From the NCBI GenBank assembly GCA_964478715.1, contig CAYZIY010000013.1, positions 1 through 46,894 on the forward strand: 46,894 nt of DNA. Reading direction: 5' to 3'. The translations under genes were made by a program, and so were the position numbers. The notes below the pieces were generated by a model. It was not told the DNA's origin. It did not search any database and was given only the letters and a program-made list of their open reading frames with translations. This document shows, in pieces, positions 1 to 46,894 of this stretch. The DNA comes from an uncultured Planctomycetales bacterium (GTDB lineage Bacteria > Omnitrophota > Gorgyraeia > Zapsychrales > JBDRMG01). Position 1 is the first letter of the stretch, and every line of letters starts with the position of its first letter.

Positions 1-61
1 GTCCTAGAAATATAAACATTAACTTAGGAATTGACAAGGTATTCCATACCAGGAGAGTGCT

Positions 62-442
62 ATGTGCACAGATTATAAAAACAATATACGAAAAGAGAGA
101 AGAAGATTCGCCCGATTGAATGTTAATGTGAATGTCGATTATGAAGTCCTGCCCCGTCATAAACAGCAAAAACATGTCTCATCGAAAAATATCAGCACCG
201 GAGGAATCTGCGTCATCTTGAAAGAGCCTCTTGAACCCGAAACCATCATCGGTCTTGATATTGGCCTGCCCGAAGAGGCCGGTAAGGTCACCGCAACTGG
301 CCGGATTGTCTGGATTCAGGAATTTTCTATCGGTGAGGAGGCTCATAAGCGCTACGAAGCGGGTGTCGAATTTACTGATATCTCTGATGAAGACCGCCAG
401 AAAGTCGAGCAATGCGTTTTTAGCCTCCACCGGATTTCATGA
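62..442 (+). CDS. Stand-alone PilZ domain (c-di-GMP receptor) protein
   Basis: RRRFAR (RxxxR) and NISTGG (D/NxSxxG) motifs; SD AGGAG at 51-55. Confidence 0.9.
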   Translation: MCTDYKNNIRKERRRFARLNVNVNVDYEVLPRHKQQKHVSSKNISTGGICVILKEPLEPETIIGLDIGLPEEAGKVTATGRIVWIQEFSIGEEAHKRYEAGVEFTDISDEDRQKVEQCVFSLHRIS

Positions 443-2301
443 ATCTTTTTTTAAGCGCAAAAAATCCAAGAAATCCCACCTGCAAGCAATGGATTGTCTT
501 TTGCTGCCTAACTTTCATCAGTATTGCCATTTGGTTTCATTACAGTTATCCCCAATTCGCTTTTGTTGATTTAAGCATTTCTGAAAAGCGGGCCACATCG
601 GCTGCGCGCTCTTTTCTCAAGGAAAACTATGATGTCAATCCCTCAAATTTTCTTTCCGCGGCTGTATTAGAAAGTGACGTGTCTACGGACAGATTTCTTC
701 AAAGAGCTCTTGGTTTTAAGAAAGAGCAAGCATTCTTAAAACAACATCAATACGACTTATTTTACTGGAAAATAAGATTCTTCAAAGAGCTGGAAAAAGA
801 AGAATATTTACTATCGATAAGTGCATCGAACGGAGACATTATTGAGTTCCGTCATATTATTCCTGAAACGCAAGCCCGCCGTGAAACCTCGCAAGAACAG
901 GCCCTGCAAACTGCCAGAAATTTCCTAAAAGATCACTTTGATTTCACGGAAGATCAATACATCCTTTACGATGAATCCAAAAATAAAAAGGACAACCGCA
1001 CTGACTACAGTTTCAGCTGGAAAAAGAAAGATATTTATATCCCCTGGAGCGAGAAAGAAGACAGCGGGGGAGGGCAATTGTTTATCACTATGACTATCAG
1101 CGGAAACGAAATCCTAAGATTTAATAGGGCCTTATTTGAGGTGCCAGAGAAATTCGAGCGCATGCTCTCTAAAAAACAGGATATCGGCTCCAGCTTCTTC
1201 ACACTCTTTAATATTTTCTATTATATCATGCTTGTCGCGGGTGTTTTCCTCGTGATATCCCGGCGCCACCATCTCTCCATGCAGGTCATCAAGAAATTCA
1301 TTATTATCTTGACCCTAGCCTTGATCTTATTAAGCATTCTGGGATATTTCAATAGCGCCAAAGGAATTTTATTCCATTATTCAACGACATCAAACCTTAC
1401 AAACTATCTGTGGCGCTTAACCGTAGGAGTGATCCTAACGATTTTCGTAGTGACAGTCGCCATCCTTATGCCCGGTCTTGCCGGAGAATCACTCTATGAT
1501 CAATATGGCAGAGATATGCCCGGACGCTCGTTTTTGCATTATGCCCGCTCCAGTTTCCTAACCCGCCATGTCTTTCGAATGATCTGTCTGGGTTATTTAA
1601 TTGCCCTGATTATGCTTGGAATTCAAAGCCTTGTATTTCAGCTTGGTTATCAATATCTGGGAGTATGGACAGAGCGTATCCAGCTAGCCAATTTATCGAC
1701 AAAATATTTTCCTTTTTTAGCTGTTTTTGCAATCAGCTTCCGGGCTGCTTTTATTGAAGAAATTGTTTTCCGCGTCTTTGCGATCAGCTGGTTTCGAAAA
1801 TTGACGAAAAGTCTTATTCTTGCTATCATTGTTTCTTCGGTATTCTGGGGATTTGGCCACACAACATATCCTATTTTTCCCATGTGGTTTAGGGGCATTG
1901 AAGTCTCCTTGCTGGGTTTATTTTTGGCTTATGTCTTTCTTCATTTCGGTATTATCGCCGTCGTTGCGGCCCATTATGTGTTTGATGTTATTTGGAGTGG
2001 CGCCAATTATTTATTTGGCCAAAGCCAAACGTTTGACACCGTCTCAACACTCATTGTTCTTTGCCTTCCGATGGTTTTCGGCTTGTTTGCTTTTCTGCTC
2101 AATCAAAAAGACCAAGAGCAGCCTGTCAAATGGAAGCTTTCAAAACATCAGCTTTTTAACCTGAAAGTATTACAGTTCTATCTAAAGAATCATGATGACT
2201 GGAAAGGAAAGACAGAGACTCATCTGAAAGACGAATTGGTATCTCATGGCTGGGATCTAGCGATCGTTGAGCAAGCCCTGAGCGAAATAAACGATAAATA
2301 A
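439..2301 (+). CDS. CPBP/CAAX-family intramembrane glutamic protease with a large N-terminal extracytoplasmic domain
   Basis: EEIVFR, FWGFGH and AAHYVFD motifs within many TM segments; ATGA overlap with the PilZ gene. Confidence 0.8.
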   Translation: MNLFLSAKNPRNPTCKQWIVFCCLTFISIAIWFHYSYPQFAFVDLSISEKRATSAARSFLKENYDVNPSNFLSAAVLESDVSTDRFLQRALGFKKEQAFLKQHQYDLFYWKIRFFKELEKEEYLLSISASNGDIIEFRHIIPETQARRETSQEQALQTARNFLKDHFDFTEDQYILYDESKNKKDNRTDYSFSWKKKDIYIPWSEKEDSGGGQLFITMTISGNEILRFNRALFEVPEKFERMLSKKQDIGSSFFTLFNIFYYIMLVAGVFLVISRRHHLSMQVIKKFIIILTLALILLSILGYFNSAKGILFHYSTTSNLTNYLWRLTVGVILTIFVVTVAILMPGLAGESLYDQYGRDMPGRSFLHYARSSFLTRHVFRMICLGYLIALIMLGIQSLVFQLGYQYLGVWTERIQLANLSTKYFPFLAVFAISFRAAFIEEIVFRVFAISWFRKLTKSLILAIIVSSVFWGFGHTTYPIFPMWFRGIEVSLLGLFLAYVFLHFGIIAVVAAHYVFDVIWSGANYLFGQSQTFDTVSTLIVLCLPMVFGLFAFLLNQKDQEQPVKWKLSKHQLFNLKVLQFYLKNHDDWKGKTETHLKDELVSHGWDLAIVEQALSEINDK

Positions 2302-2317
2302 AGCTCCGAGATTCAAT

Positions 2318-3184
2318 ATGCTATTAAATCCATTTCAACTGCACCAACCCCAAACAATAGAAAAGGCGCTCGATATCCTTCAAAATCACAAGGATCTGCG
2401 GATCTGCGCAGGAGGCACTTTTGTCATAAAAAACTTAAAAACCCAAAAAGAAAAAGGCTTAAAAACGCCTGCCCATATTCTCAGCCTTCAACATATACCC
2501 TTGTTACGTGAAATTAATTATAAACCAAATAAACTGACGATAGGCTCCATGGTCGCTTTGCAAGAACTGATCAATAGCATGGAGATTAACAAAAATGCGC
2601 CTTTATTGGCAAGAGCTTGCCGACAAATAGCGACTCAACCTATTAGAAACATGGCGACCATCGGAGGAAATCTAACGGGCCGCTATACCTGGAGCGAGCT
2701 TCCCAGCGTTTGCATAGCTCTTGAGGCTACCTACTATTTGGCAGGAAGAAATTCAAAGAAGATTCGGATTCCGGCAGAAGAATTCTCAAATCGGCAAGGC
2801 CAGGCAGATGGTATTCTTGAAACAATTGAATTAATCCCAAATCGTTTTAACCGCTTTTCTTATCATCGCGTCAGCCGACGATCACCGGTGGATCTTCCGC
2901 TTTTCTCTATCGCTGGCACTGCTGTAGTGGAAAATCAAACATTTAAAGAAATTCGGCTGGTTATCAATAACGGTCTTCAATTTGCCCAAAGAGATCGACA
3001 GCTGGAGACTTTCCTTAGGGATAAGCCCGCAAAAGAAGAAATTCTCGATCAGGCTCTGGGTCATCAAGATCAATCTTTATATCAGGCAGATACCCTTTCT
3101 AAAAAAAACGCATTTAAAGTCGGATTGAAAAAAGTTCTCCGGGATATTATTATCGACAAAAATAATGACGTACAATATCAATAA
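2318..3184 (+). CDS. Xanthine/CO dehydrogenase-family FAD-binding (medium) subunit
   Basis: AGGT and IRNMATIGGNL FAD motifs; directly upstream of the small and large subunits. Confidence 0.88.
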   Translation: MLLNPFQLHQPQTIEKALDILQNHKDLRICAGGTFVIKNLKTQKEKGLKTPAHILSLQHIPLLREINYKPNKLTIGSMVALQELINSMEINKNAPLLARACRQIATQPIRNMATIGGNLTGRYTWSELPSVCIALEATYYLAGRNSKKIRIPAEEFSNRQGQADGILETIELIPNRFNRFSYHRVSRRSPVDLPLFSIAGTAVVENQTFKEIRLVINNGLQFAQRDRQLETFLRDKPAKEEILDQALGHQDQSLYQADTLSKKNAFKVGLKKVLRDIIIDKNNDVQYQ

Positions 3185-3623
3185 TAAAGAATACACATTA
3201 GACATCTCTGATCACGAAACACTGCTTGAGGTTTTAAGAGACCACCTTGGTCTAACAGGCACCAAAGCCGGATGCCAGGAGGGGGAATGTGGAGCCTGCA
3301 CGGTTATTGTCGAGGGGAAATCAATTCTCTCCTGCCTGACGCTTGCAAAAGAAGTTGAAGGGAAAACAATTACCACCATTGAAGGTCTCGCTCAAGGGGA
3401 AAAGCTTCATCCGATTCAGGAGGCATTTTTAAATAAAGGAGCTGTCCAATGCGGATTTTGCTCACCCGGTATGATCATGGCCACGAAATCATTGCTGGAT
3501 CAAAATCCCAATCCAAGCCGAGAAGAGATCGAACGGGCCCTGGATGGAAATTTGTGCCGCTGTACAGGCTATCTTAAAATCATGGAAGCGGTTGAAGAAG
3601 CGGCCGATCAATTGAAATCATGA
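3165..3623 (+). CDS. Xanthine/CO dehydrogenase-family [2Fe-2S] (small) subunit
   Basis: GCQEGECGAC...C and QCGFC...CRC cluster motifs. Confidence 0.95.
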   Translation: MTYNINNKEYTLDISDHETLLEVLRDHLGLTGTKAGCQEGECGACTVIVEGKSILSCLTLAKEVEGKTITTIEGLAQGEKLHPIQEAFLNKGAVQCGFCSPGMIMATKSLLDQNPNPSREEIERALDGNLCRCTGYLKIMEAVEEAADQLKS

Positions 3624-5923
3624 CTCAAAAAAAGAAATTAATCAATCCGGTCGGAAAACCCGTTCCCCGTATCGACGGGCGAGGGTTAGTTACCGGAGAA
3701 GCAAAATATACCTTTGACCTGAAGGTTCCGGGAATGCTTATCGGAAAGATGATTCGCTCTCCTCATGCTCATGCCCGGATCATTCGCATAGATACATCGA
3801 AAGCCGAAAAAATTCCTGGGGTCAAAGCGATTATCACGGCTCGAGATACTTATGAGATCAAGTTTGGCTCCAATGAGTATTTCTTCCCTCAAACCGTCGA
3901 TCAGATGGCTCTGGAAGCGGAAAAAGTTCGCTATATAGGTGATGAAATCGGCGCGGTGGCCGCCATTGACGAAGAAACAGCCCAAAAGGCCATTGCCTTA
4001 ATTGATATCCAGTATGAAAAACTGCCCGCTGTTTTTGATCCAGACGAGGCCATGAAACCAACGGCCCCTCAAATTCACAAGGCCCGCAATAATATCAGTG
4101 TTATGCTGCCGGCCAACTTCGGCAATGTCCAGCGCGCTTTAAGGGAATCCGATTATGTCCGCGAAGATGTTTTTACCCTTCAGTCGGCAGCTCATTGCTG
4201 TATGGAACCGCATGTCAGCGTTGGGCAGTTTGAAACCTTTTCAGAGAAAATCACGCTCTGGACATCAACCCAGGCTCCTTTTAAGGTGCGCGAGGCCATG
4301 GCCAAGTGCCTTAAGATGGAACTCAATGATATTCGTGTCATTAAATTGGCCGTGGGCGGCGGTTTTGGCGGAAAACTTGAAATGCTTCCCATGGATTTTG
4401 CGGCTGTTTTGCTATCAAAAAAATGCGGTGGTTTTCCGGTCAAAATATCATTAAATCGCAGCGAAGAGTTTAATTTCACCCGCCGGAAACACCCCATGAA
4501 ATACAAACTAAAAAGCGGGGTCAAAAAAGACGGAACACTAATGGCCATTTCCGGTGAAATCATCGCTGACGGCGGGGCCTATTGCAGTTACGGACCTACC
4601 GTCATGGCCGCGGCTATGATGCGGACTTTTATGGTTTACAAGATCAAGAATTTTCGTATTACCGGATACCGTGTCTATACCAACAATCCTATAAGCGGAG
4701 CAATCCGCGGCTTTGGGGGCGTCCAATCCGGATTTGCTATTGAATCTCATATGGACTTACTGGCCCGTGGTATTGGCATGGATCCGCTTGAATTTCGCCT
4801 AAAAAATATCACCGAACCGAATATGGTGACCGCCAATAAGATGATCATCTCAAGTAACGGCCTGAAAGAATGTATTGAACAAGCCGCAAAAAAGGCTCAA
4901 TGGAAGAAAAAATACAATCAGCAGAATAAGATCGCCCGCGGTATCGGCATTGGCATCGCGGCGGATGTGATGGGATCCAAAATGTATAAGTCGCATGAAT
5001 CGGCCGGTTCCATCGTGAAAGTGGAGGAGGATGGTTCGGTCTATTTATTTACCGGTGCGGCCGATACCGGGCAAGGATCAAATACCGCTTTGTCTCAAAT
5101 CGCCGCTCACGAGCTGGGAGTCAGTTTTGAGCGCATTCGCTGCAAGGCCGCCGACACTGAAATCACGCCTTTTGATACCGGAAGTTTTGCCTCGCGCGTT
5201 ACCTTTATTTCCGGAAACGCAACAAAACTGGCCGCCCGGGATGCCAAAAATCAAATTCTGGATATCATCGCGCAAGAAAAAAAATGCGCGCGTGAAGATC
5301 TTGATATTATCGCCGAAGAAGTTATTCAGCGAAGCGATCAAAAGCCTCTCATGAATTTTGATGAGGCCCTTGAGATATGTTATTCATTTAATTATGGAAG
5401 GCAGATTATCGGCCGCGGATCTTATAATCCAAAAACAACACCCGTTGACTTTCGTACCGGCGAGGGAAATGTCTCGGCCAGTTACAGCTATGAGGCGCAA
5501 ATCGCCGAAGTGGAAGTCAACAAAGAAACAGGGGAGGTAAAGGTCCTTAAAATGTGGGATGCCCATGATGTCGGCAAGGCTATTAATCCCCAGAGTGTCG
5601 AGGGTCAGATTGAAGGATCCATCGTCATGGGAATCGGTTACACTTTTTACGAGGATTTACAATTTAAAAACGGACGTCTGTTGAATCCAAATTTCTCTCA
5701 TTATCGGATTCCCCGAAGCGTTTCAACTCCCCCCATCGAAACAATCATTATTGAAACCCAAGACGAGCAGGGTCCGTTTGGAGCCAAAGGCATGGGAGAG
5801 GCCTCGCTTTTGCCGACTTCCGCTGCCATTGCCAATGCGATTGAAGATGCTGTCGGTGTTCGGATCAAAGATCTACCGATCACGCCGGAGAAAATATTGA
5901 AAGCTCTTAATGAAAAACAATAG
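3620..5923 (+). CDS. Xanthine-dehydrogenase-family molybdopterin-binding (large) subunit, substrate unknown
   Basis: RSPHAHA, GGGFGGK, GAIRGFG, GQG, VEGQIEG and GAKGMGE motifs. Confidence 0.93.
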   Translation: MTQKKKLINPVGKPVPRIDGRGLVTGEAKYTFDLKVPGMLIGKMIRSPHAHARIIRIDTSKAEKIPGVKAIITARDTYEIKFGSNEYFFPQTVDQMALEAEKVRYIGDEIGAVAAIDEETAQKAIALIDIQYEKLPAVFDPDEAMKPTAPQIHKARNNISVMLPANFGNVQRALRESDYVREDVFTLQSAAHCCMEPHVSVGQFETFSEKITLWTSTQAPFKVREAMAKCLKMELNDIRVIKLAVGGGFGGKLEMLPMDFAAVLLSKKCGGFPVKISLNRSEEFNFTRRKHPMKYKLKSGVKKDGTLMAISGEIIADGGAYCSYGPTVMAAAMMRTFMVYKIKNFRITGYRVYTNNPISGAIRGFGGVQSGFAIESHMDLLARGIGMDPLEFRLKNITEPNMVTANKMIISSNGLKECIEQAAKKAQWKKKYNQQNKIARGIGIGIAADVMGSKMYKSHESAGSIVKVEEDGSVYLFTGAADTGQGSNTALSQIAAHELGVSFERIRCKAADTEITPFDTGSFASRVTFISGNATKLAARDAKNQILDIIAQEKKCAREDLDIIAEEVIQRSDQKPLMNFDEALEICYSFNYGRQIIGRGSYNPKTTPVDFRTGEGNVSASYSYEAQIAEVEVNKETGEVKVLKMWDAHDVGKAINPQSVEGQIEGSIVMGIGYTFYEDLQFKNGRLLNPNFSHYRIPRSVSTPPIETIIIETQDEQGPFGAKGMGEASLLPTSAAIANAIEDAVGVRIKDLPITPEKILKALNEKQ

Positions 5924-5936
5924 AAGGGAGGGTGTA

Positions 5937-6308
5937 ATGAAGAAAATGATACCTATTTTGATCTTGTGTTTACTAACATTGTCGGCCTGCAGTCTCTACA
6001 GTATTCAATCGGATATTACTAGTGCCAAGTATTATCCCCCAAAAGAAGCCGATCAAGTCAATTATGTTGAAAATGCTCAGAAATCTCATGAGGTCATCGG
6101 CATCGTAATTGTAAACGCGGAGAGAAATCAAAAGATGGACAGGGTTTTGCAAAAACTAAAATATGAAGCCGGGATTCTCGGCGGAGATGCCGTCACAAAT
6201 ATCCAAACAAATGACGGACAGGGGCGCTGGGCACGCATTAAGCCGAAGATTTTTGAAAATTCGAATGTACGCGCTAACTTCATGGCAGATGTCATTGTTT
6301 ATCAGTAA
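5937..6308 (+). CDS. Small lipoprotein, possibly YbjQ-like fold
   Basis: Start moved to ATG 5937 after SD GGAGG; lipobox LSAC; LKYEAGILGGDAV segment. Confidence 0.65.
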   Translation: MKKMIPILILCLLTLSACSLYSIQSDITSAKYYPPKEADQVNYVENAQKSHEVIGIVIVNAERNQKMDRVLQKLKYEAGILGGDAVTNIQTNDGQGRWARIKPKIFENSNVRANFMADVIVYQ

Positions 6309-6897
6309 AATTTTTTGTCAGGGCCTGAAATTCTTGCCGGGTATTAAATGTACCAACAATACCAGGGTCTTGAATTTCATAGGTTTGAATGCGATCCTGA
6401 TTCGCCCTGATGAATTCATTGATCCCTTTTGAAGTGTCCATTCTTAGCAAGCCAGGAAAAGCATCGCGATGGAAAAGAGGTGGATGACCTCTGTGACCTT
6501 GAAAAGCGGGAACAAGAATAAAGGATCGCCTTTTTACAAATTCACGGATCATTGATTCTAAGGTGGCAGCCTTAATAAGAGGATAATCGATAGGAAGCAA
6601 CATAGCGCCAAAAGAATCAGGAGCGATTGCTTCGAGTCCTGCTTGGAAAGATGATGTTTGGCCAAGTCGGTAATTTTTATTGGTTATCAGTTTTATTTTT
6701 GGCTTATTGAAAAATATTGAATCTTTTATTTGCCGGGCTTGGTGGCCCAGCACGAGGATGATATCTTTAATGTTGTCAATCGGATGTAATTTTTTTAGTG
6801 TCCTCTCAATAATTGTCTCGTCGTTTAATCGGGCAAGGGCTTTGGGCGAACCAAAGCGTCTGCTTTCTCCGGCGGATAGAATAATACAGGAAATCAT
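6292..6897 (-). CDS. mocA: Molybdenum cofactor cytidylyltransferase (MocA/MobA-like NTP transferase)
   Basis: ILSAGESRRFGSPKAL, GQTSS, D-Y-P and GHPPLF motifs; next to an XDH-family operon; start set at ATG 6897 because the annotated TTG start lies in the -35 box. Confidence 0.82.
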   Translation of the reverse strand: MISCIILSAGESRRFGSPKALARLNDETIIERTLKKLHPIDNIKDIILVLGHQARQIKDSIFFNKPKIKLITNKNYRLGQTSSFQAGLEAIAPDSFGAMLLPIDYPLIKAATLESMIREFVKRRSFILVPAFQGHRGHPPLFHRDAFPGLLRMDTSKGINEFIRANQDRIQTYEIQDPGIVGTFNTRQEFQALTKNFTDKQ

Positions 6898-6904
6898 AGC
6901 CGTC

Positions 6905-6933
6905 ATTATAAAGAGTGTCTTAGAAACTGTCAA
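6905..6933 (-). promoter_or_regulatory. Consensus sigma70 promoter for mocA (probably leaderless transcript)
   Basis: Minus strand TTGACA(6933-6928)-N17-TATAAT(6910-6905), 7 nt before ATG 6897. Confidence 0.8.
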
Positions 6934-6954
6934 TAAAAGGCAAGTGGTTTTGTT

Positions 6955-8130
6955 GTGATCATTTATTTATCTATTCTCGCGGGAGGACTACTTTTTGTCA
7001 TCGTACTCTTTTTCACGGGAGATAAAAAACCAGAGCAAGAGCAAGGTGTCTCCAAGACGACGGATGAAGAAATCCCCAAACTGTTGGATCGCTTGGAGAA
7101 AAATATCCAGCAAGGTCCCGCAGTGAGCCCAATATCAATTTTAGAGAATCAAAAGCAGGCTCAAGCTCCAGATCCCTGCCCGGAAAAATTACCCAAAACA
7201 TCTCCTTTTCAAGAAAAAGAACTCTCGCCTGATTTAAAGGAAATCTCTCAGGAAGAAGCTTTGCGTGAGCTAGGAGAGAAATACGAACAACTCAAAAAAG
7301 AGCACGACAGAACTTGCGAAGAACTTAAAAGAACGGAAAAATCCCTTAATAATGAACTGAGGATCAAAAAAGAATTTAATAAAACCAAAGACGGTCTTGA
7401 AAAACAACTTAAAGACGCCAAAGAAGAAATCCATAGGGCCGGGCTGGAAGCTTCTGCCGCCCAGGCAGAAGCAAACAATTATAAAAAGAGAATCGAGCAG
7501 CTGGAACAAAAGGTAACTCAGAAAGAAAAAGAAATCCTTGAGAAAGAAAAAGAGATTGATGAAAACGAAAAAAAGATTAAGGAAATCGTTTCGGCCAAAG
7601 AAGCTAAAGAAAGCCCTTCGCCGGAAGAAGCTAAGCCGCAAGAGGAAGTCAAGCCGCAACAAGAAGATAAGCCAAAAGAGAGCTCCCCTCAAGAAAAACC
7701 ATCCTCCGATCAAGACAAGAAAATAGAAGCAGAGAAAAAGGAGTCTTCCAAAGATCCCAAACCGCAAACAGCGGAAAAAGCACATGAAGAGCAAAAACCA
7801 CAACCGCCTGAGCCAAAACCTGCTGACTCACCCGCTAAGCCAGAAAAAAAACCCGGGAAGCCTCCGGAGCAAAAACCTCAAGAAGCTCCGCAAGAATCAG
7901 CGGCTCAATCAAAGACCGAAGAAAAATTTCAAGGATCAGCGAAACCGCTTCAACAGCCAGAAACGCAACAAGAACACCCTCAAGAAGAAAGACCGAAAGA
8001 AGAATCCCAAGATGAATCAAATAAGGAAGAAAAAAATCAAGAACAATCAACGAACACTCAATCCAAAACTCCAGAGAAGAAATCAACATGGGAACTTAAA
8101 GTCATTCGACAGCCACCAAGAGAGAATTAA
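6955..8130 (+). CDS. Membrane-anchored coiled-coil protein with a long E/K/P/Q low-complexity tail
   Basis: N-terminal TM helix, heptad-rich middle, disordered C-terminal half. Confidence 0.75.
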   Translation: MIIYLSILAGGLLFVIVLFFTGDKKPEQEQGVSKTTDEEIPKLLDRLEKNIQQGPAVSPISILENQKQAQAPDPCPEKLPKTSPFQEKELSPDLKEISQEEALRELGEKYEQLKKEHDRTCEELKRTEKSLNNELRIKKEFNKTKDGLEKQLKDAKEEIHRAGLEASAAQAEANNYKKRIEQLEQKVTQKEKEILEKEKEIDENEKKIKEIVSAKEAKESPSPEEAKPQEEVKPQQEDKPKESSPQEKPSSDQDKKIEAEKKESSKDPKPQTAEKAHEEQKPQPPEPKPADSPAKPEKKPGKPPEQKPQEAPQESAAQSKTEEKFQGSAKPLQQPETQQEHPQEERPKEESQDESNKEEKNQEQSTNTQSKTPEKKSTWELKVIRQPPREN

Positions 8131-8155
8131 TTAATAATTAATAGGAGGATGGAAA

Positions 8156-8782
8156 ATGGTGAAACAATTATCTGTCAGCTTACTAGCACTCATCTTGGGA
8201 ACAAGTTTAGCCTCCTGCTCACAAGCGCAAGAAGATCGGGGGGAGAGTAAAGTATTAGATATCCTTTCGGATGTCGAGAATGTCTCCGAAACAGCCTCTA
8301 TTTCTGAAAGACCAAACGTGATTCTTGAAACAAACCAAGGAACTATTGAGATTGAGCTCTGGCCGGATGTCGCCCCGAAAACATGCGAGAATATGATTGG
8401 ACTGGTCAAAAAAAACTATTACGATGGCATCATTTTTCACCGGGTTATTAAAGATTTCATGATCCAGGGCGGCGATCCAACCGGAACCGGTCGCGGCGGT
8501 CAAAGTCTCTGGGGTGGGAAATTTGAAGATGAAGTTAAGCGCGATGTGAAATTTGACCGTAAAGGCCTCCTGGCCATGGCCAATGCAGGCCCCAATACAA
8601 ACGGCAGTCAATTTTTTATTACGGTTTCGCCCACTCCATGGCTTAATATGCGTCATACGATATTTGGAGAAGTTGTGCGCGGTTATGATGTGGTCGAAAA
8701 AATAGAAAATACGCCTACGGATAACCAGAATAGACCAATTAATCAACAAAAAATCATTAAAGCCAGCATCAGATATGAATGA
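8156..8782 (+). CDS. Cyclophilin-type peptidyl-prolyl isomerase, likely a lipoprotein
   Basis: [31 protein letters not shown] and HTIFG motifs; lipobox LASC; SD AGGAGG. Confidence 0.95.
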
Positions 8783-9572
8783 ATTGATTGAGAAAGCCGT
8801 TAAGGCTGTCAAAAATGGCCAAAAATGTGCCTTTGTTACTATTATTGAAGCATCCGGAAAGGGAACACCTCGCAAAGCCGGGGCTAAAATGGTGGTACTG
8901 GAGGATGGCTCCCTTTTCGGTTCAATCGGAGGGGGAGGGTATGAAAAAGAGGCCCAAAAAGAAGCCTTGAGGGCCATCAGAAGGAACAAAACGAAACTCT
9001 TAACCTATGATTATACCTCTCAAAAGGGATATGCCTGCGGTGGTCAAATAAAGGTTTTTGTTGAGCCTTTTCTGCCAAGCCGAAGACTTATTTGCTGCGG
9101 AGCCGGCCATATTGCTTTACCGCTTTCCGTAATGGCTAAGATGGCCGGTTTTAAAGTCACGATTTTAGACAACCGTCAAGATCTAGCGAATAACAAGAGA
9201 TTTCCGCATGTAGATCATATTGTTTGCGGCCCCTTTGCCGGCAAATTATCAAGAATGGATACGACCAGCAACACAGCTGTCATGGTAGCCACTTACGGAC
9301 ATGAGCATGATTTGGAATGCCTGAAAATCGCAGCTCGCTCAAGTGCCGGCTATGTTGGAGTGATGGCAAGCCTTCAAAAACGCAAGGTTTTCTTCAAGGC
9401 CCTTAGGGCACTCAAAGTACCCCAGAGCACTTTAAAGAAAATATCAATGCCCGCGGGACTGGATATCGGAGCTCAAACACCCCAGGAAATTGCCGTTTCT
9501 ATTATGGCGGAAATTATCTCTCGTAATAATCATGAATTTAAGGGATCGGCCAAATTCACATCCAAGAACTAA
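8775..9572 (+). CDS. xdhC: XdhC/CoxI-family molybdoenzyme maturation factor
   Basis: [25 protein letters not shown] and [18 protein letters not shown] motifs. Confidence 0.92.
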
Positions 9573-9598
9573 TAATCATTTAATGGAAAGGGGTATTT

Positions 9599-10006
9599 AT
9601 GGATAAACAAGAAGTGCTGGATCTCATCCAAGATTCTGGTTATGGATTTCTGGCTACCACGGAAGAAAATCAACCCAGAGTAAGACCCGTAGCGCCATAT
9701 GTCAGTGAAGATGGTCGAGTCCTGATGGCGATTATGTCTCATTCCAGAAGCCTCAAGCAAATCGAAGCAAACCCCAGGGTTGAATTATGTTTTGTAGATC
9801 GGAAAATGGATTTTTGCCGGATCACAGGTGAAGCGAAAATAAACAATGATCCTCAGGTGAGACAATTAATTTGGGATAATCAACCTCAGCTTAAGCAATA
9901 TGCCGGTGGACCGGATGATCAGATTTTTCAGACCCTAGAAGTTTCAACAACCCATATCGAGGCCATGACCCCCAATGACCGCCAGCCCCAGATAATCAAA
10001 TTTTGA
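9599..10006 (+). CDS. Pyridoxamine 5'-phosphate oxidase-like FMN-binding split-barrel protein
   Basis: FLATTEENQPRVRP and QIEANPRVELCF motifs. Confidence 0.85.
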   Translation: MDKQEVLDLIQDSGYGFLATTEENQPRVRPVAPYVSEDGRVLMAIMSHSRSLKQIEANPRVELCFVDRKMDFCRITGEAKINNDPQVRQLIWDNQPQLKQYAGGPDDQIFQTLEVSTTHIEAMTPNDRQPQIIKF

Positions 10007-10027
10007 CCAAAATCCAGCCCTAAATAG

Positions 10028-10067
10028 AAACCCGGAATAGGTGCTACTTAATCTATTCCGGGTTTTT
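10028..10067 (+). terminator. Rho-independent terminator
   Basis: Stem AAACCCGGAATAG/CTATTCCGGGTTT followed by TT, 22 nt after the stop at 10006. Confidence 0.8.
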
Positions 10068-10245
10068 ACTCATTAGACATAGATAGAGAGAGGATGATGC
10101 TTAAAAACAGCATATTCTGCCATCAATTTTGACTAATGACTAAGAGATTATACTTACCCACATTTTAGAATAATATTTATCAATAAACCGCATTATCCTT
10201 AGAGTTTTGATTAATCAATTATAAACTAAGTAAGTTTTCGCTCCT

Positions 10246-10254
10246 TTATCCACA
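10246..10254 (+). promoter_or_regulatory. DnaA-box-like sequence
   Basis: Perfect TTATCCACA; a 1-mismatch copy TTACCCACA at 10154-10162. Confidence 0.4.
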
Positions 10255-10319
10255 GCTTATTTAAGTATGTCCTAAATACCTGTATAAATGGGGTTTGGAC
10301 CAATATTCTCAATATAACT

Positions 10320-10347
10320 AGTTAACATAACATATATTATAGGTACT
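10320..10347 (-). other. dif: dif site (XerCD chromosome-dimer resolution site)
   Basis: Minus strand AGTACCTATAA-TATATG-TTATGTTAACT: 11-6-11 layout with a near-canonical XerD arm; intergenic, where gene orientation converges. Confidence 0.88.
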
Positions 10348-10467
10348 TGTACAATCAACAAAATTACACATAATTCTCTTAATTTTTGTTCATACTGAAA
10401 CGTATATTTTGACCAAATATATATTTTTCTCTTAATCAACATTCGTAATCTCTATTACCCTATCTTA

Positions 10468-10764
10468 CTATTTTTCTTTTTGGATCTTTTCAATCCTGAT
10501 GATTTTGCCTTTGACAATTCCCATAGCAATTTGTTTTCGAGCCTCCCTCAAAATACGGCCAAAAGTTGGTCTCGATATCCCCATTATTTGTGCCGCCCTT
10601 TGTTGGTCTAAGCCTTCGCAATCGGCCAATCTGATCGCCTCAAATTGATCAATCTGGATCGTTATCTCATCAGGGCGTCCCGGCCTTCCCCTGGGGCTAA
10701 ATTGAACGATACCCGGATTTTGACCAATTATTCTTGCTTTTCTTGGTCGTCCTTTTGGCTTCAT
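10468..10764 (-). CDS. DUF134 family HTH DNA-binding protein
   Basis: GRPRKAR, EAIRLADCEGLDQQRAAQIMGISRPTFGRIL; start moved to ATG 10764 after SD AAGGAGG. Confidence 0.9.
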   Translation of the reverse strand: MKPKGRPRKARIIGQNPGIVQFSPRGRPGRPDEITIQIDQFEAIRLADCEGLDQQRAAQIMGISRPTFGRILREARKQIAMGIVKGKIIRIEKIQKEK

Positions 10765-10832
10765 TTTAGCCTCCTTCTGGATGGTATCATTGCTCTGCGA
10801 GCAAGGCAATCCTTGTAAATTGTTTATTCTTT

Positions 10833-10888
10833 TATCTGAACTTATGCTCATAATAATACCCTATTTATAACAAGCATATGCTCATAAT
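10833..10888. promoter_or_regulatory. Two operator-like boxes (TATGCTCATAAT repeat) upstream of DUF134
   Basis: TATGCTCATAAT occurs at 10843 and 10877; the second copy overlaps the palindrome AGCATATGCT. Confidence 0.55.
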
Positions 10889-10955
10889 ATCATATTTGTT
10901 TAAATTTCTCAAAGATATTTTATCTCTTTTTATTCCAGTTTAAAAAAAGAGAATC

Positions 10956-11004
10956 GTAGCGGGGGTCTTTCACCCCCTTAGTAAGTGCGCCCTGCCAAGC
11001 GCAC
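10956..11004 (-). mobile_element. Truncated 5' remnant of a group IIC intron
   Basis: Minus strand GTGCGCTTGGCAGGGCGCAC-TTACTAA-GGGGGTGAAAGACCCCC begins right after a terminator U-tract; GUGYG start and two hairpins as in class C introns. Confidence 0.7.
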
Positions 11005-11005
11005 C

Positions 11006-11041
11006 AAAAAAGGATTATGAACATTAGTTCATAATCCTTTT
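11006..11041 (-). terminator. Rho-independent terminator of the cupin operon (possibly bidirectional)
   Basis: AAAAGGATTATGAAC/GTTCATAATCCTTTT perfect stem, T6 tract on the minus strand. Confidence 0.8.
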
Positions 11042-11062
11042 CCTGTTTAAAAACAATATAAC

Positions 11063-11425
11063 CTATTCTGGCCGATGGAAATCATCCTGGAGACGCTCGA
11101 TATCGTCCTCCCCAAGATATGATCCTGTGGCCACTTCTATAAAAATTAATGGCTCTTTTCCTTGATTGCCGATTCGATGAACAGCTTGAAGAGGAACATC
11201 GATAACGCTACCGGCTTGAACCAAGGTTTCATTAGAGTTGACTATAGCCAGACCCGTTCCTTTAACAATGATCCATTTCTCAGAACGTTTGAGATGTTTT
11301 TGAAGACTAATCCGGCAATCAGGATTGACCTCCACGCGCTTAACCCAAACACCAGACTCCTGAAAAAGCCGGTAATAATTACCCCAAGGGCGCTCGATAA
11401 TCTCCTGATTAAACATCTCAGGCAT
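11063..11425 (-). CDS. Mannose-6-phosphate isomerase type II C-terminal cupin domain protein
   Basis: ERPWG, SLQKHLKRSEKW, HRIGN and YLGEDDIERLQDDF motifs. Confidence 0.92.
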   Translation of the reverse strand: MPEMFNQEIIERPWGNYYRLFQESGVWVKRVEVNPDCRISLQKHLKRSEKWIIVKGTGLAIVNSNETLVQAGSVIDVPLQAVHRIGNQGKEPLIFIEVATGSYLGEDDIERLQDDFHRPE

Positions 11426-11427
11426 AA

Positions 11428-11613
11428 CTATTTATCGTCTCCTTTGAGTTGATTTTTATAATATTCCAAGCACTTGGGACAGATGCCATCCTCCTGAATC
11501 CAATCCGGATTTCTCTTTTTTATGGCCTCCACGATATGCCCCTCTGTGTGATCAATAAAGGTCTTCACATCGCCCTTAACAGCCTTTTTGCAAATATCAC
11601 AAATATAATCCAT
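11428..11613 (-). CDS. Small putative zinc-binding protein
   Basis: CDIC...H-x3-H...CPKC in 61 aa; tight operon spacing; its 3' end provides the SD for the cupin gene. Confidence 0.7.
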   Translation of the reverse strand: MDYICDICKKAVKGDVKTFIDHTEGHIVEAIKKRNPDWIQEDGICPKCLEYYKNQLKGDDK

Positions 11614-11631
11614 GGTTAATCCGGCATGAAT

Positions 11632-12024
11632 TTAGAGATTCTTCTTAACCTGATCCAGGATCTTATTTGAGCGGGTTAAATCTCCCATCACACCCACCCT
11701 TAGCTTTATCTCCGTTGACTTCGCCGCAAGATATTTTAGGTCAATCCAAACATTTGTCCCATCCGAAAATTTTGACTCGATTTTCGCTGTCATGGCGTCT
11801 TTGCGGTCTATGGAAAGAGGCAAATTCATCTGGTCAATGGCGTTTTTTGTGGCCTGATAAACCTCATCCAATGAGTAGTTCAGCTCTTCCTGCAACCGGC
11901 CTTTAACCCATACCACACCCCCGGCCCCTGCGGCCGCGCCAGCTAAAGCCACACATCCATTACAGCAAAGAGCCAGGCAGATGAGCCAAACGGGAGCGAA
12001 AAAATTTTTCTTAGATATAATCAC
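11632..12024 (-). CDS. DUF3568-like lipoprotein
   Basis: NGCVALAGAAAGAGG lipoprotein-type N-terminus; TEIKLRVGVMGD C-terminus. Confidence 0.8.
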   Translation of the reverse strand: MIISKKNFFAPVWLICLALCCNGCVALAGAAAGAGGVVWVKGRLQEELNYSLDEVYQATKNAIDQMNLPLSIDRKDAMTAKIESKFSDGTNVWIDLKYLAAKSTEIKLRVGVMGDLTRSNKILDQVKKNL

Positions 12025-12077
12025 AAGTAGTCTCCTTTCTTTAAATAATCAATACCTTTATCATACACGAAAACACC

Positions 12078-14153
12078 TTATTGAAGCAGATTTTTTATGT
12101 TTTCTAACTGCCTCTGGGCGGCTTCGCGTCCTTTCTGGATAATCCGGTCCACCTGGTAAAGTTCAAGCCAGTTGACCTCCGTTAAATCCGGATGAATCAA
12201 GACATCAGCCGCTTTGGCACTTTCTTCAGCCAAGGTATATTCGCTGGCCTGAAAACTGCGAACAAGAATACTGGAGATATTCGGTGAAAACACTCTTAGA
12301 GCCAGTCTCCGCAATCGAATACCCAGATAACTGATCGGAGCCGAAAGAAATCGTCTTTCTAAAGCTTTTTGCTCATCCGCACAAAACTTCTCATAAATAG
12401 TCTGAAAATCACCGGGGGATTGCAACACATTGACAGCAATAATCTTTTTGATGCCCAAAGCGCTTAAGAAATTCGTCGGTAGAGGATTGATGATACCGCC
12501 ATCAATAAAAAGCCTCTCTTTTGCCGTAATCGGTTTGATAATACCCGGAATCGCTATCGATTTCTGGATTGCCTCCACCATCGTCCCTTCATCTATTGCG
12601 ATGTCCTCCATTTTGGTTAAATCGAAAGCCACTGCCTTAAACGGAATTTGGGTATCGTAAAATGTTTTTTCGCCTATTTTACTTTTTAACCAACGATTGA
12701 TCCCCCGGCCAGCCATCAGGCCCGCTTTCGAGAAAATGGGATCAATTAATTTGAGGCATTTTTGCCAAGTTGAGAATTCCTTAGCTGCTTTCTCGATCTG
12801 CCTGGCCTTCATTCCTGAAGCCCACAGGCCCCCAATCACAGCTCCAATGCTGCTGCCGATGATCACATCAATAGGAATATCATTATCCTCCAAAACCTCT
12901 AAGACTCCGATATGAGATAGTCCCAAAGCAGCTCCGCTTCCTAAAGCCAAGCCGACCAAAACCCCTCCGGTCTCTCTGGCAATCTTGCGTACGGTTTTTG
13001 CATAAGGGCTCTGTTGTTCGGCTCTAAGAAATAAAAAGTTATCCGACTCGATTTTTCTCAGATGGCTCTTAGCCTCAATTCGAGGAAGAACACACTCCAT
13101 TTCAAAACCAAGCAAGTGATTGATGCGATTATGAGACATTAAGACTGCTTCTGTGTTGGGTTGCACAAATACCTTAATCTTTTCATGAAGGAAATTCGTT
13201 TTCCAGGATTCCCTCAAATCGCTAATGATATCTTTCGTCTTTTTAAGTTCTTTCTCGCTGTGGCCTGTAATGAGATGTACATAATCGGACTGGATTAAAG
13301 ATTCCCTGACGATTTCATCCATCGCATTGGGGAGGTCCACAATCACAAAATGATAATCATTGGCCAGCAAACTCACCAACTCGCTGATACGTCCTGAGAG
13401 GCTCCCTTCGGCAGCCTTAAATGTCAATGATAATGTATGCACCTTATCGAGTGAGGAATCACTTTTTTGCCGAAACTCATGAAAACGATTGAGAAAGTCC
13501 GTCATCATCGAAGGCTCAGCGCGCCATTGGATTCCCAGTAATTGATCGGCTCTTTGAGACTGCCGATATTGATCCTGAGCGATATTGACCAGAACAACTC
13601 TTCGTCCTGTTTCTTCTTTCAGGCTCCATGCTAAATGAGCTGCATAGGTTGAAGAACCAGACCCAGAAACAGACCCATAGGCCGAGAGAATCGTGCTCTC
13701 AAAAATAGTTTTCTGTTCTTTCTCTCTGCGATTAACCCGGCGGGATAGATTATGACTTAAGTCAATGCCCAGGGAAGGAATTTGGTTGATCAGTCTTTGG
13801 AAATGGTCCTGTTCAATACGCAAAACAACAGAATCATTCAAAACATCCATCGTCAAAGAATGATTTTCTCCTGTTAAAAGAGAGATAATGCCAAAATACT
13901 GACCCCGATAAAGCTGCTCGCTAACTGCGTGCTCTGAATCGTCCGGATAGTTAAAAGCCCTGATTCGGCCCGATATCAAGCAATAAAAGGCATCTGGCGG
14001 ATCCCCGGCTCGATAAATAATCTCACCCAGCCGATAATGCACAATTTCGCACTCAATAGCAACTTTATGGAGATCAAACCAGCTGAGCTTGCTGAATAAT
14101 GGAATTTGCTTAATCAGAGAGATCTTATTAACAACCTGGCTCAGGATATTCAT
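12078..14153 (-). CDS. Patatin-like phospholipase with an N-terminal cNMP-binding domain and a central ParA/MinD-like domain
   Basis: cNMP fold (IYRAGDPPDAFYCLISG, GQYFG); GSGAALG, GSSIG and DGG patatin motifs; DYHFVIVDLP. Confidence 0.88.
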   Translation of the reverse strand: MNILSQVVNKISLIKQIPLFSKLSWFDLHKVAIECEIVHYRLGEIIYRAGDPPDAFYCLISGRIRAFNYPDDSEHAVSEQLYRGQYFGIISLLTGENHSLTMDVLNDSVVLRIEQDHFQRLINQIPSLGIDLSHNLSRRVNRREKEQKTIFESTILSAYGSVSGSGSSTYAAHLAWSLKEETGRRVVLVNIAQDQYRQSQRADQLLGIQWRAEPSMMTDFLNRFHEFRQKSDSSLDKVHTLSLTFKAAEGSLSGRISELVSLLANDYHFVIVDLPNAMDEIVRESLIQSDYVHLITGHSEKELKKTKDIISDLRESWKTNFLHEKIKVFVQPNTEAVLMSHNRINHLLGFEMECVLPRIEAKSHLRKIESDNFLFLRAEQQSPYAKTVRKIARETGGVLVGLALGSGAALGLSHIGVLEVLEDNDIPIDVIIGSSIGAVIGGLWASGMKARQIEKAAKEFSTWQKCLKLIDPIFSKAGLMAGRGINRWLKSKIGEKTFYDTQIPFKAVAFDLTKMEDIAIDEGTMVEAIQKSIAIPGIIKPITAKERLFIDGGIINPLPTNFLSALGIKKIIAVNVLQSPGDFQTIYEKFCADEQKALERRFLSAPISYLGIRLRRLALRVFSPNISSILVRSFQASEYTLAEESAKAADVLIHPDLTEVNWLELYQVDRIIQKGREAAQRQLENIKNLLQ

Positions 14154-14198
14154 GGGAAGATCTGCAAACTATAACAGTCTTTTGAAAGGAGTTGACTG

Positions 14199-14600
14199 TT
14201 AAGGTAATTTTTCAATTAAGAGATTCACCCGATCAACGAATTCTTTGAGGTAATCACCTTTGCGCACAGATATCCGGACTTTTGTTTCACCGGAAATACG
14301 TCTATCGAGCTCTCGAATTAAACGCGGAAAAACACCGAACAGCTTGTGGGTGAAATAATAGGCAATAAGAAAAACAAACAGAAAATAGAAGCATAATAAG
14401 ACCATCGTCAGATTAAAAAACTGACCTATATATTGGCGGGCAAAATTTGACAAAAGATGATTCTGGGCCAGGTCATAAAGGATCGAATAGAAAATGGCGG
14501 TTAGAATCAGAACAGGAAATGTCGAGGCCAGAAATACAATACCCAGAATTTTCCGTTCATATTTATTGGTACTAAATAACCGCCTTGATTTCTTTGGCAT
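14199..14600 (-). CDS. Small two-TM membrane protein with a HAMP-like C-terminus
   Basis: Two hydrophobic helices, then THKLFG...RKGD...VN; SD AGGAGG. Confidence 0.7.
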   Translation of the reverse strand: MPKKSRRLFSTNKYERKILGIVFLASTFPVLILTAIFYSILYDLAQNHLLSNFARQYIGQFFNLTMVLLCFYFLFVFLIAYYFTHKLFGVFPRLIRELDRRISGETKVRISVRKGDYLKEFVDRVNLLIEKLP

Positions 14601-14628
14601 GAGCTCCTCCTTTTCTCTTTATAATCTT

Positions 14629-14656
14629 ATTATAATCTTCCATAAAATGAAATCAA
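14629..14656 (-). promoter_or_regulatory. Putative sigma70 promoter
   Basis: TTGATT-N16-TATAAT upstream of ATG 14600. Confidence 0.5.
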
Positions 14657-14865
14657 CAACAAAGACCTCTATCATTTAATCCTTTTAAAAATTCCTATGA
14701 AAATTTATCTGATTACTCCGAAATAAACCCAAGCCAAACATCCGAGAAGAATGGCTTTACCGTAGCAATCCCTACGAAAGGGGGTATAAAAAAGAACCAA
14801 GGGATATTGAAGAAAGCGGAAATGTCAATCAGCTGACTGTTTGTATTCATCGCGGGGCAGGTCAT

Positions 14866-15363
14866 TTAGCCGGCATTCTCTTCGACCTGTCTCTGCTTTC
14901 TTTTTTTCTCTAGAACTTCATTGATCACATCGATCAATAAATCGGTGGCAAACGGTTTGGCAATATAGTCATCCACCTGGTAAGCTTGCGATAGAATTTC
15001 GGGATCTTTCCCTTCAACAATTTCGCCCCGTTCGCGGGCTCTGGGATTATTGGGAAGCCATTGAAACTGCTTCTTACCCTTAGCATAAACCATCTCTCCC
15101 TTACCGCTGACCATAATGATGGGAGTTTTCTTAAGAATCTCACTTGTTTTAAAATCTTTGACAAGTTCGGAGCCTTTCTTTTGAGGCATCACATTATCTA
15201 CTAGAATAATATCCGGCTTCTCATTTTCGCATACTTGCAAGGCGGCGATAGAATCGGACACGATTACAACCTCAAACTCCTCCGTCTCCTCCAAATTAGC
15301 TTTTACCAGAGCACAAAGATCCTGTTCATCATCAATCATTACGACTTTCTTTTTCTCGCTCAC
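14866..15363 (-). CDS. Single-domain response regulator with an internal insertion
   Basis: MIDDE, IILVDNVMP, MVSG and YIAKPF motifs; SD GGAGG. Confidence 0.9.
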   Translation of the reverse strand: MSEKKKVVMIDDEQDLCALVKANLEETEEFEVVIVSDSIAALQVCENEKPDIILVDNVMPQKKGSELVKDFKTSEILKKTPIIMVSGKGEMVYAKGKKQFQWLPNNPRARERGEIVEGKDPEILSQAYQVDDYIAKPFATDLLIDVINEVLEKKRKQRQVEENAG

Positions 15364-15385
15364 TTCACACCTCCTTTGTTTTTAT

Positions 15386-17224
15386 CTATTCTTCTACCGT
15401 TAGTGGCAGAATAATCGTAAAGGTGGTCCCCTTACCTTCTTCGCTCTTCACTGAAATCCTGCCATTGTGCCGTTCAATAATAAGATAAACAGTACTTAAA
15501 CCCAACCCCGTTCCTCTCCCGACTTCTTTGGTGGTAAAAAAAGCATCAAAGATTCTGGGAATATTCTCTTGCGGTATGCCCAGACCTGTGTCTTTGAACT
15601 CCATAGAGATTTCCCCAGGTTCCCCTTCGAATCCGGCTACAATCCATGACTTGATTGTAAGCGTTCCTCCGTCAAGCATAGCGTCTACGGCATTTTCCAT
15701 TAAATCAAGAAAAGCCTGTTGCAAAAGAACGGGATCCCCCCAAACCTTGATTTTTTCCTGGACGAAGCCAAGATGAATGCTAATGGCGTGATCTCTGATT
15801 CTATTGTTGACCAGCTCCAGGGCCTGCCTCGCTACCTGGTGAATATCCACTGCATGCATTTCTGTTTTTGCTGATCGAGAAAACTTAAGCATGGTAGATA
15901 TAACCTGATTGGCCCTGACGGCCGCATTTCGAATTATAGTTAAATAAGTGTCGTTAAAGGTTTTTCCCTTTTGGATATCTTTTTCGATACGCTCCAGGCC
16001 CTGCATGATAATAGCTAGAGGATTTTTAATTTCATGAGCGATACCGGCAGAAAATGTTCCTATCGTCGCCATTTTTTCCGTCTGAATCAGTTTATCTTGC
16101 GTATTTTTGAGCTCCTTATTTGTTCTTTCCATGTCTTTCAATAAAGCTCGTAGGGCCTGCTCGTTGATCTCCAGATCTTTCGTCGCATTCTCTAAAGCCC
16201 TTTGTTTGATTCTTTCTTCAGTTATATCTCGATCAACCCCGCGATAACCCGTCATATTACCCTTTCTATCAAAAACGGCAAATCCCTTAATATGAAGGAT
16301 CACCTCATGTCCGTCTTTATGCTGGCGTTTTTCGATCTCTTCGAAATGGGTTACCTGTTTTTTGTATTGCTCCTGGGCTTTTCGCTTTAAATCATCTTGA
16401 TCCTGCGGAAAACAAAAATCATAAAAATATTTCTTTCCGATTATTTCGTTCGCTTTATACCCCAGAATATCTTTGATGGCGGGACTGCTGTACGTATATT
16501 GGCCTTGCATGTCCGTTTCCCAAATCCAATCGCCACTTCCATTGGCAACATGTATGAACCGTCTTTCACTCTTTTGAAGCCTGCGATTCATGATCTTCCA
16601 GCGACGGTTAAGGATGATCGAAACCAAAACCACCAGCAGAAATATAAAGGCCATAATCAAACCATAATATCGATGATAAGCAACATCTTTTTCCCAGATA
16701 GACGCATCGATATCCAAACCCAAAATAGCAATGACATCTTTGGTTTTGGGATCTTTAATCGGAACCAATGCCGAAACCCAGTTTCCCCAGCGATCGGCCA
16801 AGGGTCCCTCAACAAAGCCTTCTCCTCCTTCAAAGAGACTTCTTAGCTCTTCTGAGGCTTCATAATAAATTTCTCCAATTTCAGAAATATCATCTGAAAT
16901 ATTCTCGGCCAGAAAGATGATCTCATCATCTCTTTTGCCCATGATATATGCATATCTCAGCTTAGGATTAGAACGGATAACGCGAGTCAGCTGTTTCTGA
17001 ATTCTTTGGTATGACCGCTTCTCGGCATCTCGTTGATAGCCGGTCAATGACTGGATATCAGCCAGATCAATCGTAGAAGCTAGAATTTTAACCCGAGATA
17101 GAAAATTATTCTTTTGGATTTTAATCTCTCTCTGTTCAAAAGAATAGACTAGAAGAAATGTGCCCAGAAAACAAATGATGGCAATGAATGCATAACTAAA
17201 AACTGTTCGAGCAGTCTTGATCAT
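15386..17224 (-). CDS. Membrane sensor histidine kinase (periplasmic sensor, PAS, HisKA, HATPase)
   Basis: Two TM helices; DWIWETD PAS; AHEIKNPL H-box; DTGLGI, FFTTK and GTGLGL. Confidence 0.95.
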   Translation of the reverse strand: MIKTARTVFSYAFIAIICFLGTFLLVYSFEQREIKIQKNNFLSRVKILASTIDLADIQSLTGYQRDAEKRSYQRIQKQLTRVIRSNPKLRYAYIMGKRDDEIIFLAENISDDISEIGEIYYEASEELRSLFEGGEGFVEGPLADRWGNWVSALVPIKDPKTKDVIAILGLDIDASIWEKDVAYHRYYGLIMAFIFLLVVLVSIILNRRWKIMNRRLQKSERRFIHVANGSGDWIWETDMQGQYTYSSPAIKDILGYKANEIIGKKYFYDFCFPQDQDDLKRKAQEQYKKQVTHFEEIEKRQHKDGHEVILHIKGFAVFDRKGNMTGYRGVDRDITEERIKQRALENATKDLEINEQALRALLKDMERTNKELKNTQDKLIQTEKMATIGTFSAGIAHEIKNPLAIIMQGLERIEKDIQKGKTFNDTYLTIIRNAAVRANQVISTMLKFSRSAKTEMHAVDIHQVARQALELVNNRIRDHAISIHLGFVQEKIKVWGDPVLLQQAFLDLMENAVDAMLDGGTLTIKSWIVAGFEGEPGEISMEFKDTGLGIPQENIPRIFDAFFTTKEVGRGTGLGLSTVYLIIERHNGRISVKSEEGKGTTFTIILPLTVEE

Positions 17225-17256
17225 AATGGCATTATAACCACTTTGTCACCCAAGAT

Positions 17257-18027
17257 TCAATCGGAAAATGGGATTCTTGGCTGAAACGAAGTATCGAGGA
17301 TTATTTCTGATTCGATGGTAATCCGATAAAGCGGAAAGGCAGGATCATTGGAATAGATAAAAAGACTCTCAAGAAATGATCCCAAAGAAACCCGGGGATG
17401 AAAAACATCAAAATCAATCAACAAAGAAGCTTCGGATAATCCCGGAATAACGCCACGCCAATTCCCTGGACTACCAGAGCTGCGGAAGGCCGGTGAAATC
17501 TCCCCCTGAGACTTTAAGCGCACTGCGATCCAGTCTGCGGAGGTTTTTAAATCGCGAATCACAAGATCAACTACCCCTTGATTCTTAATCAGTACTTCTC
17601 CCCTGACAGATTGCTGACTTTTAGTCATCGGCTCAAATCGCAATTGTCTGGATTCAGTATATAGCCGTGGTGAGGCTGGCGAAGAAAAATATGTGGCCTG
17701 GTGAATGCTTTTTTCTCTGCATTTTTTATCCAAGATATTTCTTGGCGAATACTTTTGTGAAATCTTTGCAAGAACTTCCTCTGGAGTCCATCCTTGATTA
17801 AATTTGGTATCTATCCAGGCCTTGGCTATAAAGGCTTCATGGCAACGTTCTTCAGCCAAAGGCTGATCCTCCATGCAGAAATTACCGACAAGTTGATAGA
17901 GATCCGAACGATCCATTTGATCAATTTCGATGGCCAAAACTCTTGGCGCAACAAAAATTATGGAGAGAATGATGATAAGAAGCAGTTTGGAAAGATGTGA
18001 AGAAAACATTAATTTATTTCTTTTCAC
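17257..18027 (-). CDS. Exported protein with a CcmH-like helical segment and a C-terminal DUF1573-like Ig domain
   Basis: Signal peptide; GWTPEEVLAKISQKY; IKNQGVVDLVIRDLKTS and IYSNDP. Confidence 0.55.
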   Translation of the reverse strand: MKRNKLMFSSHLSKLLLIIILSIIFVAPRVLAIEIDQMDRSDLYQLVGNFCMEDQPLAEERCHEAFIAKAWIDTKFNQGWTPEEVLAKISQKYSPRNILDKKCREKSIHQATYFSSPASPRLYTESRQLRFEPMTKSQQSVRGEVLIKNQGVVDLVIRDLKTSADWIAVRLKSQGEISPAFRSSGSPGNWRGVIPGLSEASLLIDFDVFHPRVSLGSFLESLFIYSNDPAFPLYRITIESEIILDTSFQPRIPFSD

Positions 18028-19159
18028 AAATCATTTCTGCTTTTGACTGAATCGCACTGATCAATTGTTCAAAAGACTGACAAAAGGAGGACAATCCATC
18101 CTTGAGAAGCTGGGCGCACACATCATCGATATTAATAGAATGCTGATTTAAATTATTAAAAATTTCTTGGGCTTTATTAAGATTGCCGGGTAAAGATGGA
18201 GCTACGCGTCCATGATCAACAAACGCAGTCAGTGTCTTTTCTGGCAATGTATTGACTGATGCCTCGCCGATAAGCTCAGTGACATATTTTATATCGCTAT
18301 AGAGGGGATTTTTTGTTCCGGTTGAGGCCCAAAGAACTCGCTGAATTTGAGCGCCGTCTTGCTTTAAAACTTGGAAATAATTACTAGAAAACATCTGTTG
18401 AAATTTATCGTAGATAACAACGGAATTAGCTACCGCGCTTTTGCCCAGGAGTGATTCCAGACTTAGCCTTTGGCTTTCGCCCGATTCCTGCGTCATCTTC
18501 TGATGAATCAAATTATCGATTGCCGTGTCGATTCGGCTGACAAAAACGCTTGCCACCGAATGAACCTTGCTGAAATCTTCATTGAATTTCTTATGCCTTT
18601 CCAGACCTTTTAAGAAAGCCGAGGTTGCCTCCCAATATTGTCTTGAAGAAAATATCAAAGTAGCATTGACATTAATTCCGCGCGAAATCAGCTCCTCGAT
18701 AATTTTAGGGCCCTCTTGCGTAACGGGAACTTTGATCATTAAATTCGGACGGCCTACTTTTGCAAAAAGCCGCAAACCCTCCTGAACAGACTCTTCTTCT
18801 TTTTCGGCTAAGAGCGGATTGATTTCAAGACTCACATAACCGTCACGGCGATTTGTTTCTTGATAAACAGGCATAAAGAAATCAGCCGATTGTTGGATAT
18901 CTTTAACCGCCAATTCATCATAGATATCAAAAGCGTTTTTTCCCGAATGACTGAGACTTGCAATTTGCTCATCATAATCTTGGCTAAAGCTGATGGCCTT
19001 GTAAAAGATTGTCGGATTAGATGTCATGCCCAAGATCCCTTGATCAATCAGATTCTGCAATTTAGAGCTTGTCAAGAGCGAACGGCTAATGTGATCCAGC
19101 CAAATACTCTGTCCACAATCGGCCAGGTCATGAATTTTTGTTTTTGATGTCGGTCCCAT
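18014..19159 (-). CDS. tal: Transaldolase
   Basis: GQSIWLD, GMTSNPTIF, MIKVP, SVASVFVSRID and LWASTGTK motifs. Confidence 0.96.
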   Translation of the reverse strand: MGPTSKTKIHDLADCGQSIWLDHISRSLLTSSKLQNLIDQGILGMTSNPTIFYKAISFSQDYDEQIASLSHSGKNAFDIYDELAVKDIQQSADFFMPVYQETNRRDGYVSLEINPLLAEKEEESVQEGLRLFAKVGRPNLMIKVPVTQEGPKIIEELISRGINVNATLIFSSRQYWEATSAFLKGLERHKKFNEDFSKVHSVASVFVSRIDTAIDNLIHQKMTQESGESQRLSLESLLGKSAVANSVVIYDKFQQMFSSNYFQVLKQDGAQIQRVLWASTGTKNPLYSDIKYVTELIGEASVNTLPEKTLTAFVDHGRVAPSLPGNLNKAQEIFNNLNQHSINIDDVCAQLLKDGLSSFCQSFEQLISAIQSKAEMICEKK

Positions 19160-20095
19160 TTATTTTCTTTTGAGAACTTTTTTGACGGCAGCTTGGATGC
19201 CGTTTCGTTCGATATTGAATTTCTTCAATAAACTTTGCGGGTCCCCCGTCTCTCCGAACTGATCGTTGACAGCGACCATTTCCATAGGCACGGGCAGAAA
19301 GCAGGACAAGACTTCTGCAATAGCAGAACCCAATCCTCCGTAAATCTGATGCTCTTCGGCGGTAACAACGGCTCCTGTTTTTTGAGCAGAAGAGATAAGC
19401 GTTTGCCGATCAATCGGCTTGATGGTATGCATATTAATCACTTCGGCCTCAATGCCTTCTTTTGCAAGACTGTCTGCCGATAACAGAGATTCGTAAACCA
19501 TAAGGCCGCAAGCAATAATAGTAACATGTTTTCCCGTTCGCAATATATTAGCGCGACCTACTTCAAAAGGATCGGATTCTTTGGTAATAATAGGAAATGC
19601 GGCTCGGCTTGTCCTCATATAGGCGGGACCGACTGTCTTGGTGATAGCTCGAGTGGCCTTCCGGGCTTCATTATAATCAACCGGACAAATGACACTAATG
19701 TTGGGTAAAACCCGCATAATGGCAAAATCCTCCAGGCATTGAGCGGTGGCTCCGTCTTCCCCTACGGTCAAACCCGTATGCGAGCAGACACATTTGACAT
19801 TGCAGTTATTGTAACAAACATCAATCCGAATCATATCATAGGCACGATTTGTTAGAAATACCGCAAACGATGTGGCAAAGGCCGTAAAACCCAACGTGCT
19901 GATTCCCGCTGCCGTACCGACAACGTCCTGTTCGGCGATTCCCAGATTAAAAAATCTCTCCGGAATTTCTTTTTTAAAATATTCGGCGCGGGTAGCATCT
20001 TCTAGATCACCAGAAAAAACAACAATCTTATCGTTCTTTTTTCCCAAAGCGAGAAGTTCGTCCCCAAATCCGTCTCTTGTCGGTCTTTTCTCCAT
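19160..20095 (-). CDS. Transketolase C-terminal subunit
   Basis: GIAEQ, GEDGATAQ, HTIKPID and EEHQIYGGLG motifs. Confidence 0.95.
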   Translation of the reverse strand: MEKRPTRDGFGDELLALGKKNDKIVVFSGDLEDATRAEYFKKEIPERFFNLGIAEQDVVGTAAGISTLGFTAFATSFAVFLTNRAYDMIRIDVCYNNCNVKCVCSHTGLTVGEDGATAQCLEDFAIMRVLPNISVICPVDYNEARKATRAITKTVGPAYMRTSRAAFPIITKESDPFEVGRANILRTGKHVTIIACGLMVYESLLSADSLAKEGIEAEVINMHTIKPIDRQTLISSAQKTGAVVTAEEHQIYGGLGSAIAEVLSCFLPVPMEMVAVNDQFGETGDPQSLLKKFNIERNGIQAAVKKVLKRK

Positions 20096-20922
20096 TATTT
20101 CTCAATCAATTCATCTAAAGCTTTTTTTAACTGCTCATCATTGGGTGCCTTGCCGTGCCAACAGCATTGCCCTTCCATGAAAGATATTCCTTTGCCCTTT
20201 ATTGTGTGGGCAATAATAAGGGAGGGTTTATTCTTAACCGCTTCAGAGTAATCCAGAGCTTTAATGATTTCTTTAAAATCATGACCGTCGACTTCCATAG
20301 CCTCCCAGCCAAAGCTCTTCCATTTCTCCGCAAGGGGTTCAATATTTTTAATGTTTTCCACCAGGCCGTTTTCCTGAACTTTATTGTAATCAACAATCGC
20401 GCAAATATTATCGAGTTTATGATGAGCAGCTGTCATAGCCGCTTCCCAAATAGAACCTTCCTGAATTTCTCCGTCTCCCAAAAGACAATAAATACGAAAA
20501 TCCTTTTTTAACAATTTTGCGCCCAGAGCCATACCGTTTGCGACGGAAAGACCATGCCCCAAAGAACCCGTATTAAATTCTATGCCCGGAACCTTAATGT
20601 GAACGTGACCTTGCAGTCGGCTGTCATTCTTACGAAATGTTTGCATTTCTTCTTTGGGAAAATATCCGGCATTAGCCAGGGTAACATAGGTGACCGGGGT
20701 AACGTGTCCTTTCGAGACGATCAATCGATCGCGATCTTCCCACTGAGGATCTTTGGGATTGTGTTTAAGCTTATAAAAATAGAGGGCTATAAATAATTCA
20801 ACCGCAGACAAAGATCCACCCGGATGACCGGATTTAGCGCGATGCACGGCCTGTAAGATTTCCCTACGAGATTGCACTGCTTTTTGCTGAAGATCTTTAA
20901 AATCAATTGTTTTAATGGACAT
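20095..20922 (-). CDS. Transketolase N-terminal (TPP-binding) subunit
   Basis: SGHPGGSLS, SKGH, TGSLGHG, GDGEIQEG and HGKAP motifs. Confidence 0.96.
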   Translation of the reverse strand: MSIKTIDFKDLQQKAVQSRREILQAVHRAKSGHPGGSLSAVELFIALYFYKLKHNPKDPQWEDRDRLIVSKGHVTPVTYVTLANAGYFPKEEMQTFRKNDSRLQGHVHIKVPGIEFNTGSLGHGLSVANGMALGAKLLKKDFRIYCLLGDGEIQEGSIWEAAMTAAHHKLDNICAIVDYNKVQENGLVENIKNIEPLAEKWKSFGWEAMEVDGHDFKEIIKALDYSEAVKNKPSLIIAHTIKGKGISFMEGQCCWHGKAPNDEQLKKALDELIEK

Positions 20923-21019
20923 GAATTAGATTATACCAGTCTTTTCTTTAAGAACGCCCGTCCAGGGAGCAAATCGTCTCGTATAAGCATTTTCAATTTG
21001 CGATCTGGATCAGGCCAAA

Positions 21020-21041
21020 CTCGAATACAAAAGTATTCGAG
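21020..21041 (-). terminator. Hairpin downstream of the tRNA, probable terminator
   Basis: Perfect 9-bp stem CTCGAATAC-N4-GTATTCGAG followed by TTT on the minus strand. Confidence 0.6.
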
Positions 21042-21048
21042 CAAAGTC

Positions 21049-21122
21049 TGGGCCATGCAGGACTCGAACCTGCCACACGCGGATTAAGAGTCCGCTGCTC
21101 TACCAAGATGAGCTAATGGCCC
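21049..21122 (-). tRNA. tRNA-Lys(CTT), CCA not encoded
   Basis: Minus strand GGGCCATTAGCTCATCTTGGTAGAGCAGCGGACTCTTAATCCGCGTGTGGCAGGTTCGAGTCCTGCATGGCCCA forms a cloverleaf with anticodon CTT. Confidence 0.97.
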
Positions 21123-21146
21123 TTGTTTTTCAAAATTTTCCGTCCT

Positions 21147-21174
21147 ATTATATCATCGAATTCGTTCCAGGCAA
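21147..21174 (-). promoter_or_regulatory. sigma70 promoter of the tRNA
   Basis: TTGCCT-N16-TATAAT with an extended -10 TGn. Confidence 0.7.
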
Positions 21175-21306
21175 GATTTTCTTGAGTAACTCCAACAGCT
21201 CCTGATCATTTTTTCCTCTGTGTTGCACTTCGTTATTGAACTTGTGAAATGTGTGCTATATAGATGTCATAAATCATGAAGCCAGGCATCGAGACACTTT
21301 CATTTT

Positions 21307-21583
21307 TCATTCTTCACTCAAAACGGCTGCGGTCTTGACAGAATAAGACTGTGTGCCCGAACGACCGGGACTGACAGGCGTGGCCGTAATCGTATATTCG
21401 TAATCGGAGAGATTGGCCTGATAATCAAATCCATAATGCGTTCCTGCGAAAAAATATTTGCTGTTCGCCTGGCCCTGACGGCCTCGGGGCCCCAAAGGAA
21501 GTCAATGTCGAAACAATGGCAACCGTGACAAGAATTTCAACCAACGCAAAAAACTCTTTTGAATAAGACTTTCGATATTGCAT
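21307..21583 (-). pseudogene. Decayed type IV pilin/prepilin gene
   Basis: ATG 21583 gives MQYRKSYSKEFFALVEILVTVAIVSTLTSFGAP (stop at 21425); a pilin-like C-terminus YTITATPVSPGRSGTQSYSV lies in another frame. Confidence 0.7.
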
Positions 21584-21688
21584 TAAATAATATTTTACTA
21601 AAAAATTGTAAAAAACAGAAGTCTGGAATGTGAAAAATGATCCTTTTCCAACTTGCTAATTTTCTTCATAAAGGATATATTAAATAAA

Positions 21689-23614
21689 ATGGAATCTTCT
21701 GCGCTTAAGCCACAAGAAAAGAAACCGAGGTTTGTCTTGAGTATTGCTTTTAATAGATATGTTCTCGTTTTTCTTTTAACCGCTCTTAATCTTCTAGTCT
21801 TTGGCTATGAGTATACTCCCAATACATACATCGCCCAAGATTTGCCCTTTATTCATGAAATCAACAATCCAGATCTTTATCCCGATGATCTTTATGTGAA
21901 CACTTTAAAAAGTTTTCCCTCGCTCTACGTCTATTTGATGGCTTGGCTCAGTCGACTGGCCTCTCTGGAAACAATCCATCTTTTTCTCTTTCTGGCCTTA
22001 AGATTTCTTCTATTTCTTGCTATTTTTAATCTCTCTTCCTTACTTTTCAGGTCTAGACTCTGTTCTTTGATCTCTGTCTTTATGTGCACCCTTTCTCCGC
22101 TTATCAGCATTTTTGGCCTTTGGGGCGAAGAACCCTTGATGCGCAACTTTCTTTATCACGGATCTTTTACGGCCCCCTTCTTGATCTTCGCCATCACTTT
22201 CTTTTTAAGAAAAAAGTATATTTCCTGTTTCGTTTTGCTTGCAATGATTTACTATTTTAATTCCCTGATGGCCAATTATTTGGCTGTTATGTTCTTTTTT
22301 GCTTCCGTTTATCTTTTCAGAGAAACGAAAAATCGAGACACCAAGAAAACTCTGATACTTTCCTGGGTACTCTTTATCATCCTATGGCTTCCTTTTCTAG
22401 TAGACGTTTTCTCACGCCCCTCCTTAACCCTGCCGACCGGACAACTTGTTTCTCTGCTTAAGTCCTGGCATCCGGGACACTATTTTGCTTCTTCCTGGAG
22501 CATCCACAAATGGCAGTTATCCGCCCTTTATCTCCTTGTATTCAGCGCTCTTCTCTGGAAATCGCGAAATAAAAACACATATCACCCTATTCTTTTTTAT
22601 TTTTTATTGGCAATGTTTTCGATGTGGTTAGTAGCCTTTATTTTTAGCGACATGATACCTTGGCCGGCTATTCTTATTATGCAATTTTATCGCTGCGATG
22701 TATTTTTCGTTCTTTTTGGAACCCTGGCCGGCGCTTCTTATATTTCTGGTTTAATCCGCACGCGAAAAGTCGATGCCCTAATTCAGGCTCTATTCCTCAT
22801 CCTGCTTCTTACTAATCTCAATCTTTTTCTCTCTTTGCGCCTTCTCTATTTTGTTTTCGGGTTCATTATCTTATTTATAGCCAAAGAATATTTTATTAAA
22901 CGCACAAAGAACGAGAATAAGAAATGCTTCCACGCTTGGATAATCCGGATTTACGCGGTCTTCTTTCTGGCATTTTGCCTTATTGCGGTCAGTGAAACAA
23001 GAGACAAACAATTAAGCTTACTGTCTTTGTCTGCACTTCTTCTGATTTATCTCCTTGGAGAAATTATAGCTGAAGAGAGACACCTATCCATGCGTGTCTC
23101 TGCAATGTTGGGTGTTCTGTTATTCTTTTCCCTCATCCCCTACTTTTCCGTGATTCGTTATCGCATCGCTAAAAGATCTTTGGAATATCGTTCATCTTTT
23201 CAATGTGACTGGATTACCCTCCAAAGATGGGCACAGTCATATACATCCACCGAGGCTAAATTCTTAACTCCTCCTTATATCAATGGCTTTCGTGTTTTTT
23301 CTAAGCGCACAGCTTTCATTGAACGTTTAGATGCGAGTGCTTTTCATTGGCACCCATCGATTTATCAACAATGGACAGAAAGATGTGCTCAACTGGGATA
23401 CAAAAATCTTCCAGGATTTGAATTTCATCCTTTCTATTCTTCTTCTCCAATATCTCAACAAACTCAAGCAATTTATAATACACTCTCCAGAGAAAAAATC
23501 TTGCAATTAGGAAGTCAATATGACCTTGACTATCTTGTGACTTACAATCGTTCTCTCGAAAACTTTCCTTTGGTCTATAAAAATGCAAACTTTGCCGTTT
23601 TTCGCATTGAATAG
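21689..23614 (+). CDS. Polytopic membrane protein, possibly a GT-C-type glycosyltransferase
   Basis: Many TM helices, NPDLYPDDLY loop, soluble C-terminal domain (FLTPP..GFRVFSKR); ATG 21689 follows TTGCTA-N17-TATATT. Confidence 0.6.
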   Translation: MESSALKPQEKKPRFVLSIAFNRYVLVFLLTALNLLVFGYEYTPNTYIAQDLPFIHEINNPDLYPDDLYVNTLKSFPSLYVYLMAWLSRLASLETIHLFLFLALRFLLFLAIFNLSSLLFRSRLCSLISVFMCTLSPLISIFGLWGEEPLMRNFLYHGSFTAPFLIFAITFFLRKKYISCFVLLAMIYYFNSLMANYLAVMFFFASVYLFRETKNRDTKKTLILSWVLFIILWLPFLVDVFSRPSLTLPTGQLVSLLKSWHPGHYFASSWSIHKWQLSALYLLVFSALLWKSRNKNTYHPILFYFLLAMFSMWLVAFIFSDMIPWPAILIMQFYRCDVFFVLFGTLAGASYISGLIRTRKVDALIQALFLILLLTNLNLFLSLRLLYFVFGFIILFIAKEYFIKRTKNENKKCFHAWIIRIYAVFFLAFCLIAVSETRDKQLSLLSLSALLLIYLLGEIIAEERHLSMRVSAMLGVLLFFSLIPYFSVIRYRIAKRSLEYRSSFQCDWITLQRWAQSYTSTEAKFLTPPYINGFRVFSKRTAFIERLDASAFHWHPSIYQQWTERCAQLGYKNLPGFEFHPFYSSSPISQQTQAIYNTLSREKILQLGSQYDLDYLVTYNRSLENFPLVYKNANFAVFRIE

Positions 23615-23658
23615 AACATTAATTTTATTCACTTGGCCTTGCATAAGATCCTCTCTGC

Positions 23659-23687
23659 TTGCAAAGTGATTTCTGACCATGTAGAAT
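23659..23687 (+). promoter_or_regulatory. sigma70 promoter for the protease/STT3 pair
   Basis: TTGCAA-N17-TAGAAT, 9 nt before ATG 23697. Confidence 0.6.
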
Positions 23688-23696
23688 AGCCTTACA

Positions 23697-24461
23697 ATGA
23701 AAATGCATTTCCCACATTGTACTTTTGCTAGATTTGTCCTGATTTCAATTACGACCTCTCTTTTCATCCTACGGGTCGCTGGTTTCTGTTTCTCTCAAGT
23801 ATCTTTTATCGAAACAGCTCAGAAAGTTTCGCAATCTCTTGTCACAATCGAAGCTCACGTTAGAGGACTTGTTCAATCACAACAAGCCGCTGCCGGCATT
23901 GATCCCCAAACGGGTCGACTTATCATCGCTAGAAATGCAAAGGCGATCTCTCATAACCGCACAGGAGCCGGAATAATCTTAGATCGAAATGGAATTCTTG
24001 TTACTAATGCCCATATCGTTAGAGGGGCAAATAGCATCAAAATAATCCTTAATGACGGTCAAGAGGAATCAGCATCCATAAAGAAGATTATTCCTGGAGA
24101 AGATTTAGCTTTTTTAAAGATAGATTCTCCCGGCCAGCTCAAACCCATTACTTTTGCGGATTCCGATCAGATTCATCTGCGCGATGAAATCTTTACGATT
24201 GGCCATTCGCCTCTTTTGAACAATACCATCTCAGGTGGAAAGATTATCGGCCTGGGGGTGCGCAGCCATAATTCAGCCATTGAGCTTTTTCAAATAAATA
24301 TGAATTTGTATAAAGGAGACAGCGGCGGGCCCCTGCTCGACCGTCAAGGACGGTTGATTGGGTTAATGGTTGCCGGTCAAATGCAGACGGATCAATCATC
24401 TTTCGCCATACCTGCCAATAAAATAAAGAAGGAATATCACAAAATTGTTAACGAACGCTAA
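23697..24461 (+). CDS. Trypsin-like (HtrA/S1C) serine protease without a PDZ domain
   Basis: VTNAHIV, DLAFLKI and GDSGGPL catalytic triad motifs; N-terminal hydrophobic segment. Confidence 0.9.
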   Translation: MKMHFPHCTFARFVLISITTSLFILRVAGFCFSQVSFIETAQKVSQSLVTIEAHVRGLVQSQQAAAGIDPQTGRLIIARNAKAISHNRTGAGIILDRNGILVTNAHIVRGANSIKIILNDGQEESASIKKIIPGEDLAFLKIDSPGQLKPITFADSDQIHLRDEIFTIGHSPLLNNTISGGKIIGLGVRSHNSAIELFQINMNLYKGDSGGPLLDRQGRLIGLMVAGQMQTDQSSFAIPANKIKKEYHKIVNER

Positions 24462-27012
24462 GAAACTCTATTCTTTTTTTTATTCTAAAAAAGCAAAGAA
24501 AACTTTGGCAGTTTTAGGCTTTTTGAGCATTTACTTATTCTGCCTCTTGTTACGTCTCTACCCTCTCTTCTCTTTCTCGGACTCCGACTCCTATGAAAAA
24601 GCCACTCTCTTAACAATCGCCCAATTAAAATCCCAGTCATTGGCCCAAGCCAGACAACAATTCGCTGAAGAATCCGGTGCGGATATAAAGCGACAGGCAA
24701 AAAAGATATTTGATCAACGATTGAAAGACGACAGCAATCGAGTGAAAGAAATTATTGATCAAAGAGCCCGCAAAATATTTCTTTCTAAAGGAGTTCGCCC
24801 CCGCCCCTATCTTTTGGCAGCCGATTCCTACAATTATTATGGATTGACAAAGAACCTTATTGAAACCGGAAATCTTAGCGAGACGATAAAGGGAAGTAAA
24901 TTCTTAAATAAAAAGATGCTAGCTCCTTTAGGTCACATGGAGCCCTTGAATGCCCACCCCTATCTAGGAGCCTATTTATTCCAAATGGTCAGATTTTTTT
25001 CACCAAAAGCTGATCTGATGTTTACGCTCTGCTTTATACCAGTAATTCTGACGATTCTTGGCTTCTGTGCTTTATTTTTCTGTGCTCGGTGTTACAATAT
25101 CAGGATACCTTTTATTATTATTTCCAGCTTCTTCCTATTTTTAGCACCCATTATCTTACGTCGAACCTCTTTCGGCTGGTATGATAATGATCCTTACAAT
25201 ATTATCTTTCCTTTTCTGATCCTGGGTCTCTATGCCAAAACTTTTTCTTCTCAAAGAAAATCCTTCCTATGGGCATTTGTTCTGTGTCTTTGCTTTAGTC
25301 TTTACTCTCTTTTCTGGCATGGATGGGGTTTGATTTTTGGGATCATCATCTTAAGCGGACTGATTCATCTGATTACTGAAATCCTGCTTCGCTCAGATCG
25401 CTCTTGCATCAAAAAGAACGGTCAATCCTTTGGTATTATTTTTTTGGGAACCTTTCTGGGTATTGGTCTTTTATTTGGATTCACGGAATTCTTTGTTCTT
25501 CTCGAAGAAGGATTAAGGGCTCTTAAGGACTTTCTGAATCCCGAACTGTCTTTGTGGCCTAATGTTTATTTCAATGTCGGCGAGCTTCATAGAATGCCTT
25601 TGGATCAATTAATCAGCCACTGTGGAGGATACCTGTTTTTCTTGATTGGCCTTTTTGCAGTTTTTGCTTGGCTCTATCAGTCGCTTATCGCAAAAAACAA
25701 TAAAGAACAACGGCTTCTCGTTCCGGCATTTATCCTTTATATCGTTCTCTTCGCTCTATCTTTAAAAGCGCAACGATTCAGTCTTTTGTTTGTGGTCCCG
25801 GCAGGAATCTTTTTTGCTTTAGGCCTGAATTTGATATGGAATTTTCTTATGAATCTTAAAAAGAATAAACCTTCAAAAAGAAAAATAGGATATTTTGGCC
25901 TTTGGGGAGTTTCCTGCCTTATCTTGATTGCATCAGCCATTCAAAGCGGAATGAAGGCTTATGCTACAATCTTTAACTGGCGCCCTATTGTCAATCAGAC
26001 CTGGGAAGAAGCCTTGCTAAAAATTAAAAACGATACCCCAGACAATAGTATAATTAATACTTGGTGGCCGCCGGGACATTTCATCACCTCTATGGCAGAT
26101 CGTCGAGTGACTTTTGATGGAGCCACAATTAATGTTCCACAGGCCTACTGGTTGAGCTGTTTTTTCTTAAATCAAGATGAAAAAGAAGCTCTGGGTATAT
26201 TAAGAATGTTAAATAATAGTGCCAATCAGGCCTCAGAACTACTGATGAACTCTGGCATTCCGATCGAGCGGGCCGTCAAACATCTTAAGGCCATTGTGCC
26301 TTTAAACAAAAAACAAGCAAGCCAATATTTACACAAACTTCCTTTAACCGGCAAACATATTCGACAACTCCTTGATTTAACTCACAAAAAGCCTCCCCCT
26401 TCCTATATTTTTCTCTACAAAGATCTCATTGAGAAAAATCTCGAATTAAGTTTTATTGCCCATTGGGATTTCAGAAAAGTTAGAGAAATCAATCAAGATC
26501 GCAATGCGCTAGAAGAGATTCCGCGTTCTGATCCAAAAAAATTTGTCCGCTACATCTGGAATAAATTGCTCACAGAAGCTCCCTTGAAATACTCAGAAAC
26601 TCTTGGGCAAATTCTCCGTGAAAGCAACAAAATCTACTTTCAGCAGGGAATCATGGTGGACTTAGGGCGGATGAGCGCGCGCATCAATTCCGAGAAATTT
26701 GGTCAAGGAATTCCTCAAATGTTAATTTTTCAAAAAGACGGCCAGCTGATTGAAAAACCGCTTGAAAACAGCAATCTCCCCGCAGCTATTGTTCTTTTAA
26801 AAAATGCTGCCGGTTATGAGTGCATACTAATGGACATCGCTCTAGCCCGTTCTCTTCTCATGAAACTGTATTATTTTCAAGGAGCCCACTGCAAATATTT
26901 GCGTCTTTTCAGTCATCATTCCAATCCAACGAAAAGAACCAAGATATTGATCTACGAAGTTTTATGGGATAAGTTTTTGGAGGACACTGCTAACAAGGTC
27001 ACTTCTTTTTAA
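24445..27012 (+). CDS. STT3/PglB/AglB-like oligosaccharyltransferase
   Basis: ADSYNY, GWYDND, VGEL and WWPPG...ADRRVTFDG motifs; about 13 TM helices plus a soluble C-terminal domain; start uncertain. Confidence 0.82.
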   Translation: MLTNAKKLYSFFYSKKAKKTLAVLGFLSIYLFCLLLRLYPLFSFSDSDSYEKATLLTIAQLKSQSLAQARQQFAEESGADIKRQAKKIFDQRLKDDSNRVKEIIDQRARKIFLSKGVRPRPYLLAADSYNYYGLTKNLIETGNLSETIKGSKFLNKKMLAPLGHMEPLNAHPYLGAYLFQMVRFFSPKADLMFTLCFIPVILTILGFCALFFCARCYNIRIPFIIISSFFLFLAPIILRRTSFGWYDNDPYNIIFPFLILGLYAKTFSSQRKSFLWAFVLCLCFSLYSLFWHGWGLIFGIIILSGLIHLITEILLRSDRSCIKKNGQSFGIIFLGTFLGIGLLFGFTEFFVLLEEGLRALKDFLNPELSLWPNVYFNVGELHRMPLDQLISHCGGYLFFLIGLFAVFAWLYQSLIAKNNKEQRLLVPAFILYIVLFALSLKAQRFSLLFVVPAGIFFALGLNLIWNFLMNLKKNKPSKRKIGYFGLWGVSCLILIASAIQSGMKAYATIFNWRPIVNQTWEEALLKIKNDTPDNSIINTWWPPGHFITSMADRRVTFDGATINVPQAYWLSCFFLNQDEKEALGILRMLNNSANQASELLMNSGIPIERAVKHLKAIVPLNKKQASQYLHKLPLTGKHIRQLLDLTHKKPPPSYIFLYKDLIEKNLELSFIAHWDFRKVREINQDRNALEEIPRSDPKKFVRYIWNKLLTEAPLKYSETLGQILRESNKIYFQQGIMVDLGRMSARINSEKFGQGIPQMLIFQKDGQLIEKPLENSNLPAAIVLLKNAAGYECILMDIALARSLLMKLYYFQGAHCKYLRLFSHHSNPTKRTKILIYEVLWDKFLEDTANKVTSF

Positions 27013-27917
27013 TAATCGCTTCGATTCTTTTGAAGTTCCCGAATTCTCTGTAAACGTCTTTCCTCTGGAGAAATAATAGTCGGCTCCCCGTCAAGTTCAA
27101 CGTCACCAGGATTCATCAAAGAACCTCTTAATCGAATTCTCATCATCCCTTCCACCGGAGCTGAGTCATCTTCTTTATTCTTGACGTCTTTTTCTTTGAT
27201 TTTTGAAGGGACAATAATGCCTTTGGGTGTTTGGCTTGCCGCTTGACGGTTAACGAGAGGGCCCATGGCCGCAGGACTATAACGATGACCACGTACTATA
27301 TCCTCGAGCTGCTTGGCTAATTGATCCTGCTCCATCATTCTTAAATTCGTAATGATCTCTAAGACCAACGGTTTCTGGTCATTCATAAAATAGGCGATTC
27401 CCAATCCAAAATAGGCATAAGGAATCTCGGACCTGTCTAAAATCTTTTGGAAATAAACAATTGCTTTCTGCGGTTGTTGCAAACCCAGCAAGTAAGTCCA
27501 GGCCAAAGACAACTGGGCATTACCGCTATGAGGATCTACATCCAGGGCCTTGTGGAGATATTTCTCTGCATTGTCAAATTGACCAAAACCATAATAAGCT
27601 CTAGCCAAATTGACATAGGCCTCTGCGTAATCCGGTTTGATATCGGTAGCAATCTTGAAATACCAAGCAACTTCCTGCAAATCCATATCGGTTTCACGAT
27701 AAGCCAGACCTAGATAATTATAGGCCTCGGCAAAATTAGGATTTAGCTCAATAGCTTGCTCCAGTAATTCAATAGCAGAGGATATTTTTCCTTGTTCAAA
27801 ATATTTCACTCCCATTTTAAAATATTCTATGGTATCCGACGCAACAACAATCGATCCAGAAATGCTTACCGTAGAAAATACCAATAATATTATTCTGTAT
27901 AAAATATTCTTTATCAT
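27009..27917 (-). CDS. Exported TPR-repeat protein
   Basis: Signal peptide; repeated AEAYNYLGLAY / AEAYVNLARAY TPR units. Confidence 0.88.
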   Translation of the reverse strand: MIKNILYRIILLVFSTVSISGSIVVASDTIEYFKMGVKYFEQGKISSAIELLEQAIELNPNFAEAYNYLGLAYRETDMDLQEVAWYFKIATDIKPDYAEAYVNLARAYYGFGQFDNAEKYLHKALDVDPHSGNAQLSLAWTYLLGLQQPQKAIVYFQKILDRSEIPYAYFGLGIAYFMNDQKPLVLEIITNLRMMEQDQLAKQLEDIVRGHRYSPAAMGPLVNRQAASQTPKGIIVPSKIKEKDVKNKEDDSAPVEGMMRIRLRGSLMNPGDVELDGEPTIISPEERRLQRIRELQKNRSDY

Positions 27918-27922
27918 AATAT

Positions 27923-29014
27923 CTAATTTGCCCGTCCGGTTAAACGTTCAAAAAGACTCGACTTGGGAGGCTCAACCTCTTGTGATTTAGCAGACTCTTG
28001 GTTTGATTTCAATTTGATATTAGGGCGAAATCGTTCGGAAAGCTGTTGACCGGAACCGATCCGCCCGCTTCCGCCAGAAGACCCGCCTTGTTCTAAGTCC
28101 TGCCCACCCCTTTGATTGATTCCACCTGATTCCTCGCCACGACCACTTAAACCGCCTGATCCACCGGAACCAGCTGTCCTGCCACCTGATTCGCCAAAAC
28201 CTGTGCTGCCATCACCCGTTCCGCTAGCACCGACCCCATCACCAACACCACCGACATCACCTACGGCTCCTGCAGCACCTGCGACTTCCGCTTCTTCTTT
28301 TTGCAATCCTCCTGATTCTCCGGTGCTTCCACCTGATGTTCTAGATCCTACGGGACCACTGCCTGAATCCTGATCCCCCTGACTACTGCCTGATTCAAAA
28401 GTTTCATAGCCGATTTGAGTCTTGGCCATACCCTGCTCTAAAGCCAACGCTTGTTCTTCCGTCAAAATAGCATCGACCAGTATTTTTTTGACGGTCATCG
28501 CTGCCTTGACCTCTTCGGCGCTGGCTCTTTTCGGAGTAATATTCATTTTCACAACCTTAAGTAAATCATCTGAGGTATCTACTAAATATATAAACTTTGA
28601 AATACTTTCAAGCGTTCCGTCGCATTCCAAATTCGCGAAATATTCCAAGTAACCCAATTTTTCATAAAAATCGGCCGGATTCACCTTAATCAGAGTAACG
28701 CCGGCTTCACTGGCCAAACGTTCTATCCTCTCAAGAAAGTTAGCCACAATCTTCTCTTCTGTCAAATAAGAATTTGCATAATATTTACTGAACTCCCCGT
28801 TTTCTCTAAGAATCGTTTTTTTGTGAGACAAAAAACGTAAATCTCTGGCCATCAGTCTTTTTTGCTGCTCCATCTCCATATCAAGTTCGTTTAAACGAGC
28901 AGCAACCGGCCCCAGAAAGAGGCGATCAAAAAGAGCTAGTAAAACAAAACCTAGAGAAACATAAAGCAGCTTTTTCTCTTTCCCTGAAAGCTTTTCCATA
29001 AACTTCTGAATCAC
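27923..29014 (-). CDS. PilO/GspM-like protein with a Gly/Ser-rich disordered C-terminal tail
   Basis: LSGKEKKLL + TM + coiled coil + LASEAGVTLIKVNP and GTLESISKFIY; position after PilM/N. Confidence 0.75.
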   Translation of the reverse strand: MIQKFMEKLSGKEKKLLYVSLGFVLLALFDRLFLGPVAARLNELDMEMEQQKRLMARDLRFLSHKKTILRENGEFSKYYANSYLTEEKIVANFLERIERLASEAGVTLIKVNPADFYEKLGYLEYFANLECDGTLESISKFIYLVDTSDDLLKVVKMNITPKRASAEEVKAAMTVKKILVDAILTEEQALALEQGMAKTQIGYETFESGSSQGDQDSGSGPVGSRTSGGSTGESGGLQKEEAEVAGAAGAVGDVGGVGDGVGASGTGDGSTGFGESGGRTAGSGGSGGLSGRGEESGGINQRGGQDLEQGGSSGGSGRIGSGQQLSERFRPNIKLKSNQESAKSQEVEPPKSSLFERLTGRAN

Positions 29015-29052
29015 ATCGAACCCCTTAAATGATACAATATACTCATTGATTA

Positions 29053-30564
29053 TTATTCTTCATTTTCTTCTTTTGATCCTGACTCTACCTGCTCTTCTTC
29101 TAAGCCTTCATTTTCTTTGGTGCCTTCAAGACGTAAAGACATCTCAAATGCCGAAACATCTTTTCCTCTTTCCTTGGTTGCAGTTGTGGATGTTGTTTTT
29201 ACATTCTTGAAAAGCTCGGCATCTTCAAGCGGATCGACTAAAGAAAAAACTGTTGACATCGACTCGGAAGTCCCCTGTAGAATAATCTTTCCAGTTTCAT
29301 CGAGCGTAATGCTTTTAAAATAAATTTCGTTAGGAACAAGACGGTAGAGCTCATCCAGAATATCCAGAGCTGTCAATCGACTGTTAAGATAATCCTTAAT
29401 AATCAGTGTTTTATTAAAAACTTCTTCCAGTTCTTGAACTTCCTGCCGCTTGGGAGCATGTCGACGCTTGAGTTCATTCAGTGCGGAGCTCTTGAAATGA
29501 AGTTTGCTAATAAACATAAGAGAGAGACAGATTAAAAGAACAACCGAGAAGATCCCGCATTTAGCCACCTCTTTGCCTTGCTGCTCAATGGATTTTTTGA
29601 TCTTGATTTCCTCAGGAAGAAAATCCATTTGACAATCTTTGGCGTGTACCATCGGAGCGACAACGCTGAGGAAGGAACCTCCACCCAATTCCTCAATTTT
29701 CTCTTTGATATCTGAGCTCACCTTTAAATTATCAAGATAAGAGACAATATTAACTTCCGCTTGCAATTTATCTTTAAGTTGGGGCTGAAGTTCTTTGATT
29801 ATTTCATTGTCGCAAGTCAAAACATAAGATAAAGGCATCTGTTCAATGTCCTCGCTTCTATACGATTCAACAGAGCTTTTGAGCTCGTCCAATAGTTTAT
29901 TTCTGGCATTTTGAGCATCTTCCTCTAGCAACTTCATTCCCACAGGAATACTGCGGCATGCAATCACTTTGGACTGAAAAGCAATAGAGAAATCCGTTTC
30001 CTGATCAGAGATATCAATGATTCCCATCGGACCCTTAGCGGCCGATTCCGCGCAAACGTGGGAATACAAAAAGGAGATCGCTTCCGGAACAAGCAGAATC
30101 TTGTCCACTTCCAGGCCGACAGCTTCTAAAATATTTATCTGTTTCTTGATGCTGCTGCGGTTGATAATCACCAACAGAATCTTGGAATAATTTCTTTGAA
30201 AAACGCCGATGCTCAGATAGTCGATCACGATTTCTTCACGGGAAAACGGCGTATGCCTTCCGGCCTGGAGATTAATGATGGACTTGATTTCTTCGGGATT
30301 AACAGAAGGTATTTCGATATTTTTCGTCGTAGTGACGCTTGAGGGAATAGCGCAAATGGTACTGGCCTTTTTGACTTTAAAATCGGCCAGTATTGTTTTG
30401 ATAATCTTGGGAATCTCATCTTCCGGAAGACCCCTGATATCCCGGCTTGCAATATGCGCAACCTGATCTATGCCGGAAGAATTCTTGAGATGCGCTAGGC
30501 GCAGATTCTCATCCTCGATAGCCACACAAATTTTATCTTTTCCTACGTTAAGAAAATTCATCAA
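29053..30564 (-). CDS. PilM-PilN fusion (GspL-like)
   Basis: Actin-like N-terminal domain (IIDIS, RSIPVG), MDFLPEE linker, TM helix, PilN-like C-terminus (LVPNEIYFKSI, LQGTS). Confidence 0.82.
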   Translation of the reverse strand: MMNFLNVGKDKICVAIEDENLRLAHLKNSSGIDQVAHIASRDIRGLPEDEIPKIIKTILADFKVKKASTICAIPSSVTTTKNIEIPSVNPEEIKSIINLQAGRHTPFSREEIVIDYLSIGVFQRNYSKILLVIINRSSIKKQINILEAVGLEVDKILLVPEAISFLYSHVCAESAAKGPMGIIDISDQETDFSIAFQSKVIACRSIPVGMKLLEEDAQNARNKLLDELKSSVESYRSEDIEQMPLSYVLTCDNEIIKELQPQLKDKLQAEVNIVSYLDNLKVSSDIKEKIEELGGGSFLSVVAPMVHAKDCQMDFLPEEIKIKKSIEQQGKEVAKCGIFSVVLLICLSLMFISKLHFKSSALNELKRRHAPKRQEVQELEEVFNKTLIIKDYLNSRLTALDILDELYRLVPNEIYFKSITLDETGKIILQGTSESMSTVFSLVDPLEDAELFKNVKTTSTTATKERGKDVSAFEMSLRLEGTKENEGLEEEQVESGSKEENEE

Positions 30565-30584
30565 ATTACTCAGTTTTCTTCTTT

Positions 30585-31589
30585 TTAATCTTCCTGCCAG
30601 TAAACAATCTTTTTTTGAGATGCATCATAAATACAACGAATTTTGACACTCTCATTACTATTATAAAGTTTAGCATTGCTTTCGATAGAATAAAATTCAG
30701 ATTTCTCACTCAGCAAATCTTTTTCCATCAAACTGCGAATTTGTATTTCTTCTCTCTCGTTAAGCGGCTCCTCCTGCTGAATGAGCTCAATAATGGTTTC
30801 AGCACATGGAAAAACGATATCATCCCCCGTATAGTCAATTCCATCCGGCCCCCGGCGAATTCTTAAGATCTTATCGGCGACGTCGTGATCTAGCCCTAAG
30901 GCAATGAACACTGTTTTTTGAGCTGTATTGATATTTATTTTCCCGGAACCATAAACGGTTAAATATTTTAGCAACCGCGCAGAAACATCTTCAGTCACAC
31001 CCTTGACGAGCTTGAGTTCATCCGGAATTTCAAAAGGTTCATTTTTGGCCGGATACGGATACTCTAAATTATCATAAAAATCATCACTGAAGAACCCCAC
31101 AATCTCGCTTTCGCCTATTTCTCTCCAATCAATAATCGAATCGGCCAATCTGGTTGCCCTCACCTCATCATATTCCAGAATTAGCTTGATCAATCTTTTT
31201 AGGATATCCTTGGAAGCAACGTTGATATTAATTTTTCTTTCTTCGTCAATCAATCCATATTGTTTTGAGCCATTTTCGCTAACGGCAATACTTGCTTTGG
31301 CTCTAGGCGATGAAATATTCGAGAAATCCGATAAATTGCTATGGCGTATCATTTTACTGGGCACGGAATAGGAACCGCCATGAAAATCGTAATCCGCGTT
31401 TAAAATACCGATAGCTTTTCTGATCCCCGAAGCCGCACTTGTCTGCAAAATAGTTCTATTCTCAATCCGCTCAACAAATTTCAATTTCTGATGGATACTA
31501 AGTCCCATCGAAACAGCAAAAAGCGAAAGAACCACTAGTGTCCAAAGACTGAAAAAAAGAATTGTCCCTTTTTGATTCATCACCATCAA
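30585..31589 (-). CDS. gspK: Type II secretion minor pseudopilin GspK-like
   Basis: KGTILFFSLW N-terminus, DEERKININ, IIDWR, ELKLVKGVT and GKININTA motifs. Confidence 0.9.
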   Translation of the reverse strand: MMVMNQKGTILFFSLWTLVVLSLFAVSMGLSIHQKLKFVERIENRTILQTSAASGIRKAIGILNADYDFHGGSYSVPSKMIRHSNLSDFSNISSPRAKASIAVSENGSKQYGLIDEERKININVASKDILKRLIKLILEYDEVRATRLADSIIDWREIGESEIVGFFSDDFYDNLEYPYPAKNEPFEIPDELKLVKGVTEDVSARLLKYLTVYGSGKININTAQKTVFIALGLDHDVADKILRIRRGPDGIDYTGDDIVFPCAETIIELIQQEEPLNEREEIQIRSLMEKDLLSEKSEFYSIESNAKLYNSNESVKIRCIYDASQKKIVYWQED

Positions 31590-31597
31590 TCTTTTCT

Positions 31598-32224
31598 CTA
31601 TCCACCGACAGGAATGTCGAATATTCTCTCCATTTCTTGCTGTTTCTTTTCATCGTACGTCACGATAACTCGAAGTGTATGGGGAATGATACCTAAAGCC
31701 TCATCCTTCAGATGAAATTCCCCTTGATGATCATAAACATATTGAATCTTGAAAGACTTCACCGATGGCAACAAAATCCGCTCAGACTGAAACTTTTTTC
31801 TCAAAGCCTGCGCGTAATTAGCTTGGCGCCGAACAAGCTGATTTTTGTAAGGAAGAAACTGGTACTGAATCCGCCCGATCTGAGAAACATAGGAATCACG
31901 GGGTAAGCCCAACTTACGGTCTGCTTGGGTCGTCACAATGGCAGCAAATGAAATTCTTTCCGAAGTTCCCTCAAATGGAATTTGAGAATAATAAACCATC
32001 TTATTGAAATCCGAGCGCATCCTCTCTAAGCTAAGAACGATATCTTCTTCAAAAGTTATTTGATTACTTTTTTGCCAGATTTTCAGTCCATTATTGAATG
32101 CCTGAAAAACAGCCGAGCCGATTAAGGCAATCAATCCCGTAACCAGCATGGCTTCCATTAAAGTAAAGGCGCGAATATCGCTTCGCTTAAACAATGGGTT
32201 GAAAATTGCACGGCTTTTATTCAT
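31598..32224 (-). CDS. Minor pseudopilin, GspJ-like
   Basis: Prepilin motif RAFTLMEAMLV; located before gspK. Confidence 0.8.
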   Translation of the reverse strand: MNKSRAIFNPLFKRSDIRAFTLMEAMLVTGLIALIGSAVFQAFNNGLKIWQKSNQITFEEDIVLSLERMRSDFNKMVYYSQIPFEGTSERISFAAIVTTQADRKLGLPRDSYVSQIGRIQYQFLPYKNQLVRRQANYAQALRKKFQSERILLPSVKSFKIQYVYDHQGEFHLKDEALGIIPHTLRVIVTYDEKKQQEMERIFDIPVGG

Positions 32225-32621
32225 ACGGTATTATGATAGAATATTGCTGGAGTTTTTTCTGATACCGGCCTTCCCGCCAAGATATCTCGAGCATGAGTTC
32301 GAGAATACCTTCTTTCTGGCCAACATTTTTTATCGAGACATCATAGAGAAAATTAACTGGTGACCCGTCAATTGTTATTTGTTGAGCTTCTTGGGCAAAA
32401 GCTAAAGGAATTTCCTTAGATACCGCATAGACTTTGGCAATAGAAACAGCTCTGTTCTGGAGAAGCTGAAAAGCTTGGAGTCTATAATTAATATGACGGG
32501 CCGTATGAAGAGAGATAAAAAATGAGCGGTAAATCGATGTGATTCCGAAAGCCAAAATAGCAACAGCCACCATCAGTTCAAAGAATGTGAGGCCCTTATG
32601 ATCATCTTTTTCAAATTTCAT
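32217..32621 (-). CDS. Minor pseudopilin, GspI/PilV-like
   Basis: Prepilin motif KGLTFFELMVAVAILAFG; short length. Confidence 0.8.
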   Translation of the reverse strand: MKFEKDDHKGLTFFELMVAVAILAFGITSIYRSFFISLHTARHINYRLQAFQLLQNRAVSIAKVYAVSKEIPLAFAQEAQQITIDGSPVNFLYDVSIKNVGQKEGILELMLEISWREGRYQKKLQQYSIIIPYE

Positions 32622-32630
32622 GAAAACAGC

Positions 32631-33086
32631 TTAACTCTTTCCCCAATTCGTAATATCATCTTCGCTGGTTGTCTCGTCGCGTCCTTTGGAATAAAGATCA
32701 TAATCGGCCCTGTTTTCACCGGGTGAAACATATTGATAGGGGCGTCCCCAGGGATCGATTGGCTCACGCTCCGAATAGGGACCATTCCAATTGGAAGGAA
32801 TGGGGCTGTTTGAAGGTTTCTTGAGTAAGGCCTTCAATCCTTGGCTCGTCGTAGGGAAGAAACCATTATCCAATTCATACAGTTTTAAAGCTGTTGCGAT
32901 ATTATTCTTGATATCCGCTTCAGCAGCTGCCCGTTTTGCCTGCTCAGAACGGCCGGTCAGTCGAGGAATCACCATAGCGGCCAAAGCCCCGATGATAACA
33001 ACAACCAGCATAATTTCAATTAAAGTAAAAGCCTTATTTGGGAATCTTGAAAATGATTTTTTCTTCTTTTGAATTTCTAAGCTCAT
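32631..33086 (-). CDS. gspG: Major pseudopilin GspG
   Basis: AFTLIEIMLVVVIIG, ALKLYELDNG, NWNGPY and DPWGRPYQY; start moved to ATG 33086 after SD AGGAGG. Confidence 0.95.
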   Translation of the reverse strand: MSLEIQKKKKSFSRFPNKAFTLIEIMLVVVIIGALAAMVIPRLTGRSEQAKRAAAEADIKNNIATALKLYELDNGFFPTTSQGLKALLKKPSNSPIPSNWNGPYSEREPIDPWGRPYQYVSPGENRADYDLYSKGRDETTSEDDITNWGKS

Positions 33087-33096
33087 CACTCCTCCT

Positions 33097-33903
33097 TTAA
33101 TGCAATAAATAATTGCTCCATCTCTGCTGAAGCTCTTCAATAGACTTCGCGCCTGAAGGATAGGCGATGCGTAAAGCCTCTTCAAAATTTCTTCCGTCTC
33201 TTAATTGCCGGCATAAACGTTTAAAGGCACTGCGCCCATACTTTGTAATCAAAAACTCGACAATCGAAACGCTTTGGGCGTAAAACAAGGCAACAATATC
33301 CTGATTGTTCTGCTGGTATACATTCATCGAAAACAAAGTCTTTAAAGGAAGCTGCCTGTTCTGCTTGACAACGCTTTTCATCAATTGACGAGCCATTATT
33401 AGCCTACTTTCTTGCTGCAATTGGGCCACCCCTTCATCAAACCATACGGGAATAGGTTTGTCAAATCCGATAAAATCCCTGAGGATCAGATGGCTGATTT
33501 CATGCGGCAATAATCCCTTAATGAAATCTTCCTCCTGACGATATGTCACAATTAATCGACTTTGGAATAATTTTGAGTGACTGCTAGAATAGCCCCGAGA
33601 CCAAAGAGGCTGCCCTGTTTTTTCTGCAAACTGCTTTTGATTCTTAAAAATAATGATTTTCACACGCTCATTCCATGTCCAAAAATTGGTATAGCGCGAA
33701 TAGCCAATCTGAGACGCAATGGATCTGTAATATTTCTCGGCTTGACGAAGAATTTTTCTTGCCGTTTGGCTGTCCTCTTTATAAGAATAGAAAACGGCAA
33801 AATGATCACTTTTCTCCTGAAGCCACCCGGAAGCAAAAGCCGTTCCTTCATGATAAACATAGAGAAGCAATAAACACAATACCAGGAAAATCTTTTTGAG
33901 CAT
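33097..33903 (-). CDS. Exported gluzincin (peptidase MA-like) metallopeptidase
   Basis: Signal peptide from ATG 33903; HEISH plus WFDEGVAQ; FYAQSVSIVEFL. Confidence 0.85.
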   Translation of the reverse strand: MLKKIFLVLCLLLLYVYHEGTAFASGWLQEKSDHFAVFYSYKEDSQTARKILRQAEKYYRSIASQIGYSRYTNFWTWNERVKIIIFKNQKQFAEKTGQPLWSRGYSSSHSKLFQSRLIVTYRQEEDFIKGLLPHEISHLILRDFIGFDKPIPVWFDEGVAQLQQESRLIMARQLMKSVVKQNRQLPLKTLFSMNVYQQNNQDIVALFYAQSVSIVEFLITKYGRSAFKRLCRQLRDGRNFEEALRIAYPSGAKSIEELQQRWSNYLLH

Positions 33904-33907
33904 AGGG

Positions 33908-35119
33908 CTATCGTCCGGCCAGCAAATCCATTTGAAAAATCGGCAACAACATGGCCATGACCATGAAACCAACAATCAAGCCGATCGTCAAAATAAGAAC
34001 GGGCTCCAAAAGCGCGGTAAGCGTCTTCAGTGATTCCTCGATATCCTGCTCATAAGTTAAAGCAATATCGGCAAGTGTTTCCTCCAGCGATCCAGACTCC
34101 TCGCCAACGATAATCATATGGCTAATGAGAATCGGAACCACGGAAATATTTTTCAGACTTTCCCCAAACGAAGAGCCGGATTCGAGATTCTCCATACCTT
34201 TACGTATGTTTGCTCTAATCACATTGTTATGAATAGTAGCGGAAGCTATCGATATCGCTTTCAATAAAGGCGCACCGCTTCTAAGAAGAAGTTCGAGAGT
34301 CTTAGAGAACCGGGATATTTCTGTCTTTTTGATTAATTGTCCGAAAAGCGGGACAGTAAGCAAAAACCGATGGAACAATAATCTTCCGGAATTTGTCTTG
34401 GCCCATTTGATCAAAAAGAGGACAGCAAAGAAGATCCCTAAACTGATGACAATCCAATAATCGCGTATTCCTTGACTGAGAGTAATCATGATACGGGTTG
34501 CCAAAGGAAGCTGTTGATCTATCTGTGAGAAAAGCGGCATCACCCGTGGCATTACATTAGTTAAAATAAATATTACTGTAGCAATTCCCACAAAAAGCAT
34601 CAAAAGAGGATAAGCTAAAGCGACGCGCACTTTTGAGTAAATCTCGTCCTGGGATTTGAGATGGGCAGATATCCTCTGAATCATCTCGGATAATTGCCCT
34701 CCCTCCTCACCGGCCTGAACCATAGCAATGTAAAGCGTTGAAAAGACTCGGGGATATTGACTGAGACAATCGGAAAGATTATAACCATCTTTGATCTTAG
34801 CGCTAACATCAGCCAATATTCTCTTCAAATCATTATTTTGAGTTTGTTGCGATAAAAGATGAAAGGCTTTTAAGATGGGGACACCGGTCTTAAGAAGATT
34901 GGCCAGCTGGCGACTCATCAGATAAGTTTCTTTCAAAGACACTCTCTCTGACCTAAAAATCCTTCGAGATCTTGTTTTGAACTGCTCCTCCTGTACCGAT
35001 AAAGGCGTTAGCCCCATATGATTAATAATATCAATTGCCTCTTCTTTGTTTTGAGCTTCCAAGCGACCTTCTTTGATTTCTGTTGAACCTTTTTTAGCTT
35101 TGTATAAAAAAGACGGCAT
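33908..35119 (-). CDS. gspF: Type II secretion inner-membrane platform protein GspF/PilC
   Basis: RQLANLLKTGVPI, AGEEGGQL, ALAYP, GEESGSL and LLEP motifs. Confidence 0.95.
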   Translation of the reverse strand: MPSFLYKAKKGSTEIKEGRLEAQNKEEAIDIINHMGLTPLSVQEEQFKTRSRRIFRSERVSLKETYLMSRQLANLLKTGVPILKAFHLLSQQTQNNDLKRILADVSAKIKDGYNLSDCLSQYPRVFSTLYIAMVQAGEEGGQLSEMIQRISAHLKSQDEIYSKVRVALAYPLLMLFVGIATVIFILTNVMPRVMPLFSQIDQQLPLATRIMITLSQGIRDYWIVISLGIFFAVLFLIKWAKTNSGRLLFHRFLLTVPLFGQLIKKTEISRFSKTLELLLRSGAPLLKAISIASATIHNNVIRANIRKGMENLESGSSFGESLKNISVVPILISHMIIVGEESGSLEETLADIALTYEQDIEESLKTLTALLEPVLILTIGLIVGFMVMAMLLPIFQMDLLAGR

Positions 35120-35124
35120 ATTGT

Positions 35125-37350
35125 TTATCCTCGAGTATCTTTTTTCGAATTAACAAAATTTTCTATCTTTACCCGATCCGCGCTTGAAATATCTAAATAA
35201 TAAACCGCGATATTGAGTGTATCACTCAGCTCATCTTCTTCTACGCGACAAATTTTTGCCAGACAGCCGATGCCATCTTTCTTTTCATCCAGCTGTATCC
35301 GTAAATCAACAATTGAGTCCACTTCAATCGAATGACTAGATGAAAAAAGGAGACCACCGGCACTGATGTTTTTGGTGATTGATGAATGCTCGTAATTATC
35401 TCCTTTATACGTCGTCGTTTCAACATCGCTCTCTTGGGGTTGAAATATTTTATAACGGATTTTGACCTTCTCGTTGATCCGCGGATAAATTCGTTTCTCG
35501 TGATCCAATTTAGCCGATTGCATCACGTTCCTTCTTATTGTACGGAATTGATAAACTGTTTTATTATCAAGGCGATTTTCCTTTTTTGCCTTATTTTCAA
35601 CCTGGTCATCTGGCGGAATCCCCTCGGTGGGATATTGTTCTTTACTGGTTACATTGATCACCTCGGCCGGTGTCGTCAGCCCCTGAATAACCTTCCGCCA
35701 GCCGTCTTGCCGCAAAGTCTTCATGCCGCTTTTTATGGCAATCTTTTTGATATATTCTATGCGAGGCCTTTCTAAAATAGCCGAGCGAATTTCTTCATTC
35801 ATCACCATCATCTCGTGAATGGCTGTCCGTCCAAAATAACCGGTTTGGTTGCATTGATCGCAACCTTTTCCGTGATAAAATTTTATACTATTATCGTCAA
35901 TTTTAAGAGCCTCAGCTATTTCGTCTTTTATCTCTAAAAAAGGTGCTATCGTTTCTTCTTTACAGTGGGGGCAAATCATACGCACCAAACGTTGAGCAAC
36001 AAAAGCCTCAACGCTAGAGGCGACCAGATAGGGCTCAAGCCCCATATCGATCAAACGGGTAATCCCGCTGGTGGCATCATTGGTGTGCAATGTCGAAAAA
36101 ACTAAATGTCCCGTTAAGGCGGTACGAATCGCGATTTCGGCGGTCTCCAAATCACGCACCTCGCCGACCATAATAATATCAGGATCATGCCGTAGAATAC
36201 TTCTTAAACCACGCGCAAAATTGAGATCTACTTTAGGATTCACCTGAATTTGAGTAATCCCTTCCATCTCATACTCTACCGGATCTTCAATGGTGATGAT
36301 TTTACGCTCGAGCGTATTGATCTCATTGAGGCAAGCATAAAGAGTCGTTGTCTTTCCGCTGCCAGTAGGGCCTGTCAAAAAAACAATCCCATGAGGCTTG
36401 GCGATAATGTTTCTGAATTCCTGAACATTCTCCTTATTGAGCCCCAGTTTTTGTAAACTAAAAAGTCTTACTTTGGTCGGCAAGATACGAATCACCATAC
36501 TTTCCCCTGAAGGCGTAGGGATAGTTGAAACTCTCAAATCCAAATTCTGCTCCTTGGTTTTGACCACAGCACTTCCGTCTTGCGGCACACGTTTCTCGAC
36601 AATACTCAAACCCGCCATTATTTTGATCCTTGAGAGAATAGGAAAAATGAAATGTCGGATTTGGACGGGTAAATTCGCGTCCATGAGGACTCCGTCGATC
36701 CGATAACGGAAGCGAACTTTATCACGGTAAGGTTCGATATGAATATCGGTGGCTCTTTTTTTATACGCTTCCAAGATAATCTGGTTAACCAGATTAATGA
36801 TGGAAGCATCTTCGCTTGCCTTCTCCAAATCTTCAATGCTCTGCCTTTGATTGGCCTCAGCGATTTTAACACGTTCGGGATCCTTGCTGAGAATGCGGTC
36901 CACCGTATCGGCTGCCAGACCGTAATACTTCTTAAAGACATCGAGAATTTGAGATTCCTTGGCCAAAACCAATTTGGGTTGCAAACCTAAGTAGACTCGA
37001 ATTTCATCTTGCATCTTAATATCTAAAGGAACAGCCGTCGCAATCTTTATTTCCTTTCCCTCTATTGCCAGCGGCATAAATTTATAATACCAAGCAAATT
37101 TTACGGGAATCTTCTTTATGACTTTTTGATCGATAATGAATTTGTTCAAATCGACTATTTCTAAGTTTAATTTCCGTGAGAGAACCTTAATGATCTCGTT
37201 TTCACTGACAAATCCCTGACGGACAAGATAGCTGGTTAGGGTTTCTCTGGCGCTTTGAGCTTTGGCTTGAGCCCGAGCGATATCTTCCATCGAGATAAGT
37301 TTATTTTCAATAAGAATATTGGCTAATGTTTTTTCAGATGAATTGGTCAT
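35125..37350 (-). CDS. gspE: GspE/PilB assembly ATPase with a C-terminal PilZ domain
   Basis: GPTGSGKT, TIEDPVE, LRHDPDIIMVGE, STLHTN, CPHC/CDQC; C-terminal KRIYPR and NISAGG. Confidence 0.95.
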   Translation of the reverse strand: MTNSSEKTLANILIENKLISMEDIARAQAKAQSARETLTSYLVRQGFVSENEIIKVLSRKLNLEIVDLNKFIIDQKVIKKIPVKFAWYYKFMPLAIEGKEIKIATAVPLDIKMQDEIRVYLGLQPKLVLAKESQILDVFKKYYGLAADTVDRILSKDPERVKIAEANQRQSIEDLEKASEDASIINLVNQIILEAYKKRATDIHIEPYRDKVRFRYRIDGVLMDANLPVQIRHFIFPILSRIKIMAGLSIVEKRVPQDGSAVVKTKEQNLDLRVSTIPTPSGESMVIRILPTKVRLFSLQKLGLNKENVQEFRNIIAKPHGIVFLTGPTGSGKTTTLYACLNEINTLERKIITIEDPVEYEMEGITQIQVNPKVDLNFARGLRSILRHDPDIIMVGEVRDLETAEIAIRTALTGHLVFSTLHTNDATSGITRLIDMGLEPYLVASSVEAFVAQRLVRMICPHCKEETIAPFLEIKDEIAEALKIDDNSIKFYHGKGCDQCNQTGYFGRTAIHEMMVMNEEIRSAILERPRIEYIKKIAIKSGMKTLRQDGWRKVIQGLTTPAEVINVTSKEQYPTEGIPPDDQVENKAKKENRLDNKTVYQFRTIRRNVMQSAKLDHEKRIYPRINEKVKIRYKIFQPQESDVETTTYKGDNYEHSSITKNISAGGLLFSSSHSIEVDSIVDLRIQLDEKKDGIGCLAKICRVEEDELSDTLNIAVYYLDISSADRVKIENFVNSKKDTRG

Positions 37351-37365
37351 AATGAAGATGAAAAA

Positions 37366-39742
<2,377 letters not shown>

Positions 39743-39757
39743 ATTCGAATAATGAAA

Positions 39758-40501
39758 TTATGCGCCTTCAATCTTATCTTTCTTTCTAGTGGAGGCCTCG
39801 ATGATCAGATTTTTGATGCTCCCGTCCAGAGCTAAACTGCCGAATTTTAACATGATTCCGGCGACCATTTGCTTATCCGTTGTAGCGCTAACTGTAATTG
39901 ATCTACCCAGCTTTTTTTCAATAATATCGAAAATCCTTTGATTGATCGATTCGTCAAGAGATCCTGCGGTCACAATCTCAACGGTTTTAACATCTGAAGA
40001 AATTTGTTTCATATCCACATTTTCCAGATCCTTGATAAATTCCTCCCATAATCTTTCCTCCAAAATACCGCGCGCTTCTTCGCTTAATATCTCGCATAAG
40101 ATTTCGGAGGCAAAGGTAACCGTCTTAATCTCAATCTCTTTTTCAATATCTTTGCGGATTTGATCCTTGGTTCTTTGGGCTTTGTCGATAATCTCCTCAC
40201 CCTCGTTCCGGGCCTTTTGAATCATCTGCGCACGTTCTTCTTTAGCTTTTTCATTAGCCTCATCGATCATCTTTTTGGCTAACTCTTCCGCTTCTTTGCG
40301 GCGCTTCTCCAGCTCTTCATTGGCTTCTTTAATTTTGCGATCCAGTTCGGCCTGTTTGGCACGCGCTTCTTCAGTCTCCTTATTCAAACGTTGAACCGCT
40401 CCTTCGGTACTTGAAAAAAAGACTTGCTTCATGACAAAAATAATCACTCCAAAAACAACTGTCTGTAAAACAAAAATTTTGATAAGAAGCATCCAGTTCA
40501 T
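39758..40501 (-). CDS. Fo subunit b fused to the delta/OSCP C-terminal domain
   Basis: N-terminal TM helix, long charged coiled coil, then VEIVTAGSL...MVAGIMLKFGSLALDGSIK. Confidence 0.85.
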   Translation of the reverse strand: MNWMLLIKIFVLQTVVFGVIIFVMKQVFFSSTEGAVQRLNKETEEARAKQAELDRKIKEANEELEKRRKEAEELAKKMIDEANEKAKEERAQMIQKARNEGEEIIDKAQRTKDQIRKDIEKEIEIKTVTFASEILCEILSEEARGILEERLWEEFIKDLENVDMKQISSDVKTVEIVTAGSLDESINQRIFDIIEKKLGRSITVSATTDKQMVAGIMLKFGSLALDGSIKNLIIEASTRKKDKIEGA

Positions 40502-40532
40502 CGTATCCCTTTCTGATTTTTTCTTTCATTCA

Positions 40533-40775
40533 TTATTCGGCATACGTCTCAAGCATATGATAAAAAATAAGCAAAAGACCAAAGCTGATCACTTCGACAA
40601 AAACTAATTTGAGAAAAATCCCAGTTTGAATGGCCGGAGTCTTGCTCGGATAATAAGATAATTTCTTTAGCATCTTGTATCCTAAAATAGCCGCCGCTGT
40701 GCAGGGAATTGCAATCATGATAAAGATAATCGTGATCAGGGTCAGTCCGGTTTGTAGAGTTTCGCTTTGCTCCAT
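40533..40775 (-). CDS. Second, divergent c-subunit-like hairpin protein
   Basis: Aligns without gaps to the neighbouring c subunit (P..A.LGY..K.L...PS...I..G...L.FVE.IS). Confidence 0.7.
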   Translation of the reverse strand: MEQSETLQTGLTLITIIFIMIAIPCTAAAILGYKMLKKLSYYPSKTPAIQTGIFLKLVFVEVISFGLLLIFYHMLETYAE

Positions 40776-40781
40776 TTGAGT

Positions 40782-41003
40782 CTACCTTCCAAAAAGCTGA
40801 AAGATAATGAGAATGGCAACGATGGAAATCGCCTCAACGAAAATCAAAAGAACAATCATTCCCATAAAAATCTTGGACGCGGCCGAAGGATTCCTTCCCA
40901 AGGCTTTTATAACCGAATAGCCCAAAACCGCAATGACCATCGATGGCCCCATAACGGCAATAAACATGATCGCAATAATAATAAAGGTTTCGGCTAATCT
41001 CAT
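40782..41003 (-). CDS. atpE: Fo subunit c (divergent)
   Basis: 73-aa two-TM hairpin, GRNP loop, conserved Glu in FVEAI. Confidence 0.88.
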   Translation of the reverse strand: MRLAETFIIIAIMFIAVMGPSMVIAVLGYSVIKALGRNPSAASKIFMGMIVLLIFVEAISIVAILIIFQLFGR

Positions 41004-41009
41004 AATTTG

Positions 41010-41342
41010 CTAAACTTCCCCTTGCTCATCATCTTCTTTACCAAAAACCATATCTTCTTCTTTCCCCTCTTTTTCTTTCTTTTCTCTTTCTTCCTGCTCG
41101 ATCAGAACGATACAATCATTGGCAAAAAATCTTAAGATACCGACCTTGACAGGAACAGCATGCCGCCAGTTAATAATAATCTTGCTGTTCAACTGCAAAA
41201 TACCGATCACCGGATAGTGATAGGGCAAAATCTCATATTCTCCCTCATCGCCGGTAATAAACAAAGAATGAACCTCGTTTTCATAAACAAGACTGTCGGG
41301 CGTCATAATAGTGCATTTGAATGTTCCTTTATAGCGCGCCAT
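41010..41342 (-). CDS. atpC: F1 epsilon subunit (beta-sandwich domain only, with an acidic tail)
   Basis: IMTPDSLVYENEV, GDEGEYEILPYHYPVIGIL motifs. Confidence 0.85.
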   Translation of the reverse strand: MARYKGTFKCTIMTPDSLVYENEVHSLFITGDEGEYEILPYHYPVIGILQLNSKIIINWRHAVPVKVGILRFFANDCIVLIEQEEREKKEKEGKEEDMVFGKEDDEQGEV

Positions 41343-41353
41343 TGTTACAGACC

Positions 41354-42904
41354 TCAGGTCTTGACATCCTCTTTCTTACTCGTGGCTTGATCAAGAGCAT
41401 CCTGCCCCACCATATCATCTTCTGATTCATCCTCTTCTTCTTTGGGCCGCTTGGCCTGAACATCTTTGAGATACTGAGTGCAAAGATCTTCCATCTCCTT
41501 GGCAATATCATCGTCCAATTTTTTCTTCTCTCTCAAATTTTTAATTAATTCAGGATTTTTCTGATTGGCAAAATCAAGAATCTCCAGCTGAAATTTCTTA
41601 ACTTCGTCTCCGCTCATCTCCAGAAGAATCTTTTTGTTGTAGGCAAAAAGAGTCAAGGCAAGAACATCCAAAGAAACCGGAGAATCTTTATCCTGACGAA
41701 TGATTTCAGTTAGAATCTCACCGATTTTCATTTGCTGCTGCTGGCCTTCGCTTTGTCCGGATGTTTTCAGTCGGGAGACTCGAAGAAGCTCGCGGTATTG
41801 GATATAGTCCAGTCGCAAAGAGCCCGATAACTTTTTGACGATAGGCCACTGCACCTTGCTTCCCACGCGTGAAACCGAAAGGCCCAAGTCTACAGCCGGT
41901 TTTTGCCCTTCACCGAAAAGGGGAGTGCTTAAATAGATTTGCCCATCGGTCATGGAAACAAGATTCGAAGGAATGTATCCGGTTAAATCCCCCTCTAAAA
42001 GCTCAACGATCGGGAAAAACGTGATGGAGCCACCCCCGCGCTCTTTATCCATAAAAGCCGCACGCTCAATCATTTTCGAGTGCAGATAAAAAATGTCTCC
42101 CGGATACGAGTCGCGACCCGGAGGACGCGCCAGCAATAGGGAAATCTCCCTGTAACACCAGGCATGCTTGGTGAAATCGTCAAAGCCGATAAAGACATGT
42201 TTTCCCTGGTTCATCAAATGCTCAGCAATGGAACAGGAAACGTAGGGAGCCAGATACTGCTGTCCAGGAGGAGCAGAAGCGGGTGCCGAAACAATCATCG
42301 AATATTCAAAACAACCGTTATCCTGAAAAAGCTGAACAACCTTGGCTAAAGCGCTTCGGGCTTTCCCGATACAGCAATAGATGCAGTAAACATCCGTGTT
42401 TTTTTGATTCAGAATCGTATCGGTCACAATGGTAGTTTTTCCGGTCATCTTATCACCAAGAATCAACTCGCGCTGACCGAGCCCGACGGGAATCATGGTA
42501 TCCAAAACCTTAATGCCCGTTTCCAGAGTTTTGCATAAGGGCTCGCGTGCCAAGATGGGAGGAGCATCAATAAAAACCGGAGCCATTTTGTCCCATTCCA
42601 AACGACCCAAACCATCCAAGGTCTCGCCTAAAGGATTGATGATGCGTCCGATAAGTTTATTACCCACAGGAACATAAAAAGGTTCCAGCGATGCAACCGC
42701 CTTATCGCCTGTTTTAATATTCTCGGTTTCTTTAACAATAAGAACCTGGGCTTCCTTTTCATCAAATCCAATGATCTGCCCTAAAGTTCCGTATCCAAAT
42801 TTAATCAACTGGCCGCTTAAACAATGCTTGAATCCCGTCACAATGACAATACAACCCCGGATACAGCGAACACGCCCAATTTCTGTATATCGTAAATCAC
42901 CCAT
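41354..42904 (-). CDS. atpA: Divergent F1-type ATPase alpha subunit
   Basis: GQRELILGDKMTGKT, RPPGRDSYPGDIFYLHS, TDGQIYL and SVSRVG motifs; SD GGAGG. Confidence 0.95.
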   Translation of the reverse strand: MGDLRYTEIGRVRCIRGCIVIVTGFKHCLSGQLIKFGYGTLGQIIGFDEKEAQVLIVKETENIKTGDKAVASLEPFYVPVGNKLIGRIINPLGETLDGLGRLEWDKMAPVFIDAPPILAREPLCKTLETGIKVLDTMIPVGLGQRELILGDKMTGKTTIVTDTILNQKNTDVYCIYCCIGKARSALAKVVQLFQDNGCFEYSMIVSAPASAPPGQQYLAPYVSCSIAEHLMNQGKHVFIGFDDFTKHAWCYREISLLLARPPGRDSYPGDIFYLHSKMIERAAFMDKERGGGSITFFPIVELLEGDLTGYIPSNLVSMTDGQIYLSTPLFGEGQKPAVDLGLSVSRVGSKVQWPIVKKLSGSLRLDYIQYRELLRVSRLKTSGQSEGQQQQMKIGEILTEIIRQDKDSPVSLDVLALTLFAYNKKILLEMSGDEVKKFQLEILDFANQKNPELIKNLREKKKLDDDIAKEMEDLCTQYLKDVQAKRPKEEEDESEDDMVGQDALDQATSKKEDVKT

Positions 42905-42924
42905 TTTGAAAAACCTCCAAGGTC

Positions 42925-42933
42925 ATTATATCA
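42925..42933 (-). promoter_or_regulatory. Possible extended -10 promoter ahead of atpA
   Basis: TGA-TATAAT in the 92-bp gap; no good -35 box. Confidence 0.4.
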
Positions 42934-42996
42934 AAACCAAATTTCAGAAATACGATAAAAATGACCATTTTGATGAAGCAATCATTTTTTGTATTT

Positions 42997-44388
42997 CTAA
43001 GACTCTTCCTTCCCCTCGCCTTCGGGATTTTCGGCCGGTTTGATTTCTTCTATGGTTCCCCCTGTACTTATGGCTATCTCCTCCCCCATAACGCGGGCTT
43101 TTTTCCACCATGTGAAAAAGTGAACAATCGTAATAACAGCTACAAAAATAAGAATGCCCCAGATAATACGCCAAGTATGTGTTAAGGTCGGCTTCTTACC
43201 GAATATTGCTTCGGAAAGAGAGGCGATACCGCGTAAAGCCTTTAATTTTTGCAGAATATTTTTTACTTTGCTTTTTTCCAACTCTTCTAACTTCTTAGCC
43301 TTGACGCGAGCGAGCATTAGCTCGATCTTCTCAATCTCCAGACTAATCTCTTCAAATCGATGCCGATTAATGCGAAAGGCGCCGATATATTTTCGCATAT
43401 TAGCTTTAGTTTCCTGCGATTCTCTAATAGCATTGAGTAGGCTAAAAATTTTATTCCCGATAAACTGAGCTCCCGCTTCGTATTCGGAACCCTTGATTTC
43501 TTCGAGAGCGCGTTCAGTTCGCTCAGCCATCGAATCGACCTTGTCAAGAGAAATGCTCCAAATATCTTTCATCCGAATGGTATATTTTCTCGTCTCACCA
43601 GGTTGAAATTCTTCTTCCTTAAGAAGATAGGATTGCTGTCGATCTTCATCCCATCGAACATCAAAACCCTGGCTATCCAAAATATGCTCAGACCGTATTT
43701 CTTTTGGAAGGTAATGTTTCTGCGTGATCATTCTGGTCTCTTTTTGAGAAGGATTTTTAACTTCAATAATAAAATTCACAGATTCCTGTGTCACCTCCCT
43801 GATACGCTCGGAGGTAAAGTATTCAAAAGAAAAAGCATTTTTCCGAATTTGATCGATATCAGCCAAATAAGCCCGGTATTCTTCAATCCGACGATTGATA
43901 TCCTCAGAATAACCCTGCTGCTGACTCAAAACATAATCAAGTTTGTTCATCATCTTCTCGCCAATCATTTGGGCGGACTCAAAATACTCGGTACCTTCCA
44001 GCTGTCGGATATTCTCTTCAATCTGTCCCCTGATAATATCAATTTCCTCCTGAGGAATTCTCCAGACATCGCGCACTTCCACTTTGATCTTTTTGGATTC
44101 TTTGGGCTTTAAGGTAACGGTCCCTTTGAGAAAATATCGCGACTGGTCGATATCGTAATCCAGCGAAAGAGGCCCGGCATTGACAATATCTTTCGGATCC
44201 AATTCTCGGGGAAGATAATATTTCACAGATGTTTCTTTTTCTTGGGTCTCGCTGGGATTAACCGCCACAAAATTAATAAAGATATTCTGGGCATAACATT
44301 TCGATGAAGAAATAGCAAATAATACATACAGTGCTATTGATAAAAAAATGGATTTCTTGATAAAATGAAATAAAATTCCTTGATTCAT
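42997..44388 (-). CDS. Exported protein with a C-terminal membrane anchor, built of two ~170-aa repeats
   Basis: Signal peptide; NPS..YLP.E...D(V/I)W.I...G(T/S)EY..AQ.IG.K occurs twice; TM helix TWRIIWGILIFVAVITIVHFFTWW. Confidence 0.8.
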   Translation of the reverse strand: MNQGILFHFIKKSIFLSIALYVLFAISSSKCYAQNIFINFVAVNPSETQEKETSVKYYLPRELDPKDIVNAGPLSLDYDIDQSRYFLKGTVTLKPKESKKIKVEVRDVWRIPQEEIDIIRGQIEENIRQLEGTEYFESAQMIGEKMMNKLDYVLSQQQGYSEDINRRIEEYRAYLADIDQIRKNAFSFEYFTSERIREVTQESVNFIIEVKNPSQKETRMITQKHYLPKEIRSEHILDSQGFDVRWDEDRQQSYLLKEEEFQPGETRKYTIRMKDIWSISLDKVDSMAERTERALEEIKGSEYEAGAQFIGNKIFSLLNAIRESQETKANMRKYIGAFRINRHRFEEISLEIEKIELMLARVKAKKLEELEKSKVKNILQKLKALRGIASLSEAIFGKKPTLTHTWRIIWGILIFVAVITIVHFFTWWKKARVMGEEIAISTGGTIEEIKPAENPEGEGKEES

Positions 44389-44421
44389 TTCTGCCGTCCT
44401 GTTAAATATCCTATTTAATAC

Positions 44422-46894
44422 TTATTCTCCGCTTTCAAAATAAGTCTTGATCACAACGTCCTGGGTTTCTACCGACTCTTTAATGGCATTGATCTTGATA
44501 TTGATCTCATTTAGCTTTTCATCCAACATTTGAGCTGTCACTGTTGTGCCCTTTTCGATCTCTTCCACCCCTAGCCCGGCCTCTTCACCTGCTTCACCCG
44601 TTTTTCCCTGGGCGCCTACCACACCGCCGTCGATCAAACCAATCGCTCCCGCACTTTCATTAACAAAATTGGCTAAAGAATTGAGAATCTCCGTAGCTAT
44701 ACCGTTAGACTCGACTTGGCTTTCCGAAATAGCCTCAGTGGCTATCTTGAGATTTTCCAAATATTCTTGCATTTTCTTTATTTTCTCATAAACAACGGGA
44801 GTCTTGCCTTTCGCACCAAGTTCCGTCCGTATGTCCTGAGCTTCCTGGAGAGCGGCACCGGCATTGCTCTTTGCCGTATCGACGTTTTCTTCTATATTAG
44901 GAAGCTCTGAGAGAGTACCAAATATCGTTGCCGGATCTGTTTCCCCGTCGCTGCCGATGAGCGTCTCGATTTCTCCCACGCTTGTGTCAATTGTATTGAG
45001 TGCGCCAAAAATACTTGTTGTTTCTGTATCCGCCGTATCTCCAATATTTGTTGAAATAGAATCAACAGTTGTCAGAATGGTATCAACATTGGCAGATAAT
45101 GTCGCACTTCCGCCAATGGAATTGACAGCCGTTAAGACCTCAGCCACTTTTCCGAAAAGGGTGTTTTGACTAGAAGTGTCACTACTATCACCAACGGCAG
45201 TTGTCAAGCTATTGACCGCTGTTAATATATCATTTACATTACTTACCAGCGTTCGGGCATTATCCGCCAAATAAGCAATATCATTCCAATTGACATTGGC
45301 CCGACTCATGGAAGCGATATCACTCCAGTTAACACCCGCTGTGCTGGAAATGCCCATATCATTCCAATTAATTCCTGTACCAGACATATAGGAGATATCA
45401 GCCCAATTTATTCCCGCATCAGTCATGACATTAATATCACCCCAGTTAATGCCTGTATCGGTCATCATATCCAAATCCGACCAATTGATACCCGCATCGG
45501 AAAGAATATCAATATCCGCCCAGTTGATACCCGTATCAGTCAAGACATCCAGATCCGACCAGTTAATGCCTGTTTTTGTCATTACACCGATATCGCTCCA
45601 ATTAATTCCTGCATCACTCAAGTCGTTAAGGTTATCCCAATTGACTCCGGCTTCTGTCAGCTCATTCAATTCAATCCAGTTGACCCCCATCTCGGACATG
45701 ACGCGCAAATCATCCCAGTTAATTCCGGCATCAGAGAAGATTTGGATATCATCCCAGTTAATACCAGCATCGGACAGTTTGCCAATATCGCCCCAATTAA
45801 TCCCTGTTTTTGACATCGCATCTATATCCGTCCAATTAATACCTAAGTCCGATAACTCATAAATACTGGTCCAGTTTATTCCTATATCGCTCATCACATC
45901 CAGATCATTCCAATTAATCCCTGCATCAGAGAGGACATCGATATCGGCCCAATTCAAACCTGTATCACTTAGAACATCTAAATCACTCCAATTGATGCCA
46001 CTGCCTGAGAGAATATCTATATCCATCCAGTTAATACCTAAATCACTCATTACCTCTATGTCTAGCCAATTAATGCCAGAGCCTGACATCTCGCCAACAT
46101 CGCTCCAGTTGATACCTGCATCACTCATTGTATCTATATCCAACCAATTGATTCCTGCGTTGTGCATAACCGAAAGGTCATTCCAGTTGATACCTGCATC
46201 AGTAAGAATATCGATATCCGCCCAGTTGATTCCCTTGTCACTCATCACATCTAGATCGCTCCAATTGATACCCGTTTTAGATAATAACTCCACATCAGAC
46301 CAGTTGATCCCCGTGTCGCTGAGGACATCAAAATCGCTCCAGTTAATCCCGGCATCACTGAGCATATCGATATCATTCCAGTTGATACCGGTGTCGCTCA
46401 AGACATCCAAATCTTCCCAGTTAATCCCAGCTTTAGACAGGATATCAATATCGGCCCAGTTGATACCGGCGTCACTTAGAACATCGAGATCCGCAAAATT
46501 GATGCCAGTGTCACTTAAAACGTCGATATCCGCCCAGTTGATGCCCGCATCAGACAAGATATCCATATCGACCCAGTTGATGCCGGTGTCAGATAAAACA
46601 TCGATATCCAACCAGTTAATGCCGGCATCCGTTAGCACATCTAAGTCACTAAAGTTAATGCCAGCATCACTCAAAATGTCGATATCCGCCCAGTTGATGC
46701 CGGTATCACTCATCACATCCAGATCGCTGAAGTTGATACCGATATCCGAGAGGACATCCACATCAGCCCAGTTGATACCCGCATCACTCATCACATCGAG
46801 ATCACTAAAGTTGATTCCGGTGTCAGATAAAACATCAATATCCGCCCAGTTGATGCCGGTATCGCTCATCACATCCAGATCCGCAAAATTGATG
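44422..46894 (-). CDS. Large acidic tandem-repeat protein, 5' end outside the window
   Basis: Frame stays open to the window edge (INFADLDVMSDTG...); about 41 13-aa repeats followed by a ~285-aa helical C-terminal region. Confidence 0.9.
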   Translation of the reverse strand, partial: INFADLDVMSDTGINWADIDVLSDTGINFSDLDVMSDAGINWADVDVLSDIGINFSDLDVMSDTGINWADIDILSDAGINFSDLDVLTDAGINWLDIDVLSDTGINWVDMDILSDAGINWADIDVLSDTGINFADLDVLSDAGINWADIDILSKAGINWEDLDVLSDTGINWNDIDMLSDAGINWSDFDVLSDTGINWSDVELLSKTGINWSDLDVMSDKGINWADIDILTDAGINWNDLSVMHNAGINWLDIDTMSDAGINWSDVGEMSGSGINWLDIEVMSDLGINWMDIDILSGSGINWSDLDVLSDTGLNWADIDVLSDAGINWNDLDVMSDIGINWTSIYELSDLGINWTDIDAMSKTGINWGDIGKLSDAGINWDDIQIFSDAGINWDDLRVMSEMGVNWIELNELTEAGVNWDNLNDLSDAGINWSDIGVMTKTGINWSDLDVLTDTGINWADIDILSDAGINWSDLDMMTDTGINWGDINVMTDAGINWADISYMSGTGINWNDMGISSTAGVNWSDIASMSRANVNWNDIAYLADNARTLVSNVNDILTAVNSLTTAVGDSSDTSSQNTLFGKVAEVLTAVNSIGGSATLSANVDTILTTVDSISTNIGDTADTETTSIFGALNTIDTSVGEIETLIGSDGETDPATIFGTLSELPNIEENVDTAKSNAGAALQEAQDIRTELGAKGKTPVVYEKIKKMQEYLENLKIATEAISESQVESNGIATEILNSLANFVNESAGAIGLIDGGVVGAQGKTGEAGEEAGLGVEEIEKGTTVTAQMLDEKLNEINIKINAIKESVETQDVVIKTYFESGE
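45280..46894 (-). repeat. 39-bp / 13-aa coding tandem repeat, consensus SD(A/T)GIN(W/F)xD(I/L)D(V/I)(L/M)
   Basis: GINW/GINF recurs every 13 residues with extensive synonymous variation. Confidence 0.95.

Follow-up and report, generated by a model that had tools for sequence, protein, structure and literature searches.

An F-type ATPase without subunit a is encoded inside a T2SS operon of an Omnitrophota genome, and the ATPase, the T2SS genes, the gene for a giant secreted repeat protein (rep) and that for a 463-residue membrane protein (p463) travel as one unit across the phylum. The enzyme is an extra one, carried beside a housekeeping V/A- or F-type ATPase. The window, 46,894 nucleotides in length, is an entire contig (C13) and contains the downstream two thirds of a supra-operon that occurs across Omnitrophota.

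Positions 27009-46894 carry 19 co-oriented genes on the minus strand (Table 1). Gene calls and profile searches confirm the order given by an earlier sequence-only reading: rep, p463, alpha, epsilon, c1, c2, b-delta, gamma, beta, gspE, gspF, a Peptidase_MA_2 gene, gspG, I, J, K, a PilM-PilN fusion, a PilO-like gene and a TPR gene. As that reading also had it, the ATPase genes are flanked by the repeat protein on one side and T2SS/pseudopilus genes on the other, beta (atpD) lies 15 bp from gspE, and all gaps but one are below 40 bp, measuring 33, 92, 11, 6, 6, 31, 15, 25, 15 and 5 bp from rep on. Past the 5-bp gap between gspE and gspF there are small gaps or overlaps only. Promoter-like sites (51 in 27000-46894, against 41.0 +/- 7.2 in shuffled sequences) and terminator-like sites (15, against 18.5 +/- 4.6) gave no signal; as neither is commoner than in shuffles, the operon structure is putative. 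The sequencing runs carrying the stretch are three DNA runs of one study, with no RNA run among them.

Table 1. Genes of the block, from rep onward, with the principal evidence for each assignment.
Gene or product	Position	Strand	Evidence or remark
rep, giant secreted repeat protein, 3' part, 823 aa	44422..46894	-	5' end open; 5' part on C24
p463, 463-aa bitopic protein	42997..44388	-	AF2 model, pLDDT 88.7; no Pfam or NCBIfam family
alpha, F-type	41354..42904	-	PF00006 2.5e-68; TIGR00962 499.4 vs cut-off 484.45
epsilon, short, 110 aa	41010..41342	-	PF02823, 37.9 vs 27, residues 8-82 only
c1, c-ring subunit	40782..41003	-	PF00137 29.9 vs cut-off 24
c2, divergent c1 paralogue	40533..40775	-	hhalign to c1 98.2%, E 5.7e-14, 71 columns
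b-delta fusion, peripheral stalk	39758..40501	-	OSCP 38.1 bits (cut-off 22.3), ATP-synt_B 25.3 bits
gamma, F-type, divergent	38891..39742	-	PF00231 114.7 vs 39.9; TIGR01146 89.1 vs 194.45
beta, F-type	37366..38865	-	TIGR01039 526.4 vs cut-off 462.85
gspE/PilB-type ATPase	35125..37350	-	start 15 bp past beta stop codon; GspE 582.3 vs 630.25, PilB 574.1 vs 675.65
gspF, platform protein	33908..35119	-	T2SSF 3.7e-56; GspF 377.5 vs 424
Peptidase_MA_2, secreted HExxH zinc peptidase	33097..33903	-	profile search
GspG, major pseudopilin	32631..33086	-	TIGR01710 153 vs cut-off 88.85 (T2SS equivalog passed)
minor pseudopilin, GspI position	32217..32621	-	prepilin N-methylation motif only
minor pseudopilin, GspJ-like	31598..32224	-	weak T2SSJ match, 20.8 vs cut-off 28
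GspK, minor pseudopilin	30585..31580	-	T2SSK_1st 47.6 vs 26.2
PilM-PilN fusion, GspL architecture	29053..30561	-	PilM_2 56.8, PilN 50.1
PilO/GspM-like, long Gly/Ser-rich C-terminal tail	27923..29014	-	PilO 20.9 vs 22; GspM 29.8 vs 60
TPR protein with signal peptide, final gene of block	27009..27917	-	profile search

Since the window is the whole of its contig, rep is truncated where the contig stops. Upstream, the locus carries on in contig C24, which ends in the same repeats and holds the 5' part of rep. Over the two contigs the full order opens with an ExeA-like AAA protein, a gspC-like gene, a secretin gene (gspD), a TPR gene and two genes for FGE-domain proteins; rep, p463, the seven ATPase genes and then gspE onward follow. 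With the extension onto C24, cargo and ATPase are thus seen to interrupt a T2SS operon that is otherwise ordinary: 12 foreign genes (TPR, two FGE-domain genes, rep, p463 and the seven ATPase genes) separate its gspD from its gspE.

As in a canonical T2SS (gspC-M), the secretion genes comprise gspC-like, D, E, F, G, I, J, K, GspL-like and GspM-like members in the usual order, here with the ExeA-like protein upstream. The Pfam models T2SSE, T2SSF and Secretin are all clearly matched, whereas most components fall under the NCBI equivalog cut-offs; the secretin on C24, for example, scores 258.1 against 351.35 for GspD and 274.9 against 284.35 for PilQ, and the gspC-like gene is a weak match to GspC (26.9 against 27). 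Further departures from the canonical system, besides the intervening genes, are an N-terminal MshEN and a C-terminal PilZ domain on GspE, both of c-di-GMP-binding families, and the lack of a GspH recognizable by profile search among the block genes. A prepilin peptidase is encoded elsewhere in the genome.

Every ATPase subunit except a is named by Pfam and NCBIfam models, apart from c2, which is identified by its alignment to c1 and has no Pfam or NCBIfam match. Gamma, epsilon, c, b and delta are present by Pfam, all far below their NCBIfam equivalog cut-offs. Alpha has the Walker A sequence GDKMTGKT and the arginine-finger motif SVSRVG; beta, which starts with a low-complexity extension of about 40 residues, has the Walker A sequence GGAGCGKT, GERIRE, DNLFRF and a further ten-residue motif. 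Conservation is at least 95% for Walker A, GERxRE, DNxFRF and YVPADD in beta (79 aligned rows) and for SVSRVG in alpha (62 rows). Judged from these motifs, alpha and beta are catalytically intact, and selection acts on catalytic and rotor features. For the rotor, c1 keeps its RNP loop and TM1 Pro20 in 69 of 69 rows and TM2 Glu57 in 64 of 69. The paralogue c2 is missing the R-N of the loop, has a less conserved Glu61 (37 of 48 rows), and is absent from deeper branches, where c1 abuts b-delta in seven loci. In the b-delta fusion a membrane helix at the N-terminus leads via a coiled coil into an OSCP-like domain at the C-terminus; its best full-length match is the N-ATPase b subunit model TIGR03321 (61.8 bits, cut-off 224.7). 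Epsilon is an N-terminal beta-sandwich followed by an acidic tail, with conservation ending near residue 82; neither profile search nor alignment found the C-terminal helical domain, whose helices inhibit hydrolysis in bacterial F-ATPases.

Subunit a is absent, as the sequence-only reading had claimed. PF00119 has no match at E <= 1 across the 2.10-Mb, 94.6%-complete genome; none was found within the cluster or in 80 related loci, and the gaps in the cluster are too small for a polytopic protein of 200 residues. The same genome encodes a separate rotary ATPase in a complete V/A-type operon (E, DUF2764, A, B, D, I, K) on contig C7, which, together with the distinct alpha and beta clades described below, supports the view that the F-type enzyme is not the housekeeping ATP synthase. 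In four of the five genomes of relatives compared, the PF00119 gene is well removed from the cluster and is found 2.4 kb from a canonical alpha/beta pair distinct from the one described here. Among the genomes of the same order that were listed, at least 13 (90-98% complete) have this type of beta and no PF00119, with a single beta gene in 11 of the 13; all 30 with both this beta type and PF00119 have at least two beta genes; and at least eight have PF00119 and canonical-level beta only. Among the loci examined, no homologs of this ATPase unlinked to gsp genes came to light, and in this genome it is neither the sole rotary ATPase nor accompanied by an atpB elsewhere.

The two partners encoded just before alpha are unusual proteins. 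The windowed part of rep consists of 13-residue G-I-N-W-x-D repeats, with 36 G[IVL]NW motifs, and a helical C-terminal domain of about 230 residues that ends in a conserved VVVK(T/S)(W/Y)FES motif. The protein has a signal peptide, and its ortholog in a relative (G001) is an open frame of 8091 residues. An AF2 model of the last 430 residues gives the C-terminal helices at pLDDT 70-94; helix-turn units for the repeats, at a pLDDT of only about 52, are too weak for a fold to be called. A match to Ntox33 (PF15533), at E 1.1e-21 with no single stretch passing, is taken as driven by the repeats and not as evidence of a toxin domain. The p463 protein starts with a signal peptide; the AF2 model shows two tandem modules, each a beta-sandwich plus a three-helix bundle, and a helix of 66 residues, and the protein ends with a membrane helix and a short tail in the cytoplasm. 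No match was found in Pfam or NCBIfam, matches in the ESM Atlas are to Omnitrophota hypothetical clusters only, and p463 thus looks specific to Omnitrophota by sequence. Foldseek comparison of the model with the PDB returned nothing at E <= 0.001; VIA-align wide found generic three-helix-bundle matches only (Z up to 10.2, residues 274-369), with the beta-sandwich parts barely covered. The gene precedes alpha in 58 loci. When residues 33-400 of p463 and the C-terminal 270 residues of rep, both with alignments of 51 rows, were put through complex prediction, the score was 0.14 against a mark of 0.32, a value that counts neither for nor against their contact.

All 80 species-level loci retain the gene order for as far as their contigs extend, and in none of the loci examined is the link to gsp genes broken. 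Recurrence in every one of these loci from other species shows that the layout is not due to chance, although the 80 do not amount to 80 independent events, as they come from one phylum and synteny is partly inherited. Next after beta is gspE in all 76 loci with both genes, at a median gap of 5 bp; Peptidase_MA_2 is found in 46 of the 61 loci with both gspF and gspG; and all six genomes with a readable upstream half retain it (gspC-like, secretin, TPR, as a rule two FGE genes, rep). Contig C4 of genome G472 does not enter this count, as the block of that genome is on a different contig. Whole blocks also occur as paralogs within one genome, two in G226 and three in G405. One variant, the type II block, has the ATPase order epsilon, c, b-delta, alpha, gamma, beta between the same flanks; subunit a is again absent, c2 is missing, epsilon is about 80 residues long, and the TM2 Glu is kept in all three type II c subunits.

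In phylogenetic trees the alpha subunits group in a single clade (support 99), as do the beta subunits (support 95), both apart from canonical and N-type enzymes; the canonical clades (support 96 and 100) take in four Omnitrophota canonical operons. The Mycoplasma Type 3 alpha joins the Omnitrophota alpha clade as a weakly supported sister (SH-aLRT 81, end branch 3.41), in a tree without E. coli alpha, whose frame is incomplete in the record, and without Mycoplasma Type 2 sequences; Type 3 beta is unplaced in its tree.

The sequence-only reading had doubted its own novelty, and rightly: the gene layout is already noted in print for Omnitrophota. Passages of Seymour et al. 2023 (PMC10066038) describe non-respiratory "symbiotic" F-type ATPase genes beside type-4a pilus clusters across the phylum, in every class, co-located within 10 kb on 57 of 66 contigs; they report within-phylum transfer and repeated loss, propose that the locus serves to attach to host cells or to move on them, and liken the genes to Mycoplasma type 2/3 ATPases. 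The present locus belongs among these, with an Omnitrophota genome, an alpha outside the respiratory clade and type IV filament genes within 10 kb. The filament label there is T4aP, whereas GspG here passes the T2SS equivalog cut-off. The main-text passages of that paper mention neither a missing subunit a nor a retained c-ring and b-delta, a gspD/gspE position, rep and p463 as partners, or paralogous blocks, and the supplements may hold more; the term "c-ring" occurs 0 times in its main text. Literature searches for an F-ATPase joined to type IV filament genes found only this paper, and "ATP synthase" occurs 0 times in West-Roberts 2023. Literature searches turned up no printed mention of the absence of subunit a, of a c-ring and stalk kept nonetheless, of the gspD/gspE location or of the fibre and p463 as partners.

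Three other systems are comparable in part. Like the block described here, the Mycoplasma Type 2 and Type 3 F1-like X0 ATPases, as presented in passages of Beven et al. 2012 (PMC3369863) and Berlureau et al. 2026 (PMC12994834), are extra F1-type alpha/beta/gamma/epsilon sets beside a genuine ATP synthase, have no subunit a, and have their genes beside those of a surface system that requires them (MIB-MIP; for Type 2, gliding); the requirement for Type 3 is reported in the latter paper (PMC12994834). The Mycoplasma clusters, of which that for Type 3 was fetched for a comparison of gene content, differ in having seven genes with no c, b or delta and three unrelated "X0" proteins, where Omnitrophota keeps c-ring and stalk. 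Four Mycoplasma-specific NCBIfam models (MMOB1660/1670, MSC_0619/0618) were not reached (396.5 vs 600, 428.2 vs 850, 292 vs 520 and 404.1 vs 570), alpha and beta scoring higher on canonical atpA/atpD, and among the 60 matches listed the M. mobile G1 beta (9io5_A) stands below every canonical F1 beta. The N-ATPase is a second, laterally mobile F-type operon beside a housekeeping enzyme (Dibrova et al. 2010, PMC2881411, as far as its passages go). It shares with the present block a single long b and no separate delta, b-delta here matching the N-type b model over its full length. Unlike it, two fetched N-ATPase operons have subunit a and an AtpZ/AtpI-family gene, in the order beta, epsilon, two small genes (the first of the AtpZ/AtpI family), a, c, b, alpha, gamma. 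Scores for alpha and beta fall below the N-type (alt_F1F0) cut-offs (477.6 vs 750.5; 456.8 vs 752), and both lie outside the N-type clade. The canonical F1Fo ATP synthase is approached in that alpha and beta exceed its equivalog cut-offs; the differences are the absence of subunit a, the separate clade, and the fusion of b and delta.

On the strength of sequence and gene context, we find it rather likely that the complex hydrolyses ATP as a rotary motor and works together with the T2SS-like machine and the giant fibre of the latter. The sequence-only reading had likewise put forward an ATP-hydrolysing motor tied to a pseudopilus or to export of a giant protein; its linkage to gsp genes and its non-housekeeping status hold, while rotation and coupling are what we infer from gene content and synteny. 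On this proposal the F-type enzyme would run in the direction of hydrolysis, with F1 rotating gamma-epsilon together with the c-ring in the inner membrane; b-delta would be the stator, and there would be no path for ions. The torque or conformational work would be taken up by the same envelope-spanning apparatus, which would move the giant fibre through its dedicated secretin and put it to work at the cell surface, probably so that the bacterium can attach to host or prey cells or move on them. Given the two c-di-GMP-binding domains of GspE, the process may be under c-di-GMP control. Several points count against the proposal: the TM2 Glu of c1 would have no obvious use in an ion-free rotor, its retention hinting at an ion-coupled step with another partner; neither a stator partner nor a load came to light, the p463 membrane helix being poorly conserved and its Arg not conserved; the synteny within one phylum is partly inherited; and a T2SS already has its own ATPase in GspE, which calls into question the need for a second motor.

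A rival reading is that the complex is still an ion-coupled F-type ATPase or synthase, in which a non-homologous or very divergent membrane protein replaces subunit a and supplies half-channels and the counter-charge for the c-ring Glu. The Glu (conserved likewise in type II), the invariant RNP loop and the scores of alpha and beta above the canonical atpA/atpD cut-offs would all suit it. Yet the block offers no polytopic candidate, its other membrane proteins being GspF, single-helix proteins and c2, and c2 is itself missing in the seven deeper loci and in type II blocks. The p463 membrane helix was considered as a replacement and rejected: it is poorly conserved and has no conserved charge, its boundary Arg being conserved in less than half of 52 rows. 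The genomes (at least 13 of those listed) that bear the block without PF00119, the lack of a visible C-terminal domain in epsilon, and the presence of a housekeeping rotary ATPase in all six genomes inspected (G000-G005) weigh the same way, and we regard ion coupling as unlikely. Slightly less likely, in our judgment, is an analogy to FliI-FliJ, which acts in type III export: F1 would drive no external load by rotation but would be the ATPase that exports or assembles the giant protein or the pseudopilus, with c-ring and b-delta only as membrane anchor or conduit. FliI/SctN models are indeed the next-best NCBIfam matches behind the F-type models, and the block does encode a very large Sec-dependent cargo and a secretin. 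An export ATPase would, however, have no need of the full conserved set of rotor and stator (gamma, epsilon, c, b-delta); alpha keeps its non-catalytic identity, which makes the head a hetero-hexamer of the alpha3beta3 type; and rep has a signal peptide, so that the cargo would cross the inner membrane by Sec.

The adjacency might also be historical only, reflecting one insertion of an accessory F-type operon into a T2SS locus in an Omnitrophota ancestor, then inherited with no functional link. Shared ancestry can explain much of the synteny, as all loci come from one phylum, and the unremarkable counts of promoter- and terminator-like sites are in keeping with it. We nevertheless give this account little credence: the linkage has outlasted divergence to 55-60% beta identity, duplication (two or three blocks in one genome) and a changed order of the ATPase genes themselves, the intergenic gaps are a few bp, and co-location on those 57 of 66 contigs persists despite transfer and repeated loss (Seymour et al., PMC10066038, main-text passages).

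A more specific form of the motor proposal, in which the block would encode a bacterial rotary machine of a kind not yet characterized, is doubtful, and we offer it as speculation. The F1-driven c-ring without an ion channel would be an ATP-powered rotor in the inner membrane, passing torque to the periplasm via p463, and would wind, spin or ratchet a fibre of up to about 575 repeats delivered through the dedicated secretin by the T2SS pseudopilus. With its signal peptide, a sizeable outer domain, a single membrane helix at the C-terminus and a short tail, p463 has the topology of Ac45 and Voa1, which sit inside V-ATPase c-rings. If this were true, ultrasmall Omnitrophota would own an ATP-driven grappling or gliding organelle for prey contact. 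Being compact (seven genes plus p463) and widespread, the complex is tractable for expression and cryo-EM.

Omnitrophota are ultrasmall, probably predatory or parasitic bacteria. Pathway surveys enter this alpha/beta pair under "F1Fo ATP synthase", and the energy metabolism of the phylum may be mis-scored as a result; passages of a 2026 preprint (10.64898/2026.06.07.730766) give alpha and beta in 125 of 176 genomes and gamma in only 30 of 176. The observation of wider interest is that a complete rotor and stalk are kept under strong selection without an ion channel, and always within a secretion operon that also encodes a giant fibre, whereas rotary ATPases are usually taken for converters of energy coupled to ions. 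Tested parallels are limited to the F1-like systems of Mycoplasma, which are much more degenerate. If the coupling is real, F-type rotation driven by ATP would do mechanical work at the cell envelope.

Gene calls and profile searches place 19 genes, all on the minus strand, in a run from 46894 to 27009 of the window. The window spans all of contig C13 of a genome (G000; 2.10 Mb in 43 contigs, 94.6% complete) whose assignment to Omnitrophota is given by the taxon names of beta homologues and of related loci. The close packing described in the sequence-only reading was recovered with the ORF starts as listed: alpha is preceded by a gap of 92 bp, gspE starts 15 bp after beta, and no other gap exceeds 38 bp. 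The second c-ring-type subunit, c2, found no match in the family libraries searched, and is a paralogue of the first, c1 (hhalign 98.2%, E 5.7e-14).

Features of the locus and its surroundings, in window coordinates unless another contig of G000 is named
Feature	Position	Strand	Remarks
AAA_22 (ExeA-like), GspC-like, secretin	C24	+	first in order
TPR, then two FGE-sulfatase-domain proteins	C24; FGE pair at G000:C24:17391-20787 (L104 8392-11788)	+	after secretin; FGE proteins adjacent, about 550-590 aa
rep (giant 13-residue-repeat protein), 5' part	C24	+	922 codons; signal peptide, Ig-like region, then repeats
rep	44422-46894	-	open-ended repeat protein, start of block
p463 (463-aa anchored protein), alpha, epsilon, c1, c2, b-delta fusion, gamma, beta	after rep	-	F-type set
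gamma	38891-39742	-	F-type
GspE-type ATPase	after beta	-	carries MshEN and PilZ domains
GspF, then Peptidase_MA_2 protein	after GspE	-	block order
GspG and three minor pseudopilins		-	GspK clear, GspJ weak, one by methylation motif only
PilM-PilN fusion, PilO/GspM-like, TPR	end of block	-	block order
STT3/PglB-type oligosaccharyltransferase, 855 aa	24445-27012	+	converges on TPR end of block
Xanthine-dehydrogenase-family molybdoenzyme set	2318-9572	+	FAD, 2Fe-2S and MoCo subunits; with XdhC and cyclophilin genes; looks ordinary
691-aa protein	12078-14153	-	cyclic-nucleotide-binding domain and patatin-like phospholipase
PAS histidine kinase, response regulator	14866-17224		near patatin-like gene
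V/A-type ATPase operon	G000:C7:33949-41046 (L006 6949-14046)		DUF2764 protein replaces subunit C

The contig breaks within rep in most MAGs, and contig C24 of G000 ends in the same repeats as the rep of the window. The upstream gene order on C24 is shared by G001, G002, G004, G471 and G005, and so is found in all six readable genomes. From C24 and the order in these relatives, rep, p463 and the ATPase genes lie between gspD and gspE, inserted in a T2SS whose gene order is otherwise ordinary. The block of the sequence-only reading is present in the window as described, and forms part of a wider locus that continues on C24 past the contig end. Directly upstream of rep, the pair of FGE-sulfatase (PF03781) genes is kept in five of the six genomes and is absent from the upstream half in G005. 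The PF03781 domain also occurs in the gliding/T9SS lipoproteins GldJ and GldK; the NCBIfam models for GldJ and GldK do not match the FGE proteins, and a connection is only a lead. As a whole, this 2.1 Mb genome encodes seven secretins, seven full-length GspE/PilB-type ATPases, five shorter T2SSE-family matches and one prepilin peptidase locus only, with filament-machine genes on C1, C2, C4, C5, C6, C20 and C24, a commitment to type IV filament machinery that is unusually large.

The ATPase is obligately linked to the T2SS set, the giant secreted repeat protein and p463. The synteny that the sequence-only reading had proposed to check was examined in 80 loci, each from the genome of a different species and with a beta 58-89% identical to that of the window. 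Detected genes follow the window order in all 80, as far as each contig extends, one departure being a stray gamma-like match in L083. Beta is followed by gspE in every one of the 76 loci containing the two genes, at a median gap of 5 bp (no more than 50 bp in 76% of the 76, with starts crudely assigned). In 58 loci p463 lies ahead of alpha. A rep-like frame adjoins alpha in L036, with no p463 match. The Peptidase_MA_2 gene occurs in 46 of 61 loci with both gspF and gspG. Seven deeper loci are missing c2, and there c1 and b-delta are 10-19 bp apart.

Two genomes carry more than one block, G226 with two and G405 with three. Three of these five blocks, designated type II (L109, G226:C14; L112, G405:C17; L113, G405:C4), run rep, p463, epsilon, c, b-delta, alpha, gamma, beta, then gspE onward. 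They contain neither subunit a nor c2; their epsilon is about 80 aa, and the Glu of c is retained. This ATPase order is the canonical one without subunit a and with epsilon shifted to the front, and may be the older arrangement. A second gene order together with multiple blocks indicates that the partnership outlasts duplication and internal rearrangement, and this survival is the strongest argument in the analysis for a functional unit.

The F-type ATPase of the block looks catalytically active, judging from its retained residues. Beta keeps the motifs [20 protein letters not shown] and [10 protein letters not shown], alpha retains GDKMTGKT and SVSRVG, and the catalytic-motif columns are at least 95% conserved across 79 beta and 62 alpha sequences. 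Both subunits reach the canonical NCBI cut-offs for atpA and atpD, and fall below those set for N-ATPases and for each of the four models specific to Mycoplasma. Epsilon, at 110 aa, has the N-terminal sandwich as its only matched domain. The RNP loop of c1 is invariant (69/69), the TM2 Glu is present in 64 of 69 c1 sequences, and the Glu of c2 is present in 37 of 48. Subunit a is absent: PF00119 has no match at E <= 1 across the G000 genome, while the same search was positive in nine control genomes, and the genes are packed too tightly to leave space in the block for an unrecognised polytopic protein. Gamma scores 89.1 bits against a TIGR01146 cut-off of 194.45, so that strict KO or HMM thresholds would miss it. 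This low score may account for a count given in a preprint for complete Omnitrophota genomes, in which alpha and beta were reported in 125 of 176 and gamma in 30 of 176 (10.64898/2026.06.07.730766).

The block enzyme is a second one. G000 has a complete V/A-type operon on C7, a separate rotary ATPase of the sort the sequence-only reading had thought worth seeking; the third PF00006 match in the genome, on C9, is Rho. Subunit I of the C7 operon is a 588-aa protein with a weak V_ATPase_I match (29.3 bits vs 30.7). PF00119 is present in four of five block-carrying relatives. In each of the four it lies at a distance of 2.4 kb from canonical alpha and beta genes that form a separate pair; in G001 it is 455 kb away from the block. 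The remaining relative resembles G000 in having a V-type pair. A census of the same order covered genomes listed in both the beta and the PF00119 searches (eleven more PF00119-negative genomes fall outside these rows). Among the genomes listed, 13 that are 90-98% complete have block-type beta without PF00119, 11 of them with a single beta gene; 30 have block-type beta with PF00119, each with two or more beta genes; eight have PF00119 and solely canonical-level beta; and three have neither block-type beta nor PF00119. Subunit a thus tracks the canonical enzyme and not the block enzyme, which is accessory to a housekeeping ATPase.

A joint alpha and beta tree of 67 rows (quick IQ-TREE, LG+C20) included the window with 22 of the 80 loci, hand-picked to cover identities of 58-84%, four canonical operons of Omnitrophota, E. 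coli (beta only), M. hyorhinis, Fusobacterium, Subdoligranulum, two N-type operons and one Mycoplasmopsis cluster of the Type 3, or F1-like, ATPase. Measured against these F, N and Mycoplasma types, as the sequence-only reading had suggested, block alpha forms one clade (support 99) and block beta another (95). Neither groups with the N-type pairs or with the clades of canonical enzymes (96, 100). The attachment of Type 3 alpha to block alpha is weak (support 81, end branch 3.41), which may be long-branch attraction, and Type 3 beta has no supported placement. The alpha result reproduces a Mycoplasma link already printed by Seymour et al. (PMC10066038). In PDB searches with alpha and beta, the top scores go to canonical F1 subunits. 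Among the 60 matches listed, every canonical beta ranks above M. mobile G1 beta (9io5_A), which scores 341.7 bits.

In G001, rep is read as an open frame of 8091 aa. It contains 459 G[IVL]NW motifs, and 358 of the 458 intervals between them measure 13 residues. Lengths vary from 871 to about 8100 aa (L071, L092, L088); rep is short in G471 (871 aa) and G005 (1332 aa), where repeat collapse in assembly may contribute. The last 230 residues are helical, and the extreme C-terminus is conserved. Because MAG contigs mostly break in rep, giant-gene surveys of short-read MAGs will undercount it. The predicted structure of p463 is of good confidence (pLDDT 88.7). It has a signal peptide and two modules, each made of a beta-sandwich and a three-helix bundle; these are followed by a helix of 66 residues, then by a membrane helix with a tail. 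The protein has no family and no informative fold match in the libraries and fold searches used, and its relatives were found only in Omnitrophota. Glycosylation of the rep fibre is a lead and not a finding. Thirteen related loci have an oligosaccharyltransferase homologue downstream, in convergent orientation in 12 (most loci stop earlier), GT2 glycosyltransferase genes occur upstream on C24, and 11 of the 36 window repeats of rep contain an N-W-S/T sequon.

The locus type itself is already in the literature. Seymour et al. 2023 reported non-respiratory F-type ATPase genes adjoining T4aP clusters. They recorded them from every class, Velamenicoccia contributing 56 of its 111 species, found co-location within 10 kb on 57 of 66 contigs, and put forward a role in attachment or motility (PMC10066038). 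West-Roberts et al. 2023 tied giant genes to T2SS-like loci, in a text that, as far as it was available, leaves ATP synthase unmentioned. In the published texts consulted, supplements aside, we did not find the missing subunit a with retained c-ring and stalk, the position of the ATPase between gspD and gspE, its fixed partnership with a 13-residue-repeat fibre and p463, or the paralogous blocks. The observation stands and is of biological interest, but the block adds one more member to a locus type known from print. The ATPase of the block would hydrolyse ATP, with gamma-epsilon and the c-ring turning against b-delta and no ions moved; this rotary work may serve an apparatus that exports or operates the rep fibre, and GspE, through its MshEN and PilZ domains, would link the system to c-di-GMP.

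Follow-up and report, generated by a model that had tools for sequence, protein, structure and literature searches.

What role does a c ring play in a rotary ATPase from which the known route of ion translocation is gone? The question is raised by a locus of an uncultured Omnitrophota bacterium, in which a sequence-only reading had found an F-type ATPase cluster without subunit a, the one subunit through which an F-type ATPase couples its rotation to the flow of ions. We analysed the whole contig of 46,894 nucleotides as our window. Its source genome (G000; 2.10 Mb in 43 contigs, 94.59% complete) is, like every genome compared here, a metagenome assembly.

Based on the ORF listing and Pfam searches, the cluster belongs to a single tight operon on the minus strand, running from 27009 to beyond 46893. 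The operon order is a giant Sec-exported repeat protein, the 463-residue protein p463, alpha, epsilon, c1, c2, b-delta, gamma, beta, GspE/GspF, pseudopilins and PilMNO-like proteins. From alpha to beta, the seven ATPase genes take up about 5.5 kb (37366-42904), and the contig ends within the repeat gene. Listed in operon order, the features are:

44422 to beyond 46893, minus strand: 3' part (823 aa) of the gene for the giant secreted repeat protein, which runs past the contig end
42997-44388, minus strand: p463, a membrane-anchored periplasmic protein of 463 aa (ORF, hydropathy, AF2 model)
41354-42904, minus strand: F1 alpha-like subunit, 516 aa (Pfam; TIGR00962, 499 bits, cut-off 484)
41010-41342, minus strand: epsilon, 110 aa, an N-terminal beta-sandwich and a charged tail (PF02823, 37.9 bits, cut-off 27)
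40782-41003, minus strand: c1, 73 aa, a c-subunit hairpin with Glu57 and an RNP loop (PF00137, 29.9 bits, cut-off 24)
40533-40775, minus strand: c2, 80 aa, a diverged c paralogue (hhalign against c1)
39758-40501, minus strand: b-delta fusion, 247 aa (Pfam OSCP and ATP-synt_B)
38891-39742, minus strand: divergent gamma, 283 aa (PF00231, E-value 8.8e-33, 114.7 bits, cut-off 39.9)
37366-38865, minus strand: F1 beta-like catalytic subunit, 499 aa (TIGR01039, 526 bits, cut-off 463)
35125-37350, minus strand: GspE/PilB-type ATPase with an N-terminal MshEN and a C-terminal PilZ domain, Walker A present
33908-35119, minus strand: GspF/PilC platform protein with three transmembrane (TM) helices (Pfam, NCBIfam, hydropathy)
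27009-33975, minus strand: rest of the type-IV-filament/T2SS-like module (Pfam, some matches under cut-offs)

Subunit a is absent from the cluster and from related clusters

Intergenic gaps between the repeat gene and GspE are at most 92 nt, which leaves no room for an ORF of 200-280 aa and thus none for a subunit a gene. A hydropathy scan identified c1 and c2 (two TM helices each), b-delta (one) and p463 as the only membrane proteins of the ATPase part. This agrees with the sequence-only reading, which had listed two hairpins, b-delta with one TM helix, and a 463-aa protein with a signal peptide and one TM helix. The ORF listing and the scan revealed no further small TM ORFs in the cluster, and the sole polytopic protein of the operon is GspF.

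The absence of subunit a extends well outside the window. The genome-wide HMM search that had been proposed as a check returned no PF00119 (subunit a) matches in the whole genome. A second HMM, specific to the order and made from six atpB genes of that order, was run at full sensitivity against 22,639 six-frame segments of the genome; its best E-value of 0.65 is noise. An atpB gene upstream of the repeat gene, the finding that had been named as the one to look for against the claim, was absent from both genomes in which this region was checked. In the source genome, the end of contig C24 carries the 5' part of the repeat gene, and no atpB was found on that contig; in a second genome (G014), where the whole locus lies on one 1.34-Mb contig, there was none either.

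We determined atpB copy numbers in 61 genomes of the order by hand-tabulating per-genome rows. The gene was present in 42 genomes, exactly the 42 with a canonical gamma, always as a single copy, and in 39 of these it shared a contig with the canonical gamma, within about 4.5 kb. Divergent gammas of the cluster type numbered 53 in 48 genomes, and atpB lay beside none of the 53. The copy-number comparison therefore shows that atpB tracks the canonical gamma and never the cluster gammas. Fourteen of the 48 cluster-bearing genomes contain no atpB (PF00119) at all, and 34 hold one copy elsewhere in the genome. Five genomes of the order hold two a-less clusters, and even there atpB stays at one strong copy.

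Subunit a was likewise absent from all 37 related clusters across the phylum. The atpB HMM found nothing over the 39 sources (610,653 bases) with these clusters (best E-value 2.8); as a positive control, the same HMM matched 12 of 12 canonical operons at E-values of at most 1.4e-22. Because the absence is repeated on different contigs and in different assemblies, an assembly accident is excluded. A phylum sample of 301 genomes contained gamma in 245 and atpB in 176, so that at least 69 genomes have gamma without atpB, and more than one atpB copy occurred in only two of the 301. The ion-pumping ATPase of the source genome is a separate, complete V/A-type operon with its own subunits I and K.

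Gene order was the same in 25 of 25 orthologous loci of the order, where intergenic gaps reached at most 354 nt. Seven variant clusters and four from other classes, also without subunit a, have a giant protein and a p463-like protein upstream and GspE(/F) downstream. All named c1 homologues come from Omnitrophota. F1, the rotor parts (gamma, epsilon and c1) and a membrane-anchored b-delta stalk are kept and strongly conserved, and subunit a is missing from the cluster everywhere we examined and, in many carriers, from the genome as a whole.

F1 and the stalks are retained

Judged by its residues, F1 is catalytically intact. The Walker A Lys and the Arg finger of alpha are kept in 26 of 26 orthologues, as are Walker A, the catalytic Glu/Arg and Walker B of beta, and the residues of an alpha3beta3 hetero-hexamer are retained. 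Alpha lacks the N-terminal segment that precedes the beta-barrel (a median of 9 residues before the barrel anchor versus 30 in canonical alpha), and beta has an N-terminal extension of about 40 residues. The a-less alpha and beta each form a clade of their own, apart from the canonical subunits (support 0.83 and 0.915, respectively). The cluster gammas fall into a score class distinct from that of canonical gammas, and both gamma and epsilon score under the cut-offs of their NCBIfam equivalog models (TIGR01216 for epsilon).

The b-delta protein begins with a single TM helix, continues as a coiled coil like that of b and has, of delta, the C-terminal domain alone, the OSCP match being limited to delta positions 95-163 of 172. 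It aligned to b, delta and mycobacterial b-delta proteins in the PDB. Its best NCBIfam model was alt_F1F0_F0_B, at 61.8 bits under a cut-off of 224.7. Without subunit a, nothing known pins the b-delta TM helix to the ring, so that the stator anchor is hypothetical.

The c1 carboxylate is conserved

The sequence-only reading had stated that the c subunits keep the ion-binding Glu. This is borne out for c1, whose Glu57 aligned with the ion-binding Glu of solved c subunits and was found, together with R37, N38 and P39, in 26 of 26 orthologues; across the phylum, the Glu of c1 is present in 36 of 37 clusters. c1 is also the most conserved protein of the cluster, with a mean pairwise identity of 0.80 versus 0.73 for beta. 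Nearly all positions are invariant in its loop, which touches gamma and epsilon in canonical enzymes, and its C-terminal periplasmic end, FQLF, is invariant.

The statement holds only partly for c2, where the Glu was found in 21 of 25 orthologues and lost in four. c2 had no match in Pfam or NCBIfam and was recognised by its hhalign alignment to c1 (probability 97.3%, E-value 2.2e-11), in which the Glu residues are aligned. It is confined to the present cluster type. Its absence from the seven variant and four other-class clusters led us to reject it as a universal substitute for subunit a. One lineage (G125) has a single c gene in which Thr replaces the Glu, as would be expected if ion binding were dispensable.

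In six genomes with both enzymes, the a-less rotor parts were about twice as conserved as the canonical ones (c, 0.79 versus 0.42; gamma, 0.62 versus 0.31; epsilon, 0.53 versus 0.28), a contrast that may be inflated if canonical operons moved between lineages. The canonical c subunits of the compared genomes are visibly of different types. As a purely mechanical rotor needs no ion-binding Glu, the kept c1 carboxylate counts against a mechanical reading. Together with the extreme conservation of c1, it points to a partner or an ion function.

The ATPase genes share an operon with a secretion module and a giant protein

GspE starts 15 nt after beta, and its MshEN and PilZ domains are c-di-GMP-binding domains. 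The genes at 27009-33975 encode a Peptidase_MA_2 protein, GspG, two more pseudopilins, GspK, a PilM-PilN fusion, a PilO-like protein and a TPR protein. Matches to T2SSE, T2SSF, T2SSG, N_methyl, T2SSK, PilM_2 and PilN were over the Pfam cut-offs, and those to T2SSJ (20.8 of 28) and PilO (20.9 of 22) were under them. The adjoining contig C24 carries, before the repeat gene, an AAA_22 ATPase, a GspC-like protein, a secretin, a TPR protein and two FGE-sulfatase-like proteins. The locus thus holds the parts of a type II secretion or type IV filament system: GspE/PilB, GspF/PilC, pseudopilins, alignment proteins and a secretin. Since the GspE, PilB and GspF equivalog models of NCBIfam all scored under their cut-offs, we assign it to the T2SS/T4aP family only, without a subtype. 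A tie of the two FGE-sulfatase-like proteins to the gliding proteins GldJ and GldK is supported by no NCBIfam match.

In the part encoded in the window, the giant protein is built of a 'GINW' repeat of 13 residues and ends in a C-terminal region without repeats; its gene has a periodicity of 39 nt with a 78-nt super-period. The 5' part on C24 encodes a Sec signal peptide. A full-length orthologue in G014 has about 8087 aa.

p463 starts with a signal peptide, after which come two modules in tandem and a long helix; a single C-terminal TM helix then leads into a short acidic tail in the cytoplasm. In the AF2 model (pLDDT 81.5; 91.2 for the module alone), each module is a beta-sandwich with a 3-helix bundle. 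p463 belongs to no Pfam or NCBIfam family, and its profile found nothing under an E-value of 0.28 among PDB sequences. Foldseek returned no match at an E-value of at most 0.001 for the model or its first module alone, and VIA-align returned only generic helical bundles (best Z of 10.4 and 8.9), with the best rows tied with unrelated and designed proteins; for these reasons we gave p463 no fold. Homologues form 964 representative clusters at an E-value of at most 1e-3, and the ESM Atlas matches are from Omnitrophota clusters only. Within the order p463 occurs in 45 of 61 genomes, and p463-like proteins stand beside every cluster seen.

Some p463 homologues carry a cytoplasmic GGDEF domain and others are fused to the end of the giant protein, so that p463 looks like an anchor or sensor module. 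The idea that its TM helix serves as a rotor shaft within the c ring is weakened by a p463-like relative with a 160-aa cytoplasmic GGDEF region after the TM helix. A complex prediction of three c1 copies with c2, b-delta 1-70 and p463 385-463, run without controls, scored 0.00, a figure that counts neither for nor against such a complex.

What could the a-less ATPase do?

The enzyme is probably an ATP-driven mechanical motor and not an ATP synthase. On balance we lean towards reading it as a non-bioenergetic second F-type rotary ATPase, a 'symbiotic' F-type ATPase that has lost subunit a and become part of a T2SS/type-IV-filament-like machine. ATP hydrolysis would turn the gamma-epsilon-c ring against a membrane-anchored alpha3beta3/b-delta stator, and rotation would run without the classical ion path through subunit a. 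The neighbouring secretion/pseudopilus platform might take up the torque, or else p463 together with the giant protein might do so. The motor may serve to export, anchor or move the giant surface protein while the cell attaches to its host or prey. We infer both the rotation and the physical tie to T2SS-like parts from the genes. Mechanical transfer of torque, which the sequence-only reading had offered as one option, would be the most economical reading, but it does not account for the retained c1 carboxylate.

A more tentative extension of this preferred reading is that the locus encodes a new rotary output device. The ATP-driven c ring would be the membrane rotor of a T2SS-like machine that moves or exports a surface protein of about 8000 aa, and the conservation of c1 would stem from a non-homologous ring partner. 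Candidates for such a partner would be a stator of a new type and a coupling protein in the periplasm, for instance p463. If this is true, a whole F1-c-ring rotor, beyond F1 alone, has been independently recruited to secretion or surface motility.

Alternatively, and in our view rather doubtfully, the ring may still be ion-coupled, with a non-homologous stator giving an ion path at the c1 Glu. ATP hydrolysis might then pump ions, or an ion gradient drive the rotor; p463, c2, b-delta, the GspF/PilMNO platform or a protein encoded elsewhere would be the no less doubtful stator candidates. Conservation of Glu57 in 26/26 orthologues and 36/37 clusters argues for such coupling, as does that of c1 as a whole, which tops the cluster and lies far above canonical c in the same genomes. 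The invariant periplasmic FQLF end suggests a contact there, and a p463-like protein accompanies every cluster seen. Against it, none of the TM helices encoded by the cluster contains an invariant Arg or Lys; those of p463, b-delta and c2 are free of invariant charged residues of any kind, and the TM segments of GspF contain none except a family-typical Glu. The proposal of the 463-aa protein or GspF as stator in the sequence-only reading thus gained no positive support, although it stays among the rivals. c2 is further weakened as a candidate by its absence from variant and other-class clusters and its four lost Glu residues, and p463 relatives with a GGDEF domain or fused to giant proteins suit an anchor or sensor better than a channel. 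The loss of the Glu in the G125 cluster also speaks against ion coupling.

It is unlikely that the c subunits and b-delta merely tether an F1-like ATPase whose ring does no work by rotation. Such an enzyme would be FliI/FliH/FliJ-like, and just as improbably the secretion platform would be activated or gated through gamma. The loss of the delta N-terminal domain from b-delta and of the alpha N-terminal segment resembles a FliH-like stalk architecture, and the cluster always lies directly upstream of GspE/GspF. However, a tether needs neither epsilon, nor a near-invariant c loop contacting gamma and epsilon, nor 80% identity in c1, and F1 retains its hetero-hexamer residues.

It is very improbable that the complex takes its subunit a from the canonical F1Fo operon or uses V-type subunit I instead, or that a subunit a gene was missed in incomplete genomes or because of its divergence: the atpB elsewhere in 34/48 carriers, the assembly of all genomes from metagenomes (the source genome at 94.59% completeness) and the V-type subunit I of the source genome leave it some room, but 14/48 carriers in the order, for which borrowing is excluded, and at least 69/301 genomes in the phylum have gamma without atpB, copy number does not rise even with two clusters (above one in 2/301), the sensitive order-specific HMM came back empty, all remaining subunits are encoded within the operon, and the loss recurs in 37/37 clusters. 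Borrowing, another suggestion of the sequence-only reading, is accordingly rejected for the source genome as well, in which PF00119 is absent. We know of no case of an F-type c ring working with V-type subunit I.

Across a whole phylum, strong purifying selection maintains alpha3beta3, gamma and epsilon together with a c ring and a membrane-anchored stalk in the absence of subunit a, always in a secretion operon beside giant surface proteins. Whether the answer is a membrane rotor that ATP drives and that works by mechanics alone, or a stator of a new, non-homologous kind, it would lengthen the short list of biological rotary machines. It would also open a molecular route to understanding how the ultra-small Omnitrophota, which depend on hosts, attach to other cells or attack them.

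Comparison with known systems

The cluster shares with canonical F1Fo the homologous F1 subunits, a c subunit with a carboxylate and an RNP-type loop, a b/delta-type stalk and intact catalytic residues. It differs in lacking subunit a, in its gene order (alpha-epsilon-c1-c2-b-delta-gamma-beta versus a-c-b-delta-alpha-gamma-beta-epsilon), in the fusion of b and delta, in the missing delta N-terminal domain and alpha N-terminal segment, in the extra diverged c and in its setting in a secretion-system operon. Relatives hold a canonical F1Fo operon elsewhere in the genome.

By analogy of use, it resembles flagellar and type III FliI-FliH-FliJ, where an F1-related ATPase with a b/delta-like stalk serves a protein-export machine without subunit a; FliH is homologous to b and delta. 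Unlike that homo-hexamer, which has no c ring or epsilon, the cluster has a true alpha3beta3-type pair with a c ring, and its partner machine is of the type IV filament/T2SS family.

N-ATPase operons include subunit a as well as AtpQ and AtpR. The long N-ATPase b subunit is the best NCBIfam match of b-delta, but all alt_F1F0 models scored under their cut-offs (alpha, 478 of 750.5; beta, 457 of 752; gamma, 21 of 282; b, 62 of 225 bits). The N-ATPase (alternate F1Fo; Dibrova et al. 2010, PMC2881411) is likewise a second, laterally spread F-type operon.

The Mycoplasma Type 2/3 F1-like ATPases are, in the account of Beven et al. 2012 (PMC3369863), similar in forming an extra alpha/beta/gamma/epsilon-like cluster beside a genuine ATP synthase, without subunit a and non-bioenergetic, and in being tied to a function at the cell surface of bacteria that depend on hosts and have reduced genomes. 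According to that account they have no b, delta or F0 homologue and include three unrelated family-specific proteins, one of which has about 12 TM helices. The Omnitrophota cluster, in contrast, retains c with its Glu, b-delta and a recognisable epsilon, and the hydropathy scan found no 12-TM protein in its operon. The Mycoplasma-specific MMOB1660/1670 and MSC_0619/0618 models scored alpha at 396 of 600 and 292 of 520 bits and beta at 428 of 850 and 404 of 570 bits, under their cut-offs and under the canonical scores.

The locus type itself has already been described, in Seymour et al. 2023 (PMC10066038), as a 'symbiotic' F-type ATPase adjoining type IV pilus genes. The main text of that paper reports a non-respiratory F-type ATPase by pilus/T2SS genes in all Omnitrophota classes, with an alpha distinct from the respiratory alpha and grouping with Mycoplasma alpha, and proposes that the enzyme serves attachment to host cells or movement on them. 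Our locus agrees with it in that its F-type genes lie no more than 10 kb from type IV pilus-like genes and its alpha falls outside the respiratory clade. Its passages on the locus treat the alpha/beta phylogeny and co-location, and not the c subunits, b-delta, p463 or the link to the giant gene; the terms 'subunit a', 'stator' and 'proton' do not occur in the main text. Among open-access papers and on bioRxiv, we found no description of an F-type cluster with c and b-delta but without subunit a. What appears to be new relative to the main text of Seymour et al. 2023 (PMC10066038) is the a-less Fo composition, in which c and b-delta are retained.

Subunit a is missing from the ATPase cluster and from the genome

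The window is the whole of contig C13 (46,894 bases) of G000, an uncultured Omnitrophota genome of 2.10 Mb in 43 contigs (94.59% complete). From position 27009 to the contig end, it holds a single tight array in which every gene lies on the minus strand.

Genes of the array, in transcription order
44422..>46893, minus: giant repeat protein, 3′ part, transcribed first
42997-44388, minus: p463, a 463-aa membrane-anchored periplasmic protein
41354-42904, minus: F-type ATPase subunit alpha
41010-41342, minus: epsilon
40782-41003, minus: c1, first c-subunit hairpin
40533-40775, minus: c2, second c-subunit hairpin
39758-40501, minus: b-delta, fused stalk protein
38891-39742, minus: gamma
37366-38865, minus: beta
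35125-37350, minus: GspE/PilB ATPase with MshEN and PilZ domains
33908-35119, minus: GspF
to 27009, minus: Peptidase_MA_2 protein, GspG, two more pseudopilins, GspK, PilM-PilN fusion, PilO-like protein and TPR protein

The sequence-only reading had noted no multi-TM ORF of 200-280 aa in the ATPase cluster, and had named two hairpins, b-delta and p463 as its membrane components. Both observations held. Because the intergenic gaps from p463 to GspE are at most 92 nt, there is no space for a gene of that size. A hydropathy scan of the ATPase part found only c1 and c2 (two TM helices each), b-delta (one) and p463 (a signal peptide and one C-terminal TM helix), with no protein resembling subunit a; GspF, with three TM helices, is the sole polytopic protein of the operon. 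Searching the whole genome with the subunit a (atpB) profile PF00119 gave no matches, while the same search was positive for 9 of the 14 genomes used as controls. An HMM made from six same-order atpB genes and run unfiltered against 22,639 six-frame segments of the genome reached a best E-value of only 0.65. The remaining alpha/beta-family genes of the genome comprise a V/A-type pair, on contig C7, and the gene for a 458-aa homologue, on C9. The V/A-type operon is complete (L062:3949-11046), encoding E, DUF2764, A, B, D, a 588-aa subunit I and a 153-aa proteolipid K, and its product is the only ATPase of this genome with an a-type subunit. The bacterium thus owns an ordinary ion-translocating ATPase of another type, to which the F-type cluster is an extra.

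Outside the array, the window also encodes an 855-aa STT3-like oligosaccharyltransferase homologue (24445-27012, plus strand), a cNMP-binding patatin-like phospholipase (12078-14153, minus strand) and a three-gene set for a xanthine-dehydrogenase-family molybdoenzyme (2318-5923, plus strand).

The locus extends upstream of the giant repeat gene

A second atpB upstream of the repeat gene had been proposed as the observation that would count against an a-less complex, and none was found. A repeat-motif search of the genome turned up a gene of this kind on contig C24, where its 5′ part is cut by the contig end. Upstream of this gene, C24 encodes an AAA_22 ATPase, a GspC-like protein and a 539-aa secretin, together with a TPR protein and two FGE-sulfatase-like proteins; atpB is absent there. 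In the relative G014, a 1.34-Mb contig covers the entire locus: the secretin and TPR genes come first, then those for the two FGE-like proteins, the giant repeat protein (about 8087 aa) and p463, and last the ATPase genes followed by GspE and GspF. This locus likewise contains no atpB; the sole copy in G014 lies 470 kb away.

The N-terminus of the giant protein is a Sec-type signal peptide. Its 13-residue repeat, GINW(x)D(I/L)DV(L/M)SD(T/A), corresponds to a 39-nt period with a 78-nt super-period, and is followed by a C-terminal non-repeat region of about 270 aa. The gene was found at window positions 44422-46893, at the C24 end (L061:16823-19588) and in G014 (L053 and L023), and its interior is the break point of contigs in many assemblies. 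Pfam matches on the protein (Ntox33, Lysostaphin_N and Pox_A31) are driven by the repeat, mostly with no individually significant stretch. The FGE-sulfatase-domain proteins are two paralogues of 530-590 aa, whose genes always separate the secretin/TPR genes from the giant gene (L061:13392-16788 on C24; L053:1127-4340 in G014), and neither matched GldJ/GldK-type models. About 10 kb upstream of the secretin on C24, amid glycosyltransferase genes, an orphan 120-aa ORF (L061:5815-6177) matches the C-terminal domain of delta/OSCP only (E-value of 3.1 × 10−12); its FliH match is weak.

The a-less cluster is widespread and has no atpB beside it

Named homologues of c1 belong to Omnitrophota in every case. 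Among 61 genomes of the same order, which spans 14 families, the p463 marker was present in 45. The gene order repeat protein-p463-alpha-epsilon-c1-c2-b-delta-gamma-beta-GspE-GspF was found in all 25 orthologous loci, whose intergenic gaps do not exceed 354 nt. Seven clusters in five order genomes (L054-L060; G017, G027, G040, G044 and G055) have a second arrangement: giant protein, p463-like protein, epsilon, c, b-delta, alpha, gamma, beta, GspE and GspF. Some variants of the a-less cluster possess one c gene and the order epsilon-c-b-delta-alpha-gamma-beta, and the variant of G044 has two tandem alpha genes. Four clusters from other Omnitrophota classes (L075-L078; G194, G184 and G125) show related arrangements; G194 has two, with epsilon undetected in both. 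An atpB HMM run over 39 sources (610,653 bases) holding 37 clusters detected none (best E-value of 2.8), and it recovered atpB from all 12 canonical operons of relatives (E-value ≤1.4 × 10−22), which follow the textbook order a-c-b-delta-alpha-gamma-beta-epsilon.

Copy numbers in the 61 genomes, tabulated by hand from PF00119 and PF00231 (gamma) matches, agree with this. The gamma matches form two clean classes, canonical ones with E-values ≤10−65 and cluster gammas, adjoining p463 homologues, between 10−19 and 10−33. atpB and a canonical gamma occur in exactly the same 42 genomes, in 39 of which the two genes share a contig and lie within about 4.5 kb. None of the 53 cluster gammas, from 48 genomes, has atpB nearby, and atpB never exceeds one copy in the five genomes that carry two a-less clusters. 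Since 14 of the 48 carriers, including G000, have no atpB at all, the earlier suggestion of a borrowed subunit a is excluded for many of them. In a phylum-wide sample of 301 genomes, which are incomplete assemblies related to one another, gamma was detected in 245 genomes and atpB in 176; at least 69 therefore have gamma without atpB. This pattern is too consistent for an accident of assembly.

F1 and rotor are conserved, while the stalk is remodelled

The catalytic residues of beta (Walker A Lys/Thr, Glu-Arg and Walker B Asp) and the Walker A motif and Arg finger of alpha are kept in 26/26 orthologues. Both subunits pass the NCBIfam cut-offs of the canonical atpA and atpD models, and score below those of the Mycoplasma gliding, MSC_0618/0619 and alternate (N-type) F1Fo models. 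A tree built from 88 alpha and beta sequences sets the a-less forms apart from the canonical ones as one clade in each of its halves (support of 0.83 and 0.915), which indicates a single origin relative to the canonical genes of this Omnitrophota-only sample.

Mean pairwise identity is highest for c1 (0.80), followed by beta (0.73), alpha (0.69), gamma (0.65), epsilon and GspE (both 0.58), b-delta (0.46), GspF (0.44), p463 (0.41) and c2 (0.40). Little or no variation is seen in the cytoplasmic loop of c1 (K33-F46, which includes R37-N38-P39) or in the FQLF at the C-terminus of this protein. In six genomes with both systems, whose canonical operons may not all be orthologous, the a-less rotor subunits are about twice as conserved as the canonical ones (c, 0.79 versus 0.42; gamma, 0.62 versus 0.31; epsilon, 0.53 versus 0.28), whereas differences for beta (0.74 versus 0.69) and alpha (0.70 versus 0.61) are small. 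Canonical rotor subunits of the order are poorly conserved, and their c subunits are of visibly different types (L063-L074 compared with L021-L047). This hints that the canonical operon may have been exchanged or replaced among lineages.

The stalk protein b-delta consists of one TM helix, a b-like coiled coil and only the C-terminal domain of delta. The a-less alpha is about 20 residues shorter ahead of the beta-barrel (median of 9 versus 30 in canonical alpha), and beta of this cluster type has gained an N-terminal extension of about 40 residues (median of 43 versus 5). In F1Fo, the N-terminal domain of delta is bound by the N-terminus of alpha. As the alpha segment and the delta N-terminal domain are both missing, the two partners of this contact appear to have been lost together.

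The c carboxylate persists without a recognisable stator

In alignments with c subunits of solved structure, Glu57 of c1 takes the position of the ion-binding Glu. No family model matches c2, which is a diverged c1 paralogue with its Glu aligned (hhalign probability of 97.3%, E-value of 2.2 × 10−11). The earlier statement that the c subunits keep this Glu stands for c1, which has it in 26/26 orthologues, but not throughout for c2, where it is lost in 4/25. The carboxylate is also present in 7/7 variant and 3/4 other-class clusters. The exception is G125, whose only c1-like gene (L078:9716-9967) has Thr (FGTA) in place of the Glu found elsewhere (FVEA/FAEA); an extra c copy of one variant cluster has Gly at this position. 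We found no invariant Arg, Lys or other charged residue inside the TM helices of p463, b-delta or c2, and none in the TM segments of GspF beyond the family-typical Glu, so no cluster-encoded protein resembles a supplier of the essential Arg. Selection nonetheless retains the carboxylate in almost all clusters, and the cluster proteins offer no explanation for it.

No p463 family was found in Pfam, NCBIfam or PDB sequence space, and fold searches returned generic helical-bundle matches only. An AlphaFold model (pLDDT of 81.5; 91.2 for the first module alone) predicts two tandem modules, each a seven-stranded beta-sandwich and a three-helix bundle, then a long helix, a TM helix and a disordered acidic tail. 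The family comprises 964 representative clusters (E-value ≤10−3). Some members join p463 to the C-terminus of proteins 1167-3065 aa long, and in G017 and G125 it is fused to the end of the giant protein (L060 and L078). These fusions suggest that p463 may work with the giant protein, as an inner-membrane anchor or sensor, and do not suggest a channel. One family form bears a cytoplasmic GGDEF domain, a diguanylate cyclase at its end (L056:4595-6808); together with the MshEN and PilZ domains of the cluster GspE (35125-37350), this is potential c-di-GMP wiring.

Possible function of the a-less complex

The gene content shows what is predicted to be an intact F1, an intact rotor and a membrane-anchored stalk, with no subunit a. 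Genes for a T2SS-like machine, for p463 and for a giant repeat protein exported by Sec are strictly associated with the cluster. As a mechanism, the most economical is the mechanical one raised by the sequence-only reading, which we consider somewhat probable: ATP would drive the rotor, the rotor would not be coupled to ions by the classical route, and its torque would be delivered to the envelope machine. The main competing explanation, a non-homologous partner that conducts ions or contacts the ring, is the only one that naturally accounts for the conserved c Glu, but the lack of invariant charged TM residues in p463, b-delta, c2 and, beyond the family-typical Glu, GspF makes it rather unlikely. 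A tethered export ATPase in the manner of FliI/FliH/FliJ is less likely and, in our view, improbable. A subunit a that is borrowed or was missed is highly improbable, given the many carriers for which borrowing is excluded.

The a-less cluster is real, conserved and only partly described before. According to the accessible text of Seymour et al. 2023 (PMC10066038), every Omnitrophota class has 'symbiotic', non-respiratory F-type ATPase genes by type-4a pilus clusters, within 10 kb of the pilus genes in 57 of 66 contigs; alpha groups with Mycoplasma type 2/3 ATPases, and the proposed role is attachment and motility on host cells. The portions available of West-Roberts et al. 2023 (bioRxiv 10.1101/2023.11.21.568195) report T2SS-like loci by Omnitrophota giant genes and do not mention ATP synthase. 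Within the partial texts returned by a search of open-access literature and bioRxiv, there was no account of an Omnitrophota complex that keeps the c ring, carboxylate, epsilon and b-delta while lacking subunit a, nor one uniting the ATPase, giant gene, p463 and secretin as one locus. Homologues of b, delta and F0 are absent from the Mycoplasma F1-like clusters, according to the accessible text of Beven et al. 2012 (PMC3369863), whereas the Omnitrophota cluster has c1, c2 and b-delta. Judged from its genes, the a-less cluster probably belongs among the F1-like ATPases recruited to a surface machine.

Follow-up and report, generated by a model that had tools for sequence, protein, structure and literature searches.

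Introduction

What defines an F-type ATPase is that its c ring works together with an a-subunit. The first transmembrane helix (TM1) of subunit c carries a Gly-rich packing motif, GxGxGxG. Rings with more than one kind of c subunit are known from the Na+ F1Fo ATP synthase of Acetobacterium woodii, whose c ring is hetero-oligomeric, and from V-ATPases with their c, c' and c'' proteolipids; in these systems several c genes are found per operon and a minority paralog shares the ring with the major one. The N-ATPases, reportedly the subject of work by Dibrova in 2010, have a subunit a together with AtpQ and AtpR, and AtpR, like AtpI, probably helps c rings to assemble.

Mycoplasmas possess Type 2 and Type 3 F1-like X0 ATPases, which in the published cluster descriptions are encoded by seven genes, including one for a 12-TM protein, with no homolog of c, b or delta (Beven 2012, PMC3369863; Berlureau 2026, PMC12994834). 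In the Omnitrophota, 'symbiotic', non-respiratory F-type ATPase clusters have been reported beside type-4a pilus genes in every class, a locus of this kind being recognized by alpha and beta genes of the F-type that lie no more than 10 kb from genes for pili (Seymour et al., 2023, PMC10066038). In its main text that study makes no mention of the c subunit, the a-subunit or the rotor, and we found no description in the literature of two c subunits or of a missing a-subunit in Omnitrophota. Here we describe, beyond that main text, two c paralogs, the lack of a subunit a gene, a b-delta fusion and the protein x463 in such a cluster. The enzyme is widespread in an uncultured, probably host-dependent phylum, where it is co-encoded with a pilus machine; it appears to keep the ring and the stalk with no a-subunit, and in one order its membrane sector has gained a second, unannotated c-type protein.

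An ATPase cluster beside pilus genes

The window, i.e., the whole stretch of 46,894 nucleotides that was analysed, carries genes in the order x463-alpha-epsilon-c1-c2-(b-delta)-gamma-beta, followed by PilB and further pilus/secretion genes (Table 1). Residues 5-472 of alpha align to 24-492 of Bacillus PS3 alpha, so that the chain begins some 20 residues further in than solved alpha chains do and lacks the N-terminal helix that binds delta, while residues 41-495 of beta align to PDB beta chains. In the b-delta protein, PF00430 matches residues 10-139 and PF00213 residues 164-231 (profile positions 95-163 of 172); its best NCBIfam match, the N-ATPase b model TIGR03321, covers residues 8-237 of 246 at 61.8 bits, below the cut-off of 224.7. 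x463 gave no significant Pfam or NCBIfam match. Its AlphaFold2 model (pLDDT 82.1) begins with a hydrophobic helix, followed by two repeats of a beta-sandwich with helices, then a long helix and, at the C-terminus, a TM helix. The PilB/GspE gene begins 15 nt downstream of beta, an adjacency conserved across loci, and the genes beyond it encode GspF/PilC, a peptidase, pseudopilins (G/J/K-like), PilM-PilN, PilO and a TPR protein.

Table 1. Features of the ATPase cluster and of the adjoining pilus/secretion genes in the window
Feature	Position	Strand	Evidence and remarks
x463, 463-aa protein of no known family	42997..44388	-	always directly upstream of alpha
alpha, no N-terminal delta-binding helix	41354..42904	-	PF00006/PF00306; TIGR00962 499.4 bits, above cut-off 484.45
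epsilon, reduced to the N-terminal beta-sandwich, with charged C-terminal tail	41010..41342	-	PF02823 E 1.7e-9
c1, 73-aa subunit c of atypical ATPase	40782..41003	-	PF00137 E 6.9e-7, 29.9 bits, cut-off 24
c1 landmarks: G19-P20-S21; loop R37-N38-P39; E57	40782..41003	-	
c2, 80-aa divergent paralog of subunit c, no family	40533..40775	-	ORF; BLASTP to c1; hhalign
c2 landmarks: two-helix hairpin; loop Y41-Y42-P43-S-K-T-P-A-I-Q50; K56; E61; S64	40533..40775	-	
b-delta fusion: one N-terminal TM helix, b coiled coil, C-terminal part of delta	39758..40501	-	
gamma	38891..39742	-	PF00231 E 8.8e-33
beta (catalytic), N-terminal extension of about 40 aa	37366..38865	-	PF00006 E 3.5e-68; TIGR01039 526.4 bits, above cut-off 462.85
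PilB/GspE-type secretion ATPase, C-terminal PilZ domain	35125..37350	-	PF00437 E 1.2e-132, PF05157, PF07238
Type IV pilus/type II secretion-like genes	27009..35119	-	Pfam

By scanning species genomes with the c2 loop motif we obtained 30 loci from Omnitrophota, some of them labelled 'uncultured Planctomycetales'. c1 is followed by c2 in all 30. The full order from x463 to PilB is seen in 22 of them, and the other eight are cut by contig ends and show no differing order. With 14 loci from outside the window genome's order (see below) included, x463 flanks the cluster on one side and PilB on the other in 22/30 and 14/14 cases, respectively. This conserved adjacency to x463 and PilB suggests a motor that may act on the envelope or the pilus machinery and not one that pumps ions.

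c2 as a divergent paralog of c1

The two c genes lie in tandem, 6 nt apart, and contigs from a second run of the same study match the DNA from 40300 to 40970, which holds the whole of c2 and the greater part of c1, letter for letter. An earlier note on this DNA had recognized two tandem, divergent c-subunit paralogs, the 80-aa frame aligning to the 73-aa one without gaps, and this was borne out: BLASTP aligned c2 to c1 with 19/51 identities and 0 gaps (E 3e-10), and hhalign matched a profile of 19 c2 orthologs to one of 18 c1 orthologs over 69 columns with a probability of 97.6% (E 3.5e-12). The residue features that the note had read from the translations are present as well. The TM2 glutamate is kept in both proteins, E61 of c2 lying 18 residues past P43 just as E57 of c1 does past P39; window c2 has a lysine, K56, five residues ahead of E61; and GxGxGxG is absent from TM1 of c1 and c2 alike.

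Against Pfam, c2 gave no PF00137 match at E<=1 and a sole, chance-level match to YqhR (E 0.66); no NCBIfam family was matched. Searched against all PDB sequences, the c2 profile returned five matches at E<=10, all of them F-type c subunits, the best at E 0.046, and the c1 profile reached PDB c subunits at a best E of 1.7e-4. Homology of c2 to subunit c is thus visible only via c1 and the weak profile matches to PDB c subunits. AlphaFold2, run on the 19-sequence c2 alignment, modelled c2 as a two-helix hairpin (helices 2-41 and 43-79, pLDDT 86.8). Foldseek with this model gave no match at E<=1e-3; among the 42 matches listed, each with E above 1e-3, 40 were chains from entries of ATP synthases. 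PDB entry 4bem, which we take to be the A. woodii c ring, is among the matches of both the c1 profile search and the c2 Foldseek search. The profile and structural resemblance to subunit c on which the earlier reading depended was found in the alignment to c1, in the hairpin and in the PDB matches, and was missing from Pfam and from Foldseek at E<=1e-3.

When the c2 profile was run against 1.84 billion cluster representatives, 66 proteins matched at E<=1e-3. One of 2024 aa was left out of the classification; 57 of the remaining 65 short proteins are c2-like and the only others are eight c1-like or double-hairpin c proteins. The same search yielded P0061, a 140-aa protein with two c1-like hairpins in one chain, which we count as a precedent of a related kind for the ring reading given below, and P0051, a single-member metagenome ORF of 93 aa in which the last c1 residues appear to run straight into c2 with no stop. 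No fused c2 form was found with the profile at E<=1e-3 among proteins of 201-2000 aa, which is weak evidence. The nearest ESM Atlas clusters to c2 (scores 0.92-0.94) are each a 'hypothetical protein' of Omnitrophota, and for P0008, a c2 relative in a three-member cluster, the sole source name is 'uncharacterized membrane protein'. Judged by these comparisons, c2 is a homolog of subunit c, and the family could now be annotated.

Origin and distribution of c2

To place c2 within the phylum we searched a sample of 401 genomes with the c2 profile, which detects c1 too, and 127 matched. Among the 56 genomes of the window genome's own order, 40 had two or more matches, two had one and 14 had none. 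The picture differed in the 85 positive genomes of other orders, 84 of which had one match and one of which (G225) had two, on two contigs. As the genomes are metagenome bins, absences here mean not found in those searched. From these 85 we fetched 14 loci of other orders and classes, and all 14 contain the same cluster with a single c gene, which scores as c1 (74-112 bits vs 33-56 with the c2 model). The gap between c1 and b-delta is 7-30 nt in 12 of them and 130 nt in L100, and in L099 it is occupied by a 258-aa ORF that has a single TM segment and does not resemble subunit c.

In a tree of 79 rows and 72 columns, all 30 c2 sequences form one clade (SH-aLRT 100) on a stem of 2.37 changes per site; with only 72 columns, the tree is poorly resolved in detail. 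The c2 clade is nested in the c1 clade. The topology and the distribution identify c2 as a tandem duplicate of c1, the duplication having happened once, in the window genome's order of Omnitrophota.

We reject a descent of c2 from a canonical F-type c subunit of the same phylum, since the tree splits the two c families from four canonical Omnitrophota c subunits at SH-aLRT 99.

Conservation and selection in c2

The earlier reading required the ORF to be conserved in related clusters, and it is: besides the 30/30 loci, c2 was found in 31 of 41 related genomes, each time beside c1, and 20 loci drawn from related genomes all contained both genes. From these we aligned 19 c2 sequences (the over-long ORF of L011 was left out) and 18 c1 sequences (over-long L019 and cut L013 were left out). 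Mean column identity was 36% for c2 vs 86% for c1. The median dN/dS (Nei-Gojobori, last 68 codons) was 0.26 for c2 (29 sequences, 81 pairs, dS 0.1-2; the truncated L062 copy was dropped) and 0.064 for c1 (150 pairs), figures that are rough because dS is near saturation. By this measure c2 evolves about four times faster than c1, at a ratio indicating that it is a genuine protein-coding gene under purifying selection. A Shine-Dalgarno match of at least five bases precedes c1 in 16/30 loci and c2 in 9/30, a difference too slight to yield a stoichiometry and no clear sign of lower c2 expression.

In G001, the nearest relative (locus L062), a 2-nt insertion splits the c2 frame; it could stem from misassembly or reflect true gene loss, and in the latter case c2 may be dispensable. 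Together with the fast evolution and the loss of the glutamate in some lineages, the frameshift would suit a decaying duplicate with no function of its own. We regard this as extremely improbable, as many families in the order have an intact ORF, a number of positions vary little or not at all, the 81 pairs give the dN/dS noted above, and the conservation has a helical periodicity.

We then counted residues over 50 distinct c1/c2 pairs. In TM1 of c2, position 24 is P in 48/50, position 25 C in 46/50, position 27 G in 28/50, position 29 A or G in 42/50 and position 32 G in 50/50, the consensus holding its small residues as C-x-G-x-A. Without the packing glycines, the earlier note had suggested, the ring might be wider. 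The loop follows, with position 42 Y or F in 43/50, position 43 P in 49/49, position 44 S in 42 and T in six, position 45 K in 40, and position 50 Q in 47/49, which together give a conserved core of an aromatic residue followed by P-S-K-T-P-x-I-Q. In the same pairs G19, P20, G28, R37, N38 and P39 of c1 are each found in 50/50. The window c2, with Y-Y-P, does not conform to the R-(Q/N)-P loop motif through which subunit c contacts gamma/epsilon, to which the R-N-P of c1 does. The replacement of RNP by YYP that the earlier note had emphasized therefore holds for the window protein but not for the family, position 41 being R in 32/50 and Y in only 6/50 pairs.

Further along, position 56 is K in 36/49 pairs (Q in nine, W in two and P in two) and position 61 is E in 45/49, with Q in L061 and L086, M in L056 and V in L090; the 57 c2-like representatives have K in 27/54 and E in 40/51, the glutamate being lost in 11/51. 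In c1, E57 is present in 49/50 pairs, with I in L093, and outside the order the glutamate is kept in 13/14 loci, with Ser in L100; a 19-member cluster of c1-like proteins, P0065, is also without it. Across homologs, then, the conservation that the note had looked to is clear for the glutamate, partial for the lysine and rare for YYP. What marks c2 is thus the loop, not Lys or YYP, and the carboxylate is kept in most, not all, sequences of both c1 and c2. That it is now and then lost in c2, and more rarely in c1, matters for the question of whether ions are still bound by the ring at all.

The pattern of constraint was also compared along the chain. Site by site, the variability of c2 goes with that of c1 (Spearman 0.46, p 1e-4), with a coefficient of 0.74 in TM1, and TM2 of c2 has one conserved helical stripe (positions 50, 57, 61, 64 and 68) whose periodicity was reached by 1/2000 shuffles. 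Such a stripe would suit c2 at the periphery of the ring no less than inside it.

The weaker constraint on c2 raises the question of whether it mixes with c1 at all. It might instead form a ring of its own, as an alternative rotor, or act as a small membrane helper for assembly of the c1 ring. Besides the gap in column identity, the four lineages in which the c2 glutamate is dispensable (L056, L061, L086 and L090) and c1 retains its own speak for this, as does the frameshift in G001. The strongest conservation of c2, however, lies in the cytoplasmic loop (P43, S44, K45, Q50), which suggests a specific cytoplasmic partner and not a transient chaperone contact; the hairpin and the small-residue TM1 have been retained; and within the order c1 and c2 are present or absent together, as judged from the 40, two and 14 genomes with two or more, one and no matches (n=56). 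We therefore consider an unmixed c2 rather unlikely.

No gene for subunit a

The ATPase cluster is without an a-subunit gene. Nor did PF00119 match at E<=1 anywhere in the window's genome, which is 94.6% complete. An a-subunit gene scoring over the Pfam cut-off is present in 29 of the 41 relatives, located away from the cluster; in G007 it belongs to a complete canonical operon of the atpBEFHAGDC type. Eight of the 31 c2-bearing genomes have no a-subunit over the cut-off (G000, G001, G002, G019, G023, G031, G038 and G040), and in six of the 41 relatives subunit a is present and c2 was not found. In seven of the 14 clusters from outside the order, which we scanned for hydrophobic segments, no multi-TM ORF was seen except the GspF-like gene after PilB. 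Nor did we find, in the membrane helices of b-delta and x463, a conserved Arg or Lys to take the place of the arginine of the a-subunit. Another contig of the window's genome carries a second proteolipid gene, a 165-aa frame beside a V_ATPase_I-like frame whose match (E 1.9e-5) is below the cut-off.

In principle c2 itself could stand in for subunit a on the stator side, packing on the b-delta or x463 helix and facing the c1 ring, with K56 and E61 as a minimal ion or charge relay; the earlier note had proposed such a subunit-a-like role on the basis of the in-membrane lysine. The missing a-subunit gene, the single conserved face of TM2 and a conserved H/N in the x463 TM helix of c2-bearing lineages are in keeping with it. 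The main reason the idea fails is that sister lineages run the same machine without c2: in the loci from other orders and classes, 14/14, c1 is the only c gene of the a-less cluster, so no surrogate is needed. The relay residues are also inconstant, both among the pairs (K56 in 36/49, E61 lost in 4/49) and among the database representatives, and lineages with c2 have no alteration peculiar to them in the membrane helix of b-delta. We know of no precedent for a c-type paralog as an a-subunit surrogate. Altogether, we regard this role as very unlikely.

A putative mixed c1/c2 ring

The best explanation overall, and one that we think on balance probable, is that c2 co-assembles with the c1 ring as a specialized paralog and minority protomer. 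A freshly duplicated ring subunit would start out inside the ring, and the hairpin geometry, the small inner-helix residues, the c1-like distribution of constrained sites and the new conserved loop are what lead us to read c2 in this way. We infer the ring membership, the stoichiometry and the partner of the loop, and a mixed c1/c2 ring, though putative, is the most likely arrangement.

The tandem copy, which arose once in the order and has evolved fast, retains a hairpin of two helices, an inner helix with small residues, the proline of the loop and, in most cases, the glutamate of TM2, while its cytoplasmic loop was rebuilt into the aromatic-P-S-K-T-P-x-I-Q motif and both termini gained short extensions. 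As a minority protomer c2 would break the symmetry of an otherwise symmetric rotor, and its distinct loop and termini could offer the central stalk, or some other partner, a contact that is found only once on the rotor. The extra termini would be periplasmic if the usual c topology holds. For the loop, epsilon is a candidate partner, since its charged C-terminal tail (present in 26/29 loci of the order and mostly missing outside it) is confined mostly to the order that has c2; this is one lineage and so amounts to one event.

Several observations were counted against a place of c2 in the ring: the roughly fourfold faster evolution, the loss of the loop R-N in the window genome, the frameshift in G001, the one-faced TM2 stripe that a peripheral position would explain equally well, and the Shine-Dalgarno comparison with its lack of a clear sign of lower c2 expression.

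It is tempting to speculate further that the pilus-linked enzyme is a purely mechanical rotary actuator, which has a c ring and a peripheral stalk but lacks both a-subunit and ion path, and in which the rotor would act on membrane partners such as the x463 anchor helix or the pilus platform, either turning against them or driving them. In this order, c2 would then be the one asymmetric protomer or adaptor through which the ring is coupled to its load. We hold this to be unlikely as it stands; if true, it would add a new type of output to those of F-type motors.

Comparison with known systems

The symbiotic locus of the Omnitrophota is, as far as the main text of Seymour et al. (2023) describes it, the same gene cluster as that in the window, where beta and PilB are separated by the 15 nt given above. 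Omnitrophota genomes with the cluster often carry a respiratory F- or V-type enzyme too.

The Mycoplasma Type 2 and Type 3 enzymes, in their published descriptions, resemble the present one in being a second, non-respiratory F1-like motor without subunit a, in an alpha without the N-terminal helix and in a signal-peptide protein with a C-terminal membrane anchor encoded directly before alpha. They differ from it in that c1, c2 and b-delta are present here and the 12-TM protein was not seen in the seven clusters scanned. The catalytic subunits also score apart: alpha reached 396.5 bits with the MMOB1660 model (cut-off 600) and 292 with that of MSC_0619 (cut-off 520), and beta 428.2 bits with MMOB1670 (cut-off 850) and 404.1 with MSC_0618 (cut-off 570). 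In NCBIfam both pass the ordinary atpA/atpD cut-offs and fail those of the Mycoplasma type 2/3 and N-ATPase families. One trait of the symbiotic loci (Seymour et al., 2023) is an alpha that branches with Mycoplasma type 2/3 alpha on a tree; the HMM scores place the alpha of the window closer to ordinary atpA than to either MMOB1660 or MSC_0619.

With the N-ATPases the cluster shares the lack of a separate delta, a long b that matches the N-ATPase b model best and, in some clusters from outside the order (L100, L104), the gene order epsilon-c-b-alpha-gamma. In contrast to N-ATPases, there is no PF00119 match in the window's genome, and all N-ATPase models score below cut-off (TIGR03324 at 477.6 bits, cut-off 750.5; TIGR03305 at 456.8, cut-off 752).

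The hetero-oligomeric rings offer the closest parallel for c2 itself. A. woodii and the V-ATPases, unlike the c1/c2 enzyme, have an a-subunit and pump ions, and the odd subunit of A. woodii is a fused double hairpin, whereas c2 is predicted to be a single hairpin with a rebuilt loop. As in A. woodii, two or more c genes stand in one operon, here directly adjacent in every locus found with the loop motif, and as in hetero-oligomeric rings the putative minority paralog is without the carboxylate in some lineages. If c2 is in the ring, it would be an F-type case, found in nature, of a rotor subunit that breaks symmetry in a motor that is not chemiosmotic.

Proteolipid Variants and Epsilon

The TM2 carboxylate of c1, the main ring subunit c, has been lost in a few lineages: it is replaced by Ile in locus L093 (G356) and by Ser in L100 (G075), and Ser likewise stands in its place in the 19-member protein cluster of the c1-like protein P0065. 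Judged from these sequences, the loss would be compatible with a ring that has been freed from the need to carry ions. In the window's genome (G000), a canonical F-type a-subunit was not found, and a V/A-type ATPase membrane sector lies on a separate contig.

In G001, the closest relative and a member of the same family, c2 (the divergent tandem paralog of c1) is split into two frames by an insertion of 2 nt within the loop. Both halves remain recognisable as c2, and the split may reflect either a mistake in assembly or a loss of the gene that is recent. Two metagenome proteins hint at proteolipid fusion: P0061 (140 aa) is a single chain with two c1-like hairpins, and in P0051 (93 aa) the final c1 residues run into c2 with no stop between them. 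Because each forms a single-member cluster and comes from a short contig, we treat fusion of c1/c2-type proteolipids as only a lead.

The epsilon subunit has no C-terminal helical domain. In 26 of 29 loci from the c2-bearing order the protein terminates in a charged tail, 20-25 residues long, which is absent from most clusters outside that order.

Coordinates of the features discussed (positions in the window unless a contig is named)
Feature	Coordinates	Strand	Remarks
epsilon	41010-41342	-	
x463	42997-44388	-	conserved, assigned to no family
Repeat protein, >816 aa	44422-46894	-	upstream of x463; ORF continues past contig end
V/A-type ATPase sector	G000:C7:39386-41021		V_ATPase_I-like frame adjoining a 165-aa proteolipid
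Split c2 locus, closest relative	G001:C18:18050-18700		L109 and L062 are one locus

x463 and Its Upstream Neighbour

The AF2 model of x463 (pLDDT 82.1) predicts, from the N-terminus, a hydrophobic helix, two beta-sandwich plus three-helix repeats, a helix of 65 residues and, at the C-terminus, a TM helix with an H or N that is conserved among c2-bearing lineages. The repeat protein is built of units of about 16 residues of the type S-D-x-G-I-N-W-x-D-x-D; within its Pfam 'Ntox33' match, no single stretch passes by itself. All seven out-of-order loci scanned likewise have a large ORF upstream of x463, 562-2218 aa long and devoid of TM segments.

Comparison with Known ATPases

x463 directly precedes alpha in the clusters seen, except in L099, L100, L104 and L105, loci from other orders that are arranged x463-epsilon-c1-(b-delta)-alpha-gamma-beta-PilB. 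The epsilon-c-b-alpha-gamma stretch of these four loci resembles the gene order of N-ATPases. The N-ATPase b model (TIGR03321) is also the best NCBIfam match of the window's b-delta protein, yet the score lies below cut-off (61.8 versus 224.7 bits). In the Mycoplasma type 2/3 clusters a protein with a signal peptide and a C-terminal anchor stands before alpha, and x463 is similar to it in both position and topology.

What the first reader, a model, noticed from the sequence alone, without database searches (positions are those of the whole stretch)
45280..46894. Unfamiliar 13-aa acidic GINW repeat, about 41 copies and running off the window
Seen: a strict 13-residue period with near-invariant G(I/V)N(W/F)xD, high Asp content and few basic residues. 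Synonymous sites vary strongly, so conservation is at protein level. W and F alternate in the 5'-most copies and the repeats degrade towards the C-terminus. I do not recognise the family. Inference: a solenoid or Ca2+-stiffened stalk of a very large surface protein, and the likely cargo or filament of the downstream machinery.
Basis: partly seen in the sequence, partly recalled or inferred. Interest (0 to 1): 0.75.

Follow-up and report, generated by a model that had tools for sequence, protein, structure and literature searches.

The report
Giant 13-residue-repeat fibre protein, Omnitrophota
The 13-amino-acid repeat is real and belongs to no described family; it forms the long stalk of a secreted giant protein that sits inside an unusual secretion/pilus-plus-ATPase gene cluster of the tiny Omnitrophota bacteria, most likely as their tether to other cells.

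Summary
On the minus strand, 44422-46893 encodes 41 in-register 13-aa units (plus a partial first unit), (L/M)(S/T)D(A/T)GIN(W/F)xD(I/L)DV, followed by a 278-aa helical C-terminal domain. The window is a whole contig. The 5' half of the gene (signal peptide, Ig-like/beta-sandwich head, about 37 more units) lies at the end of contig C24, and synteny with two complete orthologues supports the join.

The organism is an Omnitrophota MAG. Orthologues range from 900 to 10,972 aa (about 20 to 770 units, one unbroken run of 503). They always lie between a secretin/FGE-like gene block and a bitopic membrane protein (p463), an F1-like ATPase with no a subunit, and T2SS/T4P genes. That locus is already published (Seymour 2023); I found no description of the repeat protein.

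Two AlphaFold runs (low confidence) and helix-capping logic suggest each unit is a 9-residue helix plus an xG(I/V)N turn, not a beta-solenoid. Acidity is not conserved among orthologues, which weakens the Ca2+ idea. The Pfam Ntox33 hit is a repeat-summing artefact.

Best reading: a length-variable surface fibre or tether that is part of this machine.

The parts
45259..46893 (-). Array of 13-aa GINW units (aa 1-545 of the fragment): 41 complete units plus a partial first unit. Runs off the contig end.
44425..45258 (-). C-terminal non-repeat domain (278 aa). Segmented long helices carry a recurring 'IG-T-x-D-T...T(L/V)FGK' motif. Predicted up-down helical bundle. The conserved tail is ...VVKTYFESGE. 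Stop codon at 44422-44424.
   Evidence: alignment of 17 orthologues; AF2 pLDDT 73-85 over residues 123-340; generic 4-helix-bundle matches, Z 16; weak profile hit to the DC-SIGNR neck, E 1.6e-4
42997..44388 (-). p463: signal peptide, two tandem ~170-aa modules, C-terminal coiled segment, one TM helix and a short acidic tail. It is the constant downstream neighbour and the candidate membrane anchor.
   Evidence: no Pfam, NCBIfam or PDB family
41354..42904 (-). F1-like ATPase alpha subunit
   Evidence: Pfam ATP-synt_ab; NCBIfam atpA 499 bits, above its cut-off
41010..41342 (-). epsilon-like subunit
40782..41003 (-). c subunit (73 aa)
   Evidence: PF00137 29.9 bits, cut-off 24
40533..40775 (-). 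80-aa two-TM hairpin protein, c-like by eye, no family
39758..40501 (-). b/delta fusion-like stalk subunit
38891..39742 (-). gamma subunit
37366..38865 (-). F1-like ATPase beta subunit
35125..37350 (-). GspE/PilB-type ATPase with an N-terminal MshEN domain and a C-terminal PilZ domain
27009..35119 (-). GspF, MA-peptidase, GspG major pseudopilin, minor pseudopilins (including J- and K-like), PilM/N fusion, PilO-like protein, TPR protein

Best explanation
The GINW array is the stalk of a Sec-exported, length-hypervariable fibre protein. This protein is a fixed component of the Omnitrophota 'symbiotic F-type ATPase / type-4-pilus (T2SS-like)' locus.

SHOWN. The gene is split by assembly between contig C24 and the window. 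C24 holds the signal peptide, an Ig-like domain, two beta-sandwich modules and about 37 units. The window holds 41 units plus the helical C-terminal domain. Orthologues keep the plan head - array - C-domain, while the array varies from about 20 to about 770 units with almost no indels. The gene always sits between secretin/TPR/two FGE-fold proteins and p463/F1-like ATPase/GspE-F-G...

PREDICTED, low confidence. Each 13-aa unit is a 9-residue alpha-helix (W8 to D3 of the next unit) joined by a 4-residue x-G-[IV]-N turn. In this reading N7 and D10 form an N-cap/capping box, I6 and I/L11 a hydrophobic staple, and L1...G5-I6 a Schellman-type C-cap. That would explain why exactly G5, I/V6, N7, W8, D10 and the hydrophobic positions 1 and 11 are the conserved ones.

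INFERRED. The chain of helices forms a thin rod that holds the variable N-terminal head (Ig/beta-sandwich; LamG in a sister genus) away from the cell. The conserved C-terminal helical bundle is the base and docks on the membrane-anchored p463. The fibre leaves through the locus's secretin with the help of the pseudopilus, and serves as an adhesive tether to host or prey cells. The a-subunit-less F1-like ATPase may move or tension it.
For: Anatomy and split gene. The four genes upstream of the complete giants in G014 and G039 map, in order, to C24 14.6-20.8 kb, directly before the C24 fragment.

Synteny: 17 of 17 fetched orthologous loci show C-domain, then p463, alpha, epsilon and b/delta, and further genes as far as each contig reaches. 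Complete orthologues of 8091 aa (565 motif hits) and 10,972 aa (770 hits) share the same neighbours on both sides. By my reading, 32 of 32 listed matches that reach the C-terminal end have p463 within 300 nt downstream on the same strand, including genomes of other classes.

Co-occurrence in 301 sampled genomes of the phylum: both 57, repeat protein only 11, p463 only 7, neither 226.

Strict unit length: 200 of 201 spacings equal 13 in G018, and G014 has an unbroken run of 503 units.

Secretion context on C24: ExeA-like AAA, GspC-like protein, secretin, TPR, two FGE-sulfatase-fold proteins.

Helix-per-unit: two AF2 runs on different alignments give the same pattern, helices 9 residues long with 4-residue loops. 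The only PDB sequence hit is the helix-hairpin-helix N-terminus of DMC1, where two G-I-x hairpins are also 13 residues apart (E 0.04).

Head variability: LamG in P0003, the G001 orthologue; Ig-like hint for P0007.

The same repeat serves as an internal module in other Omnitrophota extracellular-type proteins, combined with GLUG/M26_N plus Ig/CARDB/InlB-B domains.

Locus precedent: Seymour et al. 2023, PMC10066038 (passages read).
Against: No experiment and no expression data. Export route, anchoring and adhesion are all inferred.

The AF2 repeat models are weak. Mean pLDDT is 36-48 over the repeats in job 1. In job 2 it is 63.9 with pTM 0.25, and the other four models score 39-44. Only secondary structure is usable, and the tertiary packing is unknown.

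My hydrophobic periodicity analysis was ambiguous, with peak power at 2.6 residues, between the helix and strand values.

No recognised anchor motif was found, and the complex test of C-domain with p463 could not be run.

Eleven genomes have the repeat without a full-length p463 and 7 the reverse. Fragmented MAGs or other architectures may explain some of these.

Known T2SS substrates are far smaller than a megadalton fibre (recalled).
Confidence: 0.55

Rival explanations
1. The array itself is the working surface, not a passive stalk. One invariant Trp, Asn and Asp per 13 residues would form a multivalent ladder that binds a polymer on the target cell: cell-wall or S-layer glycan, or, in the basic K/R-rich variants, a polyanion such as nucleic acid or teichoic-type polymers. 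Avidity would then scale with unit number.
For: W8, N7 and D10 are the most conserved positions. Net charge changes between orthologues, from strongly acidic to neutral or basic (G014; P0004), as expected if the exposed face is adapted to different ligands. There is motif-level similarity to a DNA-binding helix-hairpin-helix. The same module occurs in other extracellular-type Omnitrophota proteins.
Against: In the predicted helix W8, N7 and D10 are capping or core positions, so structural roles alone explain them. Profile-profile comparison with HHH_3 domains of relatives gave probability 0.1%. No carbohydrate-binding family matches. The extreme acidity here argues against nucleic-acid binding for this protein.
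Confidence: 0.2
2. One reading: a Ca2+-stiffened beta-solenoid or beta-roll stalk, analogous to RTX repeats or Ca2+-rigidified adhesin extenders, in which the Asp residues ligate Ca2+.
For: This copy has 18% Asp and almost no basic residues. By eye, D12-x-x-x-D3-x-x-I6-N7-x-x-D10 resembles an EF-hand or dockerin loop followed by its exit helix (consensus recalled, not from a call). The Asp-box family BNR_6 gives a summed 28 bits.
Against: D3 and D12 are not conserved. The pooled units have D 24% / K 22% at position 3 and N 26% / D 25% / G 21% at position 12. Orthologue G014 is charge-neutral. No RTX, dockerin, EF-hand or TSP3 family hit was found. Both AF2 runs predict helices and no strands. 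Ca2+ binding by this acidic variant in a helical fold is not excluded.
Confidence: 0.1
3. A released T2SS cargo or a cell-envelope coat: a matrix or S-layer-like protein, or a periplasmic ruler. On this view its link to the machine is only that the machine exports it. It would not be a tether attached to the apparatus.
For: T2SS substrates are often encoded beside their system (recalled). The protein has a signal peptide and no recognisable anchor. Omnitrophota giant proteins have been proposed to form coats (Seymour 2023 passage on V. archaeovorus).
Against: The fixed position inside the operon, the conserved C-terminal domain and the constant TM-anchored neighbour p463 across classes fit a built-in part better than one cargo among many.
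Confidence: 0.13
4. A polymorphic toxin carrying Ntox33 domains, as the Pfam whole-protein score would suggest.
For: PF15533 scores 77.4 bits against a cut-off of 28.4 for the window fragment, and 60.2 bits for the C24 fragment.
Against: Zero individual stretches pass. The score is summed over repeats that match only profile positions 4-38 of 65. Ntox33 is defined by [DN]xHxxK and DxxxD, an H-K-D triad, in an alpha+beta C-terminal toxin domain (PMC3482391 and PMC9424270, passages). The array has 1 His in 545 residues and no conserved His or Lys position. It is internal rather than C-terminal, and no immunity-type neighbour is present.
Confidence: 0.01

Closest known systems
Omnitrophota 'symbiotic' type-2/3-like F-type ATPase / type-4a-pilus locus (Seymour et al. 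2023, PMC10066038; passages read)
   Same: Same phylum and same arrangement: an F1-like ATPase next to T4P/T2SS-type genes. That paper already proposes a role in attachment to, or motility on, host cells.
   Different: The passages I read do not mention a repeat protein, and the word 'repeat' occurs 0 times in the main text. Supplements were not examined. New here: the giant GINW gene and p463 are constant members lying between the secretin block and the ATPase. The locus has a c subunit but no a subunit, and none was found in the genome, which is 94.6% complete.
Fibrillar adhesins and giant Ca2+-dependent RTX adhesins such as LapA, MpIBP and SiiE (recalled, not from a call)
   Same: The plan is alike: signal or anchor region, a long stalk of many tandem units whose number varies between strains, and a distal binding domain. 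These are huge surface proteins of bacteria.
   Different: Those stalks are built from ~90-110-aa Ig-like domains and exported by T1SS. Here the unit is 13 aa and predicted helical, and the context is a secretin/pseudopilus system plus an F1-like ATPase. Ca2+ dependence is not supported across orthologues.
Mycoplasma mobile gliding machinery: internal F1-like ATPase chains plus giant surface 'leg' Gli349 (PMC8406192, PMC11864180, PMC6935860; search listing and abstract starts only)
   Same: A non-respiratory F1-like ATPase is genetically or functionally coupled to very large surface proteins used on host surfaces.
   Different: There is no sequence relation between the GINW protein and Gli proteins in any search here. 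The alpha and beta subunits score below the cut-offs of the MMOB1660/1670 and MSC_0618/0619 models and above those of atpA/atpD. This organism is a diderm with a secretin and pseudopilins.
Helix-hairpin-helix motifs (Rad51/DMC1 N-terminal domain; tandem (HhH)2 arrays as in topoisomerase V, the latter recalled)
   Same: Short helices joined by G-[IV]-x hairpins. In DMC1 two such hairpins are 13 residues apart and align with two GINW units, 11 of 24 identical. AF2 gives helix-turn-helix-turn.
   Different: E is only 0.04. No Pfam HHH family hits, and hhalign against HHH_3 gives 0.1%. The protein is extracellular and strongly acidic here, so DNA binding is unlikely for this copy.
[quoted passage not shown] 2023, bioRxiv 10.1101/2023.11.21.568195, passages; 2026 preprint 10.64898/2026.06.07.730766, passages)
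   Same: Giant, repeat-rich, probably extracellular proteins of the same phylum, encoded next to T2SS/T4P-like genes and proposed to act in prey adhesion.
   Different: Those are over 30,000 aa and are classified by Pfam domains (HEAT, dockerin, TSP3, enzymes). None of the passages describes a 13-aa unit or the ATPase-linked gene. GINW proteins are 0.9-11 kaa and carry no Pfam domain in the array.

Membership tests
Pfam PF15533 Ntox33 | A discrete domain match that passes on its own | tested here: not met
   77.4 bits for the whole protein but 0 stretches pass. Only profile positions 4-38 of 65 are matched, repeatedly.
Pfam PF15533 Ntox33 | [DN]xHxxK and DxxxD motifs / H-K-D triad (PMC3482391, PMC9424270) | tested here: not met
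   1 His in 545 residues. No unit position has His, and Lys occurs 4 times of 41 at position 3 and once at position 4.
Pfam PF15533 Ntox33 | C-terminal toxin module of a polymorphic toxin with an adjacent immunity gene | tested here: not met
   The matches lie in an internal array. The C-terminus is a helical bundle, and the next gene is the conserved membrane protein p463.
Helix-hairpin-helix (HhH) superfamily | Significant sequence or profile similarity to an HhH family | tested here: inconclusive
   DMC1 N-terminus E 0.04. NCBIfam recomb_DMC1 32 bits against a cut-off of 448. hhalign against HHH_3 of relatives gives probability 0.1%. No HHH family in Pfam at E up to 10.
Helix-hairpin-helix (HhH) superfamily | Two short helices joined by a tight G-hydrophobic-G/N hairpin | tested here: inconclusive
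   AF2 gives 9-residue helices joined by x-G-[IV]-N loops in both runs, but pLDDT is 36-66. Fold searches with the model found nothing: Foldseek 0 matches at E up to 10, VIA best Z 2.1.
Helix-hairpin-helix (HhH) superfamily | Non-specific DNA binding | not testable with these tools
   -
RTX / beta-roll Ca2+-binding repeats | Nonapeptide GGxGxDxUx units | tested here: not met
   The period is 13 with motif G-[IV]-N-W-x-D. No RTX-type Pfam hit.
RTX / beta-roll Ca2+-binding repeats | Conserved acidic Ca2+ ligands | tested here: not met
   Only D10 is conserved. D3 and D12 are replaced by K/T/N/G in orthologues.
Asp-box / BNR repeat | S-x-D-x-G-x-T-W beta-hairpin | tested here: inconclusive
   BNR_6 gives a summed 28.1 bits (cut-off 27) with 0 stretches passing. 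AF2 predicts no strands.
Omnitrophota symbiotic F-ATPase/T4aP locus (Seymour 2023) | F1-like alpha/beta genes within 10 kb of T4P/T2SS genes, in an Omnitrophota genome | tested here: met
   Beta ends at 37366 and GspE starts at 37350. Relatives are titled Omnitrophota/Omnitrophica in 12 of 20 loci, Ca. Aceula in 2 and 'uncultured Planctomycetales' in 6.
Omnitrophota symbiotic F-ATPase/T4aP locus (Seymour 2023) | Alpha subunit groups with type-2/3 (Mycoplasma-like) ATPases in a tree | not tested
   No tree was built. NCBIfam places alpha above the atpA cut-off and below the MMOB1660 and MSC_0619 cut-offs.
Fibrillar adhesin (stalk + adhesive domain + anchor; definition recalled) | Export signal and a stalk of tandem units | tested here: met
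   The N-terminus has a K-rich n-region, a 19-residue hydrophobic core and ...AVLA/QY (read by eye; no predictor was run). At least 78 tandem units.
Fibrillar adhesin (stalk + adhesive domain + anchor; definition recalled) | Recognised adhesive domain | tested here: inconclusive
   No Pfam hit in this copy's 440-aa head. LamG in orthologue P0003. Ig-like structural hint for P0007 residues 64-180.
Fibrillar adhesin (stalk + adhesive domain + anchor; definition recalled) | Cell-surface anchor | not testable with these tools
   No known anchor motif was found. Docking on p463 is a hypothesis, and the complex predictor was unavailable.

The most novel reading that the evidence does not exclude
The locus encodes a previously unrecognised kind of cell-surface machine. 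A rotary F1-like ATPase with a c-ring but no proton-channel a subunit is coupled, through the bitopic protein p463 and a secretin/pseudopilus conduit, to a micrometre-scale alpha-helical fibre. The fibre is built from up to 770 identical-length 13-residue helix-turn units, a repeat fold with no solved relative. The ATPase reels, rotates or tensions this fibre so that an ultra-small bacterium can catch and hold, or crawl on, a much larger host cell.
Probability: 0.12. Interest if true: 0.9.

Novelty: new variant of a known kind. Interest (0 to 1): 0.62.

Why it matters
Omnitrophota are uncultured, ultra-small, apparently host-dependent bacteria. How they attach to partners is unknown. Their odd F-type-ATPase/pilus locus has been pointed out as a likely key to that, but without any candidate surface component. 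This work adds a concrete, conserved and very large candidate, together with its probable membrane partner p463, and places both inside the operon.

It also defines a new short repeat family: strict 13-residue units, hundreds in a row without indels, no Pfam model and no structural relative found. The family is currently liable to be mislabelled as 'Ntox33 toxin' by summed HMM scores.

Because the array breaks short-read assemblies, these genes are systematically truncated in MAGs. Knowing the unit and the flanking domains lets them be recognised and joined.

A recombinant stretch of 10-20 units is a small, tractable target for structure determination of a possibly new helical repeat architecture.

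Tried and rejected
- Ntox33: rejected as a repeat-summing artefact.
- HhH membership: hhalign of a 4-unit profile (A3) against 21 HHH_3 domains from relatives gave probability 0.1%. The DMC1 lead stays at motif level.
- Sequence searches of the PDB: the p463 profile gave one chance hit (E 0.99) and the 440-aa head gave none.
- Fold searches: C-domain model, Foldseek nothing at E<=1e-3, and VIA only generic helical bundles. Repeat model, Foldseek 0 matches and VIA best Z 2.1. With pLDDT about 64 this shows neither novelty nor the opposite.
- PHROGs: only three unnamed families with summed scores.
- ESM Atlas: the window protein is not held. The homologue P0007 has a poor Atlas model and no feature hits.
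- Periodicity of hydrophobicity and entropy: ambiguous.
- Promoter and terminator scan of 27-46.9 kb: not above shuffles.
- Paper search for 'GINW': only surnames and noise.
- Searches for a prior description (and passages) found none. Supplements were not read, and bioRxiv supplements are closed.
- Sequencing runs: no RNA holder listed.
- Logan contigs of two runs from one study: no piece bridges past the contig end. Repeat unitigs have word depth 96-436 against about 6 in the unique part, which is compatible with many collapsed near-identical units but is not a copy number.
- Complex prediction (C-domain with p463) was not available, and earlier findings were not open.
- C-domain search among longer proteins found only the G001 orthologue P0003; the tool calls this weak evidence.
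Full report
WHAT IS THERE. The feature lies on the minus strand. ORF 44422..46893 (823 codons) is open at the window's last base. The window is the whole of contig C13 of a 2.1-Mb, 43-contig genome. Read by register alone, aa 1-545 consist of a partial unit plus 41 complete 13-residue units, (L/M)(S/T)D(A/T)GIN(W/F)xD(I/L)DV. Position counts are N7 41/41, G5 40/41, W8 37/41 (F in the other 4), D10 38/41 and I/V6 40/41. There are 108 acidic and 8 basic residues, no Cys and no Pro. Units are 58% identical in protein and 62% in DNA, and 56% of codons for identical residues differ synonymously. Tandem Repeats Finder sees only 64-76% matching 39/78/117/156-nt periods. The motif G[IV]N[WF] occurs 39 times, 37 at exact 13-residue spacing, against a mean of 0.08 and a maximum of 2 in 2000 shuffles, and 0 in the other five frames.

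THE REST OF THE GENE. A six-frame scan of all 43 contigs finds dense motifs in only one other place, the 3' end of contig C24 (33 hits). There an ORF starts with a typical Sec signal (K-rich n-region, hydrophobic core...AVLA/QY, read by eye). It continues with about 440 aa of non-repeat sequence, namely a Gly/Ser/Tyr-rich stretch, an Ig-like region and two duplicated beta-sandwich-like modules. It then runs through about 37 GINW units off the contig end. Two orthologues are complete inside long contigs: G014, 8091 aa with 565 motif hits, and G039, 10,972 aa with 770. The four genes upstream of those giants map in the same order to C24 14.6-20.8 kb, directly before the C24 fragment. The genes downstream of them match those downstream of the window fragment. 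C24 and C13 are therefore two halves of one gene broken by assembly in the most homogeneous units. The gene has at least 78 units and 1731 aa. Logan unitigs from the outermost repeat units have word depths of 96-436 against about 6 in the unique part, so more near-identical units may be collapsed. That figure is not a copy number.

WHO AND WHERE. Relatives found through the neighbour protein are MAGs titled Candidatus Omnitrophota/Omnitrophica (12 of 20), Ca. Aceula (2) or 'uncultured Planctomycetales' (6). Named cluster members are all Omnitrophota. A phmmer search of 331 aa of repeats against 1.84 billion representatives returned only 346 hits at E<=1e-3, 102 at <=1e-10 and 23 at <=1e-30. 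Of 8 hits I inspected, 3 carry tandem GINW arrays, 1 has scattered motifs, and 4 are unrelated repeats such as FN3 'GSNW'. Within the order, 32 of 41 genomes match. Across the phylum, 68 of 301 sampled genomes match.

THE LOCUS. Pfam and NCBIfam give the following order. On C24: ExeA-like AAA_22, GspC-like protein, secretin, TPR protein, and two secreted FGE-sulfatase-fold paralogues. Then comes the GINW gene. In the window: p463, then F1-like alpha, epsilon, c (73 aa, PF00137), an 80-aa c-like hairpin, b/delta, gamma and beta. These are followed by GspE/PilB with MshEN and PilZ domains, GspF, an MA-peptidase, GspG, minor pseudopilins including J- and K-like, PilM/N, PilO and a TPR protein. 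No a subunit is in the locus, and none was found in the genome (PF00119, 0 matches, genome 94.6% complete). A second ATP-synt_ab pair lies on C7. In 17 of 17 orthologous loci fetched, the GINW C-domain is followed at once by p463, alpha, epsilon and b/delta, and by the remaining genes as far as each contig reaches. By my reading of the match tables, 32 of 32 listed matches that reach the C-terminal end have p463 within 300 nt on the same strand, including genomes of other classes. Presence or absence in 301 genomes: both 57, GINW only 11, full-length p463 only 7, neither 226. Related genomes are not independent, so I give counts and not a P value. The ATPase/T4aP pairing itself is published for Omnitrophota, with the Mycoplasma gliding analogy (Seymour 2023, PMC10066038, passages). 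In the passages and searches I ran I found no mention of this repeat protein. Supplements were not read.

WHAT THE UNIT IS. No library explains it. Pfam gives PF15533 Ntox33 at 77 bits, but no single stretch passes and only profile positions 4-38 of 65 are hit, again and again. Ntox33 is defined by [DN]xHxxK/DxxxD, an H-K-D triad, and the array has 1 His and no conserved Lys. This is an artefact. A 4-unit profile against PDB sequences finds only the helix-hairpin-helix N-terminus of DMC1 (E 0.04), where two G-I-x hairpins are likewise 13 residues apart. NCBIfam's recomb_DMC1 gives the same weak signal. However, hhalign against HHH_3 domains from relatives is negative (0.1%), and no Pfam HHH, dockerin, EF-hand, RTX or TSP3 family appears even at E<=10. 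Two AlphaFold2 runs were made on different alignments. The first used 17 orthologous C-terminal 410-aa segments. The second used 142 in-register 10-unit segments from 7 proteins of 6 genomes (4 segments from the window's own protein). Both give the same secondary structure, a 9-residue helix from W8 to position 3 of the next unit and a 4-residue loop x-G-[IV]-N. Confidence is low: pLDDT 36-48 over the repeats in the first run; 63.9 with pTM 0.25 in the second, with the other four models at 39-44. Only the secondary structure is worth using. The pattern agrees with textbook helix-capping rules (recalled): N7...D10 as a capping box, I6/I-L11 as a hydrophobic staple, L1...G5-I6 as a Schellman C-cap. 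Those rules would account for exactly the conserved positions. Fold searches with the repeat model found nothing (Foldseek 0 matches; VIA best Z 2.1). My own periodicity test was ambiguous. The strictness of the period is striking: 200 of 201 spacings in G018 and 503 consecutive units without an indel in G014.

Ca2+ AND CHARGE. Acidity is not a family trait. D+E / K+R in units is 20.5/1.1% here, 13.7/0.2% in G018, 11.9/1.8% in G039 and 7.2/6.7% in G014. P0004 is K/R-rich. In the pooled units, position 3 is D 24% / K 22% and position 12 is N 26% / D 25% / G 21% (N7 and W8 are fixed there by the way units were picked). A general Ca2+-ligand role for the Asp residues is therefore unlikely, although this acidic copy may still bind cations.

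THE ENDS. The C-terminal 278 aa are conserved (mean column identity 56% over the last 410 aa in 17 orthologues). They are predicted with moderate confidence as long helices packed as an up-down bundle (pLDDT 73-85). The structural matches are generic helical bundles (Z 16). There is a weak profile hit to the segmented coiled-coil neck of DC-SIGNR (E 1.6e-4). A 'T(L/V)FGK' helix-loop motif flanks both ends of the array. The head varies: the sister-genus orthologue P0003 (1292 aa, about 38 units) adds a LamG domain. The same repeat is also an internal module of other Omnitrophota proteins that carry GLUG/M26_N, Ig, CARDB and InlB-B domains. p463 has a signal peptide, two tandem ~170-aa modules, a coiled segment and a C-terminal TM helix. 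Its modules recur inside other giant ORFs of the phylum.

READING. The most likely reading (0.55) is a surface fibre that is a built-in part of this machine. It would have a variable binding head, a helical rod whose length is set by unit number, and a conserved helical base next to the membrane-anchored p463. It would be exported by Sec and the locus's secretin and pseudopilus, and used as a tether to host or prey cells. Shown: anatomy, split gene, synteny, co-occurrence, lineage restriction. Predicted: the helix-turn unit. Inferred: export route, anchoring, function, any role of the ATPase.

Rivals are: the array as a multivalent ligand-binding ladder (0.2); a released cargo or coat (0.13); a Ca2+ beta-solenoid (0.1); an Ntox33 toxin (0.01). 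The complex test of C-domain with p463 could not be run. If each unit adds roughly 0.5-1 nm, as is typical for alpha-solenoids (recalled, and an inference), 78 units would span tens of nanometres and 770 units several hundred. That is comparable with or longer than these 'nanobacteria'.

NOVELTY. The kind of thing, a repeat stalk of a giant bacterial surface protein inside a locus already flagged in Omnitrophota, is known. The 13-residue unit, its strictness, its predicted helix-turn architecture without a structural relative, and its fixed place with p463 between secretin and F1-like ATPase are new as far as my searches reach.

Noticed in passing
window 37366-42904 (-): The F1-like ATPase operon has alpha, epsilon, c, a c-like hairpin, b/delta, gamma and beta, but no a subunit. 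PF00119 finds none in the whole genome, which is 94.6% complete. A second ATP-synt_ab pair (588 and 480 aa open frames, probably V/A-type) lies on contig C7, and a single 458-aa one on C9.
   Followed up: partly
L063:9392-12788 (= G000:C24 17391-20787), + strand: Two paralogous secreted proteins (590 and 543 aa) with an FGE-sulfatase (SUMF1-type) domain lie directly upstream of the giant gene. They are conserved in that place in G014 and G039. They have the same fold family as GldJ/GldK of Bacteroidota gliding/T9SS (recalled). No GldJ/K model hit appeared in NCBIfam.
   Followed up: partly
window 24445-27012 (+): An STT3/PglB-type oligosaccharyltransferase (855 aa; PF02516) lies convergent to the end of the cluster. 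A homologue sits in the same place in G014 and in 7 of the 8 fetched orthologous loci that extend 500 nt or more beyond the TPR gene. The array holds 11 N-W-[ST] sequons on the invariant Asn in 41 units, so the fibre may be N-glycosylated.
   Followed up: partly
window 42997-44388 (-), and matches: p463 consists of two tandem ~170-aa modules (beta-rich part plus helical part). Single modules recur in small 240-310-aa proteins and inside other giant open frames of the phylum, with open frames up to 12,861 aa (G220), 11,907 aa (G118) and 9,221 aa (G217).
   Followed up: no
window 35125-37350 (-): The GspE/PilB ATPase carries both an N-terminal MshEN domain and a C-terminal PilZ domain. That gives two putative c-di-GMP-binding modules on one secretion ATPase.
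   Followed up: no
L003:91-2814 (G000:C24 20864-23587) and alignment A5: The residues just after the predicted signal-peptide cleavage site are conserved in all 11 N-terminal sequences aligned: (Q/A)(Y/F)(T/S)GGS..G, with G41 invariant and G42, S43 and G46 nearly so. This may be a sorting or processing motif. An irregular 19-residue element (YM.G.G.NW....NW.NL..L...) is also conserved at one place inside the array in G000, P0003, P0004, P0005, P0007, P0008 and G039.
   Followed up: partly
window 45992-46894 (+), 45425-45862 (+): The opposite strand of the array is also open for long stretches (301 and 145 aa; up to 1278 aa in G014) and reads as a Ser/Leu/Pro-rich 13-aa repeat (..SQLIPAS..). 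I take this as a by-product of the repeat's codon pattern and not as a gene.
   Followed up: no
window 12078-14153 (-): An unusual domain combination in one 691-aa protein: a cNMP-binding domain plus a patatin-like phospholipase.
   Followed up: no
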